Origin: Macrostomum hystrix
Taxonomy: Eukaryota > Animalia > Platyhelminthes
Direction of reading: 5' to 3'
Assembly (NCBI GenBank): GCA_950097015.1
Contig: CATNEN010000010.1
Coordinates: forward strand, 2,852,001 to 2,916,000
Length of the DNA stretch: 64,000 nucleotides
Numbering within the stretch: the first letter of the stretch is position 1; every line of letters begins with the position of its first letter. A model generated the notes under the pieces. It searched no databases and was not told where the DNA came from. It saw only the letters and a list, made by a program, of their open reading frames with translations. Below are positions 1-64,000 of this stretch, in pieces. A program made the position numbers and the translations under genes.

Positions 1-1
1 T

Positions 2-196
2 CACTAGGTGGATGTAGCCTACATTAGGCAAGCTGCGCATTAGTGAAGTCACATTGTCATGTCCAGCCAGATCGAGGGCGTGCCCGGCCAGGGCCCTGTA
101 CTGGGCCTGCAGCTCGCATAGTCGGACACCATTCTTAGTGCTGAGAAGTACAGCCCGAAGCAGGCTGTCTTGAGCAGTGGGGCTGGGAGTCGACAT
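2..196 (-). CDS. Host gene exon, N-terminal LOTUS (OST-HTH) domain, TDRD5/TDRD7-like; partial, runs off left edge
   Basis: Manual translation from ATG at 196: MSTPSPTAQDSLLRAVLLSTKNGVRLCELQAQYRALAGHALDLAGHDNVTSLMRSLPNVGYIHLV, matching the LOTUS pattern LRAVL.S.K.G..L..L...YR.L.G.......G......LRS.P.V. Splice acceptor TTTTCAG (AG at 208-207) lies 10 nt upstream of the ATG. Not in the ORF track because it has no stop inside the window. Confidence 0.75.
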   Translation of the reverse strand, partial: MSTPSPTAQDSLLRAVLLSTKNGVRLCELQAQYRALAGHALDLAGHDNVTSLMRSLPNVGYIHLV

Positions 197-568
197 GAAT
201 AAACAGCTGAAAATCAATAAGTAAGGATTAGAGCAAAGAGGCTAGCTAAGGAAAATGCTGTATACTTCATAAATATATAAATATTTGTAGAAATTGATTT
301 ATTAGGCCTAGTCTAAGTGCTAATTAGACAATAAAAACAATTGAAGTATGCAGCTAAGTATTTTGAAAAGCCTACTCCTAACATTTACCAAACTAGTGTT
401 TAGCATTAAGAAAGTATATTTGCCTGTTTAAATTGCACTTTTTGTTGTTGTGATTTGGAATCACATTAACAACAATTATAACACAGCTGTTTTTAATAAC
501 AAAATGAATAATAAATAATACACAAATGAAGAAAAAAATTAAAAAAATCCATTTTAGATTTAAGACTA

Positions 569-1631
569 TCTATATATATAAAAGTGAAAACTCTGTCTGT
601 GTGTGTGTCTGTGTGTGTGCAACCTTTTGTCTTTATAGACGCCGAAACCGCTCAACCAAATCGTACCAAACTTTGCACATACCTAAAACCACCTACGCTG
701 AGTGCAATAGGCTACTCAAATTCCCGAAAAATCATTTCCTTCCTGCTCAAAAGTGCAAAAAACTGCTCAAAAATCGTCAAAAAAGCTCAAGGCAAAAGTT
801 TACCCGAACCTGATGGTTCGATATGCTGACGTTGACTGGCTGTCAGAGAGGGCAATTCTGTGTCCTAGAAATGATGCCGCCAACGAAATTAACTACCAAC
901 TGCTTCAGGAGTTGCCAGGTGCAGTTTTCACCTACAAGTCAATTGATACAACGTTGACTGATGACACCGCTGTGGAGTATCCTGTTGAGTTTCTGAACTC
1001 TCTAGATCCTCCTGGAACTCCATCGCACAACTTGCAGCTGAAAGTTGGGGCACCAGGGCTATTGTTATTGTTATGCCATGGCTATTTTCCTTATGTATAC
1101 GCGTGTACATGCATACTGTATACAGAGGCAGATTTAGGGGGGGGCGGGAGGGCAGTCGCCCCCCTAAATTTTAATCATGGGAATAAGATGCCCCCACCAG
1201 GGGCGCCAGTCGCAGCACTGGCGCCCCTTTTCGGCCGCTGGCGCCCCTTTTTCAGCCGCTGGCTCCCGTTTTTCAGCCGCTGGCGCCCTTTCTTGGCTCC
1301 TGGCGCCCTTTTTCGGCCGCTGGCACCCCCTCTGTGATTCTCATGGCGCTCCCCTGACAGACCGCCCCAAAACAAAATTCCTGGATCTGCCACTGACTGT
1401 ATAGAGGAGTGGCTAAGAGACATGTTTCTAAAGAAGTAATCAAGAGGGGGCTGTTTGGACAAACTTTTCACTTATTTTTTACTTAAAACGCCCTTAAACA
1501 AACTCTTCACTTTTCATTAATGCAGTAAATAAATAAATGGTGACCTTCACTATAAAGTTAATACAGAGACGTGAATTGCTTACTGCTGTGCTTTAAATTT
1601 CTGCCCCAAAAACAACGGGCAAAAAAGCTAG
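569..1631 (+). mobile_element. Non-autonomous Helitron, copy 1 (internally deleted)
   Basis: A|TC 5' end (TCTATATATATAAAAG), GCCC..GGGC hairpin then CTAG|T 3' end. Carries a Pif1-like helicase fragment (VYPNL..DWLSERAILCPRN..EFLNSLDPPG.PSH.L.LKVGAP) at about 796-1054. Near-identical to 61524-63445. Confidence 0.9.
1123..1395. mobile_element. hAT-type MITE nested in Helitron copy 1
   Basis: TIRs CAGAGGCAGAT / ATCTGCCACTG flanked by the 8-bp TSD ACTGTATA (1115-1122 and 1396-1403); no coding capacity. Confidence 0.85.
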
Positions 1632-2021
1632 TAAATGTTTATAATGTTAAAGTTAGAAGCATTATATTTCTATAGGGCCTATGCTTTGTTTTTATAATAA
1701 TAATATAGACAATATGATATTTAAGCCTAACTATCTTTGTTTGTTCCTTTTTAAACAGCTATAACAGTGTAATATGACAATATAATATGGTGCCTAGAAA
1801 ATGTAGTGTCCTAGTTGTGCCACTATCAGTAGGCCTAGGCCTATTTGATATCATTGGATGAGATGCCTAAGCAACAAGATAAGCAAAGGCAAATTAGCAG
1901 TTTTGTTATTGACAAAGTTAATAGTACTAGGTGTACAGGTGGATAGTAGCATGGCCAATATAGCATTGGGGCCTAGTCAGTAAAATTAGTAAAATTTTAC
2001 ACCACTTCACACCTCTTCAGA

Positions 2022-2165
2022 TGCAATGCCAGGCCTACGGAGATCACGTTAGAAAACCTCTGGACTGATCCTGTTAAGGCCGCCACCTTCCTGAGACTAC
2101 CGACGAGCGAGGTAGAGTGTGAGCGTCCCGAACTAGCCTAAAGGAAGGCTACAACATACAACACA
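2022..2165 (+). mobile_element. 3' remnant of a non-LTR retrotransposon (I/Nimb-like C-terminus)
   Basis: Translates CNARPTEITLENLWTDPVKAATFLRLP...*, followed by a GGCTACAACATACAACAC tail. LW..P...A.FL is a typical C-terminal motif of I-group LINEs. No TSD seen. Confidence 0.5.
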
Positions 2166-3923
2166 TTGCTAATCCGGGCTTCATCTCGCTGCTTTTATAT
2201 ATTTTTTGTTAATTAAAAGTAAAGTACTTGTCTTCGTTCCTCGAACCCAGTTTCTGTTTAAGGCAGTGTTTTCACAGTGTACTCTTTGAGCACTCTTAAG
2301 TACTCGTACTCTGGTACTCTTTAAGGGCGTAGCAATAGAGTACTCTGGTATTCATTTAAAGTGCGTACTTTGAAGTGGGCGAGTACTTTTTAAAGTGCAA
2401 CGCATTTCAGTCTGTCATCATCAATCCTAATTTTGTACTATATGAAAGTGTCAATAATCGCTGGTACATTAGTACATTCTCGCAACGTAATTTAGTAGAT
2501 TTATTATATGCATTTTAAAGATACGTTGCTTAGGAAATAACAGATATGTTATCAGTCCTAATAATTATACCCTACGTACTGAAGTAACACAACATAATAT
2601 ATATGGTAACGTGGCTTGATGGCACTGCTAATGTGTGTGTCTGCCCATTCGTGTTGTTGCATGTACAAAACAAGTGCTGTTTGGATAAATCTTTCCTTTA
2701 ATTATGTTTTACGTTTTTTGACAGATGGGCATAGATAGATAGGTAGATAGATCTCATACTGTCTCTCTCACTCTCCGATTCTCCGCGCTCCCTCCCGCTG
2801 TTTTAATTTTGTTAATTTTGTTCCCAAATAAAAACAAAAATTCACCCTCTCCCTCCATATGTGGGTCCCGTATTCGGCTGTCAGTCAGTCAAGGAGATAT
2901 TAGCGCTCATCAAGATTTTGATACAGGAGTCAATGATGCAGTAGTCTGCTCTATTAAAGTGCTTCAGTGAGTATCCTCAGTACAAAGGCCGCTAAGTTTT
3001 GGAATATTTATTACATTTTTTGTTCATTTTATTGGGTGACATGATCAGAAGTAAAAAATAATTTCGAAATATTGAGCAATTAATGCACTTCGACCTGCTA
3101 AGGTGGCACACCTTCAATCTAGTACCTACCTACAAGGATATAAAATGTGATAATATAACATATTCTTTTCCATTAACAAGAGCAACATTCACTGGTGGAT
3201 GAGGAAAATGAAATGGTGGCTGAATGATATGAGTTTTTCCTGATGGCTTACAATAATATGCAAAATATGTTGGCATGAAGTAAGACTTCATTGGTCGTGT
3301 AATAATAAGCCATTTGTTACGAATGAATATTATTTTCCAAATAAGTGCTAGCAATGGCTCAGTCTGATCTTCTGTACTGACATCCTCAACTATTACTTGT
3401 CGCTGCTTAAGAGTTGGGGCATGATATATAAAGCCATTAATTTGTTGTCTTTGTGTTTGCTGACAAAAATCTGGAATATCACCAGTATGAATATTCAAAT
3501 ATTGTGCAATTTGCCTTACAACATTTTCTCCAAGTGCAACTTTAAGTTGGAGGGTTGTCAAAGATGATGCAGTTTGTTAAGAATGACATAATGAAGGCAG
3601 AATTATGGCTAGTCTAGTCTGATACCGTGATGAACAAGTCAAAGAAATGTTTTTAAAATTTCGTGAAATACGAGCAATATTCTTAAAAATTTGATGCACA
3701 GATTCATATCGCATTGACCAAGCAACTTTAAGACCATTGAATTGTAAAATTAGTTCTGGATAATGTAAAAGGTAATGAAGTTTACATTTTGTCTTTGGAG
3801 TACCATTTGATAATGAATAAATTAGTGAATTATGTTCTAAAATAAGTAGTTTTAAGGATTCCTCATTATATATTATTCCTATAGAATCATTAGCAAGTAG
3901 CCAAGACAGCAGCTCACAATGTA

Positions 3924-5231
3924 CGAGGGGTGTACTGAAAGTTTTGAGATGCACCAAAACCAAAAGTGTCTGAGTTAAATTCTCTGTCACAATTTTTCAA
4001 AGTAGTTGCCACCAGCTTGTGCACATTTCCTCATTCGGTGAAACCACTGCGTCCAGGCTCCAGCCCACTGTTCTTCAGGCACTGCTGAAACCACCCGCTC
4101 GAACTCGATTCTTGCTGCTTCAGGGCTCTCAAACCGAGTCCCGCGCAGTTGGTTCTTCACCAAAGGGAAGAGAAAGAAGTCGCAGGGTGCCAGGTCCGGC
4201 GAATATGCAGGATGCGTCACCAGCTGGACTCCATTCTCGGTCAGAAATGCCAATGTTGCAGCAGCCGTGTGCGCACTGGCATTGTCGTGGTGCAGCAGCA
4301 GGCCACGAAGTCCGGTGCGCGGCCGGCGTCTGCGCCACGCATCAAACACCAGCGGCAGGCACTGGTTGATGTACCAGTCGGCATTGACTGTACGCCTGTC
4401 TTGGAGCGCTACAGTCGCCAGGTGGCCAGCCTGGCTGAAGAAAGTCGCCACCATCTGCTTCCCGACGCTGCGGGCCCGCTTGACCTTCGTTGGAGTGGCA
4501 TCATCCGGAAGGAGCCAAACTGCCGACTGCTGCTTGGTTTCCGGGTCGTACTGGTAGACCCAGGTCTCATCACCTGTGACAATCTCCCAGCATCGCTTCG
4601 AGGTGCCAGAGTCGAATTTTTCAAGCATGAATTCGCACCAACGCACCCTCTCTGCTTTCTGGTCCTCCGTCAGGTTGTGGGGCACCCATCGGGCACATCG
4701 CTTGGAGGCTCCCAGCTTGTCGTGTAGGATGGTCGTAACCGCTGCCGATCCAATGCCAAGAGCCTCCCTGATCTCGGCACAGGTCACTCGCCGGTCTTCG
4801 TCGATCATTCTCTGGACGGCAGCGATGTTTTCGTCCGTGACAACGGAAACTGGACGTCCCGACCGAGGCTCGTCATCAAGGCTGCTCCGGCCCCACTTGC
4901 ATTCACTGTACCACCGAAAAACGGTGGCACGTGAAGTGGCTTGGTCTCCAAAGGCAGCACGTAAACTTTCAACGCATTGCTCTTGCGTGAGACCTTTACG
5001 CTGGTCGTAAACAATCATGGCACGAAAGTCGCGGTTTGTCAACTCCATTGGAGCGAGAACAGTTTGGTAGGGGGTATTGACTTTGAAGAGTGATTGTGAA
5101 AAATTGTCAAGAGCGCAAAGGCTGAAAATTTATACTCATTCATTTTTAAGGTGGTAGAGTATGTACATTAAAAGGCGTGCAGCTGCAACTTATAAGTCAG
5201 ACGTATCTAAAAACTTTCAGTACGCCCCTCG
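3924..5231 (-). mobile_element. Full-length mariner transposon (1308 bp)
   Basis: 27-bp TIRs CGAGGGG(T/C)GTACTGAAAGTTTT(G/T)AGAT with 2 mismatches; TA target duplication at 3922-3923 and 5232-5233. Confidence 0.97.
3987..5048 (-). CDS. Mariner D,D34D transposase, intact, 353 aa
   Basis: WVPHNL, TGDETW, HHDNASAH, YSPDLAPCDFFLF; 34 residues counted between the second and third Asp; N-terminal HTH region. Confidence 0.97.
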   Translation of the reverse strand: MELTNRDFRAMIVYDQRKGLTQEQCVESLRAAFGDQATSRATVFRWYSECKWGRSSLDDEPRSGRPVSVVTDENIAAVQRMIDEDRRVTCAEIREALGIGSAAVTTILHDKLGASKRCARWVPHNLTEDQKAERVRWCEFMLEKFDSGTSKRCWEIVTGDETWVYQYDPETKQQSAVWLLPDDATPTKVKRARSVGKQMVATFFSQAGHLATVALQDRRTVNADWYINQCLPLVFDAWRRRRPRTGLRGLLLHHDNASAHTAAATLAFLTENGVQLVTHPAYSPDLAPCDFFLFPLVKNQLRGTRFESPEAARIEFERVVSAVPEEQWAGAWTQWFHRMRKCAQAGGNYFEKL

Positions 5232-8200
5232 TAGTAACATAAGTCTCATTATAATATTTTTATTATTATTCTTACTTTCTCTTATAGTAGGACCAAAGTA
5301 AAGAAGCATTCTGAATACTACAGTTATCATATCAGCAGCACAGAAAGGCAATCGACTTTTACGCAAGTGAGGAATTGCAAGAATGGGGAGAGAAATATTA
5401 AAATGCTTAAGGATCTCCTTTATTTCTTTCAGGTTGAACATTTTTTCTTTTACTAAAAAGTTCAATACAAAACAAACAACTGTATGAGATACCTTCTAAA
5501 AGATCATGAAAAAAAATCAGGTGGAAAAAATAAAGGCATTGTAGTATAACCTAATTCCAAGAAAGTACAATAGTCTTTAATGCCATCAGAATCAATAGTG
5601 TGGGTAGCATCAATTCTTTGAAGATGTGAATATACTTTTAAACAGAAGTCTGAATCACTAACTTTAGCCTTACAAAACCTACAAACATAACCAGATGAAA
5701 AATTACCACCAATTCCATACAATGTATTAATTAAAAGGTTGTCCCCAACACAAAAACAAGCTAAAACAGGAATTCTTCTTTTATTAGATTTATTGTCAAC
5801 TAACACTTCAATGCCTATATCATAAAGATAATTTAATTCTTTAATCATTGGACTATATACTTCATTTAAAGTCAGCCCATCTTGATTACTGTTTTTATTA
5901 AAAATGTTTTTAAACTTCACAAGACTAGCCAAAAAAGTAATGCTTTGTTTGGACTCAAATTCTACTGGTAAATTTAAAATCTTAAAATACACTGCATATA
6001 TTTTATGATTAGTTTTAGCTTTTCTAATCGGGTTACAAACTTCAAATTCATCAGTATATAATGATAAGTAAATTACATTTTTATTGTCACTAGACTTTTC
6101 ATTATCTAATAAAGGAGTAATATACTTTTTAAAATATGGACTTGTAAAGAAAGAAGCCTTTTTTCCAATTCAGTATTAAAAATTAAATTTTGGAAGTCTG
6201 AAATTTGAAGAACCGATGTCAAAGTTTTTTCAATAGGAATATAATAAACTGGAGGTTTGTTTGGAGATACTTCTACTTTTTCTGGCTCAATATATGAGAA
6301 ATTCAGTTTTATGTATTTCATTAATTGTTTATCACTTAGGAGAATATCTAGACAATGATCGAAAAAATATCGAAATCCAATTTTTGTTTAATTTCTTCAA
6401 TTGTGTGAGGATCAATGCCAGTTTCATTAAGTACTAGTTCCATGAGATCAATAAAAGAATGAGAAAATGTTGCCAATATATCATGCACATTGTAAGATAA
6501 TATCTTTGAAGTAGAATTAGGAATACCATACTTGTCACGACCATTAATAAAAAATAAAATTATTTTCTGAGCTAAGTCAACTTGTATTTCATTTTTTAAA
6601 GTATTTGCACTTGCTTGGTTCAAATTTACGATGCCACGTCTGGAATCCAAGGTTTTTAAAGGATTATTTATATCTTTAGCTAGTTCAATTGACTTATGTC
6701 TCTCTTCAACTTCTTCATTGACATTAGGAGTATTAGCAATCAATATATTAGGATTGCTATCTATAATAGGCCTAGTTATTGTAGATTCAATTTGGGCTTC
6801 AGCTTCATCAAGCTCTGGATTAGCTGAAGGCCTGTTAATGATAGGCAAAGGGTTTCGAATTGAATTAATTGTTCTTCTATTCAGAGTTTGTTGAGCACGA
6901 AAATTACTATTTTTTAGATGTCGAAAAATTAGAGCTTTTGCCTTAGAGGTAACAATACAGCCCTTGATAGGGCAATGGAATCGTCTATTGTGAATGAATT
7001 GGTTGGCACAAAAATACTTATAGTGATAATTAAATGAAGAACTTTCATTTGTTGAATAATTACATTTGCAGCAATACATAAACAGAACAAATAGTTGAAA
7101 AACGGAAAACTTCAACATGATTAATGTGGAATATTTTGATGATGTTATGCTGGGAGGGATATTGTTATTTCTACTAATTTCAATTTGCCCTATTAATTAC
7201 CTTTTAGTATTAGCCTAGCCTCAGCCCTTGGCTTTAGTTAGTCTTATAAAAACAAATAAAATGTTTATTAAAAAGTAACCAATAAATGTATTAATAATAT
7301 AGTAGGTAGGAATAGCAAGAGGGATGCCTTCTTAAAAGTTGCAAGAAATTGCAAGAAACTTATTGCAAGAACCTTATTGCAAGAACCTTATTGCAAGAAA
7401 TTTTCAATTTATAAACTGAACTATATCAGTGGAAGCTATAGAGCGCTTGGCTAAGTCAACGACAAACGTGTGAAAGGAGAGAGGACAATGGATATGTAGA
7501 ATATCTGAATGTAAAAGAGAGGGTATTGAGAGGCAGCCATATTGCACAATCTGTTAACTTGCGCACTTTATAGGGTAACGTTTAAACAAAAGTACTGTTT
7601 TCAATTCATGCACTGATATTTTATTCCTATTAGTTTTACCATTATAGTACTAAAAAAATAATTAAATTTTGCATTGATAATTTTAGGCTGTTACTATAAA
7701 ATAAATAATAAATTAGTCGTTAATTGTAAATAGCGCAAGTAGGAGCCGGTGAAAAAAATGATTAAACCTTTAACCCACACAGGCAGGTACGTAAAAACTG
7801 TTATTTACAAAAAAATCGTTCTAGGGAAGTTTTTTCGCCAACTGACAAGGGAAAAAAGGGTTTTCCTTCCACAATGAGTTTGGCTACCATTCGGCCACAT
7901 TAACATACGGTCACTAGTGGGCCACTTTGTGGCTCTTTAGTGGCCACGTTTGACTTACAGTGTAGCTTCTGCTAGAAAATAGGAACAAAACATGCTTAAT
8001 GTCCTTTAGTCCAATAGAAGTCACAGGTGTCCATGAGTTGACTTGAAGACACAGGAGCCGCAGATTCCATGCGTCAGCTGATAAAATCTGTGAGTAGAAA
8101 TAGAAGCCAATTAAATTAGATGAAAATTATGAACTAAAACAACACTATATATGTGTATAAAAGCCCAATAGTCACATTTGAACAAAATTCAACATCTGGG

Positions 8201-8334
8201 TACCGATGCTAAGTTTTTTGAAATGCTTTAGACTTTAGTAAACTATTTTTGCAAAAGCATATAGATACATACTACTAATGAAAATACAAAAAATTAAATT
8301 AAACGTAGTTAATTATTACAAAGTGACAAAGAAC

Positions 8335-8785
8335 TCACCACATTGGAAGAATACGCACAACACTTCGCACTGAAGCATTCGATGTTCGCTTGGGATTGCG
8401 AAGTCCCAAAAACACTTCTAGAGACTCTAGAACATTTTCTGTGAGCTTATCGTGCCGCAAGTTAAGAGCCAAAAATGATAGCAGGTATAATAAAATAGCA
8501 TCGAGTGTCGATTCAGCTGGAATGATCTGGTTAGCAACCAAAACTGCAGTCCACCTGCCGCTTTCTTCTGTTTTAATACTAACCAAACGGCTAGCATCGA
8601 AAATGGCATCCAGGGACTTAACTTTGCTCTTGATTGCCAGCAGCATGAATCCATTCTTAAAATTATTATCCTCAGATGGGCATCCATCGGCTAATAGGTA
8701 AGGCTTTGCACGCTTACTTCTGGCAAATAAGTCCCCACTTCTGGTAAACCAGAGCAGTATGGTGCGAATTTTGTCTTTCAAGGTT
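8335..8785 (-). pseudogene. C-terminal fragment of a CACTA accessory (SAMD3-like) ORF
   Basis: PYLL...N.FMLLA...STLDAILLYLLSFLALNLRH....LESLEVFLGL resembles the conserved C-terminus of TE-associated SAMD3-like proteins. Its 5' side is fused to truncated Ty3-1 pol. Confidence 0.5.
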
Positions 8786-8789
8786 GCAA

Positions 8790-11287
8790 TTGCATTTTTT
8801 TGCTGCCCATGCGACTGCTAGGAGCTCCAACTCAATCATCGCGTACCGCCTTTCCGTTTCTGATATAAAGCGAGAACCTGCTTGGACTATCTTCCAGATG
8901 CCATCGTCTTGCTTTTGCTGGAGTACGAAACCCAGGCCTTTCAGCCGGGAAGCATCGGTATGCAGTGCGGTCTGTTTTGACGGGCTATAGTACGCCATGG
9001 TGGGAATTTTACTCAACTCGTTCCGCATTTTGTCGAAAGCCTCCTCGTGCTGAACATCCCAGAGGAACTCGCTCGTGGGCTTCAGCAATTCTCGCAGTGG
9101 CCCACCCAGCGTTGCTATTTTGCCGCTGCAGACTCCCACTTGGTTGACTAGGCCGAAGAATGCCCGGAGATCTGTTATGTTGTCCGGTCTTGGAAACTCC
9201 CTAATGGCTTTCACTATCGCTGGGTCCATTGTAAATCCACTCGAGTCAAGCTGGAAGCCGGCGAATGTCACTCTGGGCTGGGCTAGCATGAACTTGTCCG
9301 GGTTGAGGCTGATCCCACGGTCTCTGCATCGCAGCAGGAACTCCCGTATGGCTTGTAAATGATCCGGAAGGTTATCGTGAGCAATGAGTACATCGTCCAC
9401 GATGTGATGCGTGTTCTGCAGGTCCACCAGCACTTCGTCCATCCGTCTGTTGAAGTGTTCAGATATGGATGACAATCCGAATGGTGCTCGCAGGTACTTG
9501 AACCTGCCGAAGGGCGTGATGAATGTCGTCAGCGGTTGCGACTCGTTATCCAGTGGCACTTGGTGGTAGCCCTTCGTTGCATCCACAGTTGTGAAGAACC
9601 TTGCATCATTTAAGTTCGACACTATTTCGAATGGCGTTTGGCTGATGTATCTTTCTCGAACGACATATTTGTTCAGATTCCGCAGATCAACACACAGTCG
9701 GATGTTACTGCGGTCCTTCTTGGGCTGCACGGTGATTGGCGCACACCATTCTGTCGGCTCGGTCACCTTGGCTATGACTCCTTCTCGTTCCAGCTCTTCG
9801 AGTTCTCTCTTGAGCATCGGCTTCAATGGCTCTGCGATCCTCCGCGGTGTTGAAACCGCAAAGGGCTTGGCATTGGCTGACAGCTTGATCTTGAAAGTTT
9901 CGCCGGACATTCTGCCGATCCTTCTGCTGAATACGTCTGCGAACTCTTTCTGTATAGTTCCCACCGGGCTGCTGTCTCTAGCCCTGGGGTCCAGCCTTCC
10001 GATGATTTGTTGCGGGAAGTTTCTTGGAATGATACCGAGCTCGCGGCATGTCTCTCTTGACAAAATCATGCTGGACACTCCGCTGATGACATGAAACTGG
10101 CGCTGTAGCTCAACTTTACCCAAGCTTATTTTTAGCTGGATCGATCCCATGGACTTCAGATGCCTACCGTCTATGGCCTGTGGCTGTACGTCGGATGGTA
10201 GTAGGTTGTTCGCGTCTTCACCAAGACTTGGCAGCAGGTCCTCTGGGATAGCATTAATAAACGCCCCCGTATCCGGCAGAGCTGAGACGGTCTTTACGCC
10301 GTCTTCCGTGCTGATGCTCAGCTGCACACAGGTTGCCGAATTCTCACTTGGCCTGTTGCTGCCCGTAACAGATAGTATCGAATGGAGTTTCTCGGCTCCG
10401 ACTGCATTCGAGCTACTTTGGCATTGCCTTGCGAAGTGGTTCGCCTTACCACATCTTTTGCATGGTTTTCCCCATGCTGGGCATTTCTCTTAGCCGACCT
10501 CGTGTTGACGTCCACAGAACTTGCAGCCCCGGTCCGTGGCCGCAGTCCGCCCGCTGGCTTGAGTATGCGGTCCGGTCTTTTGAGCTTCGGCAGTGCCATG
10601 ATGCCTTGACTGTTTGCCCTTCTTGTACGCTGACGCTCGTCGAAGAGCAGACATTTTCGACGTCTCGTTCTTCATTGTTGCGCAGTTCTTCCTGGAACTC
10701 TCCATTGTCTCGCAGATTGTCTTTGCGCGCTCCAGTGTGAGGTTGCTGCCTTCCTCCAATAGCTTCTCGACCGTCGCAGGGTCACGCAGTCCCATCACAA
10801 TGCGGTCGCGCAGTTGAAGGTCTTCGCAGTTTGCACAGCATCTCTGGAAATTGCATCGAGCTGCCATCTCCTTGATGACCACGAACCAATCGCCGAATGA
10901 TTCCCCGTCCTGCTGGTTGCGCAGCCAGAACTCGCGCCGCTCAAAAATGTCATTTTTCTGGCCGCTGATGAACAGCTCCAGTGCCTTGATGGTTTCACCG
11001 GCGTCGTCCTTGTGCTCAGCCTTCAGCTGAGGCAGGCTGTCGACGACCCGGAGGGTCTCCATGCTCAGGCAGTGGCGCAATGCGAAGAGCCGCAGCTTTT
11101 TCTTCTCAGCTGCCTCTGCGATTCCGTTCAGGCCGGACAGCTCTTCAAATGCTTCCCATAATTTCTTCCATTGTGGGAACAGATGCTTCTGCGATTCGAT
11201 GTCGAACTGGGGCGCTCCTCTGACGTCGATTTTCGGGGCCATGGCCAGAGTGACTCCACAACATATGTCGATGTCTGGGTCCGTCAC
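8790..11287 (-). pseudogene. Ty3/gypsy-1 gag-pol (Gag, CCHC, protease, RT, partial RNase H); integrase deleted
   Basis: ORF 10490-11287 and ORF 8714-10327 are in the same frame, separated by one TAA before EKCPAWGKPCKRCGKANHFARQC. Motifs LPDTGA, HIVDDVLI, HTDAS..GLG, ELLAVAWA. Homology ends at a TGCAATTGCA junction near 8790. Confidence 0.9.
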
Positions 11288-11330
11288 TTCAATCTAGGCA
11301 AGCTTTCTCAATTTGCTGCTTGCGATGCCA

Positions 11331-11487
11331 TGTTTCGTGCGATGCCGAATCGCGCAGAAAGTAAGTCTGAGCCTTGCAGGCTCGCCCGCACTCAAGGGCT
11401 CTTGTCCTGTATATTTGCCATAGACTAATGGCTTTTACTTGTACTTATAATAGGTTGGTGCCCTTGGCACAAATACGCTAATACACA
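11331..11487 (-). repeat. 5' LTR of Ty3/gypsy-1 (outer boundary approximate)
   Basis: Minus strand TGTGTATTAG...CACGAAACA followed immediately by a PBS-like TGGCATCGC; the outer end abuts the DIRS YR coding frame. Confidence 0.6.
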
Positions 11488-11489
11488 GC

Positions 11490-11965
11490 GCGATTGCTAG
11501 CAACGAGGTTGGCACGACGCAGGAGCCCCCACCAGCCGGTCAGGACTGCGCTCCAAAAGGCAGCTTGTTTAGGGTCGTCTAAGCGTAGGTGTCCGCGGAT
11601 GCCGCGCAGAATTGATGGAGTGATCGGCCGCTTTCGGCGTTGTTGACAACCAAGGAGGCGCTACGCCCCCCGTAGCACCAGCTTCACTGAGGGGTGCCCG
11701 GTGGGATCGACGCACCCCGCCAGCTTGTACAACCGACCGACTGACGACATGTAGCTCAGAACGGTGCCGAATTTGAGTCCCTTGGCAACCAGACTGCTGG
11801 CGAACCGGCACACGTGGCTTGGCTCAGCGCTTAGTGGGTGAAGCTTCGAGCGCCGACAGAATTCCGACCAGCCGCGCCAGTGGCTTTTCGATGAGCGCCA
11901 GGTTGAAGACGAGAAGGCCAGATGTACCAGTTGGGCCAGCAGAGGGTCGGGACGTGGGCCAGCAC
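11490..11965 (-). pseudogene. DIRS tyrosine recombinase, N-terminal part (one frameshift, truncated by Ty3-1)
   Basis: Manual translation: LAQLVHLAFSSSTWRSSKSHWRGWSEFC..GLKFGTVLSYMSSV..PSVKLVLRG /fs/ RKRPITPSIL..AFWSAVLTGWWGLLRRANLV (first catalytic Arg motif). Confidence 0.8.
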
Positions 11966-13564
11966 CTGAAAGGAGAAGGCGTTTTTGGCAGCTTCGGAAA
12001 AGCAGAAACCCGTAGATATACTAGCAGAATTAGCGCGCAAAGCAAAATCGATCATATGATTGGCCCCAGACAGACAGCGAGACAGAGGGTCAGCCAGCAC
12101 CTGCCAGCTGCCCGGCATGTGGAAGACACGCAGCACGATTTTCCGGCGGAGGCAAATGAGCGTCACCGTCCGGATGAGCGACATCACCATTGGGTTGCCA
12201 GACGAGCCTCGGTTGAGGATGCCGACTGCAGCGCTGTTGTCGCAGTAGATGCAGACTCTGCAACCAGCTAGCGACTCTTGAAGCCGGATGATGGTGAGAA
12301 GCGGGACAATGGCCTCTTTGAAATTAATGTGCAGGTCCTCAAAACAGCCCTCAGCGTCGCGCTTGAAGTCAACGAAGAAGAAGCTTTTTGCAAACGGAGA
12401 CCCGGCCACCACGGCACCTCCCGCAGTGGAGCAAGCGTCTGTCTCCATAGCAATGTTCCCTCGGAAGCTCGGCCAAAGCTCCAGAGGGGGCAGAGAATCG
12501 ATAGCTCGCAACCAGAACTGCAGCTGATGGAGCATCTCACCAGCGATCCGGATGCGGTGCGAACTGCAGGCAAGCGAGTTGTTGATGTCTATCAAGGCTC
12601 GAAGGAACACGCGCGCCGCCCGAGCAACATTGCAGAACCAACTGATTTTTCCTAGCAGGCGTTGAACATGCAGCTTGGTAATTCTGATCCGCTGGGTATA
12701 GGAAATTAAGAGATCACGCAATTCGTTCAGCTTGGCCTCTGGGAGCGTGAGCTGGCCAGCCTCCAGATCGATGCACACGCCGAGAAAGACAAGCTTGCGG
12801 GAAGGCTGGCACACTTTAGCCCAATTGATGCTGAAGCCAAGCTTGCTGAGCAGAGCGAGAAGGTAATTGTGTGCCGTTAGGCGGGCAGAATAGTTTCTAG
12901 CTGCGATGCAGAAGTCGTCCAGGTAGACAACAAGCGTCTGTCCGTCATCAGCCAGGAATTCCCTTGCGACGTATCGCCGGATGGCTTGAGTGAGGCGGTG
13001 GAAGATCTCGACAGAGGCGGAAGCGCCGAATGGGAGGCGCGTATCGACCAGGTAAGTCGGCCGGCTGTCACCAGAGAACTGCCACTTAACGCCAGTGACG
13101 GGGTAGCAGTCAGGATGGATTGGAACACTACGGTAAGCCTCACTGAGGTCGACTTTACTCAGGAACCAGCCTCTCTTGGCGACCCTAGTGATGTCCTCCA
13201 CCTTAGCGAACCTGAGCCGCTGGTTGCTTTCGTAGCTGCTGTTGATTGAGTTCCCAGCCGGTGCCGATGCGTCATGGATGAGCCGCACTTTCGAATCGTC
13301 CTTTTTGATAGCACCTAGTGGGCTGATTTTTGTAGGCTTGGCGATACCGACGTCCTGAACCCGCTTATACCTGGACAGGGTGATTTCACGCTGGATCTGA
13401 GTTTCGACTAGCTGTCTGTTCTCGTCTCCCGTGGCAGACTGATAATTCTCAAGCTCTGTTGGGCTGTGCTCGTTGCTACTGGTAATACGGAAGCCGGAAC
13501 GGATGCCGTCGAAAATAAAAGCTCTATCATAGTCGCCTTCTAAAATCTCCTCCCATGCCTGCAC
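11831..13564 (-). CDS. DIRS/Ngaro reverse transcriptase / RNase H, 577 aa
   Basis: KVDLSEAYR, LPFGAS, YLDDF, FLGVCID, TDACS, INFKEA, CDNSAAV, ADPLSR motifs. Track start is GTG; the frame is open upstream to 13630. Confidence 0.9.
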   Translation of the reverse strand: MQAWEEILEGDYDRAFIFDGIRSGFRITSSNEHSPTELENYQSATGDENRQLVETQIQREITLSRYKRVQDVGIAKPTKISPLGAIKKDDSKVRLIHDASAPAGNSINSSYESNQRLRFAKVEDITRVAKRGWFLSKVDLSEAYRSVPIHPDCYPVTGVKWQFSGDSRPTYLVDTRLPFGASASVEIFHRLTQAIRRYVAREFLADDGQTLVVYLDDFCIAARNYSARLTAHNYLLALLSKLGFSINWAKVCQPSRKLVFLGVCIDLEAGQLTLPEAKLNELRDLLISYTQRIRITKLHVQRLLGKISWFCNVARAARVFLRALIDINNSLACSSHRIRIAGEMLHQLQFWLRAIDSLPPLELWPSFRGNIAMETDACSTAGGAVVAGSPFAKSFFFVDFKRDAEGCFEDLHINFKEAIVPLLTIIRLQESLAGCRVCIYCDNSAAVGILNRGSSGNPMVMSLIRTVTLICLRRKIVLRVFHMPGSWQVLADPLSRCLSGANHMIDFALRANSASISTGFCFSEAAKNAFSFQVLAHVPTLCWPNWYIWPSRLQPGAHRKATGAAGRNSVGARSFTH

Positions 13565-13620
13565 GTTGAGCTCGCTCAGACTCGCAGGGGGAGGCGGGAG
13601 TTTAAAAGCAGTTGAGCAGC

Positions 13621-14745
13621 TCAGTTTTTTGGCTGCTGCTCTTGGTGCAGGTGCTGCGGGTGTGGGCCCTCACACGTCCTGCACACATGCGCGAAGTTGC
13701 AGACTTGGCGTTGGCAGCCTCTGGCGCTATTGAAGAGTCCGCAGATCACCTGGCCTCCCGTCGTCGTGGGATATTTTTGTTTGTTAATCCCGCGTCGTGA
13801 AGCCGAGCTACGTGCAGTGAAGCCGCCGCCAGCGCGCAGATTTTTAGGGGCTGTCATGTGTTTCACAATTAGGTTTAGCGACGTGCTGTTCCACTCACGA
13901 CCGCCCGCGTGCTGCAGTTTGCGAACATCCTCATCGTAGTGTAGGACCACCCTCCAATCGTAGTCAGCATCCAACAGCTCGCCGACATGCACGTTGTAGT
14001 CCAGATAAGCCATCAGTTTGCTCAAATTCATTGAACCGTCGTTGTTGTAGGTAATCAAGTTGCCTGTTTCGATCAGCTGTCTCATGATTTTTGCATTAGA
14101 CGATATCCACTGTCCGTAGTTCACCGCGTCCAGCGATGCTGGCCGCTTTTTGAGAGTTAGGCGGCCTTGGTCGTGCAGAAGCACCGAGCTTGCTTCTGAT
14201 GGGCAGTCCAAGAAGTCGGTGACAAGCAGCGGTTGAGCCAGGTGGCGGGGGTTGTGCAAAGCATCTTCAAGCTCCAAGCTGTGCTGTCTGCCCTGCCTAC
14301 CATCCCTAGGGACCAATCGCTCTGTAAAGGCGTACTCCAGAAGGTTCTCACCTGGTGCCGTAGCAGGGTCACCGGACTGGGCGAGTTCCGCTGCGAGTTG
14401 GGCCTCACGCTTTCGCAGTTCCAGCAGGCTGATGCGCTTCCGCGTCTGCTCGATCTCCTCGTCCACGGTGCTGGCCCTCCCCGCTGACCCGACTGGCGCT
14501 GCCGACTGGGCGACTCCGCTCATCAGGGTTTCTTGGATGCCTTCGCCGATGTCTTCAAAGTCTGCTGAGAGCGCCGGCGTAGTTGCTTTTGATGCGCGTT
14601 GCTGGTCTCGCTGGGTGTCGTCACGCAATCTACGGATCATGGCTTTTCTGTTACCATTGTGAGGCAGGCCTCTGTTTTTCAGCAGGTTTTGCAGTCCAGC
14701 CTTGTTGAGGTGTTCAAAGTTGGTAGTATTGCATTGCGAGGCCAT
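13621..14745 (-). CDS. DIRS/Ngaro Gag-like ORF1 (SAP motif, C-terminal Cys/His finger), 374 aa
   Basis: LNKAGLQNLLKNRGLPHNGNRKAMIRRL (SAP-like); CGLFNSARGCQRQVCNFAHVCRTCEGPH at the C-terminus. Confidence 0.8.
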   Translation of the reverse strand: MASQCNTTNFEHLNKAGLQNLLKNRGLPHNGNRKAMIRRLRDDTQRDQQRASKATTPALSADFEDIGEGIQETLMSGVAQSAAPVGSAGRASTVDEEIEQTRKRISLLELRKREAQLAAELAQSGDPATAPGENLLEYAFTERLVPRDGRQGRQHSLELEDALHNPRHLAQPLLVTDFLDCPSEASSVLLHDQGRLTLKKRPASLDAVNYGQWISSNAKIMRQLIETGNLITYNNDGSMNLSKLMAYLDYNVHVGELLDADYDWRVVLHYDEDVRKLQHAGGREWNSTSLNLIVKHMTAPKNLRAGGGFTARSSASRRGINKQKYPTTTGGQVICGLFNSARGCQRQVCNFAHVCRTCEGPHPQHLHQEQQPKN

Positions 14746-14959
14746 AGCTAGCTTGAAAAAAATTCACGCGCAGGCGATAGGTTGCAATAGGTAGCGATCG
14801 GACTTAAAAACCCCCGCAGAGGGGGGAGGGGCTAAAACCCGCGCGAAACGCGGTAAGAGTAAAAGGCCGACTGGCAGCGCACAGCACACAAAGATGTACA
14901 TCATCCCGATTAAAACACACTACTGCGCGCCAACGCACAATAGTGTGTACAGTAACGCT

Positions 14960-16206
14960 TTATCCAATGCTGCGTATCAAACAAGGCTGACAACAAAACA
15001 TGAAATGAATTTTCGTAAAGAAGATGCAAGGAATCCAGTAAAACATGACTGGGGATTGAAAAATAGCCCTGAAGAACTGAAATTCCTTTCACACCGAACA
15101 GTGTTGTCTTCGCACTTTCAGCTAGATAAGCATATTCAGGAAATTTAGCATCAGATATGCGAGGAGATGTGTGGGGATACACATTAGATCTGCCATGCCG
15201 GATTCCAGGTTCACGACAATAAAGACAGCCATATTCACCATTAAATTGTTTGACATTTAGAATACTACATTGGGCCGGTAGGTCAAATACACATGCGAAA
15301 AGTCTAAGAACAATTGATATTTCAGCTCCCTTTACATTAAGTACAATAGGCTCATCGAAGTTAATTGTACGCAAAAAGTCGGCCAAGAAAATTTGCCAAT
15401 CTGGCTTCTTTCTACCAGCCTAAATAGCTAAAACTAGTGTATTCTCCAGCCTACAGTGAATATGGAAAGGTAGGTCCAGAAGAACAGCTTGGAATGGCCA
15501 AAACGAAAAATTTTGGTTTGAATAAAATTTACCACCGTCACTGGAAAATAACAAATGCAATTCCAGATACTCACTAGAAAAGGACCGTCCACAAAGAATA
15601 TCTCCATTGTCATTAGAAGACAAGAATGTATGATAAAGGAGAATAGTGGGCAGGTGCGCTTGCAGAATTAGTTTCAGTTGTTCAAGAAGAGAAAAGTAGG
15701 CTACATGGTTTGTCTTTCTACGGCAACACTTGGTCTTAAGAGAAGTGTAGATCGCGTTACAATCAGAATTCGTACAAAAGTAACGAAGCGAAAACATAGC
15801 TTTAAAGTTACCTATCGAGCGACGGATGATTGATTTCAGACGTTTGAGGGACAAAGCACTGTTCACCATGTTTAAAGCACAAAGAACTTTGAGCACCGTA
15901 GATGTTGGAGACTCTGGAAGACCAGAGGAAACGATAACTAGAACAACGGCGGCAGCATAGATAATATTTCTATCATATTGAGATTCGAAACTGCTAGAGA
16001 TATGCAGCTCAAGGATAGTTGAGTCCATGGCTAGTTCAGGCAGATCCTGCTCGTCTTTCACACTGTCGTCCATTCTAGAAGACATTGACTCACCATTGAC
16101 GGGTGCACTGTGAGTTGAAGCCTCAGAAATAGTTTCATCATCAAACAAATCGTTGGCAATCGACTCAAGCACCGAGTTCAAATAAAAAATCTCATCCTAA
16201 GACATG
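14960..16206 (-). pseudogene. CACTA/EnSpm-like transposase 3 (frameshifted, truncated by DIRS)
   Basis: SSDGGKFY..FSFWPFQAVLLDLP; FDLPAQCSILNVKQFNGEYGCLYC; LDSLHLLYE. Frameshift near 15400. Confidence 0.8.
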
Positions 16207-16619
16207 ACGCACTGCGAACTGAAATATTGAATTTTCACATATTTCTTTTCGGGTAACCATTACAATATTGTTACTAATTTTGAAATCATTAAAATTACAA
16301 GATACAAAAGAAAAAATACCAATTGTAACTTTTCATTTTAGTGCAACTTACAAGCAAGAAACAAGCGCAAACATCAGTCACAATAAAACAAAGGCAAAAA
16401 ATATTTTTAGTAAAGCAAAAAAATTATTAAATTTATTAGTTAATAATAGTTAATAATTTTAACGAAACCTTGACCATTTTCTGTAGCTACTGTAGGATTA
16501 CTAAAGATGAGCAAGTGAAAACCAGAGTGGTTTTCTCCTTTATACTTGAGAACACTGCGATGAACCCGAAAATATTGCCTTAAAAGTCCATGATCATACA
16601 GTCTGTGACTCTGTAACAT

Positions 16620-17906
16620 CTATTTCAGATCGCGAAACATTTGATTCAATGAGCTCTTCACCAAGCGCCAGCTGTAATTTGTGGCCCAGAAATTGTCAAG
16701 AGCGGCGATGACTTCCTCTCGTGCAGCATCAGGCAGTTTTACTCGCTTCGATGTCTTATCGGGATCGATTATCTTGTCCTTTAGATACTCCGTACCAAAT
16801 CGCCGCCGCATGAAGTCGCGAGCGAAAGAATTTGGGCTTGATAGATTCAGACTGGAAAGGCTACACTGCTTTCCATCGAACGTGCAAATAAAAGAATCGA
16901 TTCGATCTGGGTTTAAACCTTCAGAACGTGAAGCGCCCAGATTTCGAAGCAATTGATTTGTCTCCTCAATCAACTTGACTAACTTCTTGAGAAGAGAAGT
17001 GTGCAGCCTAGACTCGAGCAGCATATGGAGAGTTGCTTGGTCAGACTTGCTCAGCATTGATGGTGATGCTACATTTGGCAGGCCTTCCTGACCACGCACA
17101 TGCCTGCCAACAGCAGGAGAAAGTCTACTGCCCTGTGCTGATGGAGACGACTGGATAACTAGACTGCTTTGACCAAGATGCTGGCTTAAAGCAGAAGATG
17201 GTCTGTTGCTGCCAGTGTGATTAACATACTGCATAGAAGAAGCGCCAGCACTAGTTAAATGGTCCATTCTTAGCTTCTTTTTTGCTGGTTGTGAAGATGA
17301 AGATCCAAATGCCCTCCTGCATGACCGAAACTTTTGCATTTCTTTTTGAAAAGCAGCAGACGAAGATGATGATCGAAATGGTAGTCCAAATCCAGAATTC
17401 TCTTAAGCAAACTCAGCCTCCTCACTAGAGCTGGATCCATCACCTACATCACCTTTTTCCTCACATTCTTCTGTATCTTCAGCATCAATATCAGGATTCA
17501 ATTCAAGTGGATCTGACAGTTGTGCGCCACTCTCCTGTTTATCAAGCTTGCTTAGTATGGCATCTGTGTTATTACCATGTTCAACAAGGTCATCAATCAG
17601 AATACTGGCCTGCCCACATGAGTCAATTGAGCCACGGTGCATGACTATACATTCTACTAGATTTTTTCCTTCTCTAACTTAAAGTGAGCTGCCTTTTCGA
17701 AGTAAAGATTTTTCTTGATCATCAAGATGCTTAAAGACAGAGGATCCAATGTAAAGAGGCTGCGAGTAGGAGTTGTTGCTTCTATACCAGAGTACTAGCC
17801 ACTCACCAGCTACAGTACTAGGTCCCATTCCAAAGCGGGAAATTTTTTGTTTTTTACGAGAAGACATCTTAAATATAAAGATATCTAATATAAGTCTATA
17901 AACCAT
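16620..17906 (-). pseudogene. BEN-domain accessory ORF of CACTA element 3, two premature TAA stops
   Basis: ORFs 17679-17906, 17403-17642 and 16620-17339 share one frame. C-terminus FARDFMRRRFGTEYLKDKIIDP..SKRVKLP...W..VKSSLNQMFRD is BEN-like. Confidence 0.6.
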
Positions 17907-18092
17907 AGTAATATGAACTTCAAGTAATAAAGACTACACATTTATAGATAGACCAAAACTTTAGAGGCTAAATTCATATACAAATTATAGAACCAGAATT
18001 ATATTCTGTATTTCTAGGTAAAAAAAGCAATAGTTTAATACTAATAATTGTTTTAATAATTAGCTAAATAAATGTATTGCCATTTAATTGTA

Positions 18093-18384
18093 TCATGACC
18101 ATACATGCGCAACACCCAGCCAACCTAGCCCAACTGGCCAAGTGAAACGAGGGCCAAGCAAAGTAAGTTGCAAAAACCAATCAACCAAGCTCAAAAAATC
18201 AAAGGCGGACCAAGGGACAAAAAAGAAAAGGCGTGAAGAAGAGAAAAAAAGGGAGAGAAAAAGAGAGCAAATGAGAGCAAACTAAGTCGTAATAGAGCAA
18301 TGAAACGAACTAAGTCGTAAATAGAGCAAAAACTAAGTTGCACGGCCAGCTAAGATTTGGGAGGTTGTGCATGTATGATCATGA
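18093..18384. mobile_element. Possible MITE (about 25-bp imperfect inverted ends)
   Basis: TCATGACCATACATGCGCAAC at 18093 versus reverse complement TCATGATCATACATGCACAAC ending 18384; no TSD established. Confidence 0.4.
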
Positions 18385-19554
18385 CAGCTTTTCAAATTGA
18401 GTCCTGTTTTGATAATTAAATGATAAAATAATTCTAAAATATATAATAGTGCATTTGCTAATCATCTTCTACAAAATCCCAAATTTCACTTTGAAAGCTA
18501 ATATTGTATATCTATCTACTTGTGAATAAAAATTTAGATAGGCCTAATACAAATTTCTAATAGCTAGAAGCAAAATTTTAGAATATTATGTGCTGTGCCC
18601 CCCTGGAAAATAGATTCTGGATGTGCCACTAACCTAAAGCTAAAAGGTCTCTTAGAGTATTTTAAATGGGCCCAATAATATAATTTCTTATTACAATATA
18701 ATATTATAATAATCTATTATATTTCAACATTAGATAAGCATATCAATAATTTTTAATAAATAGGCCCAAAATTAAATTGATTTTAGAAAACTTAAAAAAC
18801 TAAAGTCTAAATGTGTAAAATGCAGAAACTCTAATAAGGTATAATTACTTAGGCTAGCTAATAAAAAATTATATCAATATTCCTAAATTTGCTAACAGCT
18901 GTTGACATTGTCTTGTTCAGAAGACACAAAAGTACATAATACAGATAGAAGATAACAGATATACATCAGGATACTTTAAGAAAATTAATTTAGCTTGCAC
19001 AACACCTTTGTATCCTGATGCCCCAAATAGAACAATGAACATTGTTCTATGAATAGAAATAGGACCACGTTATTTTACTCCAAAAAGAAGATAGGTCAAA
19101 GATTTGCTAGTATGCAGTATGCACTACAACAATTTGATGGGCGTGAATAAACTACAGTTTGTCGGGAGGTCAGTAATGTAGCTAGCTAGTTTAATAGTGA
19201 AATGATTCTTATCTTGAACGACACTCTTTTCTAAATAAATTTCGAAAGTTTGATCAGTACTGGATTCTCTGACAAATGTTAACAAAGATGGCAAACGTTT
19301 CTTGTCACTAAAAAACTTACTCCTAACATTACCGAGTTTATATAATCTATAATCTCGTAAATACATTTAGAAAATAAGAAAAAATAAGAAAATGATAATA
19401 GACAAACTTACAACCAAAATTTAATCTTCGCGAAATTAAAGGAATTGTAATTAATTGCAAGGCTATTAAATTACAGTTTTTATAAGACCTTAATATATTA
19501 TAAGTTTGATAATTACATCGCAATAACTGCAATTTTGTTAATTTCTTGGCAATT

Positions 19555-21115
19555 TGGTCAACTAGTGCTATCTTGGCCTCATCAGTACGAAGGCCATTTC
19601 TTCCGATAACGTGCCCTAAGTACTTTAACTCGTGGTGAAATAAGTTGCACTTCTTTGCCCTCAGTTTTAATCCTGCCGTAATTAATCTTTTGAATACTTC
19701 TTTCAGATGTTCTAGGTGTTCTTCGAATTGTTTGGAATAGGTTACTATGTCGTCTATATAAGACATGGCGAACTTATGTTGAATTCCTAATAATACTAAA
19801 TTCATCAACCTTTGAAATGTCCCTGGGGCATTCGATAGCCCTTGCGCCATTACTTCGTACTCAAATTGTCCTCTATTTAGCGTTGAAAATGCTGTCATGT
19901 ATTTATGTTCTTCTTTGATTGGCACCTGCCAGTATCCTGAGTTTAGATCCAGGCTGCTGAAGTACTCGCTGCCTGTCAGATGTGAAAATGTTTCCTGAAT
20001 ATTTGGCAATGGGTATGGCACATAGTTGACTCGAGAATTGAGCACTCGGAAGTCACTCACGATTCTAATTGTCCCATCCTTCTTTGGTACAATCACTAAT
20101 GGTGTTGAATATGGCGAATAACACGGCCTAATTAGGTTTTTTGCTAACATGTCGTCTAATTGCGCGTCTACTTGCTTTTGCAGATGGGGAGGAATCCGGC
20201 GAGTCGGGATTCTTACTGGCGTCTTATCATTAAGTAAAATCTCATGGGTAACAAGATGAGTCAGGCCCATGTCCAAGTCATCCTGCGAAAATGCTTCTCG
20301 GTGTTCTTTTACTAATTCAATCACAGCTTTCCGCTGTTCTTTATTCAATTCAGAGCCAATGTTTATTTCGTCGATCCATTCATCCTCTGTAGTCAGGGTC
20401 TGATTCACACGTCCGGTAGGTTGACTTTCTGATTCAATAGACTGCTGCCAGTAGGTAAGTTCTTGCGCTTTCATGGGTTTCGCCAGTCCTACTAGTGCTG
20501 ACTTCGACAGGGTGACATCGACTGCATGTTGATTCACGATCTCGACGACTCCAACTCCTTCTTGCATTGTGACTAGAGTCGGTGCCATCTCCAGGGTTAA
20601 TTCTTTAGTTCTTACTCCATCTCCGATAGTCTCGATGGTCATAGGAGTGCCATAGTTGTTTTCACTGTTTCTGGCGAGTTTCACTGGAATTCTGAGTGCA
20701 CTGTTCGCCGGAATTACAACTTTCTCTTGGGTATATACCCGGCAAACTCGAACTGGCAGGCGAGTGTACTTCATAGGAACACATGTACCTCCCTTCAGTA
20801 TTAAAATGCCCTTAACAAGGTGGATACTTTCACAGTGACTAAGGAAGAACTCCATTCCTAAAATGTCGTCACAATCATGCTGACAAAGCAAGAATTCTAC
20901 TTCCAATTGGATGTCGCCGAATCTCATTTTAGCTGTGACTTCTCCTTCTAGTTGTACCTGAGTACCATCAAATGTGGACACTCTCTTGTTTGTCTCTTGA
21001 ATTTGGTCTGGTTTGAAGATTTTTGACCATGTCGATTTGCTAAGGAAGTTGTTCTTGGCTCCAGTGTCTAGTAGGAAATCTACTGACTGGTTCTTGACAC
21101 TTCCAGCGATGACTG
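19555..21115 (-). pseudogene. Ty3/gypsy-2 pol fragment (protease + RT; RNase H and integrase missing)
   Basis: FLLDTGA, LDLNSGYWQV, YIDDIVTY, YLGHVI. The first 52 aa of the tracked 641-aa ORF are read-through of a palindrome and its tail is non-homologous AT-rich DNA. Confidence 0.9.
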
Positions 21116-21342
21116 CACTGTGAAAAATATGTGGCCGAAAAAGTAGCTGAAAAGTGGCCAAACGCAAGTAGCCTAAAAGTGGCCAAGAGTGTCCCACGTT
21201 CGGCCACATTTCCGGCCACTTTTTAAGTGGCCACATTTCCGGCCACTTTTTAAGTGGCCGAACGTGGGACACTCTTGGCCACTTTTAGGCTACTTGCGTT
21301 TGGCCACTTTTCAGCTACTTTTTCGGCCACATATTTCTCGTG
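21116..21342. repeat. CACTG terminus with perfect 83-bp palindrome
   Basis: CACTGTGAAAAATATGTGGCCGAAAAAGT resembles the reverse complement of the 26188 end. Arms 21125-21207 and 21254-21336 are exact reverse complements around a duplicated spacer. Confidence 0.85.
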
Positions 21343-21534
21343 TTTGTGTTATTTTCGGCTCTTTTACGATAAATTTCTCTCTGTAAACGTGGAATCCTTA
21401 AATAAAACCCCTCATTGCAGTTATCGTACTGCATTTATAGATTAAAGAAGTAATTAAGCAGTATATAAGCAGATTATATATGACCAGAAAAATTTCATAA
21501 TTCATTTCGTTGATTGAATAGTGGAATAATTGTC

Positions 21535-22602
21535 TCAGTTATCCAGCACTTTAATTGTATTTTTTTTATTAAAGAGACAAAAAACAGAACATAGAGCAAT
21601 TGTGAGATGTTCACCTTCACCTTCGATCATAGCCGCAAAGTCCTGGCTAGCACCAGCGGCCCCGAATTCGATGAGCGACTCATCAATAAGTGAAGTCAGA
21701 TCGCTAGCTCGGCATTCTACTTCACATTCAGCATCTTCCTCAGAATCACTGCCGTCATCTTGCTCCTCGTCGACCTCCTCGCCGTCTTCGTCATCAGAAA
21801 GCAAAGCAGCAGATTGCCGTGGTTTGCGGTTGCTAGTCTTTCTCGCTTGTCGATTTCTGTCCTGGCCTTGTCCGCGGCCATACTTCTCTCGCTGGGCAAG
21901 AACTTTGGGTGGCAAAGCACTGCCACGGACAAACGTTTTTTCCCGCCAGGTTTTGAGGCTGCGGCGAATCCGGAGTCGCCAAAAAGTATGGCCAGCCACC
22001 GTGTTAACATCTGCCAAATTTGGGAACTTAGCAACGATGGCACTTGAAAACACCTTGAGTTCCGTTGATCTGAAGCTTATTTTCTCCACATTCACGTACT
22101 TGCTCGTGATTTCATCAGCGATAGGATGAACAAGGCAGTGCACAAAAGTGTCGTCCATCATTAATCTTGCTGCCTTTTCTCGCGTATTCGCAGAAGCAAT
22201 TCTTGAAACCAAAGTAGTAGGATACTGTGGCATCTTGTAAAACGCTGGCACTGGAGGCGGCGTTGGTACTTCCGCCTGAGATGATGATGCAATTGCTGAA
22301 TCCAATTCAGCTACCGTAGCTGATGCAGCAGATGCAGAGCATGCATTAGCAGAAGCTGAAGACGTCACAAATAAAAATAGCTGCAAACGCTTCTCGGCTA
22401 CTAGTGCTAGCCATATCTCTTCCTCCTGAATTCCGACACCGTCTTCGTTTGTTATCACGATGCCAATTGGGTCAACTCCCAAAGCATTGCAGCCAATAGC
22501 AATAAAGTCTTGGAATTTTTCGTTAGATCGAATGAAAACCTTCTTCTTCTTGTCTGCTGTCGCAATAGCATAGAGTGACAGTTCAGCAGACGCCATCGCC
22601 AT
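21535..22602 (-). CDS. CACTA accessory ORF2 (N-terminal CIDE-N/ubiquitin-like domain, SAMD3-like middle, acidic region); probably the first exon of a longer gene
   Basis: 355-aa ORF directly downstream of the transposase. KKVFIRSNEKFQDFIAIGCNALG..IVITNEDGVGIQEEE; FSSAIVAKFPNL...GHTFWRLRIRRSLKTWR. Confidence 0.6.
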   Translation of the reverse strand: MAMASAELSLYAIATADKKKKVFIRSNEKFQDFIAIGCNALGVDPIGIVITNEDGVGIQEEEIWLALVAEKRLQLFLFVTSSASANACSASAASATVAELDSAIASSSQAEVPTPPPVPAFYKMPQYPTTLVSRIASANTREKAARLMMDDTFVHCLVHPIADEITSKYVNVEKISFRSTELKVFSSAIVAKFPNLADVNTVAGHTFWRLRIRRSLKTWREKTFVRGSALPPKVLAQREKYGRGQGQDRNRQARKTSNRKPRQSAALLSDDEDGEEVDEEQDDGSDSEEDAECEVECRASDLTSLIDESLIEFGAAGASQDFAAMIEGEGEHLTIALCSVFCLFNKKNTIKVLDN

Positions 22603-22652
22603 GCCAAGCAGGCTTGCAGTTTGCTGAGGGTTAAAAATATTTATTGTAATTA

Positions 22653-23760
22653 TTAGTTAGTGTTCATTGTGACATGAGAGACTTTAGAAAATAATATGAC
22701 CCGCAAGTGTTTATGCTTGCCTGGCTTTACCATGTTAATATGTGCACTGCATAAATGAACATGCAGAACATGAACAATGTCCCTAAACAAGTTAAAATGG
22801 TGGAAAAGAAGAAAAAACAGCATAATGGTTTCCAGCAATGATGTCAACAAATATAGGGGAGTGAAAGAATTTGCTTGTTGGATCAATGATGTGGATATCT
22901 GATTGTGGCTCACAGTAGAATGAAAAATATGAGGGTAAAAAACTGATCTGCATTTCTTAGCTACTAATAGCCACTTGCCTTTAATACAGATGATTTTCCA
23001 AACATAATGAAGTTCAGGATCTCCATCTAGTCCTAGGTTTTTAAAAACTACCATATACTTTGTTAATGTTGGGGCTTTGAATTCTAGTGAAGCAACTTTG
23101 AGGCTGTTTGTCACTATACAATTAGCTGGTAGTCTATCAACATTTATTGTTAAGAAATTGGCTATTGAAGAAATTGTTTCTAAATCAAAAAGATCTTTTA
23201 TACATGCTTGCTTAATGCTTGATGTAGAGCTTGTAGATAAATTAACTGGAGTACATGTTACAATAGCCTTAATGTCTAACTGATGTCTTTTAGCAGCAGT
23301 CAAAGCAACATTCTTAAAACAACGGAGGTTTGGAACAATATGCTTGAAAAATTGGTGCATGGCCTCAAAACGCATAGTCCATGCTACTTTAATGCCATTA
23401 TAAAATGGAATAAGATTTGGGTAATGAAGTAAATAATGAAGCTTACACTTTTTTAACTGACCATTTGATATAAAGAATAATAACTCATTGTGCTGTGTAA
23501 TCAAATGTTTTAGATATGTGGTGTCATGTTCAACACTGGCATTTGATAGCAAAATTGACAAAATTGATTGCAAAGTTCACAATGCAAAATAAGGAGCATC
23601 ATAACATTATCCTTATGTTCATTGTTGATATCATAAATATATGGCCCAAAATACAAAGGCATTCTTAATACTACAACTACGAGTATCATGTCTGCTGCAC
23701 AGAAAGGTAGTCTATTGTTATTTATATGGCTTGGTAAAATTGCTGGCATAGACAAAGAAA
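22653..23760 (-). pseudogene. CACTA-like transposase 2, C-terminal half (homologous to 3130-5465)
   Basis: RLPFCAADMI, LILHCEL and KLHYLLHYPNLI..WTMRFEAMHQFFK are shared with element 1; frameshift near 23540. Confidence 0.8.
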
Positions 23761-23764
23761 TTGC

Positions 23765-24517
23765 TGGCTCATCAGCGGTTGTGGCTGTGACTGTTGCTGT
23801 TCTTCAATCCGCTGTTTCAGCTCTTGAATAACCTGCTTTTGTCTCTCAATCTCGATTTGTTGTTCTCTCATGATGAGATCGAATTTGTCACGCTGGCGAT
23901 CCTCCTCACTCTTAACAGCTCGGACACCGCTTGATTTGTGAGACATATGCCAGGCTGCTTCGATCCTGCGCAACATACGACGAGCTTCTTGGAGGTTGGC
24001 GGGCTGGGCAAAAATCAGCTTTTCACGGGTGTCCGCTGGAATTCTAACTCCCTTGATGAATTGCTCCACTACCTCCTCCTCTCTCTGTTCACCATTCATG
24101 TTCGGAAATGCTCGGGTTGCAAGTTCAATCAAGATGTCGGCAAACGCGTCGGTAGGTTCATTACGACCTTGCATCCGACCTCTGAACTCTTCCCTGAATT
24201 CACTGGAGTTTTCCCAGTCTTCCAAATCTCTCAATTAATCTTTCCTTAAACTCGTCATAAGTGAGTTCTTCCGGTAGGTTCAGTCTTTGGACGGCGGCGA
24301 AAGCAGTTGATAGGTCTAGATTGGCCAGTAGTTCTTGCTTTCGGTGGTCCTCATGAATTCCTTCCGTGTCACACCTTTGGTCGAAAGCTGTCAGCCAGAT
24401 TCTTATGTCTTGGCTGGGTGTGAATTTCTGTATTTTTACATGTCTTAGTGGTTCTAATTCCAATCTGTTCCGAAGTTCTTCGGCTAGTAGACCGATGGCG
24501 TCGTTGATTCCAGCCAT
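23765..24517 (-). pseudogene. Ty3/gypsy-2 gag fragment
   Basis: IQKFTPSQDIRIWLTAFDQRC; FRGRMQGRNEPTDAFADILIELATRAFP..EQFIKGV. PBS TGGTGACAGCGGT (24568-24580, tRNA-Leu-like) follows an LTR end GCTGCTACA at 24584; outer LTR boundary not resolved. Confidence 0.8.
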
Positions 24518-26109
24518 TTTGACTTGTCACCAGTCTGATCGTGCGTTTTACCGGATTTCAATCCTTTACCGCTGTCACCAAGTTGTAGCAGCCGTTCTTG
24601 CTGTGCGGTATTTATTTGCCCTAATTTCTATGTTTTGTAACTTTGGTCTCACGTGAGTAACGTGTTACCTATGGTAGCTGAATGTGCCCGAGCAGTAAGG
24701 CACTCCCTAATATTCTATTTCCAGTCTTCCGGGGCTTTGCGCGGTGGATTGAAGTTGCCCAGTAGCCACGATCAGTAGACTGGAGGGGTGGGAATTCCTT
24801 CTTAATACAGTCGGGAATTGTATATTTATACCTTACTGATCATACATTACGTATGATTTCAATATAGTTATCTGTCTCGAGTAATACACTCTAAACAGTA
24901 AGGCAATACGCCTTAATTATATCAACAATACGTTGATATATCCTAAATAAAGACAATACGTCTTAGCTAAATCAACAATACGTTGATATAACTTATCAAT
25001 TATTTTAGAACTAGTACAGTTCAAATTTGGATCGAACTAATACAGTTCTAATCCTCTTTCAAATAATAAACACGAAGTTATTAATTTCAGAAACACTAGT
25101 TAAAATGGCTTTATACATTGAATATTTTTATCGCCAAAGACAAGGTTATATTTGATGACGTGAAAATCGCTCCTATTTATATAAAAAGATTGGGGTGGCG
25201 GAGAAAATTAAAACAAATGTTATAAGTACAAATTGAAAATAAAACTGCTAATTATTACATAAAGGATAAAAGAAACGTCTAACATACTAATAGAATAAAT
25301 GCATTAATATAATTCATTGACACGTTTTATTTACATCGAAAGATTTGATTTTTTTAAACAAAATAAATTTTTTAAATCCTATCTACATCATATATACAAG
25401 ATAGATAATATATGTAAGCCAAGTAGGTAACTAATTACAAGGAATCATACAAACTGAGAGCAAATTATGAGAGCAACAAATGGAACATGTCCACATAGGC
25501 CTATGTGGCTATGTCTTGAATATGAGCTAGGAATAGGATGATAGAATGAGGTAATATACTATACACAATCAAGCAAATAAGCAAATAATTAATTGTCAAC
25601 AAAGAGGGCCAATAAATAAAGAAAACGATGATCTAAGTGCAAATTAAATGCTTAGCCAGTCGCAGAAAATTCAAATGTTCAAGAGTTTAGCAGGATAAAG
25701 AGCCATGAACTATAACTTAGATCGAGTATTAGCATTAATGTAGAGCTTAAATGTTTTACCACTACAAGGACAGTCCAATTTACTTTGCTTTTAAATCACA
25801 AACGATTTAACAAAGTATTCTACTTGCTGTAAAAAAACTTTTTCCAATGATAAACTTTAATCATTTCTGAACAAGGAAGCAAGTTTTACATACTCACAAG
25901 CAAGATAATAAACAGTAACTATGATATTAAAGACTAAATATAATATATTTTGATTCGGTCTATATAGTTTGTGCAAAATACAACCGGCTACATATTTATA
26001 TAACAACGATTACACTAAAACTATATGGTTCTGTCTGGAATCTGAGCATTCTCTCGCTTCTAAGCGATAAAACTTTCACAAAGCATGACTTTTTTACGAT
26101 TTTAAAACA

Positions 26110-26398
26110 CGTGCGTGTAACTTTACATTCGGCCACTTTTGTCAAAAATACAAAGGGCCACTTTTTCGGCCACTTATTTTTTACAGTGTAAGTCAGAAAA
26201 CAAAACAACACAAGGCCCCACAGAAGTCACATGCCGAGAGTGTGATTAGTCCAACCGCTGTAACTTTACGTGCGTGTAACTTTACATTCGGCCACTTTTG
26301 TCAAAAATACAACGGGCCACTTTTTCGGCCACTTATTTTTTACAGTGTAAGTCAGAAAACAAAACAACACAAGGCCCCACAGAAGTCACATGCCAAGA
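26110..26398. repeat. Direct duplication (period 159 bp) carrying two copies of a CACTG right terminus
   Basis: GGCCACTTATTTTTTACAGTG|TA ends at 26188 and again at 26347, each followed by the same flank. Confidence 0.85.
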
Positions 26399-26482
26399 GT
26401 GGGATTAGTCCATTCGGACCGTCATTTTTGCAGACACTCAACACAGCCGTCATTTTTGTAAAAAAAAGGCTCATTTTGAGTT

Positions 26483-26940
26483 CAGAGCGGATGAAACTTA
26501 TGACGCATGACAAAAACTACCAGTTTCAGTTATCAGAGCGGATGAAACTTATGACGCATGACAAAAAGCACCAGTTTGAGTTATCAGAGCGGATGAAACT
26601 TATGACGCATGACAAAAACTACCAGTTTCAGTTATCAGAGCGGATGAAACTTATGACGCATGACAAAAACTACCAGTTTCAGTTATCAGAGCGGATGAAA
26701 CTTATGACAAAAACCACCAGTTTGAGTTATCAGAGCGGATGAAACTTATGACGCATGACAAAAACCACCAGTTTGAGTTATCAGAGCGGATGAAACTTAT
26801 GACGCATGACAAAAACTACCAGTTTCAGTTATCAGAGCGGATGAAACTTATGACGCATGACAAAAACCACCAGTTTGAGTTATCAGAGCGGATGAAACTT
26901 ATGACGCGTGAAAAAATATACCTGTTTCAGTTATCAGAGC
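26483..26940. repeat. 51-bp tandem repeat, about 9 copies
   Basis: Unit AGAGCGGATGAAACTTATGACGCATGACAAAAACTACCAGTTTCAGTTATC; one unit internally deleted. Confidence 0.95.
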
Positions 26941-27196
26941 CAATGTTTATGACTCAATAGCAATAATCACACGATACTAAAATTGTAGCATGACTAAAGC
27001 TGTCACTCAGTATTATGAAAGCACTGTTATCCGCAATTCTTAACTTTGCCACTGTGTTCGAACTTTTGAACTGATTTTAAAGTTAAACTGATAACTTTAG
27101 GGCTGTAAAACTTAAAAGACTTTGACTAATTAGCTAAAGTAACGCACAAAAAAAACTACTACTGGCAATGTAATGTAATGTCAATGTAAAACAACT

Positions 27197-28110
27197 TCAG
27201 TTCTTCAACAGGTATTGATGTAGACGCTCGTCTCTGGTCAAGCGAAGGCACCTGAGCGCCTCGTTTGTGCCCTGTTGGATAGCGGAATCCGGGTTTGAAT
27301 CAATCATAGTAGAAGCAGCTTCCTCTGTGAACTCTTTGATGGTTTCGTATGTCAGCCACTCCCTTGTAGGTGACTTTTCGAAAAACTGAACATGTACATA
27401 GTGACGACCATTCGGACCAACGCGAGTGGACTTCTTTATTTTCGGGTCGTGGCAGATCGGGTCCAGCCGCACTTGTCGCGCTCTTTGACCAATTTAGCGA
27501 ATTTGCTTTTCAGGTACACTCCAAAGCGCTTCAAGCCTTCAACATACGCCTTCGTACCGTCGGAAGTTAAATTAGATTTTTCAGTTAAGAAGCAAGTAAT
27601 TTTATCACGATATTTCTCGTCGATAATTTCAATAGGTCGCGTGACTCTAATCCACGCCATTACTTTAGCAATTGCCCTGCGTGATGTCTGGGCTGTTGCA
27701 ATGGCCAATTTACCACCACCATATTTGCGAACAAAAGTCTCAAAGTGTTCTAGGTTTGGCTCTGTAACAACAGGCTCTTCTGATTCTTCTGGAGCAGCCG
27801 AAAGTTCCGCCTTTGATCTCCAACTATCCGAGACGTAGGCAGAGGCCTTCTTTTCCTTCATGTCGGCAATATATTGTCCTGCTTCGTCCCGACTCAGTTT
27901 GTGCCTGTTAATCAGATGGCTTAGCATTGAACTACTAATCGGGAGGCTACACTTCGGGCAGCTCTCTGTTTTTTTGACAAACTTTGCGGTCTCAGTCTCT
28001 GATTTGTCTCGTTCATCAGCATCCTCATTATCATCTTCATCACTTTCATGAGAATCTTGAGAATCCTTTGCCGTCTCTTGGGCAGTCAGCGCCGTTATTC
28101 CATTACTCTT
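27197..28110 (-). pseudogene. Acidic region + C2H2 finger + integrase-N/SAM-like region + PWWP-like domain (frameshifted)
   Basis: ESCPKCSLPISSSMLSHLINRH; FETFVRKYGGGK...T.AYVEGLKRFGVYL; after a frameshift ICHDP...YVHVQFFEKSPTREWL..IKEF. Confidence 0.5.
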
Positions 28111-29191
28111 ATTCCATTATAATGGAATACACAAATGTCATACCTTTTCAAATTAAGAAGTTTGCATATTTTTAGCAGATAGAAAATAGCTATAGTGCTT
28201 TTATATTTACAGCCTAAAACTTTATATTTTGTACCAACTATATAAGTTCATTTGATAGAATATCCTGGACATTTTTATCATTAACTTGTTGCTAAACCAC
28301 TATAGTCTACCTAGTCTTTATATATATATATATCTAGTAGAATACATATTTACAAGAAGATAGTAAGAAATCATAGTTCTTTTGCATAGGGCTAAAGTTA
28401 TTATACAAGTATAATATAAGCAATTTGAATCTTTGTAAATATGTAAATAGTAGAATATATATTCAAAATGAAACAAAAAAAGAAAAATAAATAAATGGAC
28501 CTAGTAAGCTATTTTCCTAGACAGAAAAATTCATTTTTTTATTTTGAATTTATTATTTGATTAATTTGAATTAGAATTGAAAAGCTTAAACAAAGCATGC
28601 CATATCATATAATGTTATCCAATATAAAGTATAAAATTGTGAATACTACTCAAAAAGTTCTTAAAATATATTTGATATATTTAGAATAAATAGTTAAGAG
28701 AAATATAAAATAAGACCAAAAAATCATAGATTCTATTTAATATGTTTTCTATTATGAAATTTTTTTACTATTTTTTCTAATCTAGGAAACAAAATAGCAT
28801 TGCCATGATCATTATCAACACTTCATTTATTATCAATATCATTGTTCATAGACACAATAGAATATTGTCTAGTTACAATTACAATATATCTAAACAAAAG
28901 TCCTTTAGTTTAGAGCTACTCAGTCAGAGTTGATCTTATTAGATACTATAATGTGGCAAATATATAATTGTTTAAATCAGCACCACAAAAACCTTAGATT
29001 AATGAATCAATTAGTGATTTAATGGCATAGATTAATGAACCAACAAAACTAGAAATTAAAACCTCAAATTGAAGCCTCACGAAACCTAATCCCACAGCGC
29101 CAGTTACATTGCAGCAATATTGCAGCAATGTTGATATTTTGACTTGCAACATTGACATGTCAACAAAAATCAATATTGCAAATCAACGTTG

Positions 29192-30302
29192 TGTAGTGTC
29201 AGCTTGTTTGCCCTTTTATCTCCCCGTGTTATTATTCAATACTTATTTTTAGACACGTGTACGTATTTTGCTAAGAGTTCACCCACGCCAAGCCGGGCCG
29301 GACCAGCTGGGGGAACGGACGCCCACCACCCCGCGAGCGCTACCCCTGGGCTACGGTCCCGACCAATCAGCGAGCGACCCGGCCTCACTACCTGTCTACC
29401 CTCGGCAAGAAGCGACCCCGGGGCTCAGAACGGCGGTCGCAAGTCTACTGCGATTTGTCGCCTTGGCTCAAGCTACAGCCAGGCATCCACCTCGCCGATC
29501 GACCTAATTTGGGGTTAAAATGACTCTATATAACGAAGCGTGTTTTTGTAGTCCAAATTATCTCTCTTTTCTTCGCAATTCGCCTCACACTGTGAGAAGC
29601 ACGTGCAACTAGTCCACTTGTTTTGTCCCTCCCCGCCCGACCACACTCCGCTTGTTCAGTTAGGTAGCTTTCGGCGCTACGCGTCTTGAGAGTGCGCCGC
29701 TGACAAGGGTGGTCTAGATAGGCGCTTGTTGTCGAAGTCAGTACGTGCTCTCTTCGGAGACTCCGCCGTCAGGCAGAAGGAGTGCCAACCGATAGGATCT
29801 GTCGGGGCAGCGCTGAAAGCAGAGACAACCGGAGCCTCTCGGGAAGAGTAGGGCGCGGATGTAGGCCAGTTAAGTAAAATTGTTATATCCAAATTGTTAG
29901 ATCAGACTTGCTTCTCACTGTGAGCGCGCTATAATTTATTTCCGTGTGAACATCTATTCTGTCAGTATAACTTTTAAGTCAAGTAAACAATATTCAAAGT
30001 AATTTCTATTCGTATCTGAAATCTTAGTCACAGCCAATTAACTCACTCCTAATCAAATTATTCGAGTCTTCGTGTTCATACTGTGTTATTCTTTTTCATT
30101 GGGAGTTTCGCCGGGCCGGAGGACGACACGGGTCTCATCGCTTATCTATTCCACTTCGCTCGCTACCAGTCTCTAACGCTATTTAATTCCAGATTTCCCT
30201 GCTGCTATTGAAACGATTGGTAGGACACCGACCCCGGTGAATAGTGAATAGTCGCTAGCTTTAAATTCCTCACGCTCCAGCTAGGACATTCATTCTATTA
30301 CA
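29192..30302. mobile_element. Solo LTR (1111 bp), gypsy-type
   Basis: TGTAGT...ATTACA flanked by the 4-bp TSD GTTG (29188-29191, 30303-30306); internal TATATAA; no ORF. Confidence 0.8.
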
Positions 30303-30907
30303 GTTGCACAACATTGCTGCATACGTTGACGACGTGGACGTTGCAACATTCAATAATTTTTCCCCTCGGCTTTAATTTACATTGCAGCAACATTGCAATA
30401 TCAACTTTAGTTTAATTAATACTAGTACGTGATTTTAGCCTTATTTTGAAGCTGTTTCTGCCGCATCAGCAACGCAGTACTTTGCACGTTGCAGCTGGGT
30501 TGAAAAAAAGAGGAGACAAGTTAAGATGAGAGCGCGTATGCATGCAGTCATTTTTCCATTACCGACGAGCTGGTATAAAAACGCAAAGTTCTCGTCCTTT
30601 ACCGAGTAGTCAGTTACCGTTATATTTGCTACCGAGAGCCTGACCGGTAGGAAGCGCGAGAGTGTGGGTAGTGAGTGGAAGGATGAGTTGATGAGAGTGG
30701 TGGTTAGAAACGTGAGAGGCTGAGTATGAGTGGGAGAGTGAGTGGTGAGAGTGAATACCGAGCGGTGAGTGGGAGTGGGAAAATGCCGAGTTGTGCATAA
30801 GGGTGGGAGAGTGGGTGAGAGAGGTAGTGGGTGTTATGAGTGAATAGTGAGTGGGAAAGTGGTACACATTTGCTCTTCCTCTTCCTCGACTGGCTTCTCG
30901 GTTCTGG

Positions 30908-33905
30908 CTACTCGCCCTCCACAGCCGGCAGACTCTCTTGCTCGTCATCCGCCGCCGCCGCCGCTGCCAGACTCTCTTGCTCGTCTTGCTCGTCATCAGC
31001 CGCCGCTGCTAGACTCTCTTGGTCGTCATCCGCCGCCGCCGCCTCTGCCAGACTCTCTTGCTCGTCATCCGCCGCCGCTGCTAGACTCTCTTGCTCGTCA
31101 TCCGCCGCCGCTGCTAGACTCTCTTGCTCGTCATCCGCCGCCGCTGCTAGACTCTCTTGCTCGTCATCCGCCGCCGCTGCTAGACTCTCTTGCTCGTCAT
31201 CCGCCGCCGCTGCTAGACTCTCTTGCTCGTCATCCGCCGCCGCCGCCGCTGCCAGACTCTCTTGTTCGTCATCCGCCGCTGCCAGACTCTCTTGTTCGTC
31301 ATCCGCCGCTGCCAGACTCTCTTGTTCGTCATCCGCCGCTGCCAGACTCTCTTGTTCGTCATCCGCCGCTGCCAGACTCTCTTGTTCGTCTTGCTCGTCA
31401 TCCGCCGCCGATACCTGCTGTCGCCGCTGCAGCATTCGCCGCAGTCTAGTCGGAGCATGACGAAGGTGCTCACCAACTGCCTGCTCAACTTCTACCGCCT
31501 TTGCGTGACGGAAGCTGCTCCAAACAACGTCTGAGAAATTGGGATCGAATTAATACAGCAGTGGAATACATTATTTTTATGACAGAGGACACATGCACGC
31601 ATGCATAAAAATGCACTGCTGTATGTATTCTACTTACTCTTAATGAGGGACATGAGTTCGAGGTCACTAAATGAGTTTTTTGCTTTGCCGTTTCGAATGG
31701 CCCCCCGAAGGCTGGTCTCTGCAGCGAGACGGTCGGTCATCAGCTTGTAAATAATGTTGGAAACGAATGCTTGAACAGACTTGCCACCGAGACGCCGAAA
31801 AAAAACGTACTGCAACGAAATTTCGAAGTCAATGAGCATTATCAAAAAGTAACGGACCAACAAAAAATGTGGCTGGATTAAAAGCAAAAACACTGAGCCC
31901 AACTACTTACCACATCTTCCGTGGCGTCCCGCTGCTCGTTAACTGTGGATGCCCACTTACGCAGCGCGTCCCACTCATCAAAGGGAAGTGCATCTAACGC
32001 AGAATTGTTCAATGCAATTTGATGGCCTTGTCTGTTTCCCTTTTGCTGATCTAACCAGTTAATTAGCCTATCCATCTTCGACTCGAGCACCTCCAATCTG
32101 GCAGAGAAGGAAGCACCTAAAAAAGAGGATGCGCCAAAGTGGAAAGCGGACGGCATCAGGATGAGTAAGCAAAAATGCTACTTACTAGCCTGCAAAGCCG
32201 GTGTGCTCCTTCCAGGCTGGGTAGACTCCTGACGCTGAACAGTCGGCGTGCTCCATCCAGGCTGGGTAGACTCCTGACGCTGAGCAGTCGGCGTGCTCCA
32301 TCCAGGCTGGGTAGACTCCTGACGCTGAACAGTCGGCGTGCTCCATCCAGGCTGGGTAGACTCCTGACGCTGAGCAGTCGGCGTGCTCCATCCAGGCTGG
32401 GTAGACTCCTGACGCTGAGCAGTCGGCGTGCTCCATCCAGGCTGGGTAGACTCCTGACGCTGAACAGTCGGCGTGCTCCATCCAGGCTGGGTAGACTCCT
32501 GACGCTGAACAGTCGGCTTGCTCCTTCCAGGCTGGGTAGACACCTGACGCTGAGCAGTCGGCGTGCTCCTTCCAGGCTGGGTAGACTCTTGACGCTGAGC
32601 AGTCGGCTTGCTCCTTCCAGGCTGGGTAGACTCCTGACGCTGAACAGTCGGCGTGCTCCTTCCGGGCAGGGTAGACACCTGACGCTGAGCAGTCGGCGTG
32701 CTCCTTCCAGGCTGGGTAGACTCCTGACACTGAGCAGTCGGCGTGCTCCTTCCAGGCTGGGTAGACTCCTGACGCTGAGCAGTCGGCGTGCTCCATCCAG
32801 GCTGGGTAGACTCCTGACGCTGAGCAGTCGGCGTGCTCCATCCAGGCTGGGTAGACTCCTGACGCTGAACAGTCGGCTTGCTCCTTCCAGGCTGGGTAGA
32901 CACCTGACGCTGAGCAGTCGGCGTGCTCCTTCCAGGCTGGGTAGACTCTTGACGCTGAGCAGTCGGCTTGCTCCTTCCAGGCTGGGTAGACACCTGACGC
33001 TGAGCAGTCGGCGTGCTCCTTCCAGGCTGGGTAGACTCTTGACGCTGAGCAGTCGGCTTGCTCCTTCCAGGCTGGGTAGACTCCTGACGCTGAGCAGTCG
33101 GCGTGTTCCTTCCGGGCAGGGTAGACTCCTGACGCTGAGCAGTCGGCGTGCTCCATCCAGGCTGGGTAGACTCCTGACGCTGAGCAGTCGGCGTGCTCCA
33201 TCCAGGCTGGGTAGACTCCTGACGCTGAGCAGTCGGCGTGCTCCTTCCAGGCAGGGTAGACTCCTGACGCTGAGCAGTCGGCGTGCTCCTTCCAGGCTGG
33301 GTAGACTCCTGACGCTGAGCAGTCGGCGTGCTCCATCCAGGCTGGGTAGACTCCTGACGCTGAGCAGTCGGCGTGCTCCATCCAGGCTGGGTAGACACCT
33401 GACGCTGAGCAGTCGGCGTGCTCCTTCCAGGCTGGGTAGACTCCTGACGCTGAACAGTCGGCGTGCTCCTTCCAGGCTGGGTAGTGCCGTCCAGGTCTTC
33501 GTGGGTACTACTTGCATCACGAAGCACACTCAGCGGGGGCCGACAATTTCTTGGTGCGTCACTGTCCGTGGAATCTATTTTTTCACTCTGGAGATAACGC
33601 CGACGCAGGTTCGCTGCAGAACACCAAGTATCTGAAATTTTCAAAGCAATGATAAAGCTGTATTAATTAGGAATGAATTTAAAGCGCACTATTATGATAA
33701 TAGAGCACTCACCTCGGGAAGAAATTATTTCAACCTCGTGCTGAGTCCACGACTCTTGCCGCTGTTTCTTCTTTGCGATGGCTCGATGGTAATCTTTGGA
33801 AGGCCACCAAACGTACCTGTTGCTATCACACAACCAGGTATTGCATACCAGTTCAATAGTGTCATCTAACAGAAAGCGGACAAGGACATAGTCCTTAAGC
33901 TTCAT
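30908..33905 (-). CDS. Spliced DUF4806-like accessory gene of element A (multi-exon; integrity uncertain)
   Basis: Exon 1 MKLKDYVLVRFLLDDTIELVCNTWL..WWP ends at a GTGAGT donor (33712); acceptor at 33632; repeat exon; LPFDEWDALRKW; GGKSV..VSNIIYKLM..SLRGA ends at a GTAAGT donor; last exon VVWSSF..VGEHLRHAP plus acidic repeats. Confidence 0.65.
30930..31410. repeat. Variable 27-36-bp tandem repeat encoding an acidic tail (DDEQESLAAA)n
   Basis: Units differ only by numbers of GCG triplets, so the frame is preserved. Confidence 0.9.
32197..33485. repeat. 45-bp minisatellite, about 28-29 copies, encoding (STQPGWSTPTAQRQE)n
   Basis: Unit CGGCGTGCTCCATCCAGGCTGGGTAGACTCCTGACGCTGAGCAGT; contiguous, no spacers. 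Confidence 0.97.
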
Positions 33906-34218
33906 ACTGCAGCTGGCACTCTCCAGAGTCTGCAAGTGACAGTGCTAATTTTGTTAATAGTCACTGAACTGAGTGAGAAACGAATATGCAAACTAACATA
34001 TATACAAACTTAGTACTAGGAATCTATAGGAAATACATATAGCAATGTAACACATAGCTGCAACGACATAGCGTTAACGCACCGTAAAATGCTAATTTTA
34101 ATGATGCTACAATAAACTACGAGTACATACACTGTAGATTAATTTGAAGCAGGGCTATTTCTAAGCTGCCTGGTGCAGTTGATTCACCAGCTACTCGTAA
34201 TTCACCTTTCCTGCGCCC

Positions 34219-36549
34219 TTAAGTTATCGTATGCAGGATGGGAAACGCGTAATGCTTTCCCCTCAAATGCAAAACCATGGCCTTGGAAAGCACCTCGTGC
34301 AGCTTGACTCGCCGCACGGTCTCGGAAATGCCACCGAAGATGACAATATTGATCGACGCTGAATCAATCGTGGAATTGTACAATGCGCCCATACCAAAGA
34401 ACGGGAGGCACAGAAGGACTATTCCATTGTCGGTATTTAGGATGTACTCAATCTTCGCCGGAGTACCATCAGACAGAAACACGAAGCAGTCGGGTTCGTG
34501 CACAGTAATAATTGTATTTTTCTCCTTCAGATTGGCACTTGTGTGAGAAGTCAGCACTCTTAGCCCATGCATCTCGTCCGGCAACGAATTAAGTTGAGCG
34601 CTCAAAGAAACTGCCGCCGTGGTACAATGCTTTGGGAACAGACCGCAAGTGACATCCCTCTCCTTCACGCGCTTAACAACCTGCTCGAGACAATGGTTGG
34701 AGCTACGGCAGTACTTTCCAATGAAGTGGAGAAAATTCCCCCCCCAAAAACAGCTGAATTGCTCCAGTGGACCATGCATACGCACCTCGTCTGGAATGTG
34801 GATCAGCGCATGTATTGTGTGCACAATGAAATCGTCGCCCCATGCCGACCTACATTGGCGGACGAACCACTTCGCCAACGTTGCAGCGTATTCGCAAAAT
34901 TCGTAGCACCGCGGGTGTGACATTAGGAAGGCAATGGTGTGCAAACTCAAAAGCAGCTCGTACATACAATCGGGAAGATGAGGCTTTAGCACGACTGGTG
35001 CAAGGTACAAGACGAACAGTCTGAACTCAGTTGCCTTCCAGCAGCCGATAATGGACGTTGGTCGCGGCTTGCGCAAAAAGTCTCGAGGGATGAAACTGCT
35101 AAAGCTCACCAAATCGGCATCCATAGCTCGCATGGCTGCTGCACTGGTACGATATGGGACCGCAGCTGAAGTCAAACTTTTTATGCACTTAAAAACGGCT
35201 CCCTCGTAAATTAGGTGCATCGGATCCAGAGGGAAGCTCCAAACCATATCAACACTCGCTAAAGACAAAAACGGACTTGCAGTTAGTACATGCGTATCGT
35301 CATACACTCCTGACCGAAAATCGCGATCGTTGCGCAATGTGGCATCCGAGTCACAAAAGCAGACTTTTCTGTTTTTGTACTCGCCTTCAACGAGGCACTT
35401 GTCGCAGCCTGAGTAGCCCCAGCAGGCTTTTGTCCCTCGAATAAAGCTACGCGCAGGACTATCACACATTATCATTCCAACGACAAAAGGAATAGGACAG
35501 GATTCCTCATTTATCTTCAACCCATTTGCCTTGAGATTGGAAAGCTCGTCGATCAATTCGCTGAGGAATTCTTTAGCGCTTTCTGGCTTGTGCTTCCCAC
35601 AATAAAGTCCAATTAGAAACTCCGATTTAACAATCCCATGAAGCCGGCCAATGATGGGCCACATTGTAATCTGCGTGCTGTCAAACACCTGAGCACCGTC
35701 CAGGATGAGATCTAACTTTAGGCTGTTTATGCTTACGTCCAAACAAGACAAAACAAACTTCAACCCTGCAGCTAACCCAAAATGGAAATAGTTTCCAGGC
35801 TGCACACAGCGTAGAGAAAGAGTTCGGGGTGTTGACAACAGGCTGCGGTAGTCCCGAGGAAGTTGTGGAAACCTGCTATTCAGACGCTGCAGCAAGTCAT
35901 TCACAGATGATGTTGTCGGATTTTGTGACAGTGCCCATGAACGCAGAACTTGTTTTAAATGGTCAGAAGTCTCATCGAGAATGAACTGCCTGGCATCCAA
36001 CATATTGACCAGGTCATCGTTGTCTGCAAGTGAGAGAAAATGTACAGAGAAAAAAGAATGCTTAATAACTTTAATTATTTTTCATCATGCCTTTTATAAA
36101 TTTCAGTTATTTCTGTCATTCTGACCAGACATACAATTTTTTCTGACTTTCCCAACCAATATGTTTTCTTTGACTGCAATCATCATCAGATTTAATTAGA
36201 TTTCAAAGCAACAATATAAGCACTTACCAATGGCTCTGCCACTGTCAATGGGTGCAGTTTCTTCATGAATTAGCACTGTATCTTCATTGATGCTTGAACC
36301 ATTGTTTTGCACTGAATATGCTCTATCATAGTGCAGTCAAGCCACATTTGGCAAGATTTTATCATCTTGCAAAGTTGTGGTATCAATTGGCATGTCCTTA
36401 TTATCATTATTATCTTCATGACATGGTCTATTTTCACTCAAAGCAGTATGCATATAATCATCTTGTAGGTGCTGTAGTTCTTGTGCTATTACACTACTCT
36501 CATAAGCATCTAATGAGTTCTCAGCAAAGTCAAAGTGGTCAAAACTCAT
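34219..36549 (-). CDS. CACTA/EnSpm-like transposase of element A (594-aa main exon plus upstream exon)
   Basis: ILDGAQVF..MWPII; CDSPARSFIRGTK..GCDKC; DPMHLIYEG; WKATEFRLF; HALIHIPDEV. Putative upstream exon 36549-36229 (GTAAGT donor, one internal TGA) joins the acceptor at about 36025. Confidence 0.85.
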
Positions 36550-38603
36550 AGTTAAGAAGTCTGAAAATATATCACAAATAGGACAATGATATTAAAGATA
36601 TCACTTGACACTACTACTAGGCTACTACCAAATTATATATATAGAACTTCATAGAGTATATTTTAACAAGTTAAACTATTGTTCAAATCAAAACCTTGGA
36701 TACAACTAATTAAAATTTTCTAGAGGATTAGAAATGTTAAAGTTTTATGCAAGCTAACTGGTGATAACTAAGAGAAGCATGGCCTATTAGTTAAGGAAAA
36801 TACTATAAAATAATTATTTTTTTATTTCTTTATAAGGTTTATTATCAGCTTTTTATATTGATATGTAATAATATTTTCACCTTATACCTAAATATTTCTG
36901 ATCAGAAAGTTAAATACAATGAGGTCAAAAAATTTTCTTTTCAAATTTATTATACTTATACCAACTTAATCTCTTACATAAAAAATGAAATATCTATCAA
37001 TGTTTAACAATCCTTTTTGGCTTATATTGATTCTATTGCTGCTATAGGGTAATATAGTAATAGGCAATAGCTATGTATTACATATTATTTACACTTGCTA
37101 CTAGCTAGGCTATCGAGCTCTAGGCTTAGTCTAAACATAAAAATGCAGAATGTATCTTATGCATCTTATCAAATTATGCAGTTTTATTCATAGGTACTTA
37201 CAACTAGCTAAAAGTACTTACTACGGGCCTAAAAAGCAATATAATTATAAAAAAGAAGAGTAGCAACTATGGCAAACTAACCACTTTTTTACTTTTAAGA
37301 CTTAAAATAGGCAAATAGCAAGCTTAAAATAAAAATCTTAAGAACTCTAAACACGACTAAAGTATATCTCTACAATATCTCTACAATACAATCTCTACAA
37401 GACACCAGCTAGAATTTGGCAGCAATTAGTAAATTTCAAGCAAAAAAGCGTGCAAGCTCGTTCTATAAGAGCAAATCAGCATTTAATTAGCATTTAAAGT
37501 GTTCTATTTACCAAAATATGCTTGAATGAAAGCTTGAGTGAAGCATGCATATTAATTATTGCGTGCGTGAAAGTCCATTCAAAACTAAAATTCTTGAAAC
37601 TTTATTTTTAGTAAAATTCAAACAGAAGAAAACTCGCCTACATTAACAGAATTTTTGTATGCTTGTTTGCCATTTTAATAAAGTTGTCTATAATATATAT
37701 GTTTCTTTTGTTTTAGTTTCTGCTGCCATTTTTATGTTACGCCGTTTATATTGTATCAACGTTGAGATTTGTCGCTAAAGGAAGAAGCGGGGCATGCAAC
37801 AAACGTCAACATTGCTGCAACATTATTTGGCATTGTGGGCCCCTAGTGCCAAGTTTGTTGCAGCACTGTTGCAGGAACGTTGATGCCAACAAGTAGGAAG
37901 ATGTTGATGAACTGTTTTATTTGTCGCGCTCAGGAATGTTGCAGGAATGTTGATGTGCAACATTGAAAAATCAACCAGATAGCAACCTTTGTGCAACCTC
38001 AGTAGCACTGGTATATATACTACTTATTTATTAATGTTCATTGCTGTAGCCATTTGGTGCAAACTGGTAATAAAGCGAACGAAATAGTTCAATTTAATTT
38101 TAATTTAGTGAAAGTAAAGAAAACATTTTATAGAAACCACAATGCTCCAGTAGTAATTGTTTGACGTATGCAAAATAAATATATAGAAGATGGACAAAGT
38201 CAAAGACACCTATGATGCTTTATAATGCAGATGTATTTTTAATTAAGTGCCTTTAATGTTATTCAATTAAACTTTCAGAATTCAAACAAGTAAATTCAAT
38301 GGCAGATAGATCAGCTGGGATATGGAGCTACCCAAAGGAAGAGTGTTGGGGTACATCTGCTTTAATGCAGATTGAATTAGTTTTGAATTAATTAATTTTT
38401 TTATTAAATGCCGTTAATGTATTCAATTAAGTAACTCAAAGGGAATATAGAGAAACGGTACCATCAGTAATGATGGCCACGTCTTCATCAGCTGCCAGAT
38501 CATCTGGAAAGGAACCGTTCCTGTTCAGCAAAGCAGCCCCCTCTTCTTCATCATCCGCCTCTTTTTCCTCGTCATCGATCTCTTCTTCGTCGGGCTCTTC
38601 TTC

Positions 38604-41600
38604 TTCATCTTCTTCAGTCCTTTTCTCGCCTCGCGGCGTGGACGCTCTGCCGCCGACTCACTGGCAGGTCTTTCGATGTCTGGCCATGTTCGTGCGGGCC
38701 AGCATCCTCCCGCAGTCCGGGCACGGAGCTCTGGCGCTCTTGTAGATCCGCGCCGTAATCCCCGTCGTCTGCTGGCCTCTCCCCGTTGGTACTGCTGCTT
38801 CTTCTGCCCTCTCGTCCGGTGTCGCGCCCGCCTCTGGCTTCCTTCCGTTCTCCTTGCACCGTTTCCTATGCCGCGCGTGATTGGACTTGCTTATCCACTT
38901 GTTGCACTCTCCGCAGTGGACTTCTTTCGCCGATCGCTCCTCTCCTCCGCACCTCTTCTGGTGGTTTTTTCTTGTCGCCTCCGTGAAGAAGGTAGCGTTG
39001 CACTTTAGGCACGGCAGCGGTGTCTTCGTAAATTGATGGTGTATCCTCCGTTGGTGTACGGCTAACCCGGCTCTCGACGCGCACACCTTCCCGCAGTTCT
39101 CGTAATTGCACCTGTACCCGGTCAGCTCCGATTCCACTTCTCCGGCTTCTCTTTCCTGTGCTGTTTCTTCCTCAGTCGTCTCTGCTTTCTTTCCTTTCTT
39201 CCTCTCGCTCTCCTCCAGCGCTCTTTCCCTGATGCGTAACTTCTTTCTCCAAGCCTCTCTATCGGTCACCAGCCTTTCGACCTCCAGCTCATCGATTTCT
39301 GCCGTGCGCAGTAGCTTTCTCCATACCGAGATGATGGTCTGCCTTCTCTTCCGCGCTTTCTTGATGGTAGTCAGCTTCTTGCTCCAGCCGAGGACACATC
39401 TTTTGACGGTGCTGGTATCCGGGAGTCTGAGTACGTGGCCTAGCCTGCGCCAGTGGGCCGATTCGACTTTGGCGCCGATGCTTCGGACCCGCAGTTCGTT
39501 CCGCACGTCCCACATGTTCACTTTTTTTCTCTCCATTTCTTTTAGCGGTGGTTCGGTCTTGCTGCTCCACACGTACCGATAACGACGGTCCATTGCCTGC
39601 TGCATCCGCTTAATTTCCGACTTGTGGAAGGGCCGGGCGCCTGCATTGAAGAGCATCGTGCTCTCAACACAGGTCTCTATGATCCTAGCTTGGGTGCGTT
39701 TGCTTAGTCGTGTTTTGCGTAGCATGCATTTGACTCCCGCCCACGCTTTGGCAGCTCTCTGCAGCCGCTGGGCGGTGTCCTGCTTTCTGCCGATCCAGGT
39801 GCCCAGTATCCGGATGTTCTGACTCTCAGGTGTTCCTAGCTTAGCTCGCTCTTCCTTCTCATCGTTCGTCCGTTCTTCTAGGATTCCGATGGTCTCGATG
39901 ACGGTTCTCGTCCCTTGCTCGATTTCCTCGGATCCCCCGACAATAGTGGTGTCGTCAGCGAACAGTACTTCTGTGATTGTTATCTCCGCCGCTTCTTCGT
40001 TGTAACCTCCCATCTTTTTAGGCGGTAAGCATTTGCCCGGTCGGCAAACCCACTTGATTCCGCATTCGGCCCCGGTGTTCTTCGCTTTTTCCATGCGCCT
40101 CTCTTTTGCTATCCGTATCGCCGTCTGGTGATAGATGTTGAAGAGGATAGGCGATGTGGCGCAGCCTTCTCTCAGCCCGCGTTGTGGGTAAAATTCGGAA
40201 CTTGTCTCCGCGCCGCACCGTACCGTGTACGCGGTGTACTCGTGCAGGTCTGCCAGCTTTTTTATCGTGTGCTCCGGCATGTGCTGATGTTTCAGCAGTT
40301 CCCAAAGAGCCGGCTTGTTTACCCGCGGGTAGGCCTTCTTAAGGTCTAGCAAGACTAGGCTGGTATCCATCGACTCTGCCCATTCTGGGCTCTCTCTGAT
40401 CTTCTCGGCGTCCTCGTTCAGTCTGAGTATGATCTGGGTCGCATCCATAGTGGACCGGCCGCTCCGGAAACCGAACTGGTTGTCGTCTAGCAGACCCATG
40501 TTCTCCGTCCATGAGCTCAGCCTCGTCGCCAGTATCCGAGCGAGTATCCTGCTTGCGACTGGTAGGAGGCAGATCCCTCTGAAATTATTGAGGTTCGCCC
40601 GATCGCCTTTCTTGTGGAGTGGTATGATTACACCTACTTTCTGGTCCTCCTCCCAGGTGTCCGCTGGGTTGTTCCAGATGTAGTGCACTGCTTTCCGGAC
40701 CTCCGCTTGGGCCATTGCGCACGCGCTGGTGATGTAGCGCATTCGGATGCCGTCTAAGCCCGGGGCCCCGTCTTTGATCTTTTTGATTTCGTCGTCGATC
40801 TCTTTGTTTGTTAGTGGTCTGGACAGCCGGTCATTGGCTTCCTCTATCGTAGCCTTGTCTACGCTTGGCTTTGGGGCTGACCTAATTAGATTGAGCATTT
40901 CCTCCTGGTCGTTCTCGAACCGTTGCTCCTGGATCTTTGACAGGTGTTCCTTGAAGTCTTCCGCCGTGAACAGTGGTACTGTTCTGCTGTTGTTCTCATT
41001 TTGCTTTGTGTTCCTGCCCATCTTCCGTAAACAGTCGTACATCCCAGCCACGTTTCCCGTGTCGCAGTTCCGCTTGCACTCTTCGGCAATCTCCATCCAC
41101 CACTGTTCCATCCACTCTTGGAGTTTCTTCTTCTGCTTTCCCCGCTTCTCTTTCAGCCCTTGTGTGGCTCGGGTCAAGGCCACCGTCCGCTCTTCTACTG
41201 TTAGGGTCCCTTCGGGTGACTTCTTAACTCGGTTGCGGGCGCTCAGGGCGTGCTCCACTTCTTTGTTAAGTTCTGCCAGCTCTTCTTCGTGCCCTACCAT
41301 CCACGGGTTCGTCTGTCTCGTCTTTGGGCCGCAGATTTCTCTCGCGGCTTCAAGCATCGTTTGTTTCGTCGTTTCCCAGTCGGTCTCGCCCTTTCCAGCT
41401 AGCACTTCCTCCGTCTTATTTCTGTATAGTTCGCGTACGCCGACATCGCGGAGCCGGTCCCAGGCGATTTCGTTTTTTTGGTTTTTTGGATACTTCCTGG
41501 TTGGTTCCGCGCATCTCTCCGCGAATCTTCTCTTCAGGGTGATGACCTTCGGTAGGTGGTCGGACCTCGTATGGTGATTCGGATCGTGGTCGGTCCTGAT

Positions 41601-42777
41601 GTTCCCGATGATCCGGTGTCTCTGCTCTTTCTTGGTGATGAAGCCGTCAATCTCGTACCATTGGTGTGACCTCGGGTTCCGCCAGGTGCCTTGCTTCTTC
41701 TGCCTGTAGAAGGTGCTCGCCCATGCCAGGCCTAGGCTTTCTAGCCAAAGAAGTAGGTCTTCACCCTGTTGGTTCGTTGGTCCGATTCCATAACGGCCTG
41801 TGCTCGAGAGACGGTGCACTCGGCTCCCAACGCTGGCGTTGAAATCTCCACCGATGATTAGTACAGCCTTCTTTGCAAAGGTGTTCAGCATCCTTTCGAT
41901 TTCTTCTCGGATCTCATCCACTTCTTCCTCGTACTCTTTACCCTTCTTGACCGGTTGGTATACGGCTACCAGGATCACTCCGCCTATTTCCAGCGCAAGT
42001 GTTCGTTTCATCGGGTGCATCTTCCTCCCAGTTTCGTTCCACATTGTCCAGGCTGTTTCTCCCAGAAGCATTCCCACCTTCTGGGAGTGGACTAGGTGCA
42101 TCTCTGCTTCTCTGTGATGGTAGCTTCTGATGCCAACGCCAGGTGTGTCAAGTTCGGATAGGAGGGTGACGTCCCATCCCTTTCCTATCGCGTACTTAAC
42201 GACCTCGCCGAACCTTCCGCTTCCTACGTTCGCTCTGCGCATATTCCACGTCGCTAGCTTTATGTCGTTATTGTGCCACCTCTCATTTGCCCTCCTGGCC
42301 TTCTCTCTAGCTTTCCTATCTCGTACCTTTTTTCGTCGTGTGGTTCGTCTGAGCTTCCGTGCCGTCTTTTGTGCTGGACGCCTCGGTCCTGGGTTCTTTT
42401 CGATGGTCTCGAGCGCTCTGCTGATTTCAGCCCTTCGCCTTTCCTTGCTTTCTGGGTACGTGCAATTACTCTCTTCCTTGTTCGCTTCATGCTCCTTCTT
42501 TTTTTTTTTTTGATATTTTCCGCAGCAGTTCCTCACTCTCTCTCTCACTTTCGGCAAAGCTTTCAACCTTACTGTTGTTTCGAGAGGTGCCTGGGTCGGT
42601 TAGGTCCAAGCCACTCTGTTGCGAGGAGGTTTGCCCATAGACCGCGGCTGTTACGCCGAGGCTACGGGCCTCTCTCCCCCCCCCCCGATTCTGCTTTGCC
42701 AACCGGGTTGCTCCGGTTGCCCGCTTGGCACCGCGTGTTGACGGCACGCTTCGTGGAGGTGCAGAATCTTGCCAAGC
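38604..42777 (-). mobile_element. RTE-like non-LTR retrotransposon
   Basis: 19-bp TSD CTTCGTCGGGCTCTTCTTC (38585-38603, 42778-42796); (GAA)n-type 3' tail. Confidence 0.9.
38658..42566 (-). CDS. LINE ORF: AP endonuclease + RT + C-terminal zinc fingers, 1302 aa
   Basis: LATWNMR, IIGGDFNA, SDHLP (APE); QFGFRSGRST, GLREGCATSPILFN, LFADD (RT); four Cys/His finger motifs. The tracked start is TTG; the true N-terminus is probably upstream via a frameshift in the poly-A run at about 42499-42510. Confidence 0.92.
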   Translation of the reverse strand: MKALPKVRERVRNCCGKYQKKKKKEHEANKEESNCTYPESKERRRAEISRALETIEKNPGPRRPAQKTARKLRRTTRRKKVRDRKAREKARRANERWHNNDIKLATWNMRRANVGSGRFGEVVKYAIGKGWDVTLLSELDTPGVGIRSYHHREAEMHLVHSQKVGMLLGETAWTMWNETGRKMHPMKRTLALEIGGVILVAVYQPVKKGKEYEEEVDEIREEIERMLNTFAKKAVLIIGGDFNASVGSRVHRLSSTGRYGIGPTNQQGEDLLLWLESLGLAWASTFYRQKKQGTWRNPRSHQWYEIDGFITKKEQRHRIIGNIRTDHDPNHHTRSDHLPKVITLKRRFAERCAEPTRKYPKNQKNEIAWDRLRDVGVRELYRNKTEEVLAGKGETDWETTKQTMLEAAREICGPKTRQTNPWMVGHEEELAELNKEVEHALSARNRVKKSPEGTLTVEERTVALTRATQGLKEKRGKQKKKLQEWMEQWWMEIAEECKRNCDTGNVAGMYDCLRKMGRNTKQNENNSRTVPLFTAEDFKEHLSKIQEQRFENDQEEMLNLIRSAPKPSVDKATIEEANDRLSRPLTNKEIDDEIKKIKDGAPGLDGIRMRYITSACAMAQAEVRKAVHYIWNNPADTWEEDQKVGVIIPLHKKGDRANLNNFRGICLLPVASRILARILATRLSSWTENMGLLDDNQFGFRSGRSTMDATQIILRLNEDAEKIRESPEWAESMDTSLVLLDLKKAYPRVNKPALWELLKHQHMPEHTIKKLADLHEYTAYTVRCGAETSSEFYPQRGLREGCATSPILFNIYHQTAIRIAKERRMEKAKNTGAECGIKWVCRPGKCLPPKKMGGYNEEAAEITITEVLFADDTTIVGGSEEIEQGTRTVIETIGILEERTNDEKEERAKLGTPESQNIRILGTWIGRKQDTAQRLQRAAKAWAGVKCMLRKTRLSKRTQARIIETCVESTMLFNAGARPFHKSEIKRMQQAMDRRYRYVWSSKTEPPLKEMERKKVNMWDVRNELRVRSIGAKVESAHWRRLGHVLRLPDTSTVKRCVLGWSKKLTTIKKARKRRQTIISVWRKLLRTAEIDELEVERLVTDREAWRKKLRIRERALEESERKKGKKAETTEEETAQEREAGEVESELTGYRCNYENCGKVCASRAGLAVHQRRIHHQFTKTPLPCLKCNATFFTEATRKNHQKRCGGEERSAKEVHCGECNKWISKSNHARHRKRCKENGRKPEAGATPDERAEEAAVPTGRGQQTTGITARIYKSARAPCPDCGRMLARTNMARHRKTCQ

Positions 42778-44110
42778 CTTCGTCGGGCTCTTCTTCCTCG
42801 TCCGCCTCTTCGTCATCGTCGCCGTCGACTTCTCCATGAAAGGCACTACGCTGGGCTGCCAGGGTCGTTTTTTTCTTGCGGCGTTCTCGGGTCACCGCCT
42901 GACGGAGGTAAGCAGAAATGGCCGACTCGATGGCGTCATTTTTAGCTTCTTTGTGGCAGCTCCACACAACATCTGAGAAAATGTTGGATGAAAATAACAA
43001 AATAGATTTAAACGAAGAAGCGTATTTATCTTAAAAGGCTGTAGAAAACAACAGAAAAAGACAAGCATTGCCTACAACAAAAATTACTTACTTTTGATGA
43101 ATGGTAACAATCCTGTAGACTCGAAGCTTTGCTTCGATACTCCACTCCGGACAGCTCCGCGCAGACTGAATTTTTGTGCCACAGTGTCGTCCATGAGACG
43201 ATAGAGAATGTTGGATACGGACTTCGGTACTTGTTTACCACAAAGCCGTCGAAAAAACTGAAACTGAAAGAAGCAAATTAGTAAACATGGTTAAATTAAT
43301 GGATGTATGACATTATACTACGCAGTTTGTTGCTGTTGCAATTTTAAATTTTAGGGGAATTAAAAAATGAATTCTGCAAAGTTACAGTTCTGAATATTTT
43401 ATCTGTAATCGAATATGCAAAATCCACCGTATTGCCATTGAATTACCCATAGTCACCTTTTTGTATGTACTGCTGCCTTTAAAAGATTCTAAATGACAAC
43501 CCATTCTTTGGTACTCACAGCGTCATTAGAACAGTTTCGATCACTCGTCAAACGCTTAGCCCAATCTTTCAGAGAGTCGACCGAACTGCCAGTAAATGGT
43601 AAATCCTGAAGGATGGGTCTGTCAGTAGGCTGTCGAACAGCAGAACTGGCTCCGACACCACGAGAAGAGCTCGAGTTTTGTAGAGTTAAGACCAGCAGGT
43701 GGAGATCGCTCAGTTTTGAGGATAGGACGCCGATGGAACTATGCATCGAGCGTTGGACGTCTGAAAGTAATTCAACGAACGTACTTGGGCGCCAGGCAAG
43801 AACACACATCTAGAGGCTTAAATCGATTGCGATTAAATCGATCAAGAAAATAAAATAAATGCCACAATTATTAAACCCTTAAAGAAAATTCCCCTTTTCC
43901 AGATGTAAACATGCATATTGCGGTACAATGTTACTTTGGCACTAGCTTCTAATATGAAGCCGTTTTAAACTTACTTTCAAGGCGTGTCAAAGTTGTGACG
44001 ATCGTCTCTAATGTGTCCTTAAAATCTGCGTCGGAATGGCGCACCGAAGAGGACCGGGCGGTTGCAGAATGCTGCTCCAACGGAAAAGCTGCCGCAGAGG
44101 CGGCGGCGGC

Positions 44111-44460
44111 AGGAGCGAAGCTGCGTGCCAATGGGCTCTGGCTGCTGCATTGAAGCGACGGAGAAGCTGCGGTGGCAACGGGAGCGAAGCTGCGTGCCAA
44201 TGGGCTCTGGCTGCTGCATTGAAGCGACGGAGAAGCTGCGGTGGCAACGGGAGCGAAGCTGCGTGCCAATGGGCTCTGGCTGCTGCATTGAAGCGACGGA
44301 GAAGCTGCGGTGGCAACGGGAGCGAAGCTGCGTGCCAATGGGCTCTGGCTGCTGCATTGAAGCGACGGAGAAGCTGCGGTGGCAACGGGAGCGAAGCTGC
44401 GTGCCAATGGGCTCTGGCTGCTGCATTGAAGCGACGGAGAATCTGCGGCTGCGGGAGCAA
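44111..44460. repeat. 69-bp tandem repeat, about 5 copies, encoding a 23-aa S/P/A-rich unit
   Basis: Unit GGAGCGAAGCTGCGTGCCAATGGGCTCTGGCTGCTGCATTGAAGCGACGGAGAAGCTGCGGTGGCAACG. Confidence 0.95.
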
Positions 44461-45889
44461 AGTTTTGCCTCGACTGGAGACAATTAGGATTAGGAGACAA
44501 TGCCGATGCTGAATTACTTGTGCTGATAATCGACAGAGGCTGAAATTGCTGCTGCTGAACTTGAAACCTAGGCGGTGCTGTAGATGAATTCTTTGCAACA
44601 TTGCTTTTTTGGCTTCGTAGTAGCTTTGTTTCGAACCCTTGGTTGCGAATCATAACTTTCTTGGTGAAAATGCATGACATCTCGACGCCTTCGAGGATTT
44701 TCAGTATCCGTGGAATCGACATCTCCCCAATCTTCATATCGCTTGCTCGCAGTGGCAGCAGAGTGATAGTTCTCTGAATAGAAGGAATTAAAGCGGCAAA
44801 TTGAATCTTAAATAGTTTTGAAAAGAACATTGACATTTTAAATTTCTTTTGCCTGAAAACACAATTAAGCAATTTTCTCAGAGTTCAACTACGTCTGAAT
44901 GATTGTATGCAGAATTTTTTTGCACAAAAATTGAGCAGTTTAGCTCACCTTTGGATGTAAGAATACAGACTTCATATGCTGACCAACTGTCGTCGGGTGG
45001 TGACTTTTCCGGATTCGCAATGCAACTTTTGAATTTCTTGACTGGGGGAAACAAAGCAGTAGTCTCGCTCTGCATCCATGAGCGGTGAATTACTTCAACT
45101 TCATTGGTTTCAACAAAGCGAACTACAACAAAAACAAAGCGAACTACAACAAAAGGGCTCATGTCCATGCTTTCAATTCTCAATGAGGTCTGCTGAAAAG
45201 ATAATGATTGAAGCTTTGTCTTAACAATATTGTGTATAGAAATATGATACTTAATGTAATATAATGAGCATAAATATTATAAATGAGTAACTAAATAATG
45301 CACTATTTCTTCCATTCTTAAATTCAGTAATGTTACATTTAAGCAGTGATGGGCACCGCTAAATTTATTTTTAGCGCGGCTAAATAGCGCTGTCGCTAAC
45401 TAGTTAAAGGAAAGATTTTATAAACAGTCACTAAAATCAATTATTGGTGCATTTTTGCAAAAACAAAACAATTGTGTGTAAATTGAATCAATTGAAATTT
45501 GTTATACACTTATAGTCATAATAGACAGTTAATAAAACAAAGGCGTATATGGTGTAACCATGATATTTTTATTGCACTAAATAAAAAAAAAATACATATA
45601 CATGAATATGATGATGATACTATGATAGAATGAAGACAATTGAAGCCGAAGATTTAAAGCACCAATTATTGATTTCATTGACAATTGCACTTTACAAGTT
45701 ACAAAAAAATTTGTGGGATGCACAAACACTTGCATGGAATAATAGTCAAGGTTTAATGATCAACCAGGGTATGCAAAATTGGGAGAATACACTTGCGGCT
45801 TCTTAGGCTAAGGAGCATTGCCTTACCAAAGAAGTCTACCCAGTGCACAGCAGTGAGTGAGCCACTTAGTTTTCCAACTTAAAAGATAT

Positions 45890-48185
45890 TTAAAGACATT
45901 GAATTAATTGTTTCATTATATAGGGCTGTTTGAGTAGTAAACCTGCGTCCAAAAAAACACATCCAACATCAGTAGACAGGATATAGGACACAGAAATAGC
46001 AAGACCCTCACGGGTTAAAATATAACAATCTGGACTATCAATGGAAATAAAAGTGTCCCGTAAAAGAATATTAACTTTTCTGTACACACCAAAAACTTGA
46101 ACTCCATGTGGCAGAAATTCTATATCTGATGATGCAATTGGGTATGAAAACTCGAATGGTGACTGAGCAGAAGCTAAATATTTAGGAAAAAACCGAGAGT
46201 TACATCTCTCTCAGAAATTATTTTTACTGTTTGCTCAAGTGCAAAACGAGGACTTCGACAAAACTGAGTGATGAAGCGTATAAAATTTTCACCCCAAAAG
46301 CAACTAAAACTGTCTAATGCACCCCGACGCTGCACTTCAGAAGGAATATGAATGATTGAATGTATGGTATACACAATAAACTTGTCACCCCAAATTAGCT
46401 TACACTCTTTAACAATGTGAGCAGCCAAAGTTTCAGCATATGCACAGAATGATTGACACTCTATAGGGGGTGGCAAAATGAAAACAAAAGAATGCAATGA
46501 TAAAAATAAGTTATACAAAGAATCGGGGATATTTCCTACAAGAACAAAAGGTGCTAGATACAAAATGAACAACCTTAACTCTGTTGCCTTCTAAAGACCT
46601 AAGCACTCCATTGATCGAGGCTTACGAGCAAAGTCATGTGGAATACAGTCTATAATAGAAACCATAATAGAAACCATATAGAAACCAAGTCCATTACTGA
46701 TTTGACGAATTTGAGGTCCAGAAGCCCGATGTGGCAACTGGCCTTTGCTAAGATTTTTAAGACATTTAAGGACAATACCTTCATAGATTAGGTGCATAGG
46801 GTCTAAAGGAAAATCATTCACCATGTCAACAGGTAGACGAAAGAATGGGCTCTGTTGCAGAACATGATTGGGATACTCATCAGATCTAAAACCAAAATCT
46901 GTTCGCAATGTAGCATCTAGATCAGCAAATGTTACCCTTCCATCACAATATTCCCCTTCAAATATACATTTATCACACCCAAAATAGCCCCAACATGCCT
47001 TTGTGCCTTTAACAAAACTACGTGCTGGTGAATCACAGGTTATCATAGAGATTCTAAATGGGAAAATTAAATCCAATTCAGATGCAACACTAGTAACATA
47101 GCCATTGGTAATTAAATCATGCAACTCATTAATACAGTCAGATAAGAAATCGGTTGCAGATTGAGGCTTGCCTGTTCCATAATATAAGCCAACAATAAAG
47201 ACAGAGTGAGGCAAATTTGAAATTCTAGCCAATATAGGCCACATTGTGTGCGTTGTGCTATGGTGGACCTTAGCTCCATCAATAAAGAGATGCAACTCTA
47301 AAGTCTGGCAAGAATGGGCAATAGAATGGCTAAATAAAAAGTCAAGTCCAGCTTTTACTCCAAAATGATAGTAATGTCCTGGATATACAGAACGAAATTG
47401 GAGCTTCCTAGGTGTTTTCAATAGTGATCGGTAGTCAGAAGCAAGACCTGGAAACTCTTCTTGCAAACTATTAAGCAGATGATTCACACATGTTGTTTCT
47501 GTTCCAGTTGCATTAGCCCAGTCACGAAGCAAATTTTCTAGCCTTGCACATTGGTCGTCAACATTGTCATCTTCAGACCCAGAAGAAGAATTAATTTCAG
47601 AAATAGTTGAGACTCCTAAATGCCCAAAAAGCAAGATGCAAATTACAAAAAATGGATTGAACTTGCCTAGTTTGTTTTTTTCTAAAGTCTTGTGTATATA
47701 CAGGGCCTAATATACTTAGTATTTAGTCTTCAAGTTACTTTCATTACATTACCGACACAACTAAAAAACTTGTAAAATGCAAAAATGTTAAGAACAAGCT
47801 ATAAAAGCAAAACTATGAGAAACTTACCATTATTCAATGAATTATCATCAGGAAGCTTACACATTTCTTCTAGTTCCAACTGAGATACATTATTAGACTC
47901 CATTGCACATGGGATCTCAGGCATTTCAGCTTCTAAATAGTTTTGACTACTAGCACTTCCTGAAGCAGCTTCTTGATAGCTTCTTTTCAAATGCCGTTGA
48001 ATAGTTCGTTTGCTTTTGCTTTTCTTATATTCATTACTATCAATGACTACAAAACTGCCGACTGCAACAGGCTCCTTAGGAACAGATTCTGACTGATCTG
48101 CAGTGGTGACCATTGAAAAAATCAAATAGGCCATAACGAGCAAAGGAAAAATGCTAGGTGGTACAGCAAGTAACATGGCCAACAT
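45890..48185 (-). pseudogene. CACTA/EnSpm-like transposase of element B (stop + frameshift)
   Basis: FIDGAKV..MWPIL; CDSPARSFVKGTK; DPMHLIYEG; L*KATE (TAG at a Trp position); FSCFWGENF. Upstream exon 47799-48185 ends at a GTAAG donor, as in element A. Confidence 0.85.
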
Positions 48186-49779
48186 GACTTTCCTCTTTAT
48201 GCTGAAAATTATGTAAATAATTTAAATATAAATAATATATAATTCATTTTTAGCCTAAGAGCTAGGCTATATACTATATTATATATATACTATATATTAT
48301 TGAATTTAATGAGAACTGAGAACTTACAAACAAGGAAAAATAGGCCTAGCTATTAGGCAATCTTACAATCTAAGGGTAAGATAATAAGCACTCACTAGGC
48401 CTAGCTATTGAGCTACTTTCAAATAGCTAGCTAGCTATAGAGTTAAAGTAGCTAATAAATATTGAAAATATAAGACTTAGACTTAGTAACTTAGTACTTT
48501 ATACATTATATAGATAGAATATACTTATTCAGCAATTCTGTTTTGCACTCATTAACTGATTATCTTCTGCAATTGATATATATTATTGATACCATTTTAG
48601 GCCTTACCAACATGGGCCTAGTAAGAATAAGGGTGCGCCAGAATAAGATATGCCTAGGGCCTAGACAACCTAGGCTAGGCCTAGCTGAGCTAAACTAAAA
48701 TTAATTAGAGAAGTATATCAATAGCTAAATAATCAGCCTAAGTTATGTCTTATGATGCAGGCTTCATATTTATTGAATATGACCAAAATTTGAACATTTG
48801 AAAATTTAAGCAGAAAGTAGAAAAAATTCCTAGATATTAGAAAGTAGGGAAGTAGCCAATTCACATCACATGAACTGACACAAGTCCTTAAATGTATTGG
48901 CGACGAATTCAATACAAACAGCAGCACAGCTTGCTTTCCAAACACATGATTAGCGCTCTGTATGGAACATAACACCACAAGCTTATGGTAAAGACTAAAG
49001 AGCATTATCTATGTAATGTTAGTATTTGAAAAGTGGGTTTCCATAGGCCTATACTGCGATCTAGTATAATAGAGCCGCAGAGCGTAAAATGACTTTACAC
49101 AGCTCTAACCGATCTTTTAAAGTGTCGTAAAACAAATTTATTTTTAAAAAAATTTATGTGCGGCGCACTCTGCAAATATGATCACATTGCTACAAAAAAA
49201 AGAGTTTTTTTATGTAATTCTTTTGTTTCTGTTATTTTATGCAGAAATTATCAGAAAGGAACAACTATATTATAAAATACCTGATCACATCAACGTTACT
49301 GCAACGTTGCTGCAACCAATGATTTTCAATGTTAATGGCATCAACTTTAGCAATGTTGCTGCAACAAAACATGGCACTAGGGGCAAGACATCCTAGAGAG
49401 TTTCAAAGACAAGTAAAGTTTTTAAGTCCATTCTATTTAAAAAAACTCATATTAAATTTTGCTTTTAGAACCAACAAATTGCAATGTTCAATATAACGGA
49501 AGCCAGAACTATTAGACTGGCACGATTTTAAATCAATTTAATTTGTTTAAACAAGCAAGAATGTATAAAGCCGGAAGATAGTGTCATTTCGTCAGATTTT
49601 TCGGAGGTATGTGTCAGCGTAAAAATTAACTTCTACCGTCATATTTTCCTGCTCTGATAGCTCGCTTCCTATGAAACCTACGGCTTTCTTACTGCAGCAC
49701 ATGATAGAAAACATGATAAAGTGCATGTTTCCCAGCCTTTTAAAAAAATGACGTTCGTCATATTTTATGACACATAAAA

Positions 49780-50060
49780 AATGACGTTTTCGCAAAAATT
49801 GACTTTGCGACACATTCCGTCGTCATACTTCATGAAATTCGTCAGAAAGCTACCATAAGGGTGGGATGACCTCCCTGTCGGACTCGGGTTGATTTCCATG
49901 GAGGGTCTCTTCAGCTGGCGAAACAGGAAGAAGTCTGAGGGGGCCAGGCCTGGCGATGAGCCGGGTGGGGGGAGAATCTCGAGGCCGATATATAATGTGA
50001 TATAGCCGAATGACGAAAGTTGTTTCTCTCGCGCGCCACGCCCCTGCATGGTTCAAATAA
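49780..50060 (-). pseudogene. Degenerate mariner transposase C-terminal remnant
   Basis: GLEILPPPGSSPGLAPSDFFLFRQLK resembles the mariner (G)WEVLPHPPYSPDLAPSDFHLF motif; no TIRs found. Confidence 0.45.
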
Positions 50061-50583
50061 TTTCGTGTCTCAACTTTTTTCTGTTTGACTTGACCAATAT
50101 AATTTTATACTATATTATACTTTTACTATAAACTTTTACATATTCTATTGCATCATTTAATTAATTCCAGCAACTCCAATTTCACTTAGCCAATTCGGCA
50201 ATCGAACTTTCGAACTAAAAGTAGAAGAATGTCTCCTTTGCGTCATTTACTAAACTCATTACTTTACTGAAAGTCATTGCAATTGTCGACATGATGCTCC
50301 AGTGCCTGCAACTGTCAACGCACGCGTCTCGGTCGAAATAAGAGTTGAAAGTGCACTCCAACCTTTAAAGTACAGAGAATATTGGAAACTGAGAGTGTAA
50401 TTTTGACACATGAGTGTGCGAGTGCATGACAAAATTTCGAGTCGGAATAACTGTCTGAGAGCTTATTAGATGCATGCATGTAATTTAGAGTCGGAATATT
50501 AACTGTCTGAGAGTGTATTTAAACAAACTGACTTTCGAGTCGGAATCAATGACCACTAGAAGAAGAATTTTTAATTTGTAAAA

Positions 50584-52989
50584 TGTAACACTTTCTCTCA
50601 GCAGTACGGTATTTCAAATTAGCGGGAGGGAAATCAGTTCACTTTCGGACACTACACTCGACTCACACGCTGTCGCTCCGATAAACGTTATACCACTCGA
50701 TGCTCGCAGTGTAATTCAGTTTAAAAAATTATTATTGTTACAATTTAAAACAAATGTATTGCGAATCCTCGAATATTGCGAAACTATTGATAGCGCGAAC
50801 TTTAAAATGTAAAAGGACTGTTAAAAACATAATGATACATCAGAACCGAGCTCATGTGAAAGCGGCAAACCTCAAAGTACTACACATATTTAAAAGTAGC
50901 AGGAGCATCATACTACATTACCCTCCCCTTCCAAAAAATCAATGTCCTCATTGATATAAAATAACGATAGGACGAGCTACAGGCTGGGAGATCGATGTGG
51001 AGTATTAGAGGAGATTAAAAACATTGGAATGACAACTGTGAATTATTTTTGAACGGCGAACATTACACAAAGATAAACTATTATCTGCAACTACGAGTGC
51101 ATGTACATGTAACACTGGCATAAGGAATCTGCCACCAAAGCACAACTGCACCATTACTGAGATAGGCAGGGCTGAGCGCAAAAAAACTCTCGCAGATAAA
51201 CACGCGCACTATACGTGCATCCAGTAGTATAGTAGAACTGACACTGAACTGCAACGCATTCGCGACAAGACACCACAAAGACTTCAACACAGCCACTGAA
51301 CTGCATGACCGTCAAAAGTGAAAAATCGATACAATGATTGATGACATGCTCGAGATTCACTTCTGGTCGCAAGGGGACGAAGACGCAGCAAAACAAAATA
51401 TATAGACACTTAACAATACTGTAGGAAAAATATTGGTAATCATCTACATCTACATGTACATGTACACTATATAAAGAGAGAAATAAAACTGGTCCGACAG
51501 GCAATGCGATCAGTAATTAAGGGGCGGGCAACGCAGAGCTCGGTGATCAGCGGACACATGTGATCAAGCCGCCGCCCCGGTCATGTAGGCTTCGTGCCTG
51601 CGCCGCGCAGCAACGGCTTTCGGTCCACGGCTGCTCCCAGAAGCCGCAGCTGCCTCTTCCATCGGGGACACAGCCGCTGAGCCAAGCAGCAGGGCGCAGC
51701 CGTCCATGGGCTCGAGCTCGATGCCGCTGACGACCATGGGGCGCCGCTGATGCCAGGGCGGACTGCATGCGCCGCCGCCTCCGATGCCGATGCCATCGAC
51801 GGCGCCGATGTGGACTCTGCAGTTCGGGCGGCCGACGGCCTCGGTGGCGATGCGCTGCCATGCGCTTGCCCTGCTCGTCTGCCGGGTCATGACGCTGCTG
51901 TGCGTCGCTGCCTTTCAGGCGACGTTCCTCGCCCTCCGTGATTGCGTGCAACTCCGTTAAGGCAACCCGCAGGCGCAGCTTTGCCTCCATCTAGACTCTG
52001 GTCGCCTCTGCAGTCAGGGCCTCGGCTGAACAACGCCGCGCCTTGATCTCTTGCGTCGCCGCCTCCAACTTGCGCTGCTCGTCTGCCAGGAGTTTCCGCT
52101 GCTCGGCCAGGCGCTGTTGCTCCTCAGCATGGCACACCTTCTGTTCGGTGAGGTGCTGTAATTCCTCAGCTTGGTTCCACATGGCTTCCTCGAATTGACG
52201 CCGGAAATCCTGTGCTTGGCGATGCAGAGCCTCCTCGGCCTGACGACGCAGCTGCTCCTATGCCTGGCAACGCAGCTGCTCCTCGGCCTGGCGACGCAGC
52301 TGCTCCTCTGCCTGGCGTCTCAGCTGCTCCTCCGCCTGGCAACGCAGCTGCTCCTCCGCCTGGCGTCTTAGCTGCTCCACGGCCTGGCGCTGCAGTGCTT
52401 GGCGGTCTTTCTCTTCCTCTAGCTGTTGCTCTAGGTCGTCTATTTTATTCAGTTGGAGCTCCAGCCAAGAAACTGACTTTAGCAGTCCCGCCGGCAGTTT
52501 CTGCGGGATCTGCTGACACAGTCCGCTCTCGCGACATCCCTAAATATACCGGGCCATGCAGAACTCCGCCTCTGTAACGTAATTGTCGCCATTTCGATCA
52601 GCTAGCCACCAAAGCTCGCTTCTTTCAGCTGCTGATAGGCTGCTATCGCGGAACCAGATCGCGTAGAATTGAAAGCGGCTGACGAGTCCGTAAAGCAACT
52701 TTGGTGTACCGTGAAACTGATGGCGATAGTCATCCAAAAGATCAGCGGGGATCTGCCAGTTTCTCCACACGGTAACCGTCATCGCGACCAGAAGATCCTC
52801 GATCGTCGTCCTGGCGTGGTCGCCAAATGTACAACACTTTCTCTCAGCAGTACGGTATTTCAAATTAGCGGGAGGGAAATCAGTTCACTTTCGGACACTA
52901 CACTCGACTCACACGCTGTCGCTCCGATAAACGTTATACCGCTCGATGCTCGCAGTGTAATTCAGTTTTAAAAATTATTATTGGTTACA
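50584..52989 (-). mobile_element. Non-autonomous LTR element (about 160-bp LTRs) carrying an EH-domain ORF
   Basis: Near-identical direct repeats 50584-50742 and 52828-52989 with TGT..ACA ends; PBS TGGCGACCACGCCAGGAC (52808-52825, tRNA-Arg-like). No PPT or TSD seen; no gag/pol motifs. Confidence 0.8.
51547..52782 (-). pseudogene. EH (Eps15-homology) domain + coiled-coil ORF with three in-frame TAG stops
   Basis: WQIPADLLDDYRHQF..SSLSAAERSELWWLADRNGDNYVTEAEFCMARYI*..QIPQKLPAGLL aligns by eye to the EH consensus; followed by (RRQAEEQL)n from a 24-bp repeat. ORFs 52540-52863, 51991-52182 and 51547-51990 share one frame. Confidence 0.7.
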
Positions 52990-53422
52990 CCGTCACACCC
53001 GCCTCCCTCCCCAAAAGGCGGTAGGTGAGCGCAAAAAGATCGAAAGCATTAAATTACGATAAATAGCTAGTATAAATGTCTCTTAGAGTCGAACAACGTG
53101 AAAGGGTGTTTAAAAACCGAAGCAAACTAAATTTTTCTTCGCAAGCAACCTACTACGAGTAATAATGCTGGAAATGACAATCGAAATACGAATATTCTTG
53201 GTCACAAAATTGGCACGAAAAATATTTGACTGATTTAGGAAATTAAAATGCACTGGCGGAAACACGATATGAGAAAAATATTGTATTTGAGATATTCGTT
53301 AGAAGAACTGTTATAGTATTGATTATAGTCCAAGTTATCATATAAAAAATTCCTGACTAGATCGCTGTACGGTGTGGTGCTCTACAAGTCATTTACGGAG
53401 TTCGAGGCAACGTCACGGTCGC

Positions 53423-53760
53423 GCCTGTGGTGGCCCTGGAACGCCTGTTGTGGCCTTGATCGCCTGTCGTGGCCCTGGAACGCCTGTTGTGGCCTTGATC
53501 GCCTGTGCTGGCCCTGGAACGCCTGTTGTGGCCTTGATCGCCTGTGGTGGCCCTGGAACGCCTGTTGTGGTCTTGATCGCCTGTGGTGGCCCTGGAACGC
53601 CTGTTGTGGTCTTGATCGCCTGTGGTGGCTCTGGAACGCCTGTTGTGGCCTTGATCGCCTGTGGTGGCCCTGAAACGCCTGTTGTGGTCTTGATCGCCTG
53701 TGGTGGCTCTGGAACGCCTGTTGTGGCCTTGATCGCCTGTGACGGCCCTGGAACGCCTGT
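53423..53760. repeat. 39-bp tandem repeat (8-9 copies) in the Ty3-3 3' region
   Basis: Unit GTGGTGGCCCTGGAACGCCTGTTGTGGCCTTGATCGCCT. Confidence 0.95.
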
Positions 53761-54245
53761 TGTGCTGCAGCCACCGACGTCTTGGCAGCTGGCGGTGACT
53801 GGCCTGCCCGCCCCTTTACTAACTAACTGAGCCACCCGCCCGAGAAGAGAAGGAAAGGAGAGAGAAGAAAAACCGGCGACCTAAACTCACGAGACTGCGA
53901 AAATGATGCCAGGAACCAGAGAAATGAACGGAGAGTGCTTGCTGCACCGTCAACCCTACAGCCCGAAGCGCAGGCATCCACTGAACAGTAAGTGCGGCAA
54001 GCGGACGGACTAACAGCAACCTGGTATCCGATACCAAGAAAAAATATAATGTCAAATTTTAGTTTCTTTAACTTGCTTTTTTATTTTTTTTTCAGGAAAA
54101 CGTATTTCCTTTTTTTGACGTTTTTTTCACATTTTTCATTTAAAAAGAGTTCCCTAGTTTTATACAGTAAGAACTTGGGACGTAGGCGGCGAAATCTTTG
54201 CTACATGTACGAGCTAACTTCCTAGGTGCACGTAGGCACGGTTAT

Positions 54246-57200
54246 CTAACGTCTAGTACAAAATCGCACCACTCTGCTTAGAAAACGTTGAGGCTTGCGC
54301 ACCTGACGACCGGAACGGGTCGTCATGACCGGAGAAAGTGTGGAACCAGCACTTGCCGGTTCACTTGGTGCCACTAAGTCCTCAGCTTGTTGACCTGCGC
54401 CGGAACTTTCCACGGCGTCTTCATTTAATGACGCCCCAGGCCTGGTGTCACTGTTATCACCTAAGCCTTTCGAGCTTATACTTTCGTTTACTGCTGCAAT
54501 GGTACTGTTGGAGTGAATCACCTGGGGTTCAAACCCCTGTTCAGCTAGGATTTGCACCTCCGCTCCCACCTCAGGTACTTCATCCGGCCGCATCACTACA
54601 AGAGAAGTTTCCAAGGCTTCTGGCGGCGAATCCGGAGGCAAGGTGCGTCGTGAGTCAGGCGAAGTCACACGCGGTGGGTCAGTCGGCAAGATGTGCTGTG
54701 GTTCAGGCGACGATGCGCGCCGTGGCTCAGGCGGCTCGGTGCGTGCTGACACAACCGACACCGCAGCGTAAGATGGACATCGGACTTCGTCCTCTGAGGA
54801 GTACGAAATTTCACTGGCGCGTTTTTCGCATGGGTGATACTCTTCTGACTCGCTGGTCGTTCCTGGACTAGGGTCAGCTCGACCCACTGACTGATCATCT
54901 AACAGGCCCAACCGCGATGGTGGGATCATGGCTGGAACCCTCAGTCCAAATCTGTCCACAACGTCCTGATACGTCTGTTTACGAATGCAGCGCTTAATGC
55001 GGTCTACATTGTAAATGTTGTGATTCGGATTCGGGGCTTGACAAAGTGGGTTAACCCGAGCGAACTCGGGTATGAGGCGGTAGTTTCGCTCGGAAATCTT
55101 TTGAACCACCTTGTACGGCCCCAGCCACACAGCCGTGTCCAATCCTCGATGGTCAGGATTCAGAACCCAGACAAGTTCGCCGATTTCGAAGTTAGAATGA
55201 ATGGCGTTGGGGTCATAATTCCGTTTTTGCCTTTGCTGGGCTTTGCCTCGCACCTGACGAGCAATTGCAGGCACCTCCACCAAGAGTTTGTGAAGCCTGT
55301 GGGCGTAGGAGTCTGGATTATACCGGTCTTGTCTTGGAGTGTTGAACTTTAGATCCAGTTGCAGGGTGAGCTCGCGGCCAAAGAAGAGCCTGGCTGGAGT
55401 CCATCCTGTTGATTCGGCCGTGGTGCTTCTGATAGAGAGGCCTACTAGCTGGGCTGCAAACGGCCAGTTTATTCTTTTTTCAAGGCAAACAGCGCGGATC
55501 TGGGCTTTGATCGTCTGCACTGTTCGCTCCGCTTTGCCGTTTGCCTGTGGTCTGCGCGCGGTGATTCGCGATAGGTCTACTTCTAGTAGACGGGCGAGTT
55601 CGGCAATGGTCTTGTTTACAAACGCTGTTCCATTATCTGAAATCAAGCTCTCCATGGCACCATAGCGGACAACCCACTCAGTTAGAATGGCTGTAGCCGT
55701 TGTTTCGGCAGACACGTCAGAGACAGGTATGATCTCCACAAATCCTGAAAAATTGTCGACTAAGATTAGCAGGTACCGACTGCCGTCTAGTTCAGGGAAT
55801 GGACCGGCGTGGTCTGCATGTACGATTTGATTCGGGTATCCTGATTGGATTGGTTTCAGAGGTTCTTTATTCAAGCGTTTGCTTTTCTTCGTCCGACTAC
55901 AGATCTCGCACTCCGCTATTACACCTTTGACAAACACTTCCAGGTTTGTGATTTGAAACCTCTGCTTCAATGCTCGGACTGTTTTACCAGTTCCACAGTG
56001 GTTGATTTCCCTGTGATAGCAGGACACTAGCTCGTCGATATCCGCAGTTTCAGGTATAATGATGAGACGTTTGGCTATTTGACCTTGCTTGGCGGGCTTG
56101 ACGCGAATCAACAGACCGTCCACAACCTCAAGCTCGTCAAACATGGCCCACAACGTTCGGATTTCACGACTACAGTCCTGAACTTCCTCTTTCTTTAGCT
56201 TCGGAGAGTTCCCTGCAACAGCTTCGATGAGCCTGACTAGGTCCGTGCTAGACTCTTGTGCATCTCTGGCCCAAATGTTCTCAGCTTCCTGAGTCATCTC
56301 ATCTTCGTCTGAGTCTTCTTCCAATTGTTCTACTTGACCTGCCCGAGACGCGTGTTGGCCTTGATTGACTCCGATCTCACCTGACATCTGAGATATGGGA
56401 GCAAGCGCAAACTGATTTTCTGACACCTCATTGGGTTGGTAAGATAGTACGGTTGCAGATGATGGTAATGTGCATGTACTGTCCTGTTGTAAAGGGATGT
56501 GTGATGTTCGACTAATTACATTTGGTTGCTCCGTTTGCGTTTCTGTTGTCATCATTTCTGCGTCGGCTTCATGTCTATCTCTGGCCGTCACTTCAGTTTT
56601 AGTGACTACAGAGTCGCTACCTGACTGAGGTTGTGTCTTGCAGAGTTCTGGTGGTGGTTCTGTTTGACTGGAAGTGTCTGTTCGTGTGGCTCTCAGTTGT
56701 ACTGGTACCTGGACGAACTCTTGATCCTTCTGGTTTTCTTGTCCTTCTAAGCTTCTAAACTTCTCATTGAAAGCTTCGATCTGGCTACATGTAGGACAGT
56801 CGTGATGGTCAGCCCTAAATCTTGGATTACGACTGAGCACATCTGCGTTGACATGCTTGACTCCTGCACGATGCTCAACAGAGAAGTCATTTTCAGCCAG
56901 CCGCTCTAGGGGTGTTTGACTCACGCTGAAGTCATACACCTCGATCGTAGCTAGCCATTGTGCTAGCATACCTGTGGAATGCTTCTTAGTGTGTAGCCAT
57001 TGTAGGGCGGCTGCGTCTGAGCGCACAAGAAACTTGCGGTCCAGCAGATATGTTCGAAAATGTTCCAGCATGATGACAAGTCCAAGTAATTCACGCATCG
57101 TGGCGCAGTAATTCTTCTGCGATTGTGTGAATTTTTTCGAAGCATACGCAACGACGTGCTCCTGACCACCTGGACCTTCTTGTGACAAAACGCCGCCAAC

Positions 57201-60200
57201 TCCTTCAAGCGAGGAGTCGCAATCTAAGATGAAGAGCCCAGCTGACGGACTGAAGTCAGGGTACGCAAGGATTGGAGGCGCGCACAGATTTGCTTTCAGC
57301 TCTTCGAAAGCTTTGTCATGCTGCTCCAGCCAGCAGAATGTCGACGATCCTTTAGCTAGCGCATACAGCGGCGATGCGATCACGGAAAAACGTTGCACGA
57401 ACTTTCTATAGTAGTTCGCGAATCCTAGGAACGCTAATAATTGCTTTTTATCTGATGGTTTGCACCAATTCTTTACCGCGTCGATCTTTGCTGGGTCGGC
57501 TTCAATTCCTTGAGCTGAAACAACGAAGCCTAAGAACCGAACGCGATCCTTGAAAAGCTCACATTTAGCTGGTTTAATTTTTAAGTTTGCCTTTTTAAGT
57601 TGCCAGAGGACAAGCGCCAAGTGGACGATCATTTCGTCATTGTCCCTGGCCTTTATGATTATATCGTCAAGATAGATAAGACTCACGCGCATGAGTAAAG
57701 GCCTGAACACCCTGTGCATCAACTTGGCAAAGTTTGCCGGTGCTGTCTTGATGCCAAAGGGTACGACCTTCCATCGGAAAGTGCCTTGGGGGCATGAGAA
57801 TGCTGTGATGTCTCGATCGCATTCGCGAATACCTACTTGCCAATAAGCTGCGGTGAGATCTAAACTGGAAAATATTTTCGACTCTGCTAGGCTATCAAAC
57901 GATTCTTCTATTAGTGGTAAAGGAAAGGTGCATGGCTTGATTACTTTGTTGACCTGTCGATAGTCAATACACAGGCGTTGGGAACCATCTTTTTTCCGAA
58001 CTAAGACTATTGGAGAGGACCACTCAGAGTCGCACTCTTCAATGATTCCTTGATTGACTAACTGGCTTATATGTTTGTCTAAAAATTCCTTCTGCGAGGG
58101 GGTCGTGCGCCTAGATGGCTGCCAGATAGGGCGGCAAGCCGACTCCTGCAGCTCAATTGTCATCTCATGTACATGTGTTTTTCCTAGGTCTGTTTCGCTA
58201 AGCGATATCTGACTACTAAAATAGTTCAGCAGCTTAAGTGTTACTGTCAGCTGGTTCTTCGATAGGGTGGTCTCATTGAGCTTAAACTGTGTAGTCAGCC
58301 AAGATGCTATTCCTGGGTCTGGGTCAGGGAGTTTTGCAAGCTTGGCTCCAAGATCTTCAGAGCTGCTGATGGAGAAATCTTTCTCAGATACAGGCGTGAC
58401 AGAAATTGAATCCCCATGTTCAAGGCTCCTAAAAGAGGCGATTTCCTGCCCCATGGAGATCGATGATGGCTGGTCACTACTGTTTAATAGGCGCACGAGT
58501 ACATGGTTAGTGGTGCTTACACTGTCAACAGAGTGTGCTACGAACAGCTCTGAGTCCCGGCAGAAGAGTTTAGTGCCTAGAACACCCTGAGTACCAGGAT
58601 CAGCACCTGAGACCCGGCTTGGCACCATAGTCTCTGACCTGGGGAGTAGCTGCACGTTGCAGGCGGCTGTGACTCTGCGTGCCTGGAAAACTCCCTTGTC
58701 ACCTTCAATGACTGGTACAGGCTCTCCAGCTACAGTTACCTGACCATCAGCAACAAGCAAGTTAACGCTAAAGCTTCTCATAAAGTCTATTCCTAACAGC
58801 AAATCTGAAACCTGACCTACCGTTACCAGGAAAACGTGGGTCTGCTTCTTCTTTCCAAGTTTGACCTCACAGTGAAGCGTGCCCAAAATCTGTGACGAGG
58901 TTCCATTGAATGCTGTCGCGGCTTGGTATTGTCTAGCAGGGACAAATTTGTGATTTATGGGATCATTTGCGATCAGCTGGTCCTTGATTTTAGTTCCAAC
59001 GACACTAGCATTGCAACCTGAATCAAGGCAAGCGATGTACTTATCGTTACCTATTTCTAACTGCACGAACATGCTGGACTCGACTCTAGCCTCGTTAGTC
59101 AGCGTTTGATCACAACGGACAGGGAATGGATAGCGGCAGACTCCTATCGCCTTATCTCGGTTGTGAGCTGGGTCCGTTTGACGCCAGAACTGTACGATTG
59201 TGCCTACCAGTTGGCGCCGATTGGCTAACTGTTGTAGCTCATTGTCTAAGCTGGATTGATGAAAGAAGATGGAGCCTGGTATTTGGCTTGGTTGGATGAA
59301 GCCAAATCCAGTCTTCAAAGCCGTGATGGTACCTGTCTCCATCACCTGACTCTGAGAAACGATGGTGTTTGGTCTTCCACCACCTGTCCCGCCGAAGGGC
59401 AATGGCTGTGGGCAGTCCGCGGTACGATGATCACCAGCACCGCATCGGTTGCAGGACCTGCGCATCTTGCGAGATTGGTGACTTTTTTGGGTCCTATAAC
59501 TATCCATTTTGTGTGTCTGTGGTCCTTGGTCACTGGTAGAGTTAAGATTTGCATGCCCTTTTAATTGGGACTCTGTCTGGAAGGCTGGCGAAGAAGCCTG
59601 ATTTTGCTGAAGCAGTTTCTCTAGTTCACGAACACGGGCTTCCAGCTCTGCTGTTCTGTCAGGAGCTGCTGTCCTTACAACAAGAGGGACAGTTTCACCG
59701 GACAGGAGCTTCTTGACGCCTGCTATTTCCCTAGCCTTCTTTGCAAGATCTTCAGCTGTCCATGATGGGTTCTCTTGCCCAAGAAGTATCAGCCTTTCTG
59801 CAAGGGCCTTGTCTCGCAGCCCATAGCAGAACCTTGCTCGGACTAGAGGTTCAGCATCACATTTTTTCCTGTTCGCTGTTTTCGACAGCCTTATCAACCT
59901 GTCAAAGAACTCTTGTGTGGATTCCAGATTTGTCTGAGTCGCGGCAGCTAGTTCTAAAAAGCTCTTATGTTCAGTTCCTGAGTCTGTGAATCGCTCTTTA
60001 AGCCTCATCAGAGCTGTCTGAATGGATTCATGGTGCAATGAGTTGTTGAATATGAATTCTTGGCACTCAGGTGCCAGCATGGACAGCAGGACTGCTGGTT
60101 GTTGTGGGGTTGGCACGTGGTGTGCATCAACATACGTTAGGAACTGTGTTTCCCAAAGCTCGAAATTCATTTCTGGTTGGAATGGTGGTGGTGGTCGCAG

Positions 60201-60446
60201 TTTAGGGCTTGAATTAGGGATTTTCTCAGCTGCTGTTGATGCTTCTCTGTCACACGTTTTTTCTAGTATCATAGTCAGAGTCTGGAGCACTTTTTGCAGT
60301 TCTAACTGGCCTACATTTACTTCAGGTGGCTTCACATCATTGTTCCCTCCTGGTGGAGCTGACTGAGTTTGGTTGTCTCCTGCCTGTAGGTTCACTTGAG
60401 CTCCAGCACCATCAGGCGGCAGTGCCTCGTCACCCTCTCCGATCAT
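54246..60446 (-). CDS. Gag-Pol polyprotein, 2066 aa: Gag, CCHC, cold-shock-like domain, protease, RT, RNase H, integrase
   Basis: CNRCGAGDHRTADC; LDSGC; IYLDDIII; LDCDSS..GGVLSQ; H..INH..C..C; ADHAGP, SDNGTAF, GKAER; GPY; terminal TRSGRQVRKPQRF. Confidence 0.95.
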   Translation of the reverse strand: MIGEGDEALPPDGAGAQVNLQAGDNQTQSAPPGGNNDVKPPEVNVGQLELQKVLQTLTMILEKTCDREASTAAEKIPNSSPKLRPPPPFQPEMNFELWETQFLTYVDAHHVPTPQQPAVLLSMLAPECQEFIFNNSLHHESIQTALMRLKERFTDSGTEHKSFLELAAATQTNLESTQEFFDRLIRLSKTANRKKCDAEPLVRARFCYGLRDKALAERLILLGQENPSWTAEDLAKKAREIAGVKKLLSGETVPLVVRTAAPDRTAELEARVRELEKLLQQNQASSPAFQTESQLKGHANLNSTSDQGPQTHKMDSYRTQKSHQSRKMRRSCNRCGAGDHRTADCPQPLPFGGTGGGRPNTIVSQSQVMETGTITALKTGFGFIQPSQIPGSIFFHQSSLDNELQQLANRRQLVGTIVQFWRQTDPAHNRDKAIGVCRYPFPVRCDQTLTNEARVESSMFVQLEIGNDKYIACLDSGCNASVVGTKIKDQLIANDPINHKFVPARQYQAATAFNGTSSQILGTLHCEVKLGKKKQTHVFLVTVGQVSDLLLGIDFMRSFSVNLLVADGQVTVAGEPVPVIEGDKGVFQARRVTAACNVQLLPRSETMVPSRVSGADPGTQGVLGTKLFCRDSELFVAHSVDSVSTTNHVLVRLLNSSDQPSSISMGQEIASFRSLEHGDSISVTPVSEKDFSISSSEDLGAKLAKLPDPDPGIASWLTTQFKLNETTLSKNQLTVTLKLLNYFSSQISLSETDLGKTHVHEMTIELQESACRPIWQPSRRTTPSQKEFLDKHISQLVNQGIIEECDSEWSSPIVLVRKKDGSQRLCIDYRQVNKVIKPCTFPLPLIEESFDSLAESKIFSSLDLTAAYWQVGIRECDRDITAFSCPQGTFRWKVVPFGIKTAPANFAKLMHRVFRPLLMRVSLIYLDDIIIKARDNDEMIVHLALVLWQLKKANLKIKPAKCELFKDRVRFLGFVVSAQGIEADPAKIDAVKNWCKPSDKKQLLAFLGFANYYRKFVQRFSVIASPLYALAKGSSTFCWLEQHDKAFEELKANLCAPPILAYPDFSPSAGLFILDCDSSLEGVGGVLSQEGPGGQEHVVAYASKKFTQSQKNYCATMRELLGLVIMLEHFRTYLLDRKFLVRSDAAALQWLHTKKHSTGMLAQWLATIEVYDFSVSQTPLERLAENDFSVEHRAGVKHVNADVLSRNPRFRADHHDCPTCSQIEAFNEKFRSLEGQENQKDQEFVQVPVQLRATRTDTSSQTEPPPELCKTQPQSGSDSVVTKTEVTARDRHEADAEMMTTETQTEQPNVISRTSHIPLQQDSTCTLPSSATVLSYQPNEVSENQFALAPISQMSGEIGVNQGQHASRAGQVEQLEEDSDEDEMTQEAENIWARDAQESSTDLVRLIEAVAGNSPKLKKEEVQDCSREIRTLWAMFDELEVVDGLLIRVKPAKQGQIAKRLIIIPETADIDELVSCYHREINHCGTGKTVRALKQRFQITNLEVFVKGVIAECEICSRTKKSKRLNKEPLKPIQSGYPNQIVHADHAGPFPELDGSRYLLILVDNFSGFVEIIPVSDVSAETTATAILTEWVVRYGAMESLISDNGTAFVNKTIAELARLLEVDLSRITARRPQANGKAERTVQTIKAQIRAVCLEKRINWPFAAQLVGLSIRSTTAESTGWTPARLFFGRELTLQLDLKFNTPRQDRYNPDSYAHRLHKLLVEVPAIARQVRGKAQQRQKRNYDPNAIHSNFEIGELVWVLNPDHRGLDTAVWLGPYKVVQKISERNYRLIPEFARVNPLCQAPNPNHNIYNVDRIKRCIRKQTYQDVVDRFGLRVPAMIPPSRLGLLDDQSVGRADPSPGTTSESEEYHPCEKRASEISYSSEDEVRCPSYAAVSVVSARTEPPEPRRASSPEPQHILPTDPPRVTSPDSRRTLPPDSPPEALETSLVVMRPDEVPEVGAEVQILAEQGFEPQVIHSNSTIAAVNESISSKGLGDNSDTRPGASLNEDAVESSGAGQQAEDLVAPSEPASAGSTLSPVMTTRSGRQVRKPQRFLSRVVRFCTRR

Positions 60447-61018
60447 TTAGAGAAGCGGAATGAGAATAGGAAAAGAGGAGATGGAAGGTTAAAGGTGAAG
60501 GCAGACACAGAATTGTCTGGCAGAGAAAGAGGCCCCTACTCAAATTCTTGGAAACGCTGGCGAACGACCAAAATTTTATGTGCTAAACTCTGCCAGACGG
60601 GCCCTATACAAAAAATTATTTCTAAGCCTAAAAACGAGACAGCCTCACCAAGCCAGTACTGCCAGTGCCGCGGCGTGTTGAGCTCGTGGGGGTGTTGTCG
60701 CTCTGGCTGAGGACGTACAATTAACGTTGGACTTGCGGTCGGACACTGGTTAGGTCGTCTCTGATTGGTTGGCAGGTAATCAGCCAATTAGGTTGCTCCG
60801 ACTTCTAACTTCTAGCTTCTAGTATTCCAAACTAGGCAGTCACAGCTAGGCAAACAGGCAACTATGACGGTGCATATGCCCTTTAATTCGGCACTTGCTG
60901 TTGGTCAGGGTTAGACGCCGATGTTGATGTGTAGTCAGTAGCAGTGTAGAAGTGTAGTAGTGTAGCGGTAGCGGTAGCAATTTTGTTCTTGTCTTCGAGG
61001 TGGGACCCTCCAAATTTA

Positions 61019-61330
61019 TGTGACGAATAAAGGTTAGTGTAGCGGTAATATCGTCGAATTATATTTGATATAAATGTGTATATATATTTCCAAAGTAATC
61101 TCGATGCTCACACGCTCGACACAAGGCAGGGTAGAGCAGAAAAATATACATACGTTGCTTTTTAAAAAGGACAGCTAATTCTTAGAATGATACAATATAA
61201 CAATAATTAGTAAAAATGCTTAGCATATAAATAATAATCTTGTCAGCAACTTGTAATGTAGCGAATTACTATAAAATAAATAAGCAATTAAACTACCAAT
61301 TAAACTACAATTAAAGGTTACACCGTCACA
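61019..61330 (-). repeat. 5' LTR of Ty3/gypsy-3 (312 bp)
   Basis: 7-bp terminal inverted repeats TGTGACG/CGTCACA with adjacent PBS. Confidence 0.85.
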
Positions 61331-62175
61331 ATTGCCTATGCTCTTAGTGGGGTGCCTATTACAGGAGTTAGGTTGGGTGAAATATGCTAAATGGTTGGGT
61401 GAAAAAAATTGGCATTTCATTCTCATGCCTATACTGCATCTACTCTATATCTATTCGGTATTCATATTCAGTATTCATTATAATATTCATTAGTTGGATT
61501 TGGAAAATCTTGGATTCATTTCATCTATAATATATATAAAAGTGAAAACTCTGTCTGTGTGTGTGTGTGTCTGTCTGTGTGTGTGCAACCTTTTGTCTTT
61601 ATAGACGCCGAAACCGCTCAACCAAATCGCACCAAACTTTGCACATACCTAAAACCACCTACGCTGAGTGCAATAGGCTACTCAAATTCCCGAAAAATCA
61701 TTTCCTTCCTGCTCAAAAGTGCAAAAAACTGCTCAAAAATCGTCAAAAAATCACTCAATTCGACATATCGTCGCCCCACTTTGTCAGATTTTCTCCAAAT
61801 TTGATCCACTTACACTTTACATGTTTTCCAACAATGCTGTCAATTTTGAACATCTCTACTCAATCCAGAGCAAAGCTGCATCATCTCAAAGTGAGTCACT
61901 TTTTGTTTTCCGAGGACAGCCACCCCAACTCCCCTCCGCCACTCTGCGGGCCAAATTTTATTACAGCCACCCCCTCCCTTCCCCGGGCGCCGAAGCCCCA
62001 GACTGTACATTGAATTTCAAGCCGTGAATGTACACAGCCCAAACCCCTAGACTGTCTACTGGCCCCCAAGCAGCACTGAGACTGAGTGCGGTGAGTGCGG
62101 TGGCGTCCCAGTGCGCAGGGCTCTCCGGTCGATATTTCTCTCCAGCCAGCCTGGGATAGAAGAAAGAGAGAGGCT

Positions 62176-62796
62176 GGCGTTGACTGGCTGTCAGAGAGGG
62201 CAATTCTGTGTCCTAGAAATGATGCCGCCAACGAAATTAACTACCAACTGCTTCAGGAGTTGCCAGGTGCAGTTTTCACCTACAAGTCAATTGATACAAC
62301 GTTGACTGATGACACCGCTGTGGAGTATCCTGTTGAGTTTCTGAACTCTCTAGATCCTCCTGGAACTCCATCGCACAACTTGCAGCTGAAAGTTGGGGCA
62401 CCAATTATGCTCCTCCGCAACCTGAATGTGCCAAGGCTGTGTAACGGCACCAGACTGATAGTCAGGCGGCTCTTCCCACACGTGATTGAGGCCACGATAA
62501 TGACTGGATCTGGCAGAGGAGAGTCTGTGTTCGTTCCCCGGATTCCAATTATCCCCACGGACCTGCCATTTCAGTTCAAGCGACTGCAGTTCCCTGTGAG
62601 AGTGTGCTTTGCGATGACTATTAACAAGGCTCAGGGACAGTCGCTGAAGGTGGCTGGCATCAACCTGGAGACTCCTTGCTTCTCGCATGGGCAGCTTTAT
62701 GTCGCCTGCTCCCGTGTTGGAACTCCAGCTGGCCTATTCATTTTCGCACCAAGGGGAAGAACGAAGAATGTGGTGTATGCCCAGGCCTTGAAGTGA
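62176..62796 (+). pseudogene. C-terminal fragment of Helitron Pif1-like helicase
   Basis: RAILCPRN, LKVGAPIMLLRNL..LCNGTRL, KRLQFPVRVCFAMTINKAQGQSL, FSHGQLYVACSRV; the N-terminal Rep and helicase core are absent. Confidence 0.9.
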
Positions 62797-62948
62797 CTCG
62801 CAAGCAATTAATAGAAAAGTAGTCACGAATTGACCTTGACCTGTCTAACTCTGAACTCTGAAACAGTTAAATTTTGTTTCTTTGACATTGTTATTGTTAT
62901 GTCATGGCTATTTTCCTTATGTCTACGCGTGTACATGCATACTGTATA

Positions 62949-63206
62949 CAGAGGCAGATTTAGGGGGGGGCGGGGGGGCAGTCGCCCCCCTAAATTTTAA
63001 TCATGGGAATAAGATGCCCCCACCATGCACCCCCCACCTTTTCGGCCGCTGGCGCCCCTTTTTCAGCCGCTGGCTCCCGTTTTTCAGCCGCTGGCGCCCT
63101 TTCTTGGCTCCTGGCGCCCTTTTTCGGCCGCTGGCACCCCCTCTGTGATTCTCATGGCGCTCCCCTGACAGACCGCCCCAAAACAAAATTCCTGGATCTG
63201 CCACTG
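62949..63206. mobile_element. hAT-type MITE nested in Helitron copy 2
   Basis: Same TIRs and same ACTGTATA TSD (62941-62948, 63207-63214) as in copy 1. Confidence 0.85.
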
Positions 63207-64000
63207 ACTGTATAGAGGAGTGGCTAAGAGACATGTTTCTAAAGAAGTAATCAAGAGGGGGCTGTTTGGACAAACTTTTCACTTATTTTTTACTTAAAAC
63301 GCCCTTAAACAAACTCTTCACTTTTCATTAATGCAGTAAATAAATAAATGGTGACCTTCACTATAAAGTTAATACAGAGACGTGAATTGCTTACTGCTTT
63401 GCTTTAAATTTCTGCCCCCAAAAAACAACGGGCCAAAAAAGCTAGTTTCATCTATAAATAATAATGCTTACAATTCATGCATACCGATATCTGATACTAA
63501 TATGTGCTATGGGCATGGGCCTTGATACCTAATACACAAGTGTCAAGTGACAACACTGTCTATTTTAATTAACTTAAACTTTTTAGCTAATTTCTTTTTG
63601 CTTGGTGTACTAGACAGTTTTTATCAAAGTAGACCTAAGAGTAGCACACAATTGCCAATATTTAATTGACTTTATAAACAAAACTTTAAGGTAGAAAATT
63701 TATTAAGGTAATGTATCATCAACCAAACAAGAATGTGTATTTTTTAACTTCAAACCTAAGCTAGGCCTACAGATTTTCTATTTAAGATAGGCCTATGATA
63801 AACCAAAAGCCAAGTTATAGAAAACAGTTACATCTTTCTAAAAAGTATCTGCTTTTGCTATTTTGTCAAATAGAAAAAGTTATTCCTGCTTTTTATCTAA
63901 AACTGTACAATAATTTTCAATTTTCATGTATCTTCAAACCAAACAGAGAATTTGATGTTTGGTTTTACAATTTGACTGAGTGGTTTAATCTTATCTTAAG

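What the first reader, a model, noticed from the sequence alone, without database searches (positions are those of the whole stretch)
3130..61330. All strand-assignable elements across 58 kb point the same way: piRNA-cluster-like architecture
Seen: 15 coding units (CACTA-1, mariner, SAMD3-like fragment, Ty3-1, DIRS, CACTA-3, Ty3-2, CACTA-2, ZF-PWWP, CACTA-A, RTE, CACTA-B, mariner remnant, EH-LTR element, Ty3-3) are all on the minus strand; plus-strand elements (two Helitrons, a LINE remnant) lie only outside this span. Known: uni-strand piRNA clusters such as Drosophila flamenco show this bias because one long transcript is antisense to the trapped TEs. Inference: a plus-strand transcript here would be antisense to members of at least five TE superfamilies. 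Caveat: nested fragments are not independent events, and DNA transposons are included.
Basis: partly seen in the sequence, partly recalled or inferred. Interest (0 to 1): 0.75.

Follow-up and report, generated by a model that had tools for sequence, protein, structure and literature searches.

The report
Co-oriented transposon pile-up in a flatworm
A 58-kb stretch of a flatworm-like genome is packed with transposons of at least six kinds that all point the same way, as in a one-strand piRNA source locus; the sequence alone cannot show that it is one, and such loci are already known in flatworms.

Summary
Every unit I could assign to a strand between 3130 and 61330 lies on the minus strand. Eleven of 67 minus-strand ORFs gave real Pfam domains, against 0 of 60 plus-strand ORFs. 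A blastx against 126 Ty3/RTE proteins hit the minus strand only, and no paralogue pair is inverted. Two complete plus-strand Helitrons bracket the span.

The 15 units are not 15 events. Structure supports 10 to 12 independent insertions, three with clean hallmarks:
- a mariner with TIRs and a TA duplication, inside a CACTA-like gene;
- an RTE-like LINE with a 19-bp duplication, inside another CACTA-like gene;
- a 5.07-kb element with CACTG ends.

The nominal two-sided P is 0.002 to 0.0005. No genome-wide background could be computed.

The closest protein relatives are from Macrostomum lignano (74% and 47% identity), so this is a macrostomid-like flatworm, not human. Flatworm piRNA clusters are known and largely unidirectional.

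A plus-strand piRNA precursor is the best single explanation (about 0.4). Chance (about 0.3) and another long plus-strand transcript remain open. Nothing here tests transcription or small RNAs. Plus-strand AATAAA hexamers are not depleted. Unlike flamenco, DNA transposons share the bias. At most this is a new member of a known kind.

The parts
569..1631 (+). Left boundary: complete non-autonomous Helitron copy (host A, then TC...CTAG, then host T) with a short Pif1-2B remnant
   Evidence: It is 95-99.6% identical to the right copy. The 3' hairpin plus CTAG lies at 1628-1631.
3133..7962 (-). CACTA-like (CMC) type I copy 1. Its transposase gene pieces are 3133-3996, 5220-5495, 5507-6169 and 6351-7196. 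The upstream terminus CACTGTAAGTC..GTGGCC is at 7962. The other terminus was not found.
   Evidence: Transposase_21 scores 26.5 bits, below the cut-off. It shows 27-50% aa paralogy to 22804-23758.
3924..5231 (-). mariner with 29-nt TIRs, TA duplications (3922-3923 and 5232-5233) and an intact 353-aa ORF (3990-5048), nested in the coding region of type I copy 1
   Evidence: HTH_48, Transposase_1; TIRs 93% complementary.
8338..11293 (-). Ty3/Gypsy internal fragment (PR-RT-RNase H; no integrase, no LTRs)
   Evidence: (blastx 8681-10375; no LTR).
11834..14763 (-).
   Evidence: RVT_1 has E = 2.6e-15. No PR, IN or tyrosine recombinase was found.
14913..17402 (-).
   Evidence: DUF1258, 27 bits, below cut-off; E = 0.001 to the type II transposase.
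19350..21115 (-). Ty3/Gypsy fragment (PR-RT only), ending exactly at the left TIR of the next element
21116..26188 (-). CACTA-like type I copy 2, 5,073 bp. It has ~29-nt TIRs (CACTGTRAAAAATAWGTGGCCGAAAAAGT) and GTGGCC subterminal repeats. The right end is duplicated within a 159-bp tandem repeat (second copy ends at 26347). No target-site duplication.
27200..28116 (-).
   Evidence: (PWWP 25.2 bits against a cut-off of 25.6), (no PDB relative).
30900..36081 (-). CACTA-like type II copy 1, with an intact 620-aa exon and in-frame 45-nt and 33-nt arrays
   Evidence: Best relatives are M. lignano proteins at 47% and 45%, one named as a DUF4218 domain protein.
38480..48221 (-). CACTA-like type II copy 2, a decayed multi-exon gene with GT-AG introns, split by the RTE insertion
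   Evidence: It is 51% identical over 461 aa and colinear with copy 1.
38604..42777 (-). RTE-like LINE with a 1,302-1,313-aa EEP-RT ORF and a 19-bp target-site duplication GAAGAAGAGCCCGACGAAG (38585-38603 and 42778-42796)
49921..49986 (-). Possible mariner remnant (weak)
   Evidence: 22 aa, 55% identity, E = 0.002.
50584..52989 (-). Non-autonomous LTR element with 160-165-bp TG..CA LTRs and a primer binding site (TGGCGACCACGCC) after the 5' LTR. The interior carries EF-hand/EH-like and coiled-coil coding.
52998..61330 (-). Ty3/Gypsy element with an intact 2,066-aa Gag-PR-RT-RH-IN ORF (54249-60446). Its upstream end starts TGTGACGGTGTAACC at 61330. A purine tract (53012-52998) abuts the neighbouring LTR. 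No matching LTR pair of its own.
   Evidence: (74% to an M. lignano protein).
61524..63445 (+). Right boundary: Helitron copy with a Pif1 2B/C-terminal helicase ORF (62095-62793)

Best explanation
The span is a transposon accumulation zone in a macrostomid-like flatworm genome. At least 10 independent insertions from six or more superfamilies have been kept in one orientation: CACTA-like of two lineages, mariner, Ty3/Gypsy, another RT element, an RTE-like LINE and a small LTR element. The most likely cause is orientation-selective retention under a long plus-strand transcription unit. The best-fitting kind is a unidirectional piRNA precursor, whose processing would give piRNAs antisense to every trapped element.

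Shown: element identities, strands, nesting and boundaries.

Inferred: the plus-strand transcript, its processing into piRNAs, and selection on orientation.
For: - All strand-assignable units are on the minus strand, and no plus-strand coding remnant was found.
- Three nested or abutting insertions with clean hallmarks are also co-oriented, so the bias spans old fragments and young intact copies.
- The nominal P is 0.002 to 0.0005.
- The closest relatives are M. lignano proteins.
- M. lignano has uni- and bidirectional clusters of up to 93.7 kb, and Macpiwi1 piRNAs are mostly antisense to transposons.
- In Schmidtea, 268 of 270 clusters are unidirectional.
- In Drosophila, strand-biased LTR content alone predicts flam-like clusters with a median precision of 0.76.
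- A rough Bayes sketch used the 0.63% genome share as the prior and my own assumed likelihoods. It gives about 0.14-0.65 for 10-12 events.
Against: - There are no expression or small-RNA data.
- The prior is low: clusters cover 0.63% of the M. lignano genome, with a median length of 9.7 kb.
- AATAAA is not depleted on the plus strand (60 against 37).
- DNA transposons share the bias, unlike flamenco-like loci, where it is Gypsy-specific.
- Several elements keep long intact ORFs.
- No promoter was identified.
- The genome-wide frequency of such runs is unknown.
Confidence: 0.4

Rival explanations
1. Chance. This is an ordinary nested transposon pile-up whose 10-12 independent insertions happen to share an orientation. 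It was noticed because it is striking.
For: - The independent events number fewer than the 15 listed.
- P of 0.002-0.0005 would still give several such windows by chance in a genome of a few hundred Mb, which is my own estimate.
- No sequence feature points to a transcript.
Against: The run is unbroken across all classes and ages of element. It ends at both sides in plus-strand Helitrons. With the weakly supported units included, P falls to about 1e-4.
Confidence: 0.3
2. A long plus-strand transcription unit that is not a piRNA precursor, such as a very long intron or a lncRNA. Sense-oriented insertions would be purged because they disrupt transcript processing.
For: Antisense bias of LTR elements and LINEs inside genes is well documented (PMC3088655).
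Against: - No plus-strand exon or domain was found in 60 ORFs.
- A minus-strand LOTUS-domain gene starts at 196 just to the left.
- The intronic bias is described there for LTR elements and LINEs, and DNA transposons were left out of that analysis.
- Plus-strand AATAAA is not depleted.
Confidence: 0.15
3. A mechanistic orientation bias at insertion or retention, for example replication-direction or target-structure preference, or instability of inverted copies.
For: The three nested or abutting insertions with clean hallmarks are all co-oriented with their hosts.
Against: The elements use unrelated integration chemistries. I know of no shared mechanism. The paralogues are too diverged at the DNA level for recombination to act.
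Confidence: 0.1
4. Assembly artefact or segmental duplication that inflates the count.
For: Near-identical Helitron copies lie 61 kb apart.
Against: The Helitron flanks differ, so the copies are separate insertions. There is almost no internal DNA repetition, and the paralogues are only 27-56% identical in protein.
Confidence: 0.03

Closest known systems
Drosophila flamenco and flam-like unistrand piRNA clusters
   Same: A dense mosaic of transposon fragments and recent insertions, almost all in one orientation, over tens of kb. Sequence-only prediction from strand bias works in Drosophila.
   Different: - Flam loci are 200 kb to over 1 Mb, and their bias is carried only by Gypsy elements, many of them env-bearing.
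- Here the span is 58 kb and DNA transposons and a LINE share the bias.
- No env-like domain was found downstream of the intact Ty3 element. Only part of that stretch was scanned.
- No promoter or piRNA data exist.
Unidirectional piRNA clusters of flatworms (Schmidtea: 268 of 270; M. lignano: 436 clusters)
   Same: The host lineage is related and the size is within range (maximum 93.7 kb). Macpiwi1 piRNAs are predominantly antisense to transposons.
   Different: Those were defined by mapped small RNAs. Membership of this locus is untested, and the species is probably not M. lignano itself: the best TE protein identities are 74% and 47%.
Antisense bias of retroelements in introns
   Same: The same logic of orientation-selective retention under a transcript.
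   Different: No host plus-strand gene is evident. The bias here is complete and includes DNA transposons.
Nested transposon islands in repeat-rich genomes
   Same: Element-in-element insertions with target-site duplications, truncated fragments and mixed ages.
   Different: I know of no reason for such islands to be co-oriented. That rests on my general knowledge and was not tested here.

Membership tests
Unistrand (flamenco-like) piRNA cluster | Locus of tens of kb or more made mostly of transposon fragments | tested here: met
   About 47 of 58 kb is assigned to TE units.
Unistrand (flamenco-like) piRNA cluster | Strong strand bias of the transposon insertions | tested here: met
   All 10-14 units are on the minus strand and none on the plus strand.
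Unistrand (flamenco-like) piRNA cluster | Abundant 24-32-nt, 1U-biased small RNAs from one strand | not testable with these tools
Unistrand (flamenco-like) piRNA cluster | A single long Pol II transcript from a discrete promoter | not testable with these tools
   The only indirect count is AATAAA, 60 on plus against 37 on minus, so there is no depletion.
Unistrand (flamenco-like) piRNA cluster | Bias carried specifically by Gypsy/ERV elements (the Drosophila definition) | tested here: not met
   mariner, CACTA-like and RTE-like units are equally co-oriented. The three Ty3 units are a minority.
   Met for type I copy 2 (21116 and 26188) and for one end of copy 1 (7962). Not found for the type II copies.
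   The flanks are CTG against TAA at 21116 and 26188. The element abuts a truncated Ty3, so the original flank may be lost.
   Transposase_21 scores 26.5 and 20.8 bits (cut-off 28.6) and DUF1258 27 bits (cut-off 33.1). One M. lignano homologue is named a DUF4218 domain protein.
DIRS retroelement | Tyrosine recombinase together with RT/RNase H | tested here: inconclusive
   The RT is present. Pfam (E up to 1) and a PDB sequence search found no recombinase, only SAP and a faint DNA_meth_N hit.
mariner/Tc1 | HTH plus DDD transposase, short TIRs and a TA duplication | tested here: met
RTE-like non-LTR retrotransposon | A single ORF with an apurinic-type endonuclease and RT, plus a target-site duplication | tested here: met
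   Clade assignment by phylogeny was not done.
Ty3/Gypsy LTR retrotransposon (54249-60446) | PR-RT-RH-IN order | tested here: met
Ty3/Gypsy LTR retrotransposon (54249-60446) | A pair of matching LTRs | tested here: not met
   Only a 15-nt shared start and patchy similarity to the neighbouring 165-bp LTR were found.
Helitron (boundary elements) | 5' TC, a 3' hairpin plus CTAG, insertion between A and T, and a Pif1-type helicase | tested here: met

The most novel reading that the evidence does not exclude
A flatworm master locus of the flamenco type that traps all transposon classes, DNA transposons included, in antisense. It would be transcribed rightwards from a promoter region shared head-to-head with a LOTUS-domain germline-type gene (Oskar/TDRD7-like) whose first coding exon lies at 196-2 on the minus strand.
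Probability: 0.08. Interest if true: 0.6.

Novelty: new member of a known kind. Interest (0 to 1): 0.3.

Why it matters
If small-RNA data confirm it, this would be a well-resolved example of a unidirectional piRNA trap outside arthropods. Dated nested insertions would show that orientation selection acts on DNA transposons as well as retroelements. It would also suggest that strand-run scanning can find piRNA source loci in unsampled flatworm genomes. If it is chance, it is an ordinary repeat pile-up.

Tried and rejected
I could therefore not recover the source contig, the species or any other loci, and could not compute a genome-wide background.
- Rfam and tRNA scans found nothing.
- A general search for CACTA TIRs with duplications gave only the type I copy 2 pair. 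No termini were found for the type II copies.
- Sensitive blastn found no LTR pairs for the three Ty3 units.
- PDB sequence searches gave nothing for the SAP ORF or the zinc-finger ORF.
- The 'SAMD3-like' label and the plus-strand 'LINE remnant' could not be reproduced.
- I rejected a 61-kb tandem unit, because the Helitron flanks differ.
- I rejected a giant Helitron capture, because the span lies between a 3' end and a 5' end.
- The big representative protein search was not used. No claim rested on the absence of relatives.
- The spliced CACTA-like genes were searched piece by piece by reference.
- The contig is not human.
Full report
**What the window is.** It is repeat-dense eukaryotic DNA with GC-rich coding blocks (45-57% GC) in an AT-rich background (31-37% GC). 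The closest relatives of the intact Ty3 polyprotein are three Macrostomum lignano proteins at 74, 69 and 61% identity. The closest relatives of the 620-aa CACTA-like ORF are also M. lignano proteins, at 47 and 45%. The RTE-like ORF has no relative above 38%. I take the source to be a macrostomid-like flatworm, probably not M. lignano itself.

**Check of the observation.** Long ORFs are strongly asymmetric inside 3130-61330. There are 15 minus against 1 plus at 300 aa or more, and the single plus ORF lies in a 45-nt tandem array that is open in all frames.

Pfam places these on the minus strand:
- a mariner transposase (3990-5048);
- a Ty3 PR-RT-RNase H fragment (8717-10327);
- an RT (11834-13564) with an upstream SAP-domain ORF;
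- a DUF1258-like ORF (15423-16181, below cut-off);
- a Ty3 PR-RT fragment (19350-21272);
- a borderline PWWP (27200-27493);
- an endonuclease-RT LINE ORF of 1,302 aa (38661-42566);
- Tnp2-type hits, both below Pfam's cut-off (5507-6169 and 46594-47634);
- an intact 2,066-aa Gag-PR-RT-RH-IN polyprotein (54249-60446).

Two CACTA-like lineages are each present twice, always co-oriented:
- Type I: 3133-5495 matches 22804-23758.
- Type II: 31448-35979 matches 42890-47562, 51% identical over 461 aa and colinear.

I then tried to break the observation:
- Twenty plus-strand ORFs of 90 aa or more and 39 of 60-89 aa, none antisense to confirmed coding, gave no real domain. One further plus ORF lies in a tandem array. 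The only hits are low-complexity matches inside tandem arrays.
- That is 11 of 67 minus ORFs with real domains against 0 of 60 plus ORFs, Fisher P = 7e-4.
- blastx of the whole window against the 126 Ty3 and RTE proteins fetched so far hit only the minus strand.
- tblastx of the window against itself gave no opposite-strand pair outside the tandem array.

Limits of this test: Pfam through ORF pieces cannot see badly decayed fragments, and non-coding elements (MITEs, SINEs, solo LTRs) cannot be given a strand here.

**Boundaries.** Two complete non-autonomous Helitron copies on the plus strand bracket the span, at 569-1631 and 61524-63445. Each lies between a host A and T, starts with TC, and ends with a hairpin plus CTAG. 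They are 95-99.6% identical. Their outer flanks differ, so they are separate insertions and not a 61-kb repeat unit.

**Anatomy and independence.**
- The mariner (3924-5231) has 29-nt TIRs and TA duplications. It sits cleanly inside the coding region of type I copy 1.
- Type I copy 1 keeps its upstream terminus, CACTGTAAGTC..GTGGCC, at 7962. It is therefore not a separate unit.
- Type I copy 2 is a complete 5,073-bp element (21116-26188). It has ~29-nt TIRs and GTGGCC subterminal repeats. It abuts the protease end of a truncated Ty3 and has no target-site duplication.
- The RTE-like LINE (38604-42777) is flanked by a perfect 19-bp duplication. It splits the acidic C-terminal exon of type II copy 2, which therefore runs from about 38480 to 48221.
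- The small LTR element (50584-52989) has TG..CA LTRs and a primer binding site that fix its polarity.
- A purine tract directly upstream of that element's 5' LTR, and a shared 15-nt start (TGTGACGGTGTAACC, also at 61330), suggest that the big Ty3 and the small element are related and perhaps joined through a shared LTR. They may count as one event.
- None of the three Ty3 units has its own LTR pair.
- The 'DIRS' label is not verified. No tyrosine recombinase was found.

Ten to twelve insertions are well supported as independent, and up to fourteen with the weak ones. This gives two-sided P values of 0.002, 0.0005 and 1.2e-4. The bias covers both old truncated fragments and young copies with intact ORFs and perfect duplications.

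**What it most likely is.** Random orientation is a poor fit for one window, but I cannot say how often such runs occur in this genome. Three facts from the literature raise the piRNA reading above a mere resemblance:
- M. lignano has 436 piRNA clusters (median 9.7 kb, maximum 93.7 kb, 0.63% of the genome), both uni- and bidirectional. Macpiwi1-bound piRNAs are mostly antisense to transposons and enriched for unique mappers (PMC4604429).
- In Schmidtea, 268 of 270 clusters are unidirectional (PMC6824462).
- In Drosophila, strand-biased LTR content alone predicts flam-like clusters with a median precision of 0.76 (PMC11400887).

A rough Bayes sketch used the 0.63% genome share as the prior and my own assumed likelihoods. 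It gives about 0.14-0.65 for 10-12 events. I put the piRNA-precursor reading at 0.4.

Against it:
- Nothing here shows transcription.
- AATAAA is more frequent on the proposed transcript strand (60 against 37).
- In flam-like loci the bias is carried only by Gypsy elements (PMC10643416). Here DNA transposons share it.

The rivals are chance (0.3), a non-piRNA plus-strand transcript such as a long intron (0.15; antisense bias in introns, PMC3088655), a mechanistic insertion bias (0.1) and an artefact (0.03).

**Comparison and novelty.** It works like a unistrand piRNA trap, if it works at all. Two sequence-level criteria for membership are met. The functional criteria are untestable here, and the Drosophila-specific Gypsy criterion is not met. 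Unidirectional clusters are already known in flatworms, so this is at most a new member of a known kind.

Noticed in passing
window 2-196 (minus strand): A first coding exon runs off the left end and encodes an OST-HTH/LOTUS domain (Pfam E = 4e-6, above the cut-off). The best solved relatives are the LOTUS domains of Oskar and TDRD7. In other animals (my own knowledge, not checked here) such proteins are germline and piRNA-pathway factors. The gene is co-oriented with the transposon array and lies about 3 kb from it.
   Followed up: partly
window 569-1631 and 61524-63445: Two complete Helitron copies, 95-99.6% identical and in direct orientation, lie 61 kb apart and exactly bracket the minus-only span. 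The left copy is an internal-deletion derivative of the right type.
   Followed up: yes
window 21202-21259, 26109-26412, 26482-26940, 30984-31390, 32199-33484, 44112-44448, 52217-52389, 53422-53764: Every tandem array inside the span has a main period divisible by three (27, 159, 51, 33, 45, 69, 24, 39). Several lie in transposase or captured-gene coding regions. Others (51 and 39 nt) lie where no ORF was identified.
   Followed up: no
window 21122-21207 and 21254-21339: An 86-nt, 99% complementary inverted repeat lies just inside the left TIR of CACTA-like type I copy 2. A 159-bp tandem duplication repeats the right terminus together with flanking DNA.
   Followed up: partly
window 3130-61330: AATAAA occurs 60 times on the plus strand and 37 times on the minus strand. 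This is the opposite of what selection against premature termination of a plus-strand transcript would predict.
   Followed up: partly
window 54249-60446 (residues 371-409 of the ORF): The Gag region of the intact Ty3 element has a sub-threshold cold-shock-domain match (25.8 bits against a cut-off of 27). One M. lignano relative (P0009) also carries PF00313. This suggests a Ty3 lineage with a cold-shock domain in Gag.
   Followed up: no
window 50584-52989: The small LTR element has no gag or pol. Its interior carries EF-hand/EH-like and coiled-coil coding, which looks like a captured host-gene fragment.
   Followed up: partly
window 8338-8680 (minus strand): An open coding stretch directly follows the truncated RNase H of the first Ty3 fragment. 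It has no domain hit and no paralogue in the window, so its origin is unknown.
   Followed up: no

What the first reader, a model, noticed from the sequence alone, without database searches (positions are those of the whole stretch)
59139..59453. Cold-shock domain inserted in an intact Ty3 Gag-Pol between the CCHC knuckle and the protease
Seen: directly after CNRCGAGDHRTADC the open 2066-aa ORF reads METGTITALKTGFGFIQPSQIPGSIFFHQSSLDNELQQLANRRQLVGTIVQFWRQTDPAHNRDKAIGV. Known: this fits the CSD RNP1/RNP2 pattern (GFGFI..IFFH) and looks most like the CSDs of animal UNR/CSDE1. CSD plus CCHC is the RNA-chaperone combination of Lin28 and plant cold-shock proteins. I do not know of a CSD as a standard Ty3 module. 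Inference: a captured host RNA-binding domain extends nucleocapsid function (packaging, tRNA annealing, translational control, or shielding RNA from silencing).
Basis: partly seen in the sequence, partly recalled or inferred. Interest (0 to 1): 0.9.

Follow-up and report, generated by a model that had tools for sequence, protein, structure and literature searches.

The report
Cold-shock domain inside a flatworm retrotransposon
A jumping gene of the Ty3/gypsy type, whose only close relatives are in the flatworm Macrostomum lignano, carries a real and conserved cold-shock RNA-binding domain between its nucleocapsid zinc knuckle and its protease, an arrangement I could not find described for any retroelement.

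Summary
The minus-strand ORF 60446-54246 is an uninterrupted 2066-aa Ty3/gypsy Gag-Pol. After its single CCHC knuckle (aa 332-345) and a glycine-rich linker comes a 68-aa cold-shock domain (aa 369-436, window 59342-59139).

- **Domain identity:** the isolated segment passes Pfam CSD (31.8 bits, cut-off 27). AlphaFold2 gives a confident five-stranded barrel. Foldseek and PDB sequence searches put UNR/CSDE1 cold-shock domains first.
- **Conservation:** the same CCHC-CSD-protease layout occurs in three Macrostomum lignano families. Each has an intact ORF and LTRs 99.8-100% identical.
- **Selection:** the domain is indel-free, about as conserved as the Gag core, and under purifying selection (pN/pS 0.23, p = 8e-12). 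Its flanking linkers drift.
- **Distribution:** the four retroelement CSDs form one group. No cellular donor is identifiable. None of 117 more distant relatives has the domain.
- **This copy:** the window copy has lost all but 15 nt of its 3' LTR.

The most likely role is an extra single-stranded-RNA binding and chaperone module working with the nucleocapsid, like Lin28 or plant cold-shock proteins. That role is inferred, not shown. I rate it a new variant of a known kind: accessory-domain capture by an LTR retrotransposon.

The parts
61019..61330 (-). 5' LTR, 312 bp, TGTGAC...GTCACA
   Evidence: The end is set by a 28-nt identity to the LTR-end/PBS junction of the M. lignano relative L001. 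The start is set by a 15-nt identity to the sequence right after the polypurine tract, and by the same TGTGAC start in the relatives' LTRs.
60999..61012 (-). Primer-binding site TGGAGGGTCCCACC, 6 nt after the LTR
   Evidence: The same motif (differing by at most a 1-nt indel or substitution) sits at the same place in all three M. lignano families. No tRNA gene lies in the window to name the primer.
54246..60446 (-). Single uninterrupted Gag-Pol ORF, 2066 aa plus stop
   Evidence: Pfam finds PR, RVT_1, RNase H, Integrase_H2C2 and rve, in Ty3/gypsy order.
59700..60197 (-). Gag capsid-like helical domain (aa 84-249)
   Evidence: The AlphaFold2 model has pLDDT about 85-90 here. Foldseek matches the PNMA2 capsid (8rb3 E = 3.9e-4, 8uyo). 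Family C gives a Pfam PNMA hit.
59412..59453 (-). The only CCHC zinc knuckle, CNRCGAGDHRTADC (aa 332-345)
   Evidence: A motif scan finds one CX2CX4HX4C in the ORF. The Cys and His residues are invariant in all families.
59343..59411 (-). Glycine/proline-rich linker (aa 346-368), predicted disordered
   Evidence: pLDDT is 28-61. The linker is poorly conserved and has indels: pN 0.35 against family A, 9% invariant columns.
59139..59342 (-). Cold-shock domain (aa 369-436). RNP1 is KTGFGFI (F381, F383). RNP2 is IFFH (F394, H396).
   Evidence: Pfam CSD 31.8 bits. AlphaFold2 and Foldseek agree. Purifying selection and no indels.
59073..59138 (-). Short CSD-to-protease linker (aa 437-458)
   Evidence: pLDDT is low after aa 440. 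Conservation is moderate: 18% invariant columns.
58764..59072 (-). Aspartic protease (aa 459-561), active-site DSG at aa 475-477 (window 59016-59024)
   Evidence: Pfam Asp_protease families and motif position.
55548..58001 (-). RT (aa 816-975), RNase H (1039-1171), integrase zinc and core domains (1470-1633)
   Evidence: Pfam.
53344..53811 (-). 39-bp tandem array in the 3' untranslated region
   Evidence: The relative L001 has arrays at the same place.
52998..53012 (-). Polypurine tract GGGGAGGGAGGCGGG
   Evidence: It ends in the same GGCGG(G/A) as in the relatives.
52983..52997 (-). Remnant of the 3' LTR: only its first 15 nt, then unrelated repeat sequence
   Evidence: The rest of the LTR is found nowhere in the window.

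Best explanation
SHOWN: This is a Ty3/gypsy LTR retrotransposon of a clade known so far only from Macrostomum flatworms. Its one-ORF Gag-Pol has a single canonical cold-shock domain. The domain is a five-stranded OB barrel with intact RNP1 and RNP2 aromatic residues. It is inserted as a roughly 90-aa block (flexible linker plus domain) between the single nucleocapsid CCHC knuckle and the protease. The block has been kept under purifying selection through divergence that saturated synonymous sites. It is present in families that look recently active.

INFERRED: The domain is a second single-stranded nucleic-acid binding surface of the nucleocapsid region. Tethered to the zinc knuckle by a disordered glycine-rich linker, it would bind and melt the element's RNA. 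That would help the jobs normally done by nucleocapsid basic regions and knuckles: selecting and packaging genomic RNA, annealing the primer tRNA to the PBS, and the strand transfers of reverse transcription. This is the same two-module logic (CSD plus CCHC) used by Lin28 and by plant cold-shock/glycine-rich proteins. Whether the domain stays attached to the nucleocapsid after protease cleavage is not known.
For: - **Domain identity:** Pfam; AlphaFold2; Foldseek; PDB sequence and profile searches with UNR/CSDE1 domains on top.
- **Position:** the CSD lies downstream of a PNMA2/Ty3-type capsid fold and the only CCHC, and upstream of the protease.
- **Same layout elsewhere:** three M. lignano families share it. 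They have intact ORFs of 2043, 1764 and 1921 aa, LTRs 99.8-100% identical, a shared PBS, and 4-bp target duplications in three of the four copies read.
- **Selection:** window against family A gives CSD pN 0.16, pS 0.71, pN/pS 0.23, Fisher p = 8e-12. Flanking linkers have pN 0.35-0.63.
- **Conservation pattern:** no indels in the CSD, 32% invariant columns (Gag core 29%). G-F-I-Q, F394, H396 and GT.V.F.R..D are invariant in the alignments of the retroelement copies.
- **Linkers:** predicted disordered on both sides.
- **Inserted block:** the CCHC-to-RT distance is 468-476 aa in the four CSD families, against a median of 380 aa in 15 CSD-less relatives.
- **One origin:** the retroelement CSDs form one group (support 94/96, 96% of bootstrap trees).
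Against: - No binding, chaperone or cleavage data exist, so the functional part rests on analogy.
- The order is CCHC then CSD with one knuckle, the reverse of Lin28 and plant CSPs, so cooperative RNA recognition need not be the same.
- The nearest solved relatives (UNR/CSDE1) are translation and mRNA-stability regulators rather than packaging proteins, which fits a trans-acting role equally well.
- The CSD evolves faster than PR, RT or IN.
- Synonymous sites are saturated, so dN/dS values are only rough.
- This window copy lacks most of its 3' LTR, so its own activity is doubtful.
Confidence: 0.55

Rival explanations
1. The CSD is cut out by the element's protease as a free small protein. It then acts in trans like UNR/CSDE1 or Y-box proteins: it binds the element's long leader (about 550 nt between PBS and ATG) or host mRNAs to promote translation or stabilise the RNA. 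It would not be part of the nucleocapsid.
For: UNR/CSDE1 domains are the closest solved relatives. Disordered linkers flank the domain on both sides, leaving room for cleavage sites. The leader is long.
Against: A one-ORF polyprotein would make the CSD in equal amounts with the capsid, which suits a structural role better. No cleavage sites are known. UNR works with five to nine CSDs, and here there is one (one search shows the contrast).
Confidence: 0.2
2. The domain is a counter-defence device. It coats or remodels the element's RNA so that host small-RNA silencing or RNA decay cannot reach it, or it acts as a decoy for a host CSD-protein partner.
For: There is only indirect support: the domain is kept in families that look recently active in a genome dense with transposons.
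Against: Nothing in the sequence points specifically to silencing. No rapid, positive-selection-like evolution is seen, as an arms race would predict (pN/pS 0.23).
Confidence: 0.08
3. The domain is a temperature adaptation. It melts cold-stabilised RNA structure so that packaging and reverse transcription still work at the low and variable temperatures of a free-living intertidal worm.
For: Bacterial and plant CSD proteins are RNA chaperones induced by cold (general knowledge). M. lignano LTR retrotransposons are known to couple their transcription to temperature through heat-shock elements (PMC12801592).
Against: That paper reports heat rather than cold activation and does not mention this domain. 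No temperature data exist for these families. This is a special case of the main explanation rather than a separate mechanism.
Confidence: 0.1
4. It is not a functional part. It could be a chance resemblance, a gene-model or assembly chimera with a host CSD gene, or a decaying passenger sequence.
For: In the whole polyprotein the Pfam score is just under the cut-off (25.8 against 27).
Against: The domain is read from raw DNA in one open frame in the window and in four M. lignano loci flanked by LTRs. It passes Pfam in isolation in all four families. The fold is confident. It shows purifying selection and no indels.
Confidence: 0.02

Closest known systems
UNR/CSDE1 cold-shock domains (human CSD1 1wfq, Drosophila CSD1 4qqb)
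   Same: They are the best matches among solved structures, by sequence (1wfq, E = 1.7e-6), by family profile (the top five hits are all UNR/CSDE1) and by fold (TM 0.80, rmsd 1.7 A). They share the (Y/F)GFIQ and (L/I)FFH motifs.
   Different: UNR/CSDE1 are cellular proteins with five to nine tandem CSDs and no knuckle, capsid or enzymes. Here a single CSD sits in a retroelement polyprotein. Identity is only about 30%, and no orthology or donor relationship could be shown.
Lin28 (CSD followed by two CCHC knuckles)
   Same: One polypeptide combines a cold-shock domain and a retroviral-type CCHC knuckle joined by a flexible linker. Together they recognise single-stranded RNA (general knowledge). 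The Lin28B CSD is a fold match (3ulj, 4a4i).
   Different: The order is reversed (knuckle first) and there is one knuckle, not two. The Lin28 CSD ranks well below UNR, CspA and Y-box domains in similarity. There is no evidence of microRNA-precursor binding.
Plant cold-shock / glycine-rich proteins (AtGRP2/AtCSP type: CSD, glycine-rich stretches, CCHC knuckles)
   Same: They combine a CSD, a glycine-rich linker and a CCHC knuckle, and are RNA chaperones (general knowledge). The AtGRP2 CSD 8tg0 is among the best fold and profile hits.
   Different: They are cellular proteins with the CSD at the N-terminus and several knuckles. No common descent is implied.
Ty3/gypsy (Metaviridae) Gag-Pol with a one-knuckle nucleocapsid
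   Same: The backbone matches: capsid fold, one CCHC, PR-RT-RNase H-IN order, TG..CA LTRs, PBS, polypurine tract, and 4-bp target duplications in relatives.
   Different: A roughly 90-aa linker-plus-CSD block lies between the knuckle and the protease. It is absent from 117 more distant relatives.
Other accessory domains captured by retroelements: dUTPase between nucleocapsid and protease in betaretroviruses, chromodomain after the integrase in chromoviruses, DNA methyltransferases in some retrotransposons (PMC5890265)
   Same: The principle is the same: a cellular-type domain fixed inside the polyprotein of one clade. The betaretroviral dUTPase occupies the same slot, nucleocapsid to protease (general knowledge).
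   Different: The captured domain is different, an RNA-binding OB fold rather than an enzyme or chromatin reader. The host range is different.

Membership tests
Cold-shock domain (Pfam PF00313, OB fold) | Sequence match to the family profile at or above the curated cut-off | tested here: met
   The isolated segment scores 31.4-31.8 bits against a cut-off of 27, E = 1.3e-7. All four retroelement families match at E <= 0.01. In the whole 2066-aa protein the score is 25.8, just below the cut-off.
Cold-shock domain (Pfam PF00313, OB fold) | Five-stranded antiparallel beta-barrel | tested here: met
   The AlphaFold2 model has five strands with pLDDT above 90. The top 41 Foldseek PDB hits are all cold-shock proteins or domains, with TM up to 0.81.
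Cold-shock domain (Pfam PF00313, OB fold) | RNP1 and RNP2 motifs with surface aromatic residues and histidine | tested here: met
   The motifs are KTGFGFI and IFFH. G382, F383, F394 and H396 are invariant, and position 381 is F or Y in all four families.
Cold-shock domain (Pfam PF00313, OB fold) | Binds single-stranded RNA or DNA | not testable with these tools
   This needs binding assays with the purified domain.
Ty3/gypsy LTR retrotransposon (Metaviridae) | Pol domain order PR-RT-RNase H-IN | tested here: met
   Pfam coordinates: 459-561, 816-975, 1039-1171, 1470-1633.
Ty3/gypsy LTR retrotransposon (Metaviridae) | Gag with a capsid fold and a CCHC nucleocapsid | tested here: met
   PNMA2 capsid fold match. 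One CX2CX4HX4C motif.
Ty3/gypsy LTR retrotransposon (Metaviridae) | Two LTRs (TG..CA), PBS, polypurine tract, target-site duplication | tested here: inconclusive
   In the window the 5' LTR, PBS and polypurine tract are present, but the 3' LTR is cut after 15 nt, so no duplication can be read. The M. lignano copies show both LTRs (452-827 bp), and L001, L002 and L004 show 4-bp duplications.
Lin28 family | N-terminal CSD followed by two CCHC knuckles | tested here: not met
   There is one knuckle and it precedes the CSD. The resemblance is functional only.
UNR/CSDE1 family | Five or more tandem CSDs in a cellular protein | tested here: not met
   A single CSD stretch is found in the polyprotein. 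Cellular hits have 2-8 stretches.

The most novel reading that the evidence does not exclude
The knuckle-plus-CSD pair is a retrotransposon-encoded, Lin28-like sequence-specific RNA reader rather than a general chaperone. It would pick out a particular RNA hairpin: the element's own packaging signal, its primer tRNA, or a host regulatory RNA such as a let-7-type precursor. In that way it would tie the element's replication to, or interfere with, the stem-cell or germline state of a regenerating flatworm.
Probability: 0.06. Interest if true: 0.85.

Novelty: new variant of a known kind. Interest (0 to 1): 0.6.

Why it matters
Nucleocapsid proteins of retroviruses and LTR retrotransposons are the textbook nucleic-acid chaperones. 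They are normally built only from basic stretches and zinc knuckles.

Here evolution has added a different, well-understood RNA-binding fold next to the knuckle and kept it in several families that look recently active. This independently reproduces the CSD-plus-knuckle pairing of Lin28 and of plant cold-shock proteins.

It gives a natural system for asking what a second RNA-binding module adds to packaging, primer annealing or translation. M. lignano also has working transgenesis (PMC5730564). The finding adds a new entry to the short list of cellular domains captured by retroelements, in the same nucleocapsid-to-protease slot that betaretroviruses use for dUTPase.

For genome annotation, it warns that 'CSD-containing proteins' in flatworm gene sets may be transposon polyproteins.

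Tried and rejected
- **Giant 62-kb LTR element.** A long direct repeat (572-1632 against 61530-63446) and the run of minus-strand ORFs suggested this. I rejected it. The repeat carries a Pif1-helicase fragment, and the ORFs belong to unrelated transposons: mariner, LINE and other Ty3-like pols.
- **Second LTR in the window.** Searches with word sizes down to 7 found only a 15-nt remnant.
- **Naming the host.** Exact look-ups of six window ORFs found nothing. The nearest proteins are all M. lignano, at 76% identity, so the source is probably a Macrostomum relative or an unannotated family. This is not proven.
- **Naming the CSD donor.**
  - The phmmer ranking is led by multi-CSD proteins of dinoflagellates, fish CSDE1 and unnamed metagenomic proteins.
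  - Per-domain scores show no cellular domain above 28 bits.
  - The tree is unresolved at that node.
- **Wider distribution.**
  - The region search found only M. lignano.
  - The RT-anchored search (with a local profile scan) found the domain only in M. lignano families.
  - The fragment search with the family profile found only an unrelated 235-aa knuckle protein.
  - A scan of the 150 best CSD hits for Gag or Pol found only M. lignano.
- **Locating the protease in distant relatives.** phmmer failed for most of them, so I replaced it with the RT-anchored distance.
- **Literature.** Seven searches found no description of a CSD in a retroelement. The 2025 M. lignano LTR-retrotransposon paper does not mention it in its main text, and its supplements are not held. 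The 2020 classification note it cites (Letters to Vavilov Journal) is not in the library and could not be checked.
- **Smad MH1 similarity.** A weak match of aa 391-448 (E = 0.016) was set aside as probable chance.
Full report
**1. What is in the window**

On the minus strand, 60446-54246 is one open frame of 2066 codons. Pfam finds an aspartic protease (aa 459-561), RT (816-975), RNase H (1039-1171), the integrase zinc domain (1470-1521) and the integrase core (1538-1633). That is the Ty3/gypsy order.

- The only CX2CX4HX4C knuckle is aa 332-345 (window 59453-59412).
- The proposed cold-shock segment is aa 369-436 (window 59342-59139).

An AlphaFold2 model of aa 40-460 gives four regions:
- a confident helical domain at aa 84-249;
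- a disordered stretch;
- the knuckle;
- a disordered glycine-rich linker followed by a compact beta domain.

The helical part matches the PNMA2 capsid, a Ty3-derived Gag fold (8rb3, E = 3.9e-4). So the upstream part really is Gag.

**2. Is the segment a cold-shock domain?**

Yes.
- **Pfam:** PF00313 scores 25.8 bits in the full protein, a little under the cut-off. On the isolated segment it scores 31.8 bits (E = 1.3e-7), covering profile positions 2-61 of 66.
- **Structure:** with a 36-sequence alignment, AlphaFold2 gives mean pLDDT 83.6. pLDDT is above 90 across aa 366-440, with five strands plus a short helix.
- **Fold search:** Foldseek against PDB returns cold-shock domains only at the top. 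The order is Drosophila UNR CSD1 (4qqb_X, TM 0.80, rmsd 1.7 A), human UNR CSD1 (1wfq), then CspA, AtGRP2, CRHSP-24, Y-box proteins and Lin28B.
- **Sequence search:** against PDB, 1wfq is best (E = 1.7e-6). A profile of the four retroelement domains puts five UNR/CSDE1 entries first.
- **Motifs:** RNP1 (KTGFGFI) and RNP2 (IFFH) are present.

**3. Relatives**

The nearest proteins in a 5.8-billion-protein collection are all from Macrostomum lignano. They form three families.

| Family | Cluster | Annotated proteins | Identity to window ORF |
|---|---|---|---|
| A | P0001 | 10 | 76% over the first 1279 aa; 60% in aa 325-460 |
| B | P0040 | 7 | 69% in PR-RT-RNase H |
| C | P0187, with older model P0096 | 13 | 65% in PR-RT-RNase H |

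All three have knuckle, CSD and protease in the same order, and each CSD matches Pfam.

I read four M. lignano copies from raw DNA, two of them from family B.

| Locus | Family | ORF | LTR length | LTR identity | Target duplication |
|---|---|---|---|---|---|
| L001 | A | 2043 aa, open | 452 bp | 100% | CGTG |
| L003 | B | 1764 aa, open | 629 bp | 100% | not read |
| L004 | C | 1921 aa, open | 827 bp | 99.8% | ATAC |
| L002 | B | open only from within Gag (1767 aa) | 649 bp | 99.8% | ATTT |

All share TG..CA LTR ends, the same PBS (differing by at most 1 nt) and similar polypurine tracts. These are young and probably active elements.

After the three families, identity in PR-RT-RNase H drops to 33-37% in arachnids, frogs, fish and others. 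A profile scan finds no CSD in any of those 117 proteins.

Of the 150 best CSD hits among 1.84 billion representatives, only the two M. lignano entries also contain Gag or Pol. A fragment-sized profile search found no further CSD-bearing sequence. BFVD shows only free-standing CSD proteins of giant viruses and phages.

**4. Selection and anatomy of the insertion**

Between the window copy and family A, synonymous sites are saturated (pS 0.71-0.83).

| Region | pN |
|---|---|
| CSD | 0.16 |
| Whole ORF | 0.16 |
| Upstream linker (aa 291-331) | 0.63 |
| Downstream linker (aa 346-368) | 0.35 |

For the CSD, pN/pS is 0.23, Fisher p = 8e-12.

Across four families:
- The CSD has no indel columns and 32% invariant columns; the Gag core has 29%.
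- The two linkers next to the knuckle have 2% and 9% invariant columns and contain indels.

Invariant residues include G382-F383-I384-Q385, F394, H396 and the GT.V.F.R..D strand.

The distance from the knuckle to the start of RT is 468-476 aa in the four CSD families. In 15 CSD-less relatives that carry a knuckle, the median is 380 aa. The excess of about 90 aa equals the linker plus the domain.

In a tree with 32 cellular CSDs, the four retroelement domains form one group (support 94/96). Their sister group is unresolved. Per-domain scores are 124, 54 and 41 bits among retroelements, against 28 bits or less for any cellular domain.

One acquisition in the ancestor of this clade is the simplest reading. 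The donor is unknown.

**5. State of this copy**

- The 5' LTR is 61330-61019.
- The PBS is 61012-60999.
- The leader is about 550 nt.
- After the ORF comes a 3' untranslated region with a 39-bp tandem array (53344-53811), then a polypurine tract (53012-52998).
- Only the first 15 nt of the 3' LTR follow (52997-52983). They are joined to a different repeat that occurs twice nearby (52833-52983 and 50587-50737).
- The rest of the LTR is nowhere in the window.

So the coding capacity is intact, but the copy is structurally incomplete.

**6. Mechanism**

Shown: a folded, selected CSD lies one flexible linker away from the single nucleocapsid knuckle, upstream of the protease.

Inferred: it serves as a second single-stranded-RNA binding and melting surface for nucleocapsid tasks, namely genome packaging, primer tRNA annealing and strand transfer. 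This is analogous to the CSD-plus-knuckle pairing of Lin28 and plant cold-shock proteins.

Rivals:
- a free, UNR-like trans-acting factor for translation or RNA stability;
- RNA shielding against silencing;
- a cold-specific chaperone role;
- a non-functional passenger (contradicted by the evidence above).

The choice among the first three depends on protease cleavage mapping and RNA-binding data, which cannot be obtained here.

**7. Comparison with what is known, and novelty**

It is a member of the CSD fold family and of Ty3/gypsy elements. It is not a member of the Lin28 or UNR/CSDE1 families, because the order and the copy numbers differ.

Capture of cellular domains by retroelements is well known: chromodomain, dUTPase in the same slot, DNA methyltransferase. 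A CSD is not among the cases I know. Seven full-text searches found no description.

Two caveats apply. Database entries for family C already carry an automatic PF00313 tag. One 2020 classification note on M. lignano elements could not be read.

Verdict: a real, conserved, lineage-restricted new variant of a known kind. Interest is moderate to high.

Noticed in passing
window 3987-47634 (minus strand): The window is a nest of transposons. Nearly all long ORFs are on the minus strand. They include a mariner transposase (3987-5048), three other Ty3-like pol pieces (8714-10327, 11831-13564, 19347-21272), a LINE with endonuclease and RT (38658-42566), a Transposase_21 ORF (46591-47634) and a SAP-domain ORF (13621-14745).
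   Followed up: partly
window 572-1632 and 61530-63446: A direct repeat 96-99.6% identical sits 61 kb apart, with two indels of 420-480 bp. The longer copy carries a Pif1-helicase 2B-domain ORF (62095-62796), so it is Helitron-like. It begins 200 bp outside the element's 5' LTR and at first looked like LTRs of a giant element.
   Followed up: partly
window 52983-52997; 52833-52983 and 50587-50737: The element's 3' LTR stops after 15 nt. It is joined to a 151-bp sequence that recurs 2246 bp away at 99% identity. This may be the ends of a small inserted element or a rearrangement. The missing LTR part is not in the window.
   Followed up: partly
window 32061-33620, 26380-27047, 44031-44517, 52173-52388, 53344-53811; L001 12475-13370: There are many tandem arrays: 45 bp (about 30 copies, open in several frames), 51 bp, 69 bp, 24 bp and 39 bp. 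The 39-bp array lies in the element's 3' untranslated region. The M. lignano relative has arrays at the same place, so this may be a family feature.
   Followed up: no
window ORF aa 1200-1440 and aa 1800-2066 (about 56127-56847 and 54249-55049): The polyprotein is unusually long. It has a poorly conserved spacer of about 240 aa between RNase H and integrase, and a Ser/Pro/Glu-rich tail after the integrase that is not shared between families (97% gap columns).
   Followed up: no
window 60999-61012; L001 5366-5379; L002, L003 and L004 just after their 5' LTRs: All four families share essentially the same primer-binding site (TGGAGGGTCCCACC, at most a 1-nt indel or substitution) 6 nt after the LTR. 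The matching tRNA could not be named, and no tRNA gene lies in the window.
   Followed up: partly
window ORF aa 391-448 (about 59103-59276): There is weak sequence similarity to Smad MH1 domains (3qsv, 5mey, E about 0.016), spanning the end of the CSD and the CRYPFPVRCD linker. It is probably chance.
   Followed up: no
L001 6001-12132, L003 5001-10295: The GenBank gene models of the M. lignano relatives splice out short 'introns' from what is one continuous ORF (2011 against 2043 aa; 1760 against 1764 aa). They are annotated as hypothetical proteins or reverse transcriptases rather than as transposon polyproteins.
   Followed up: partly
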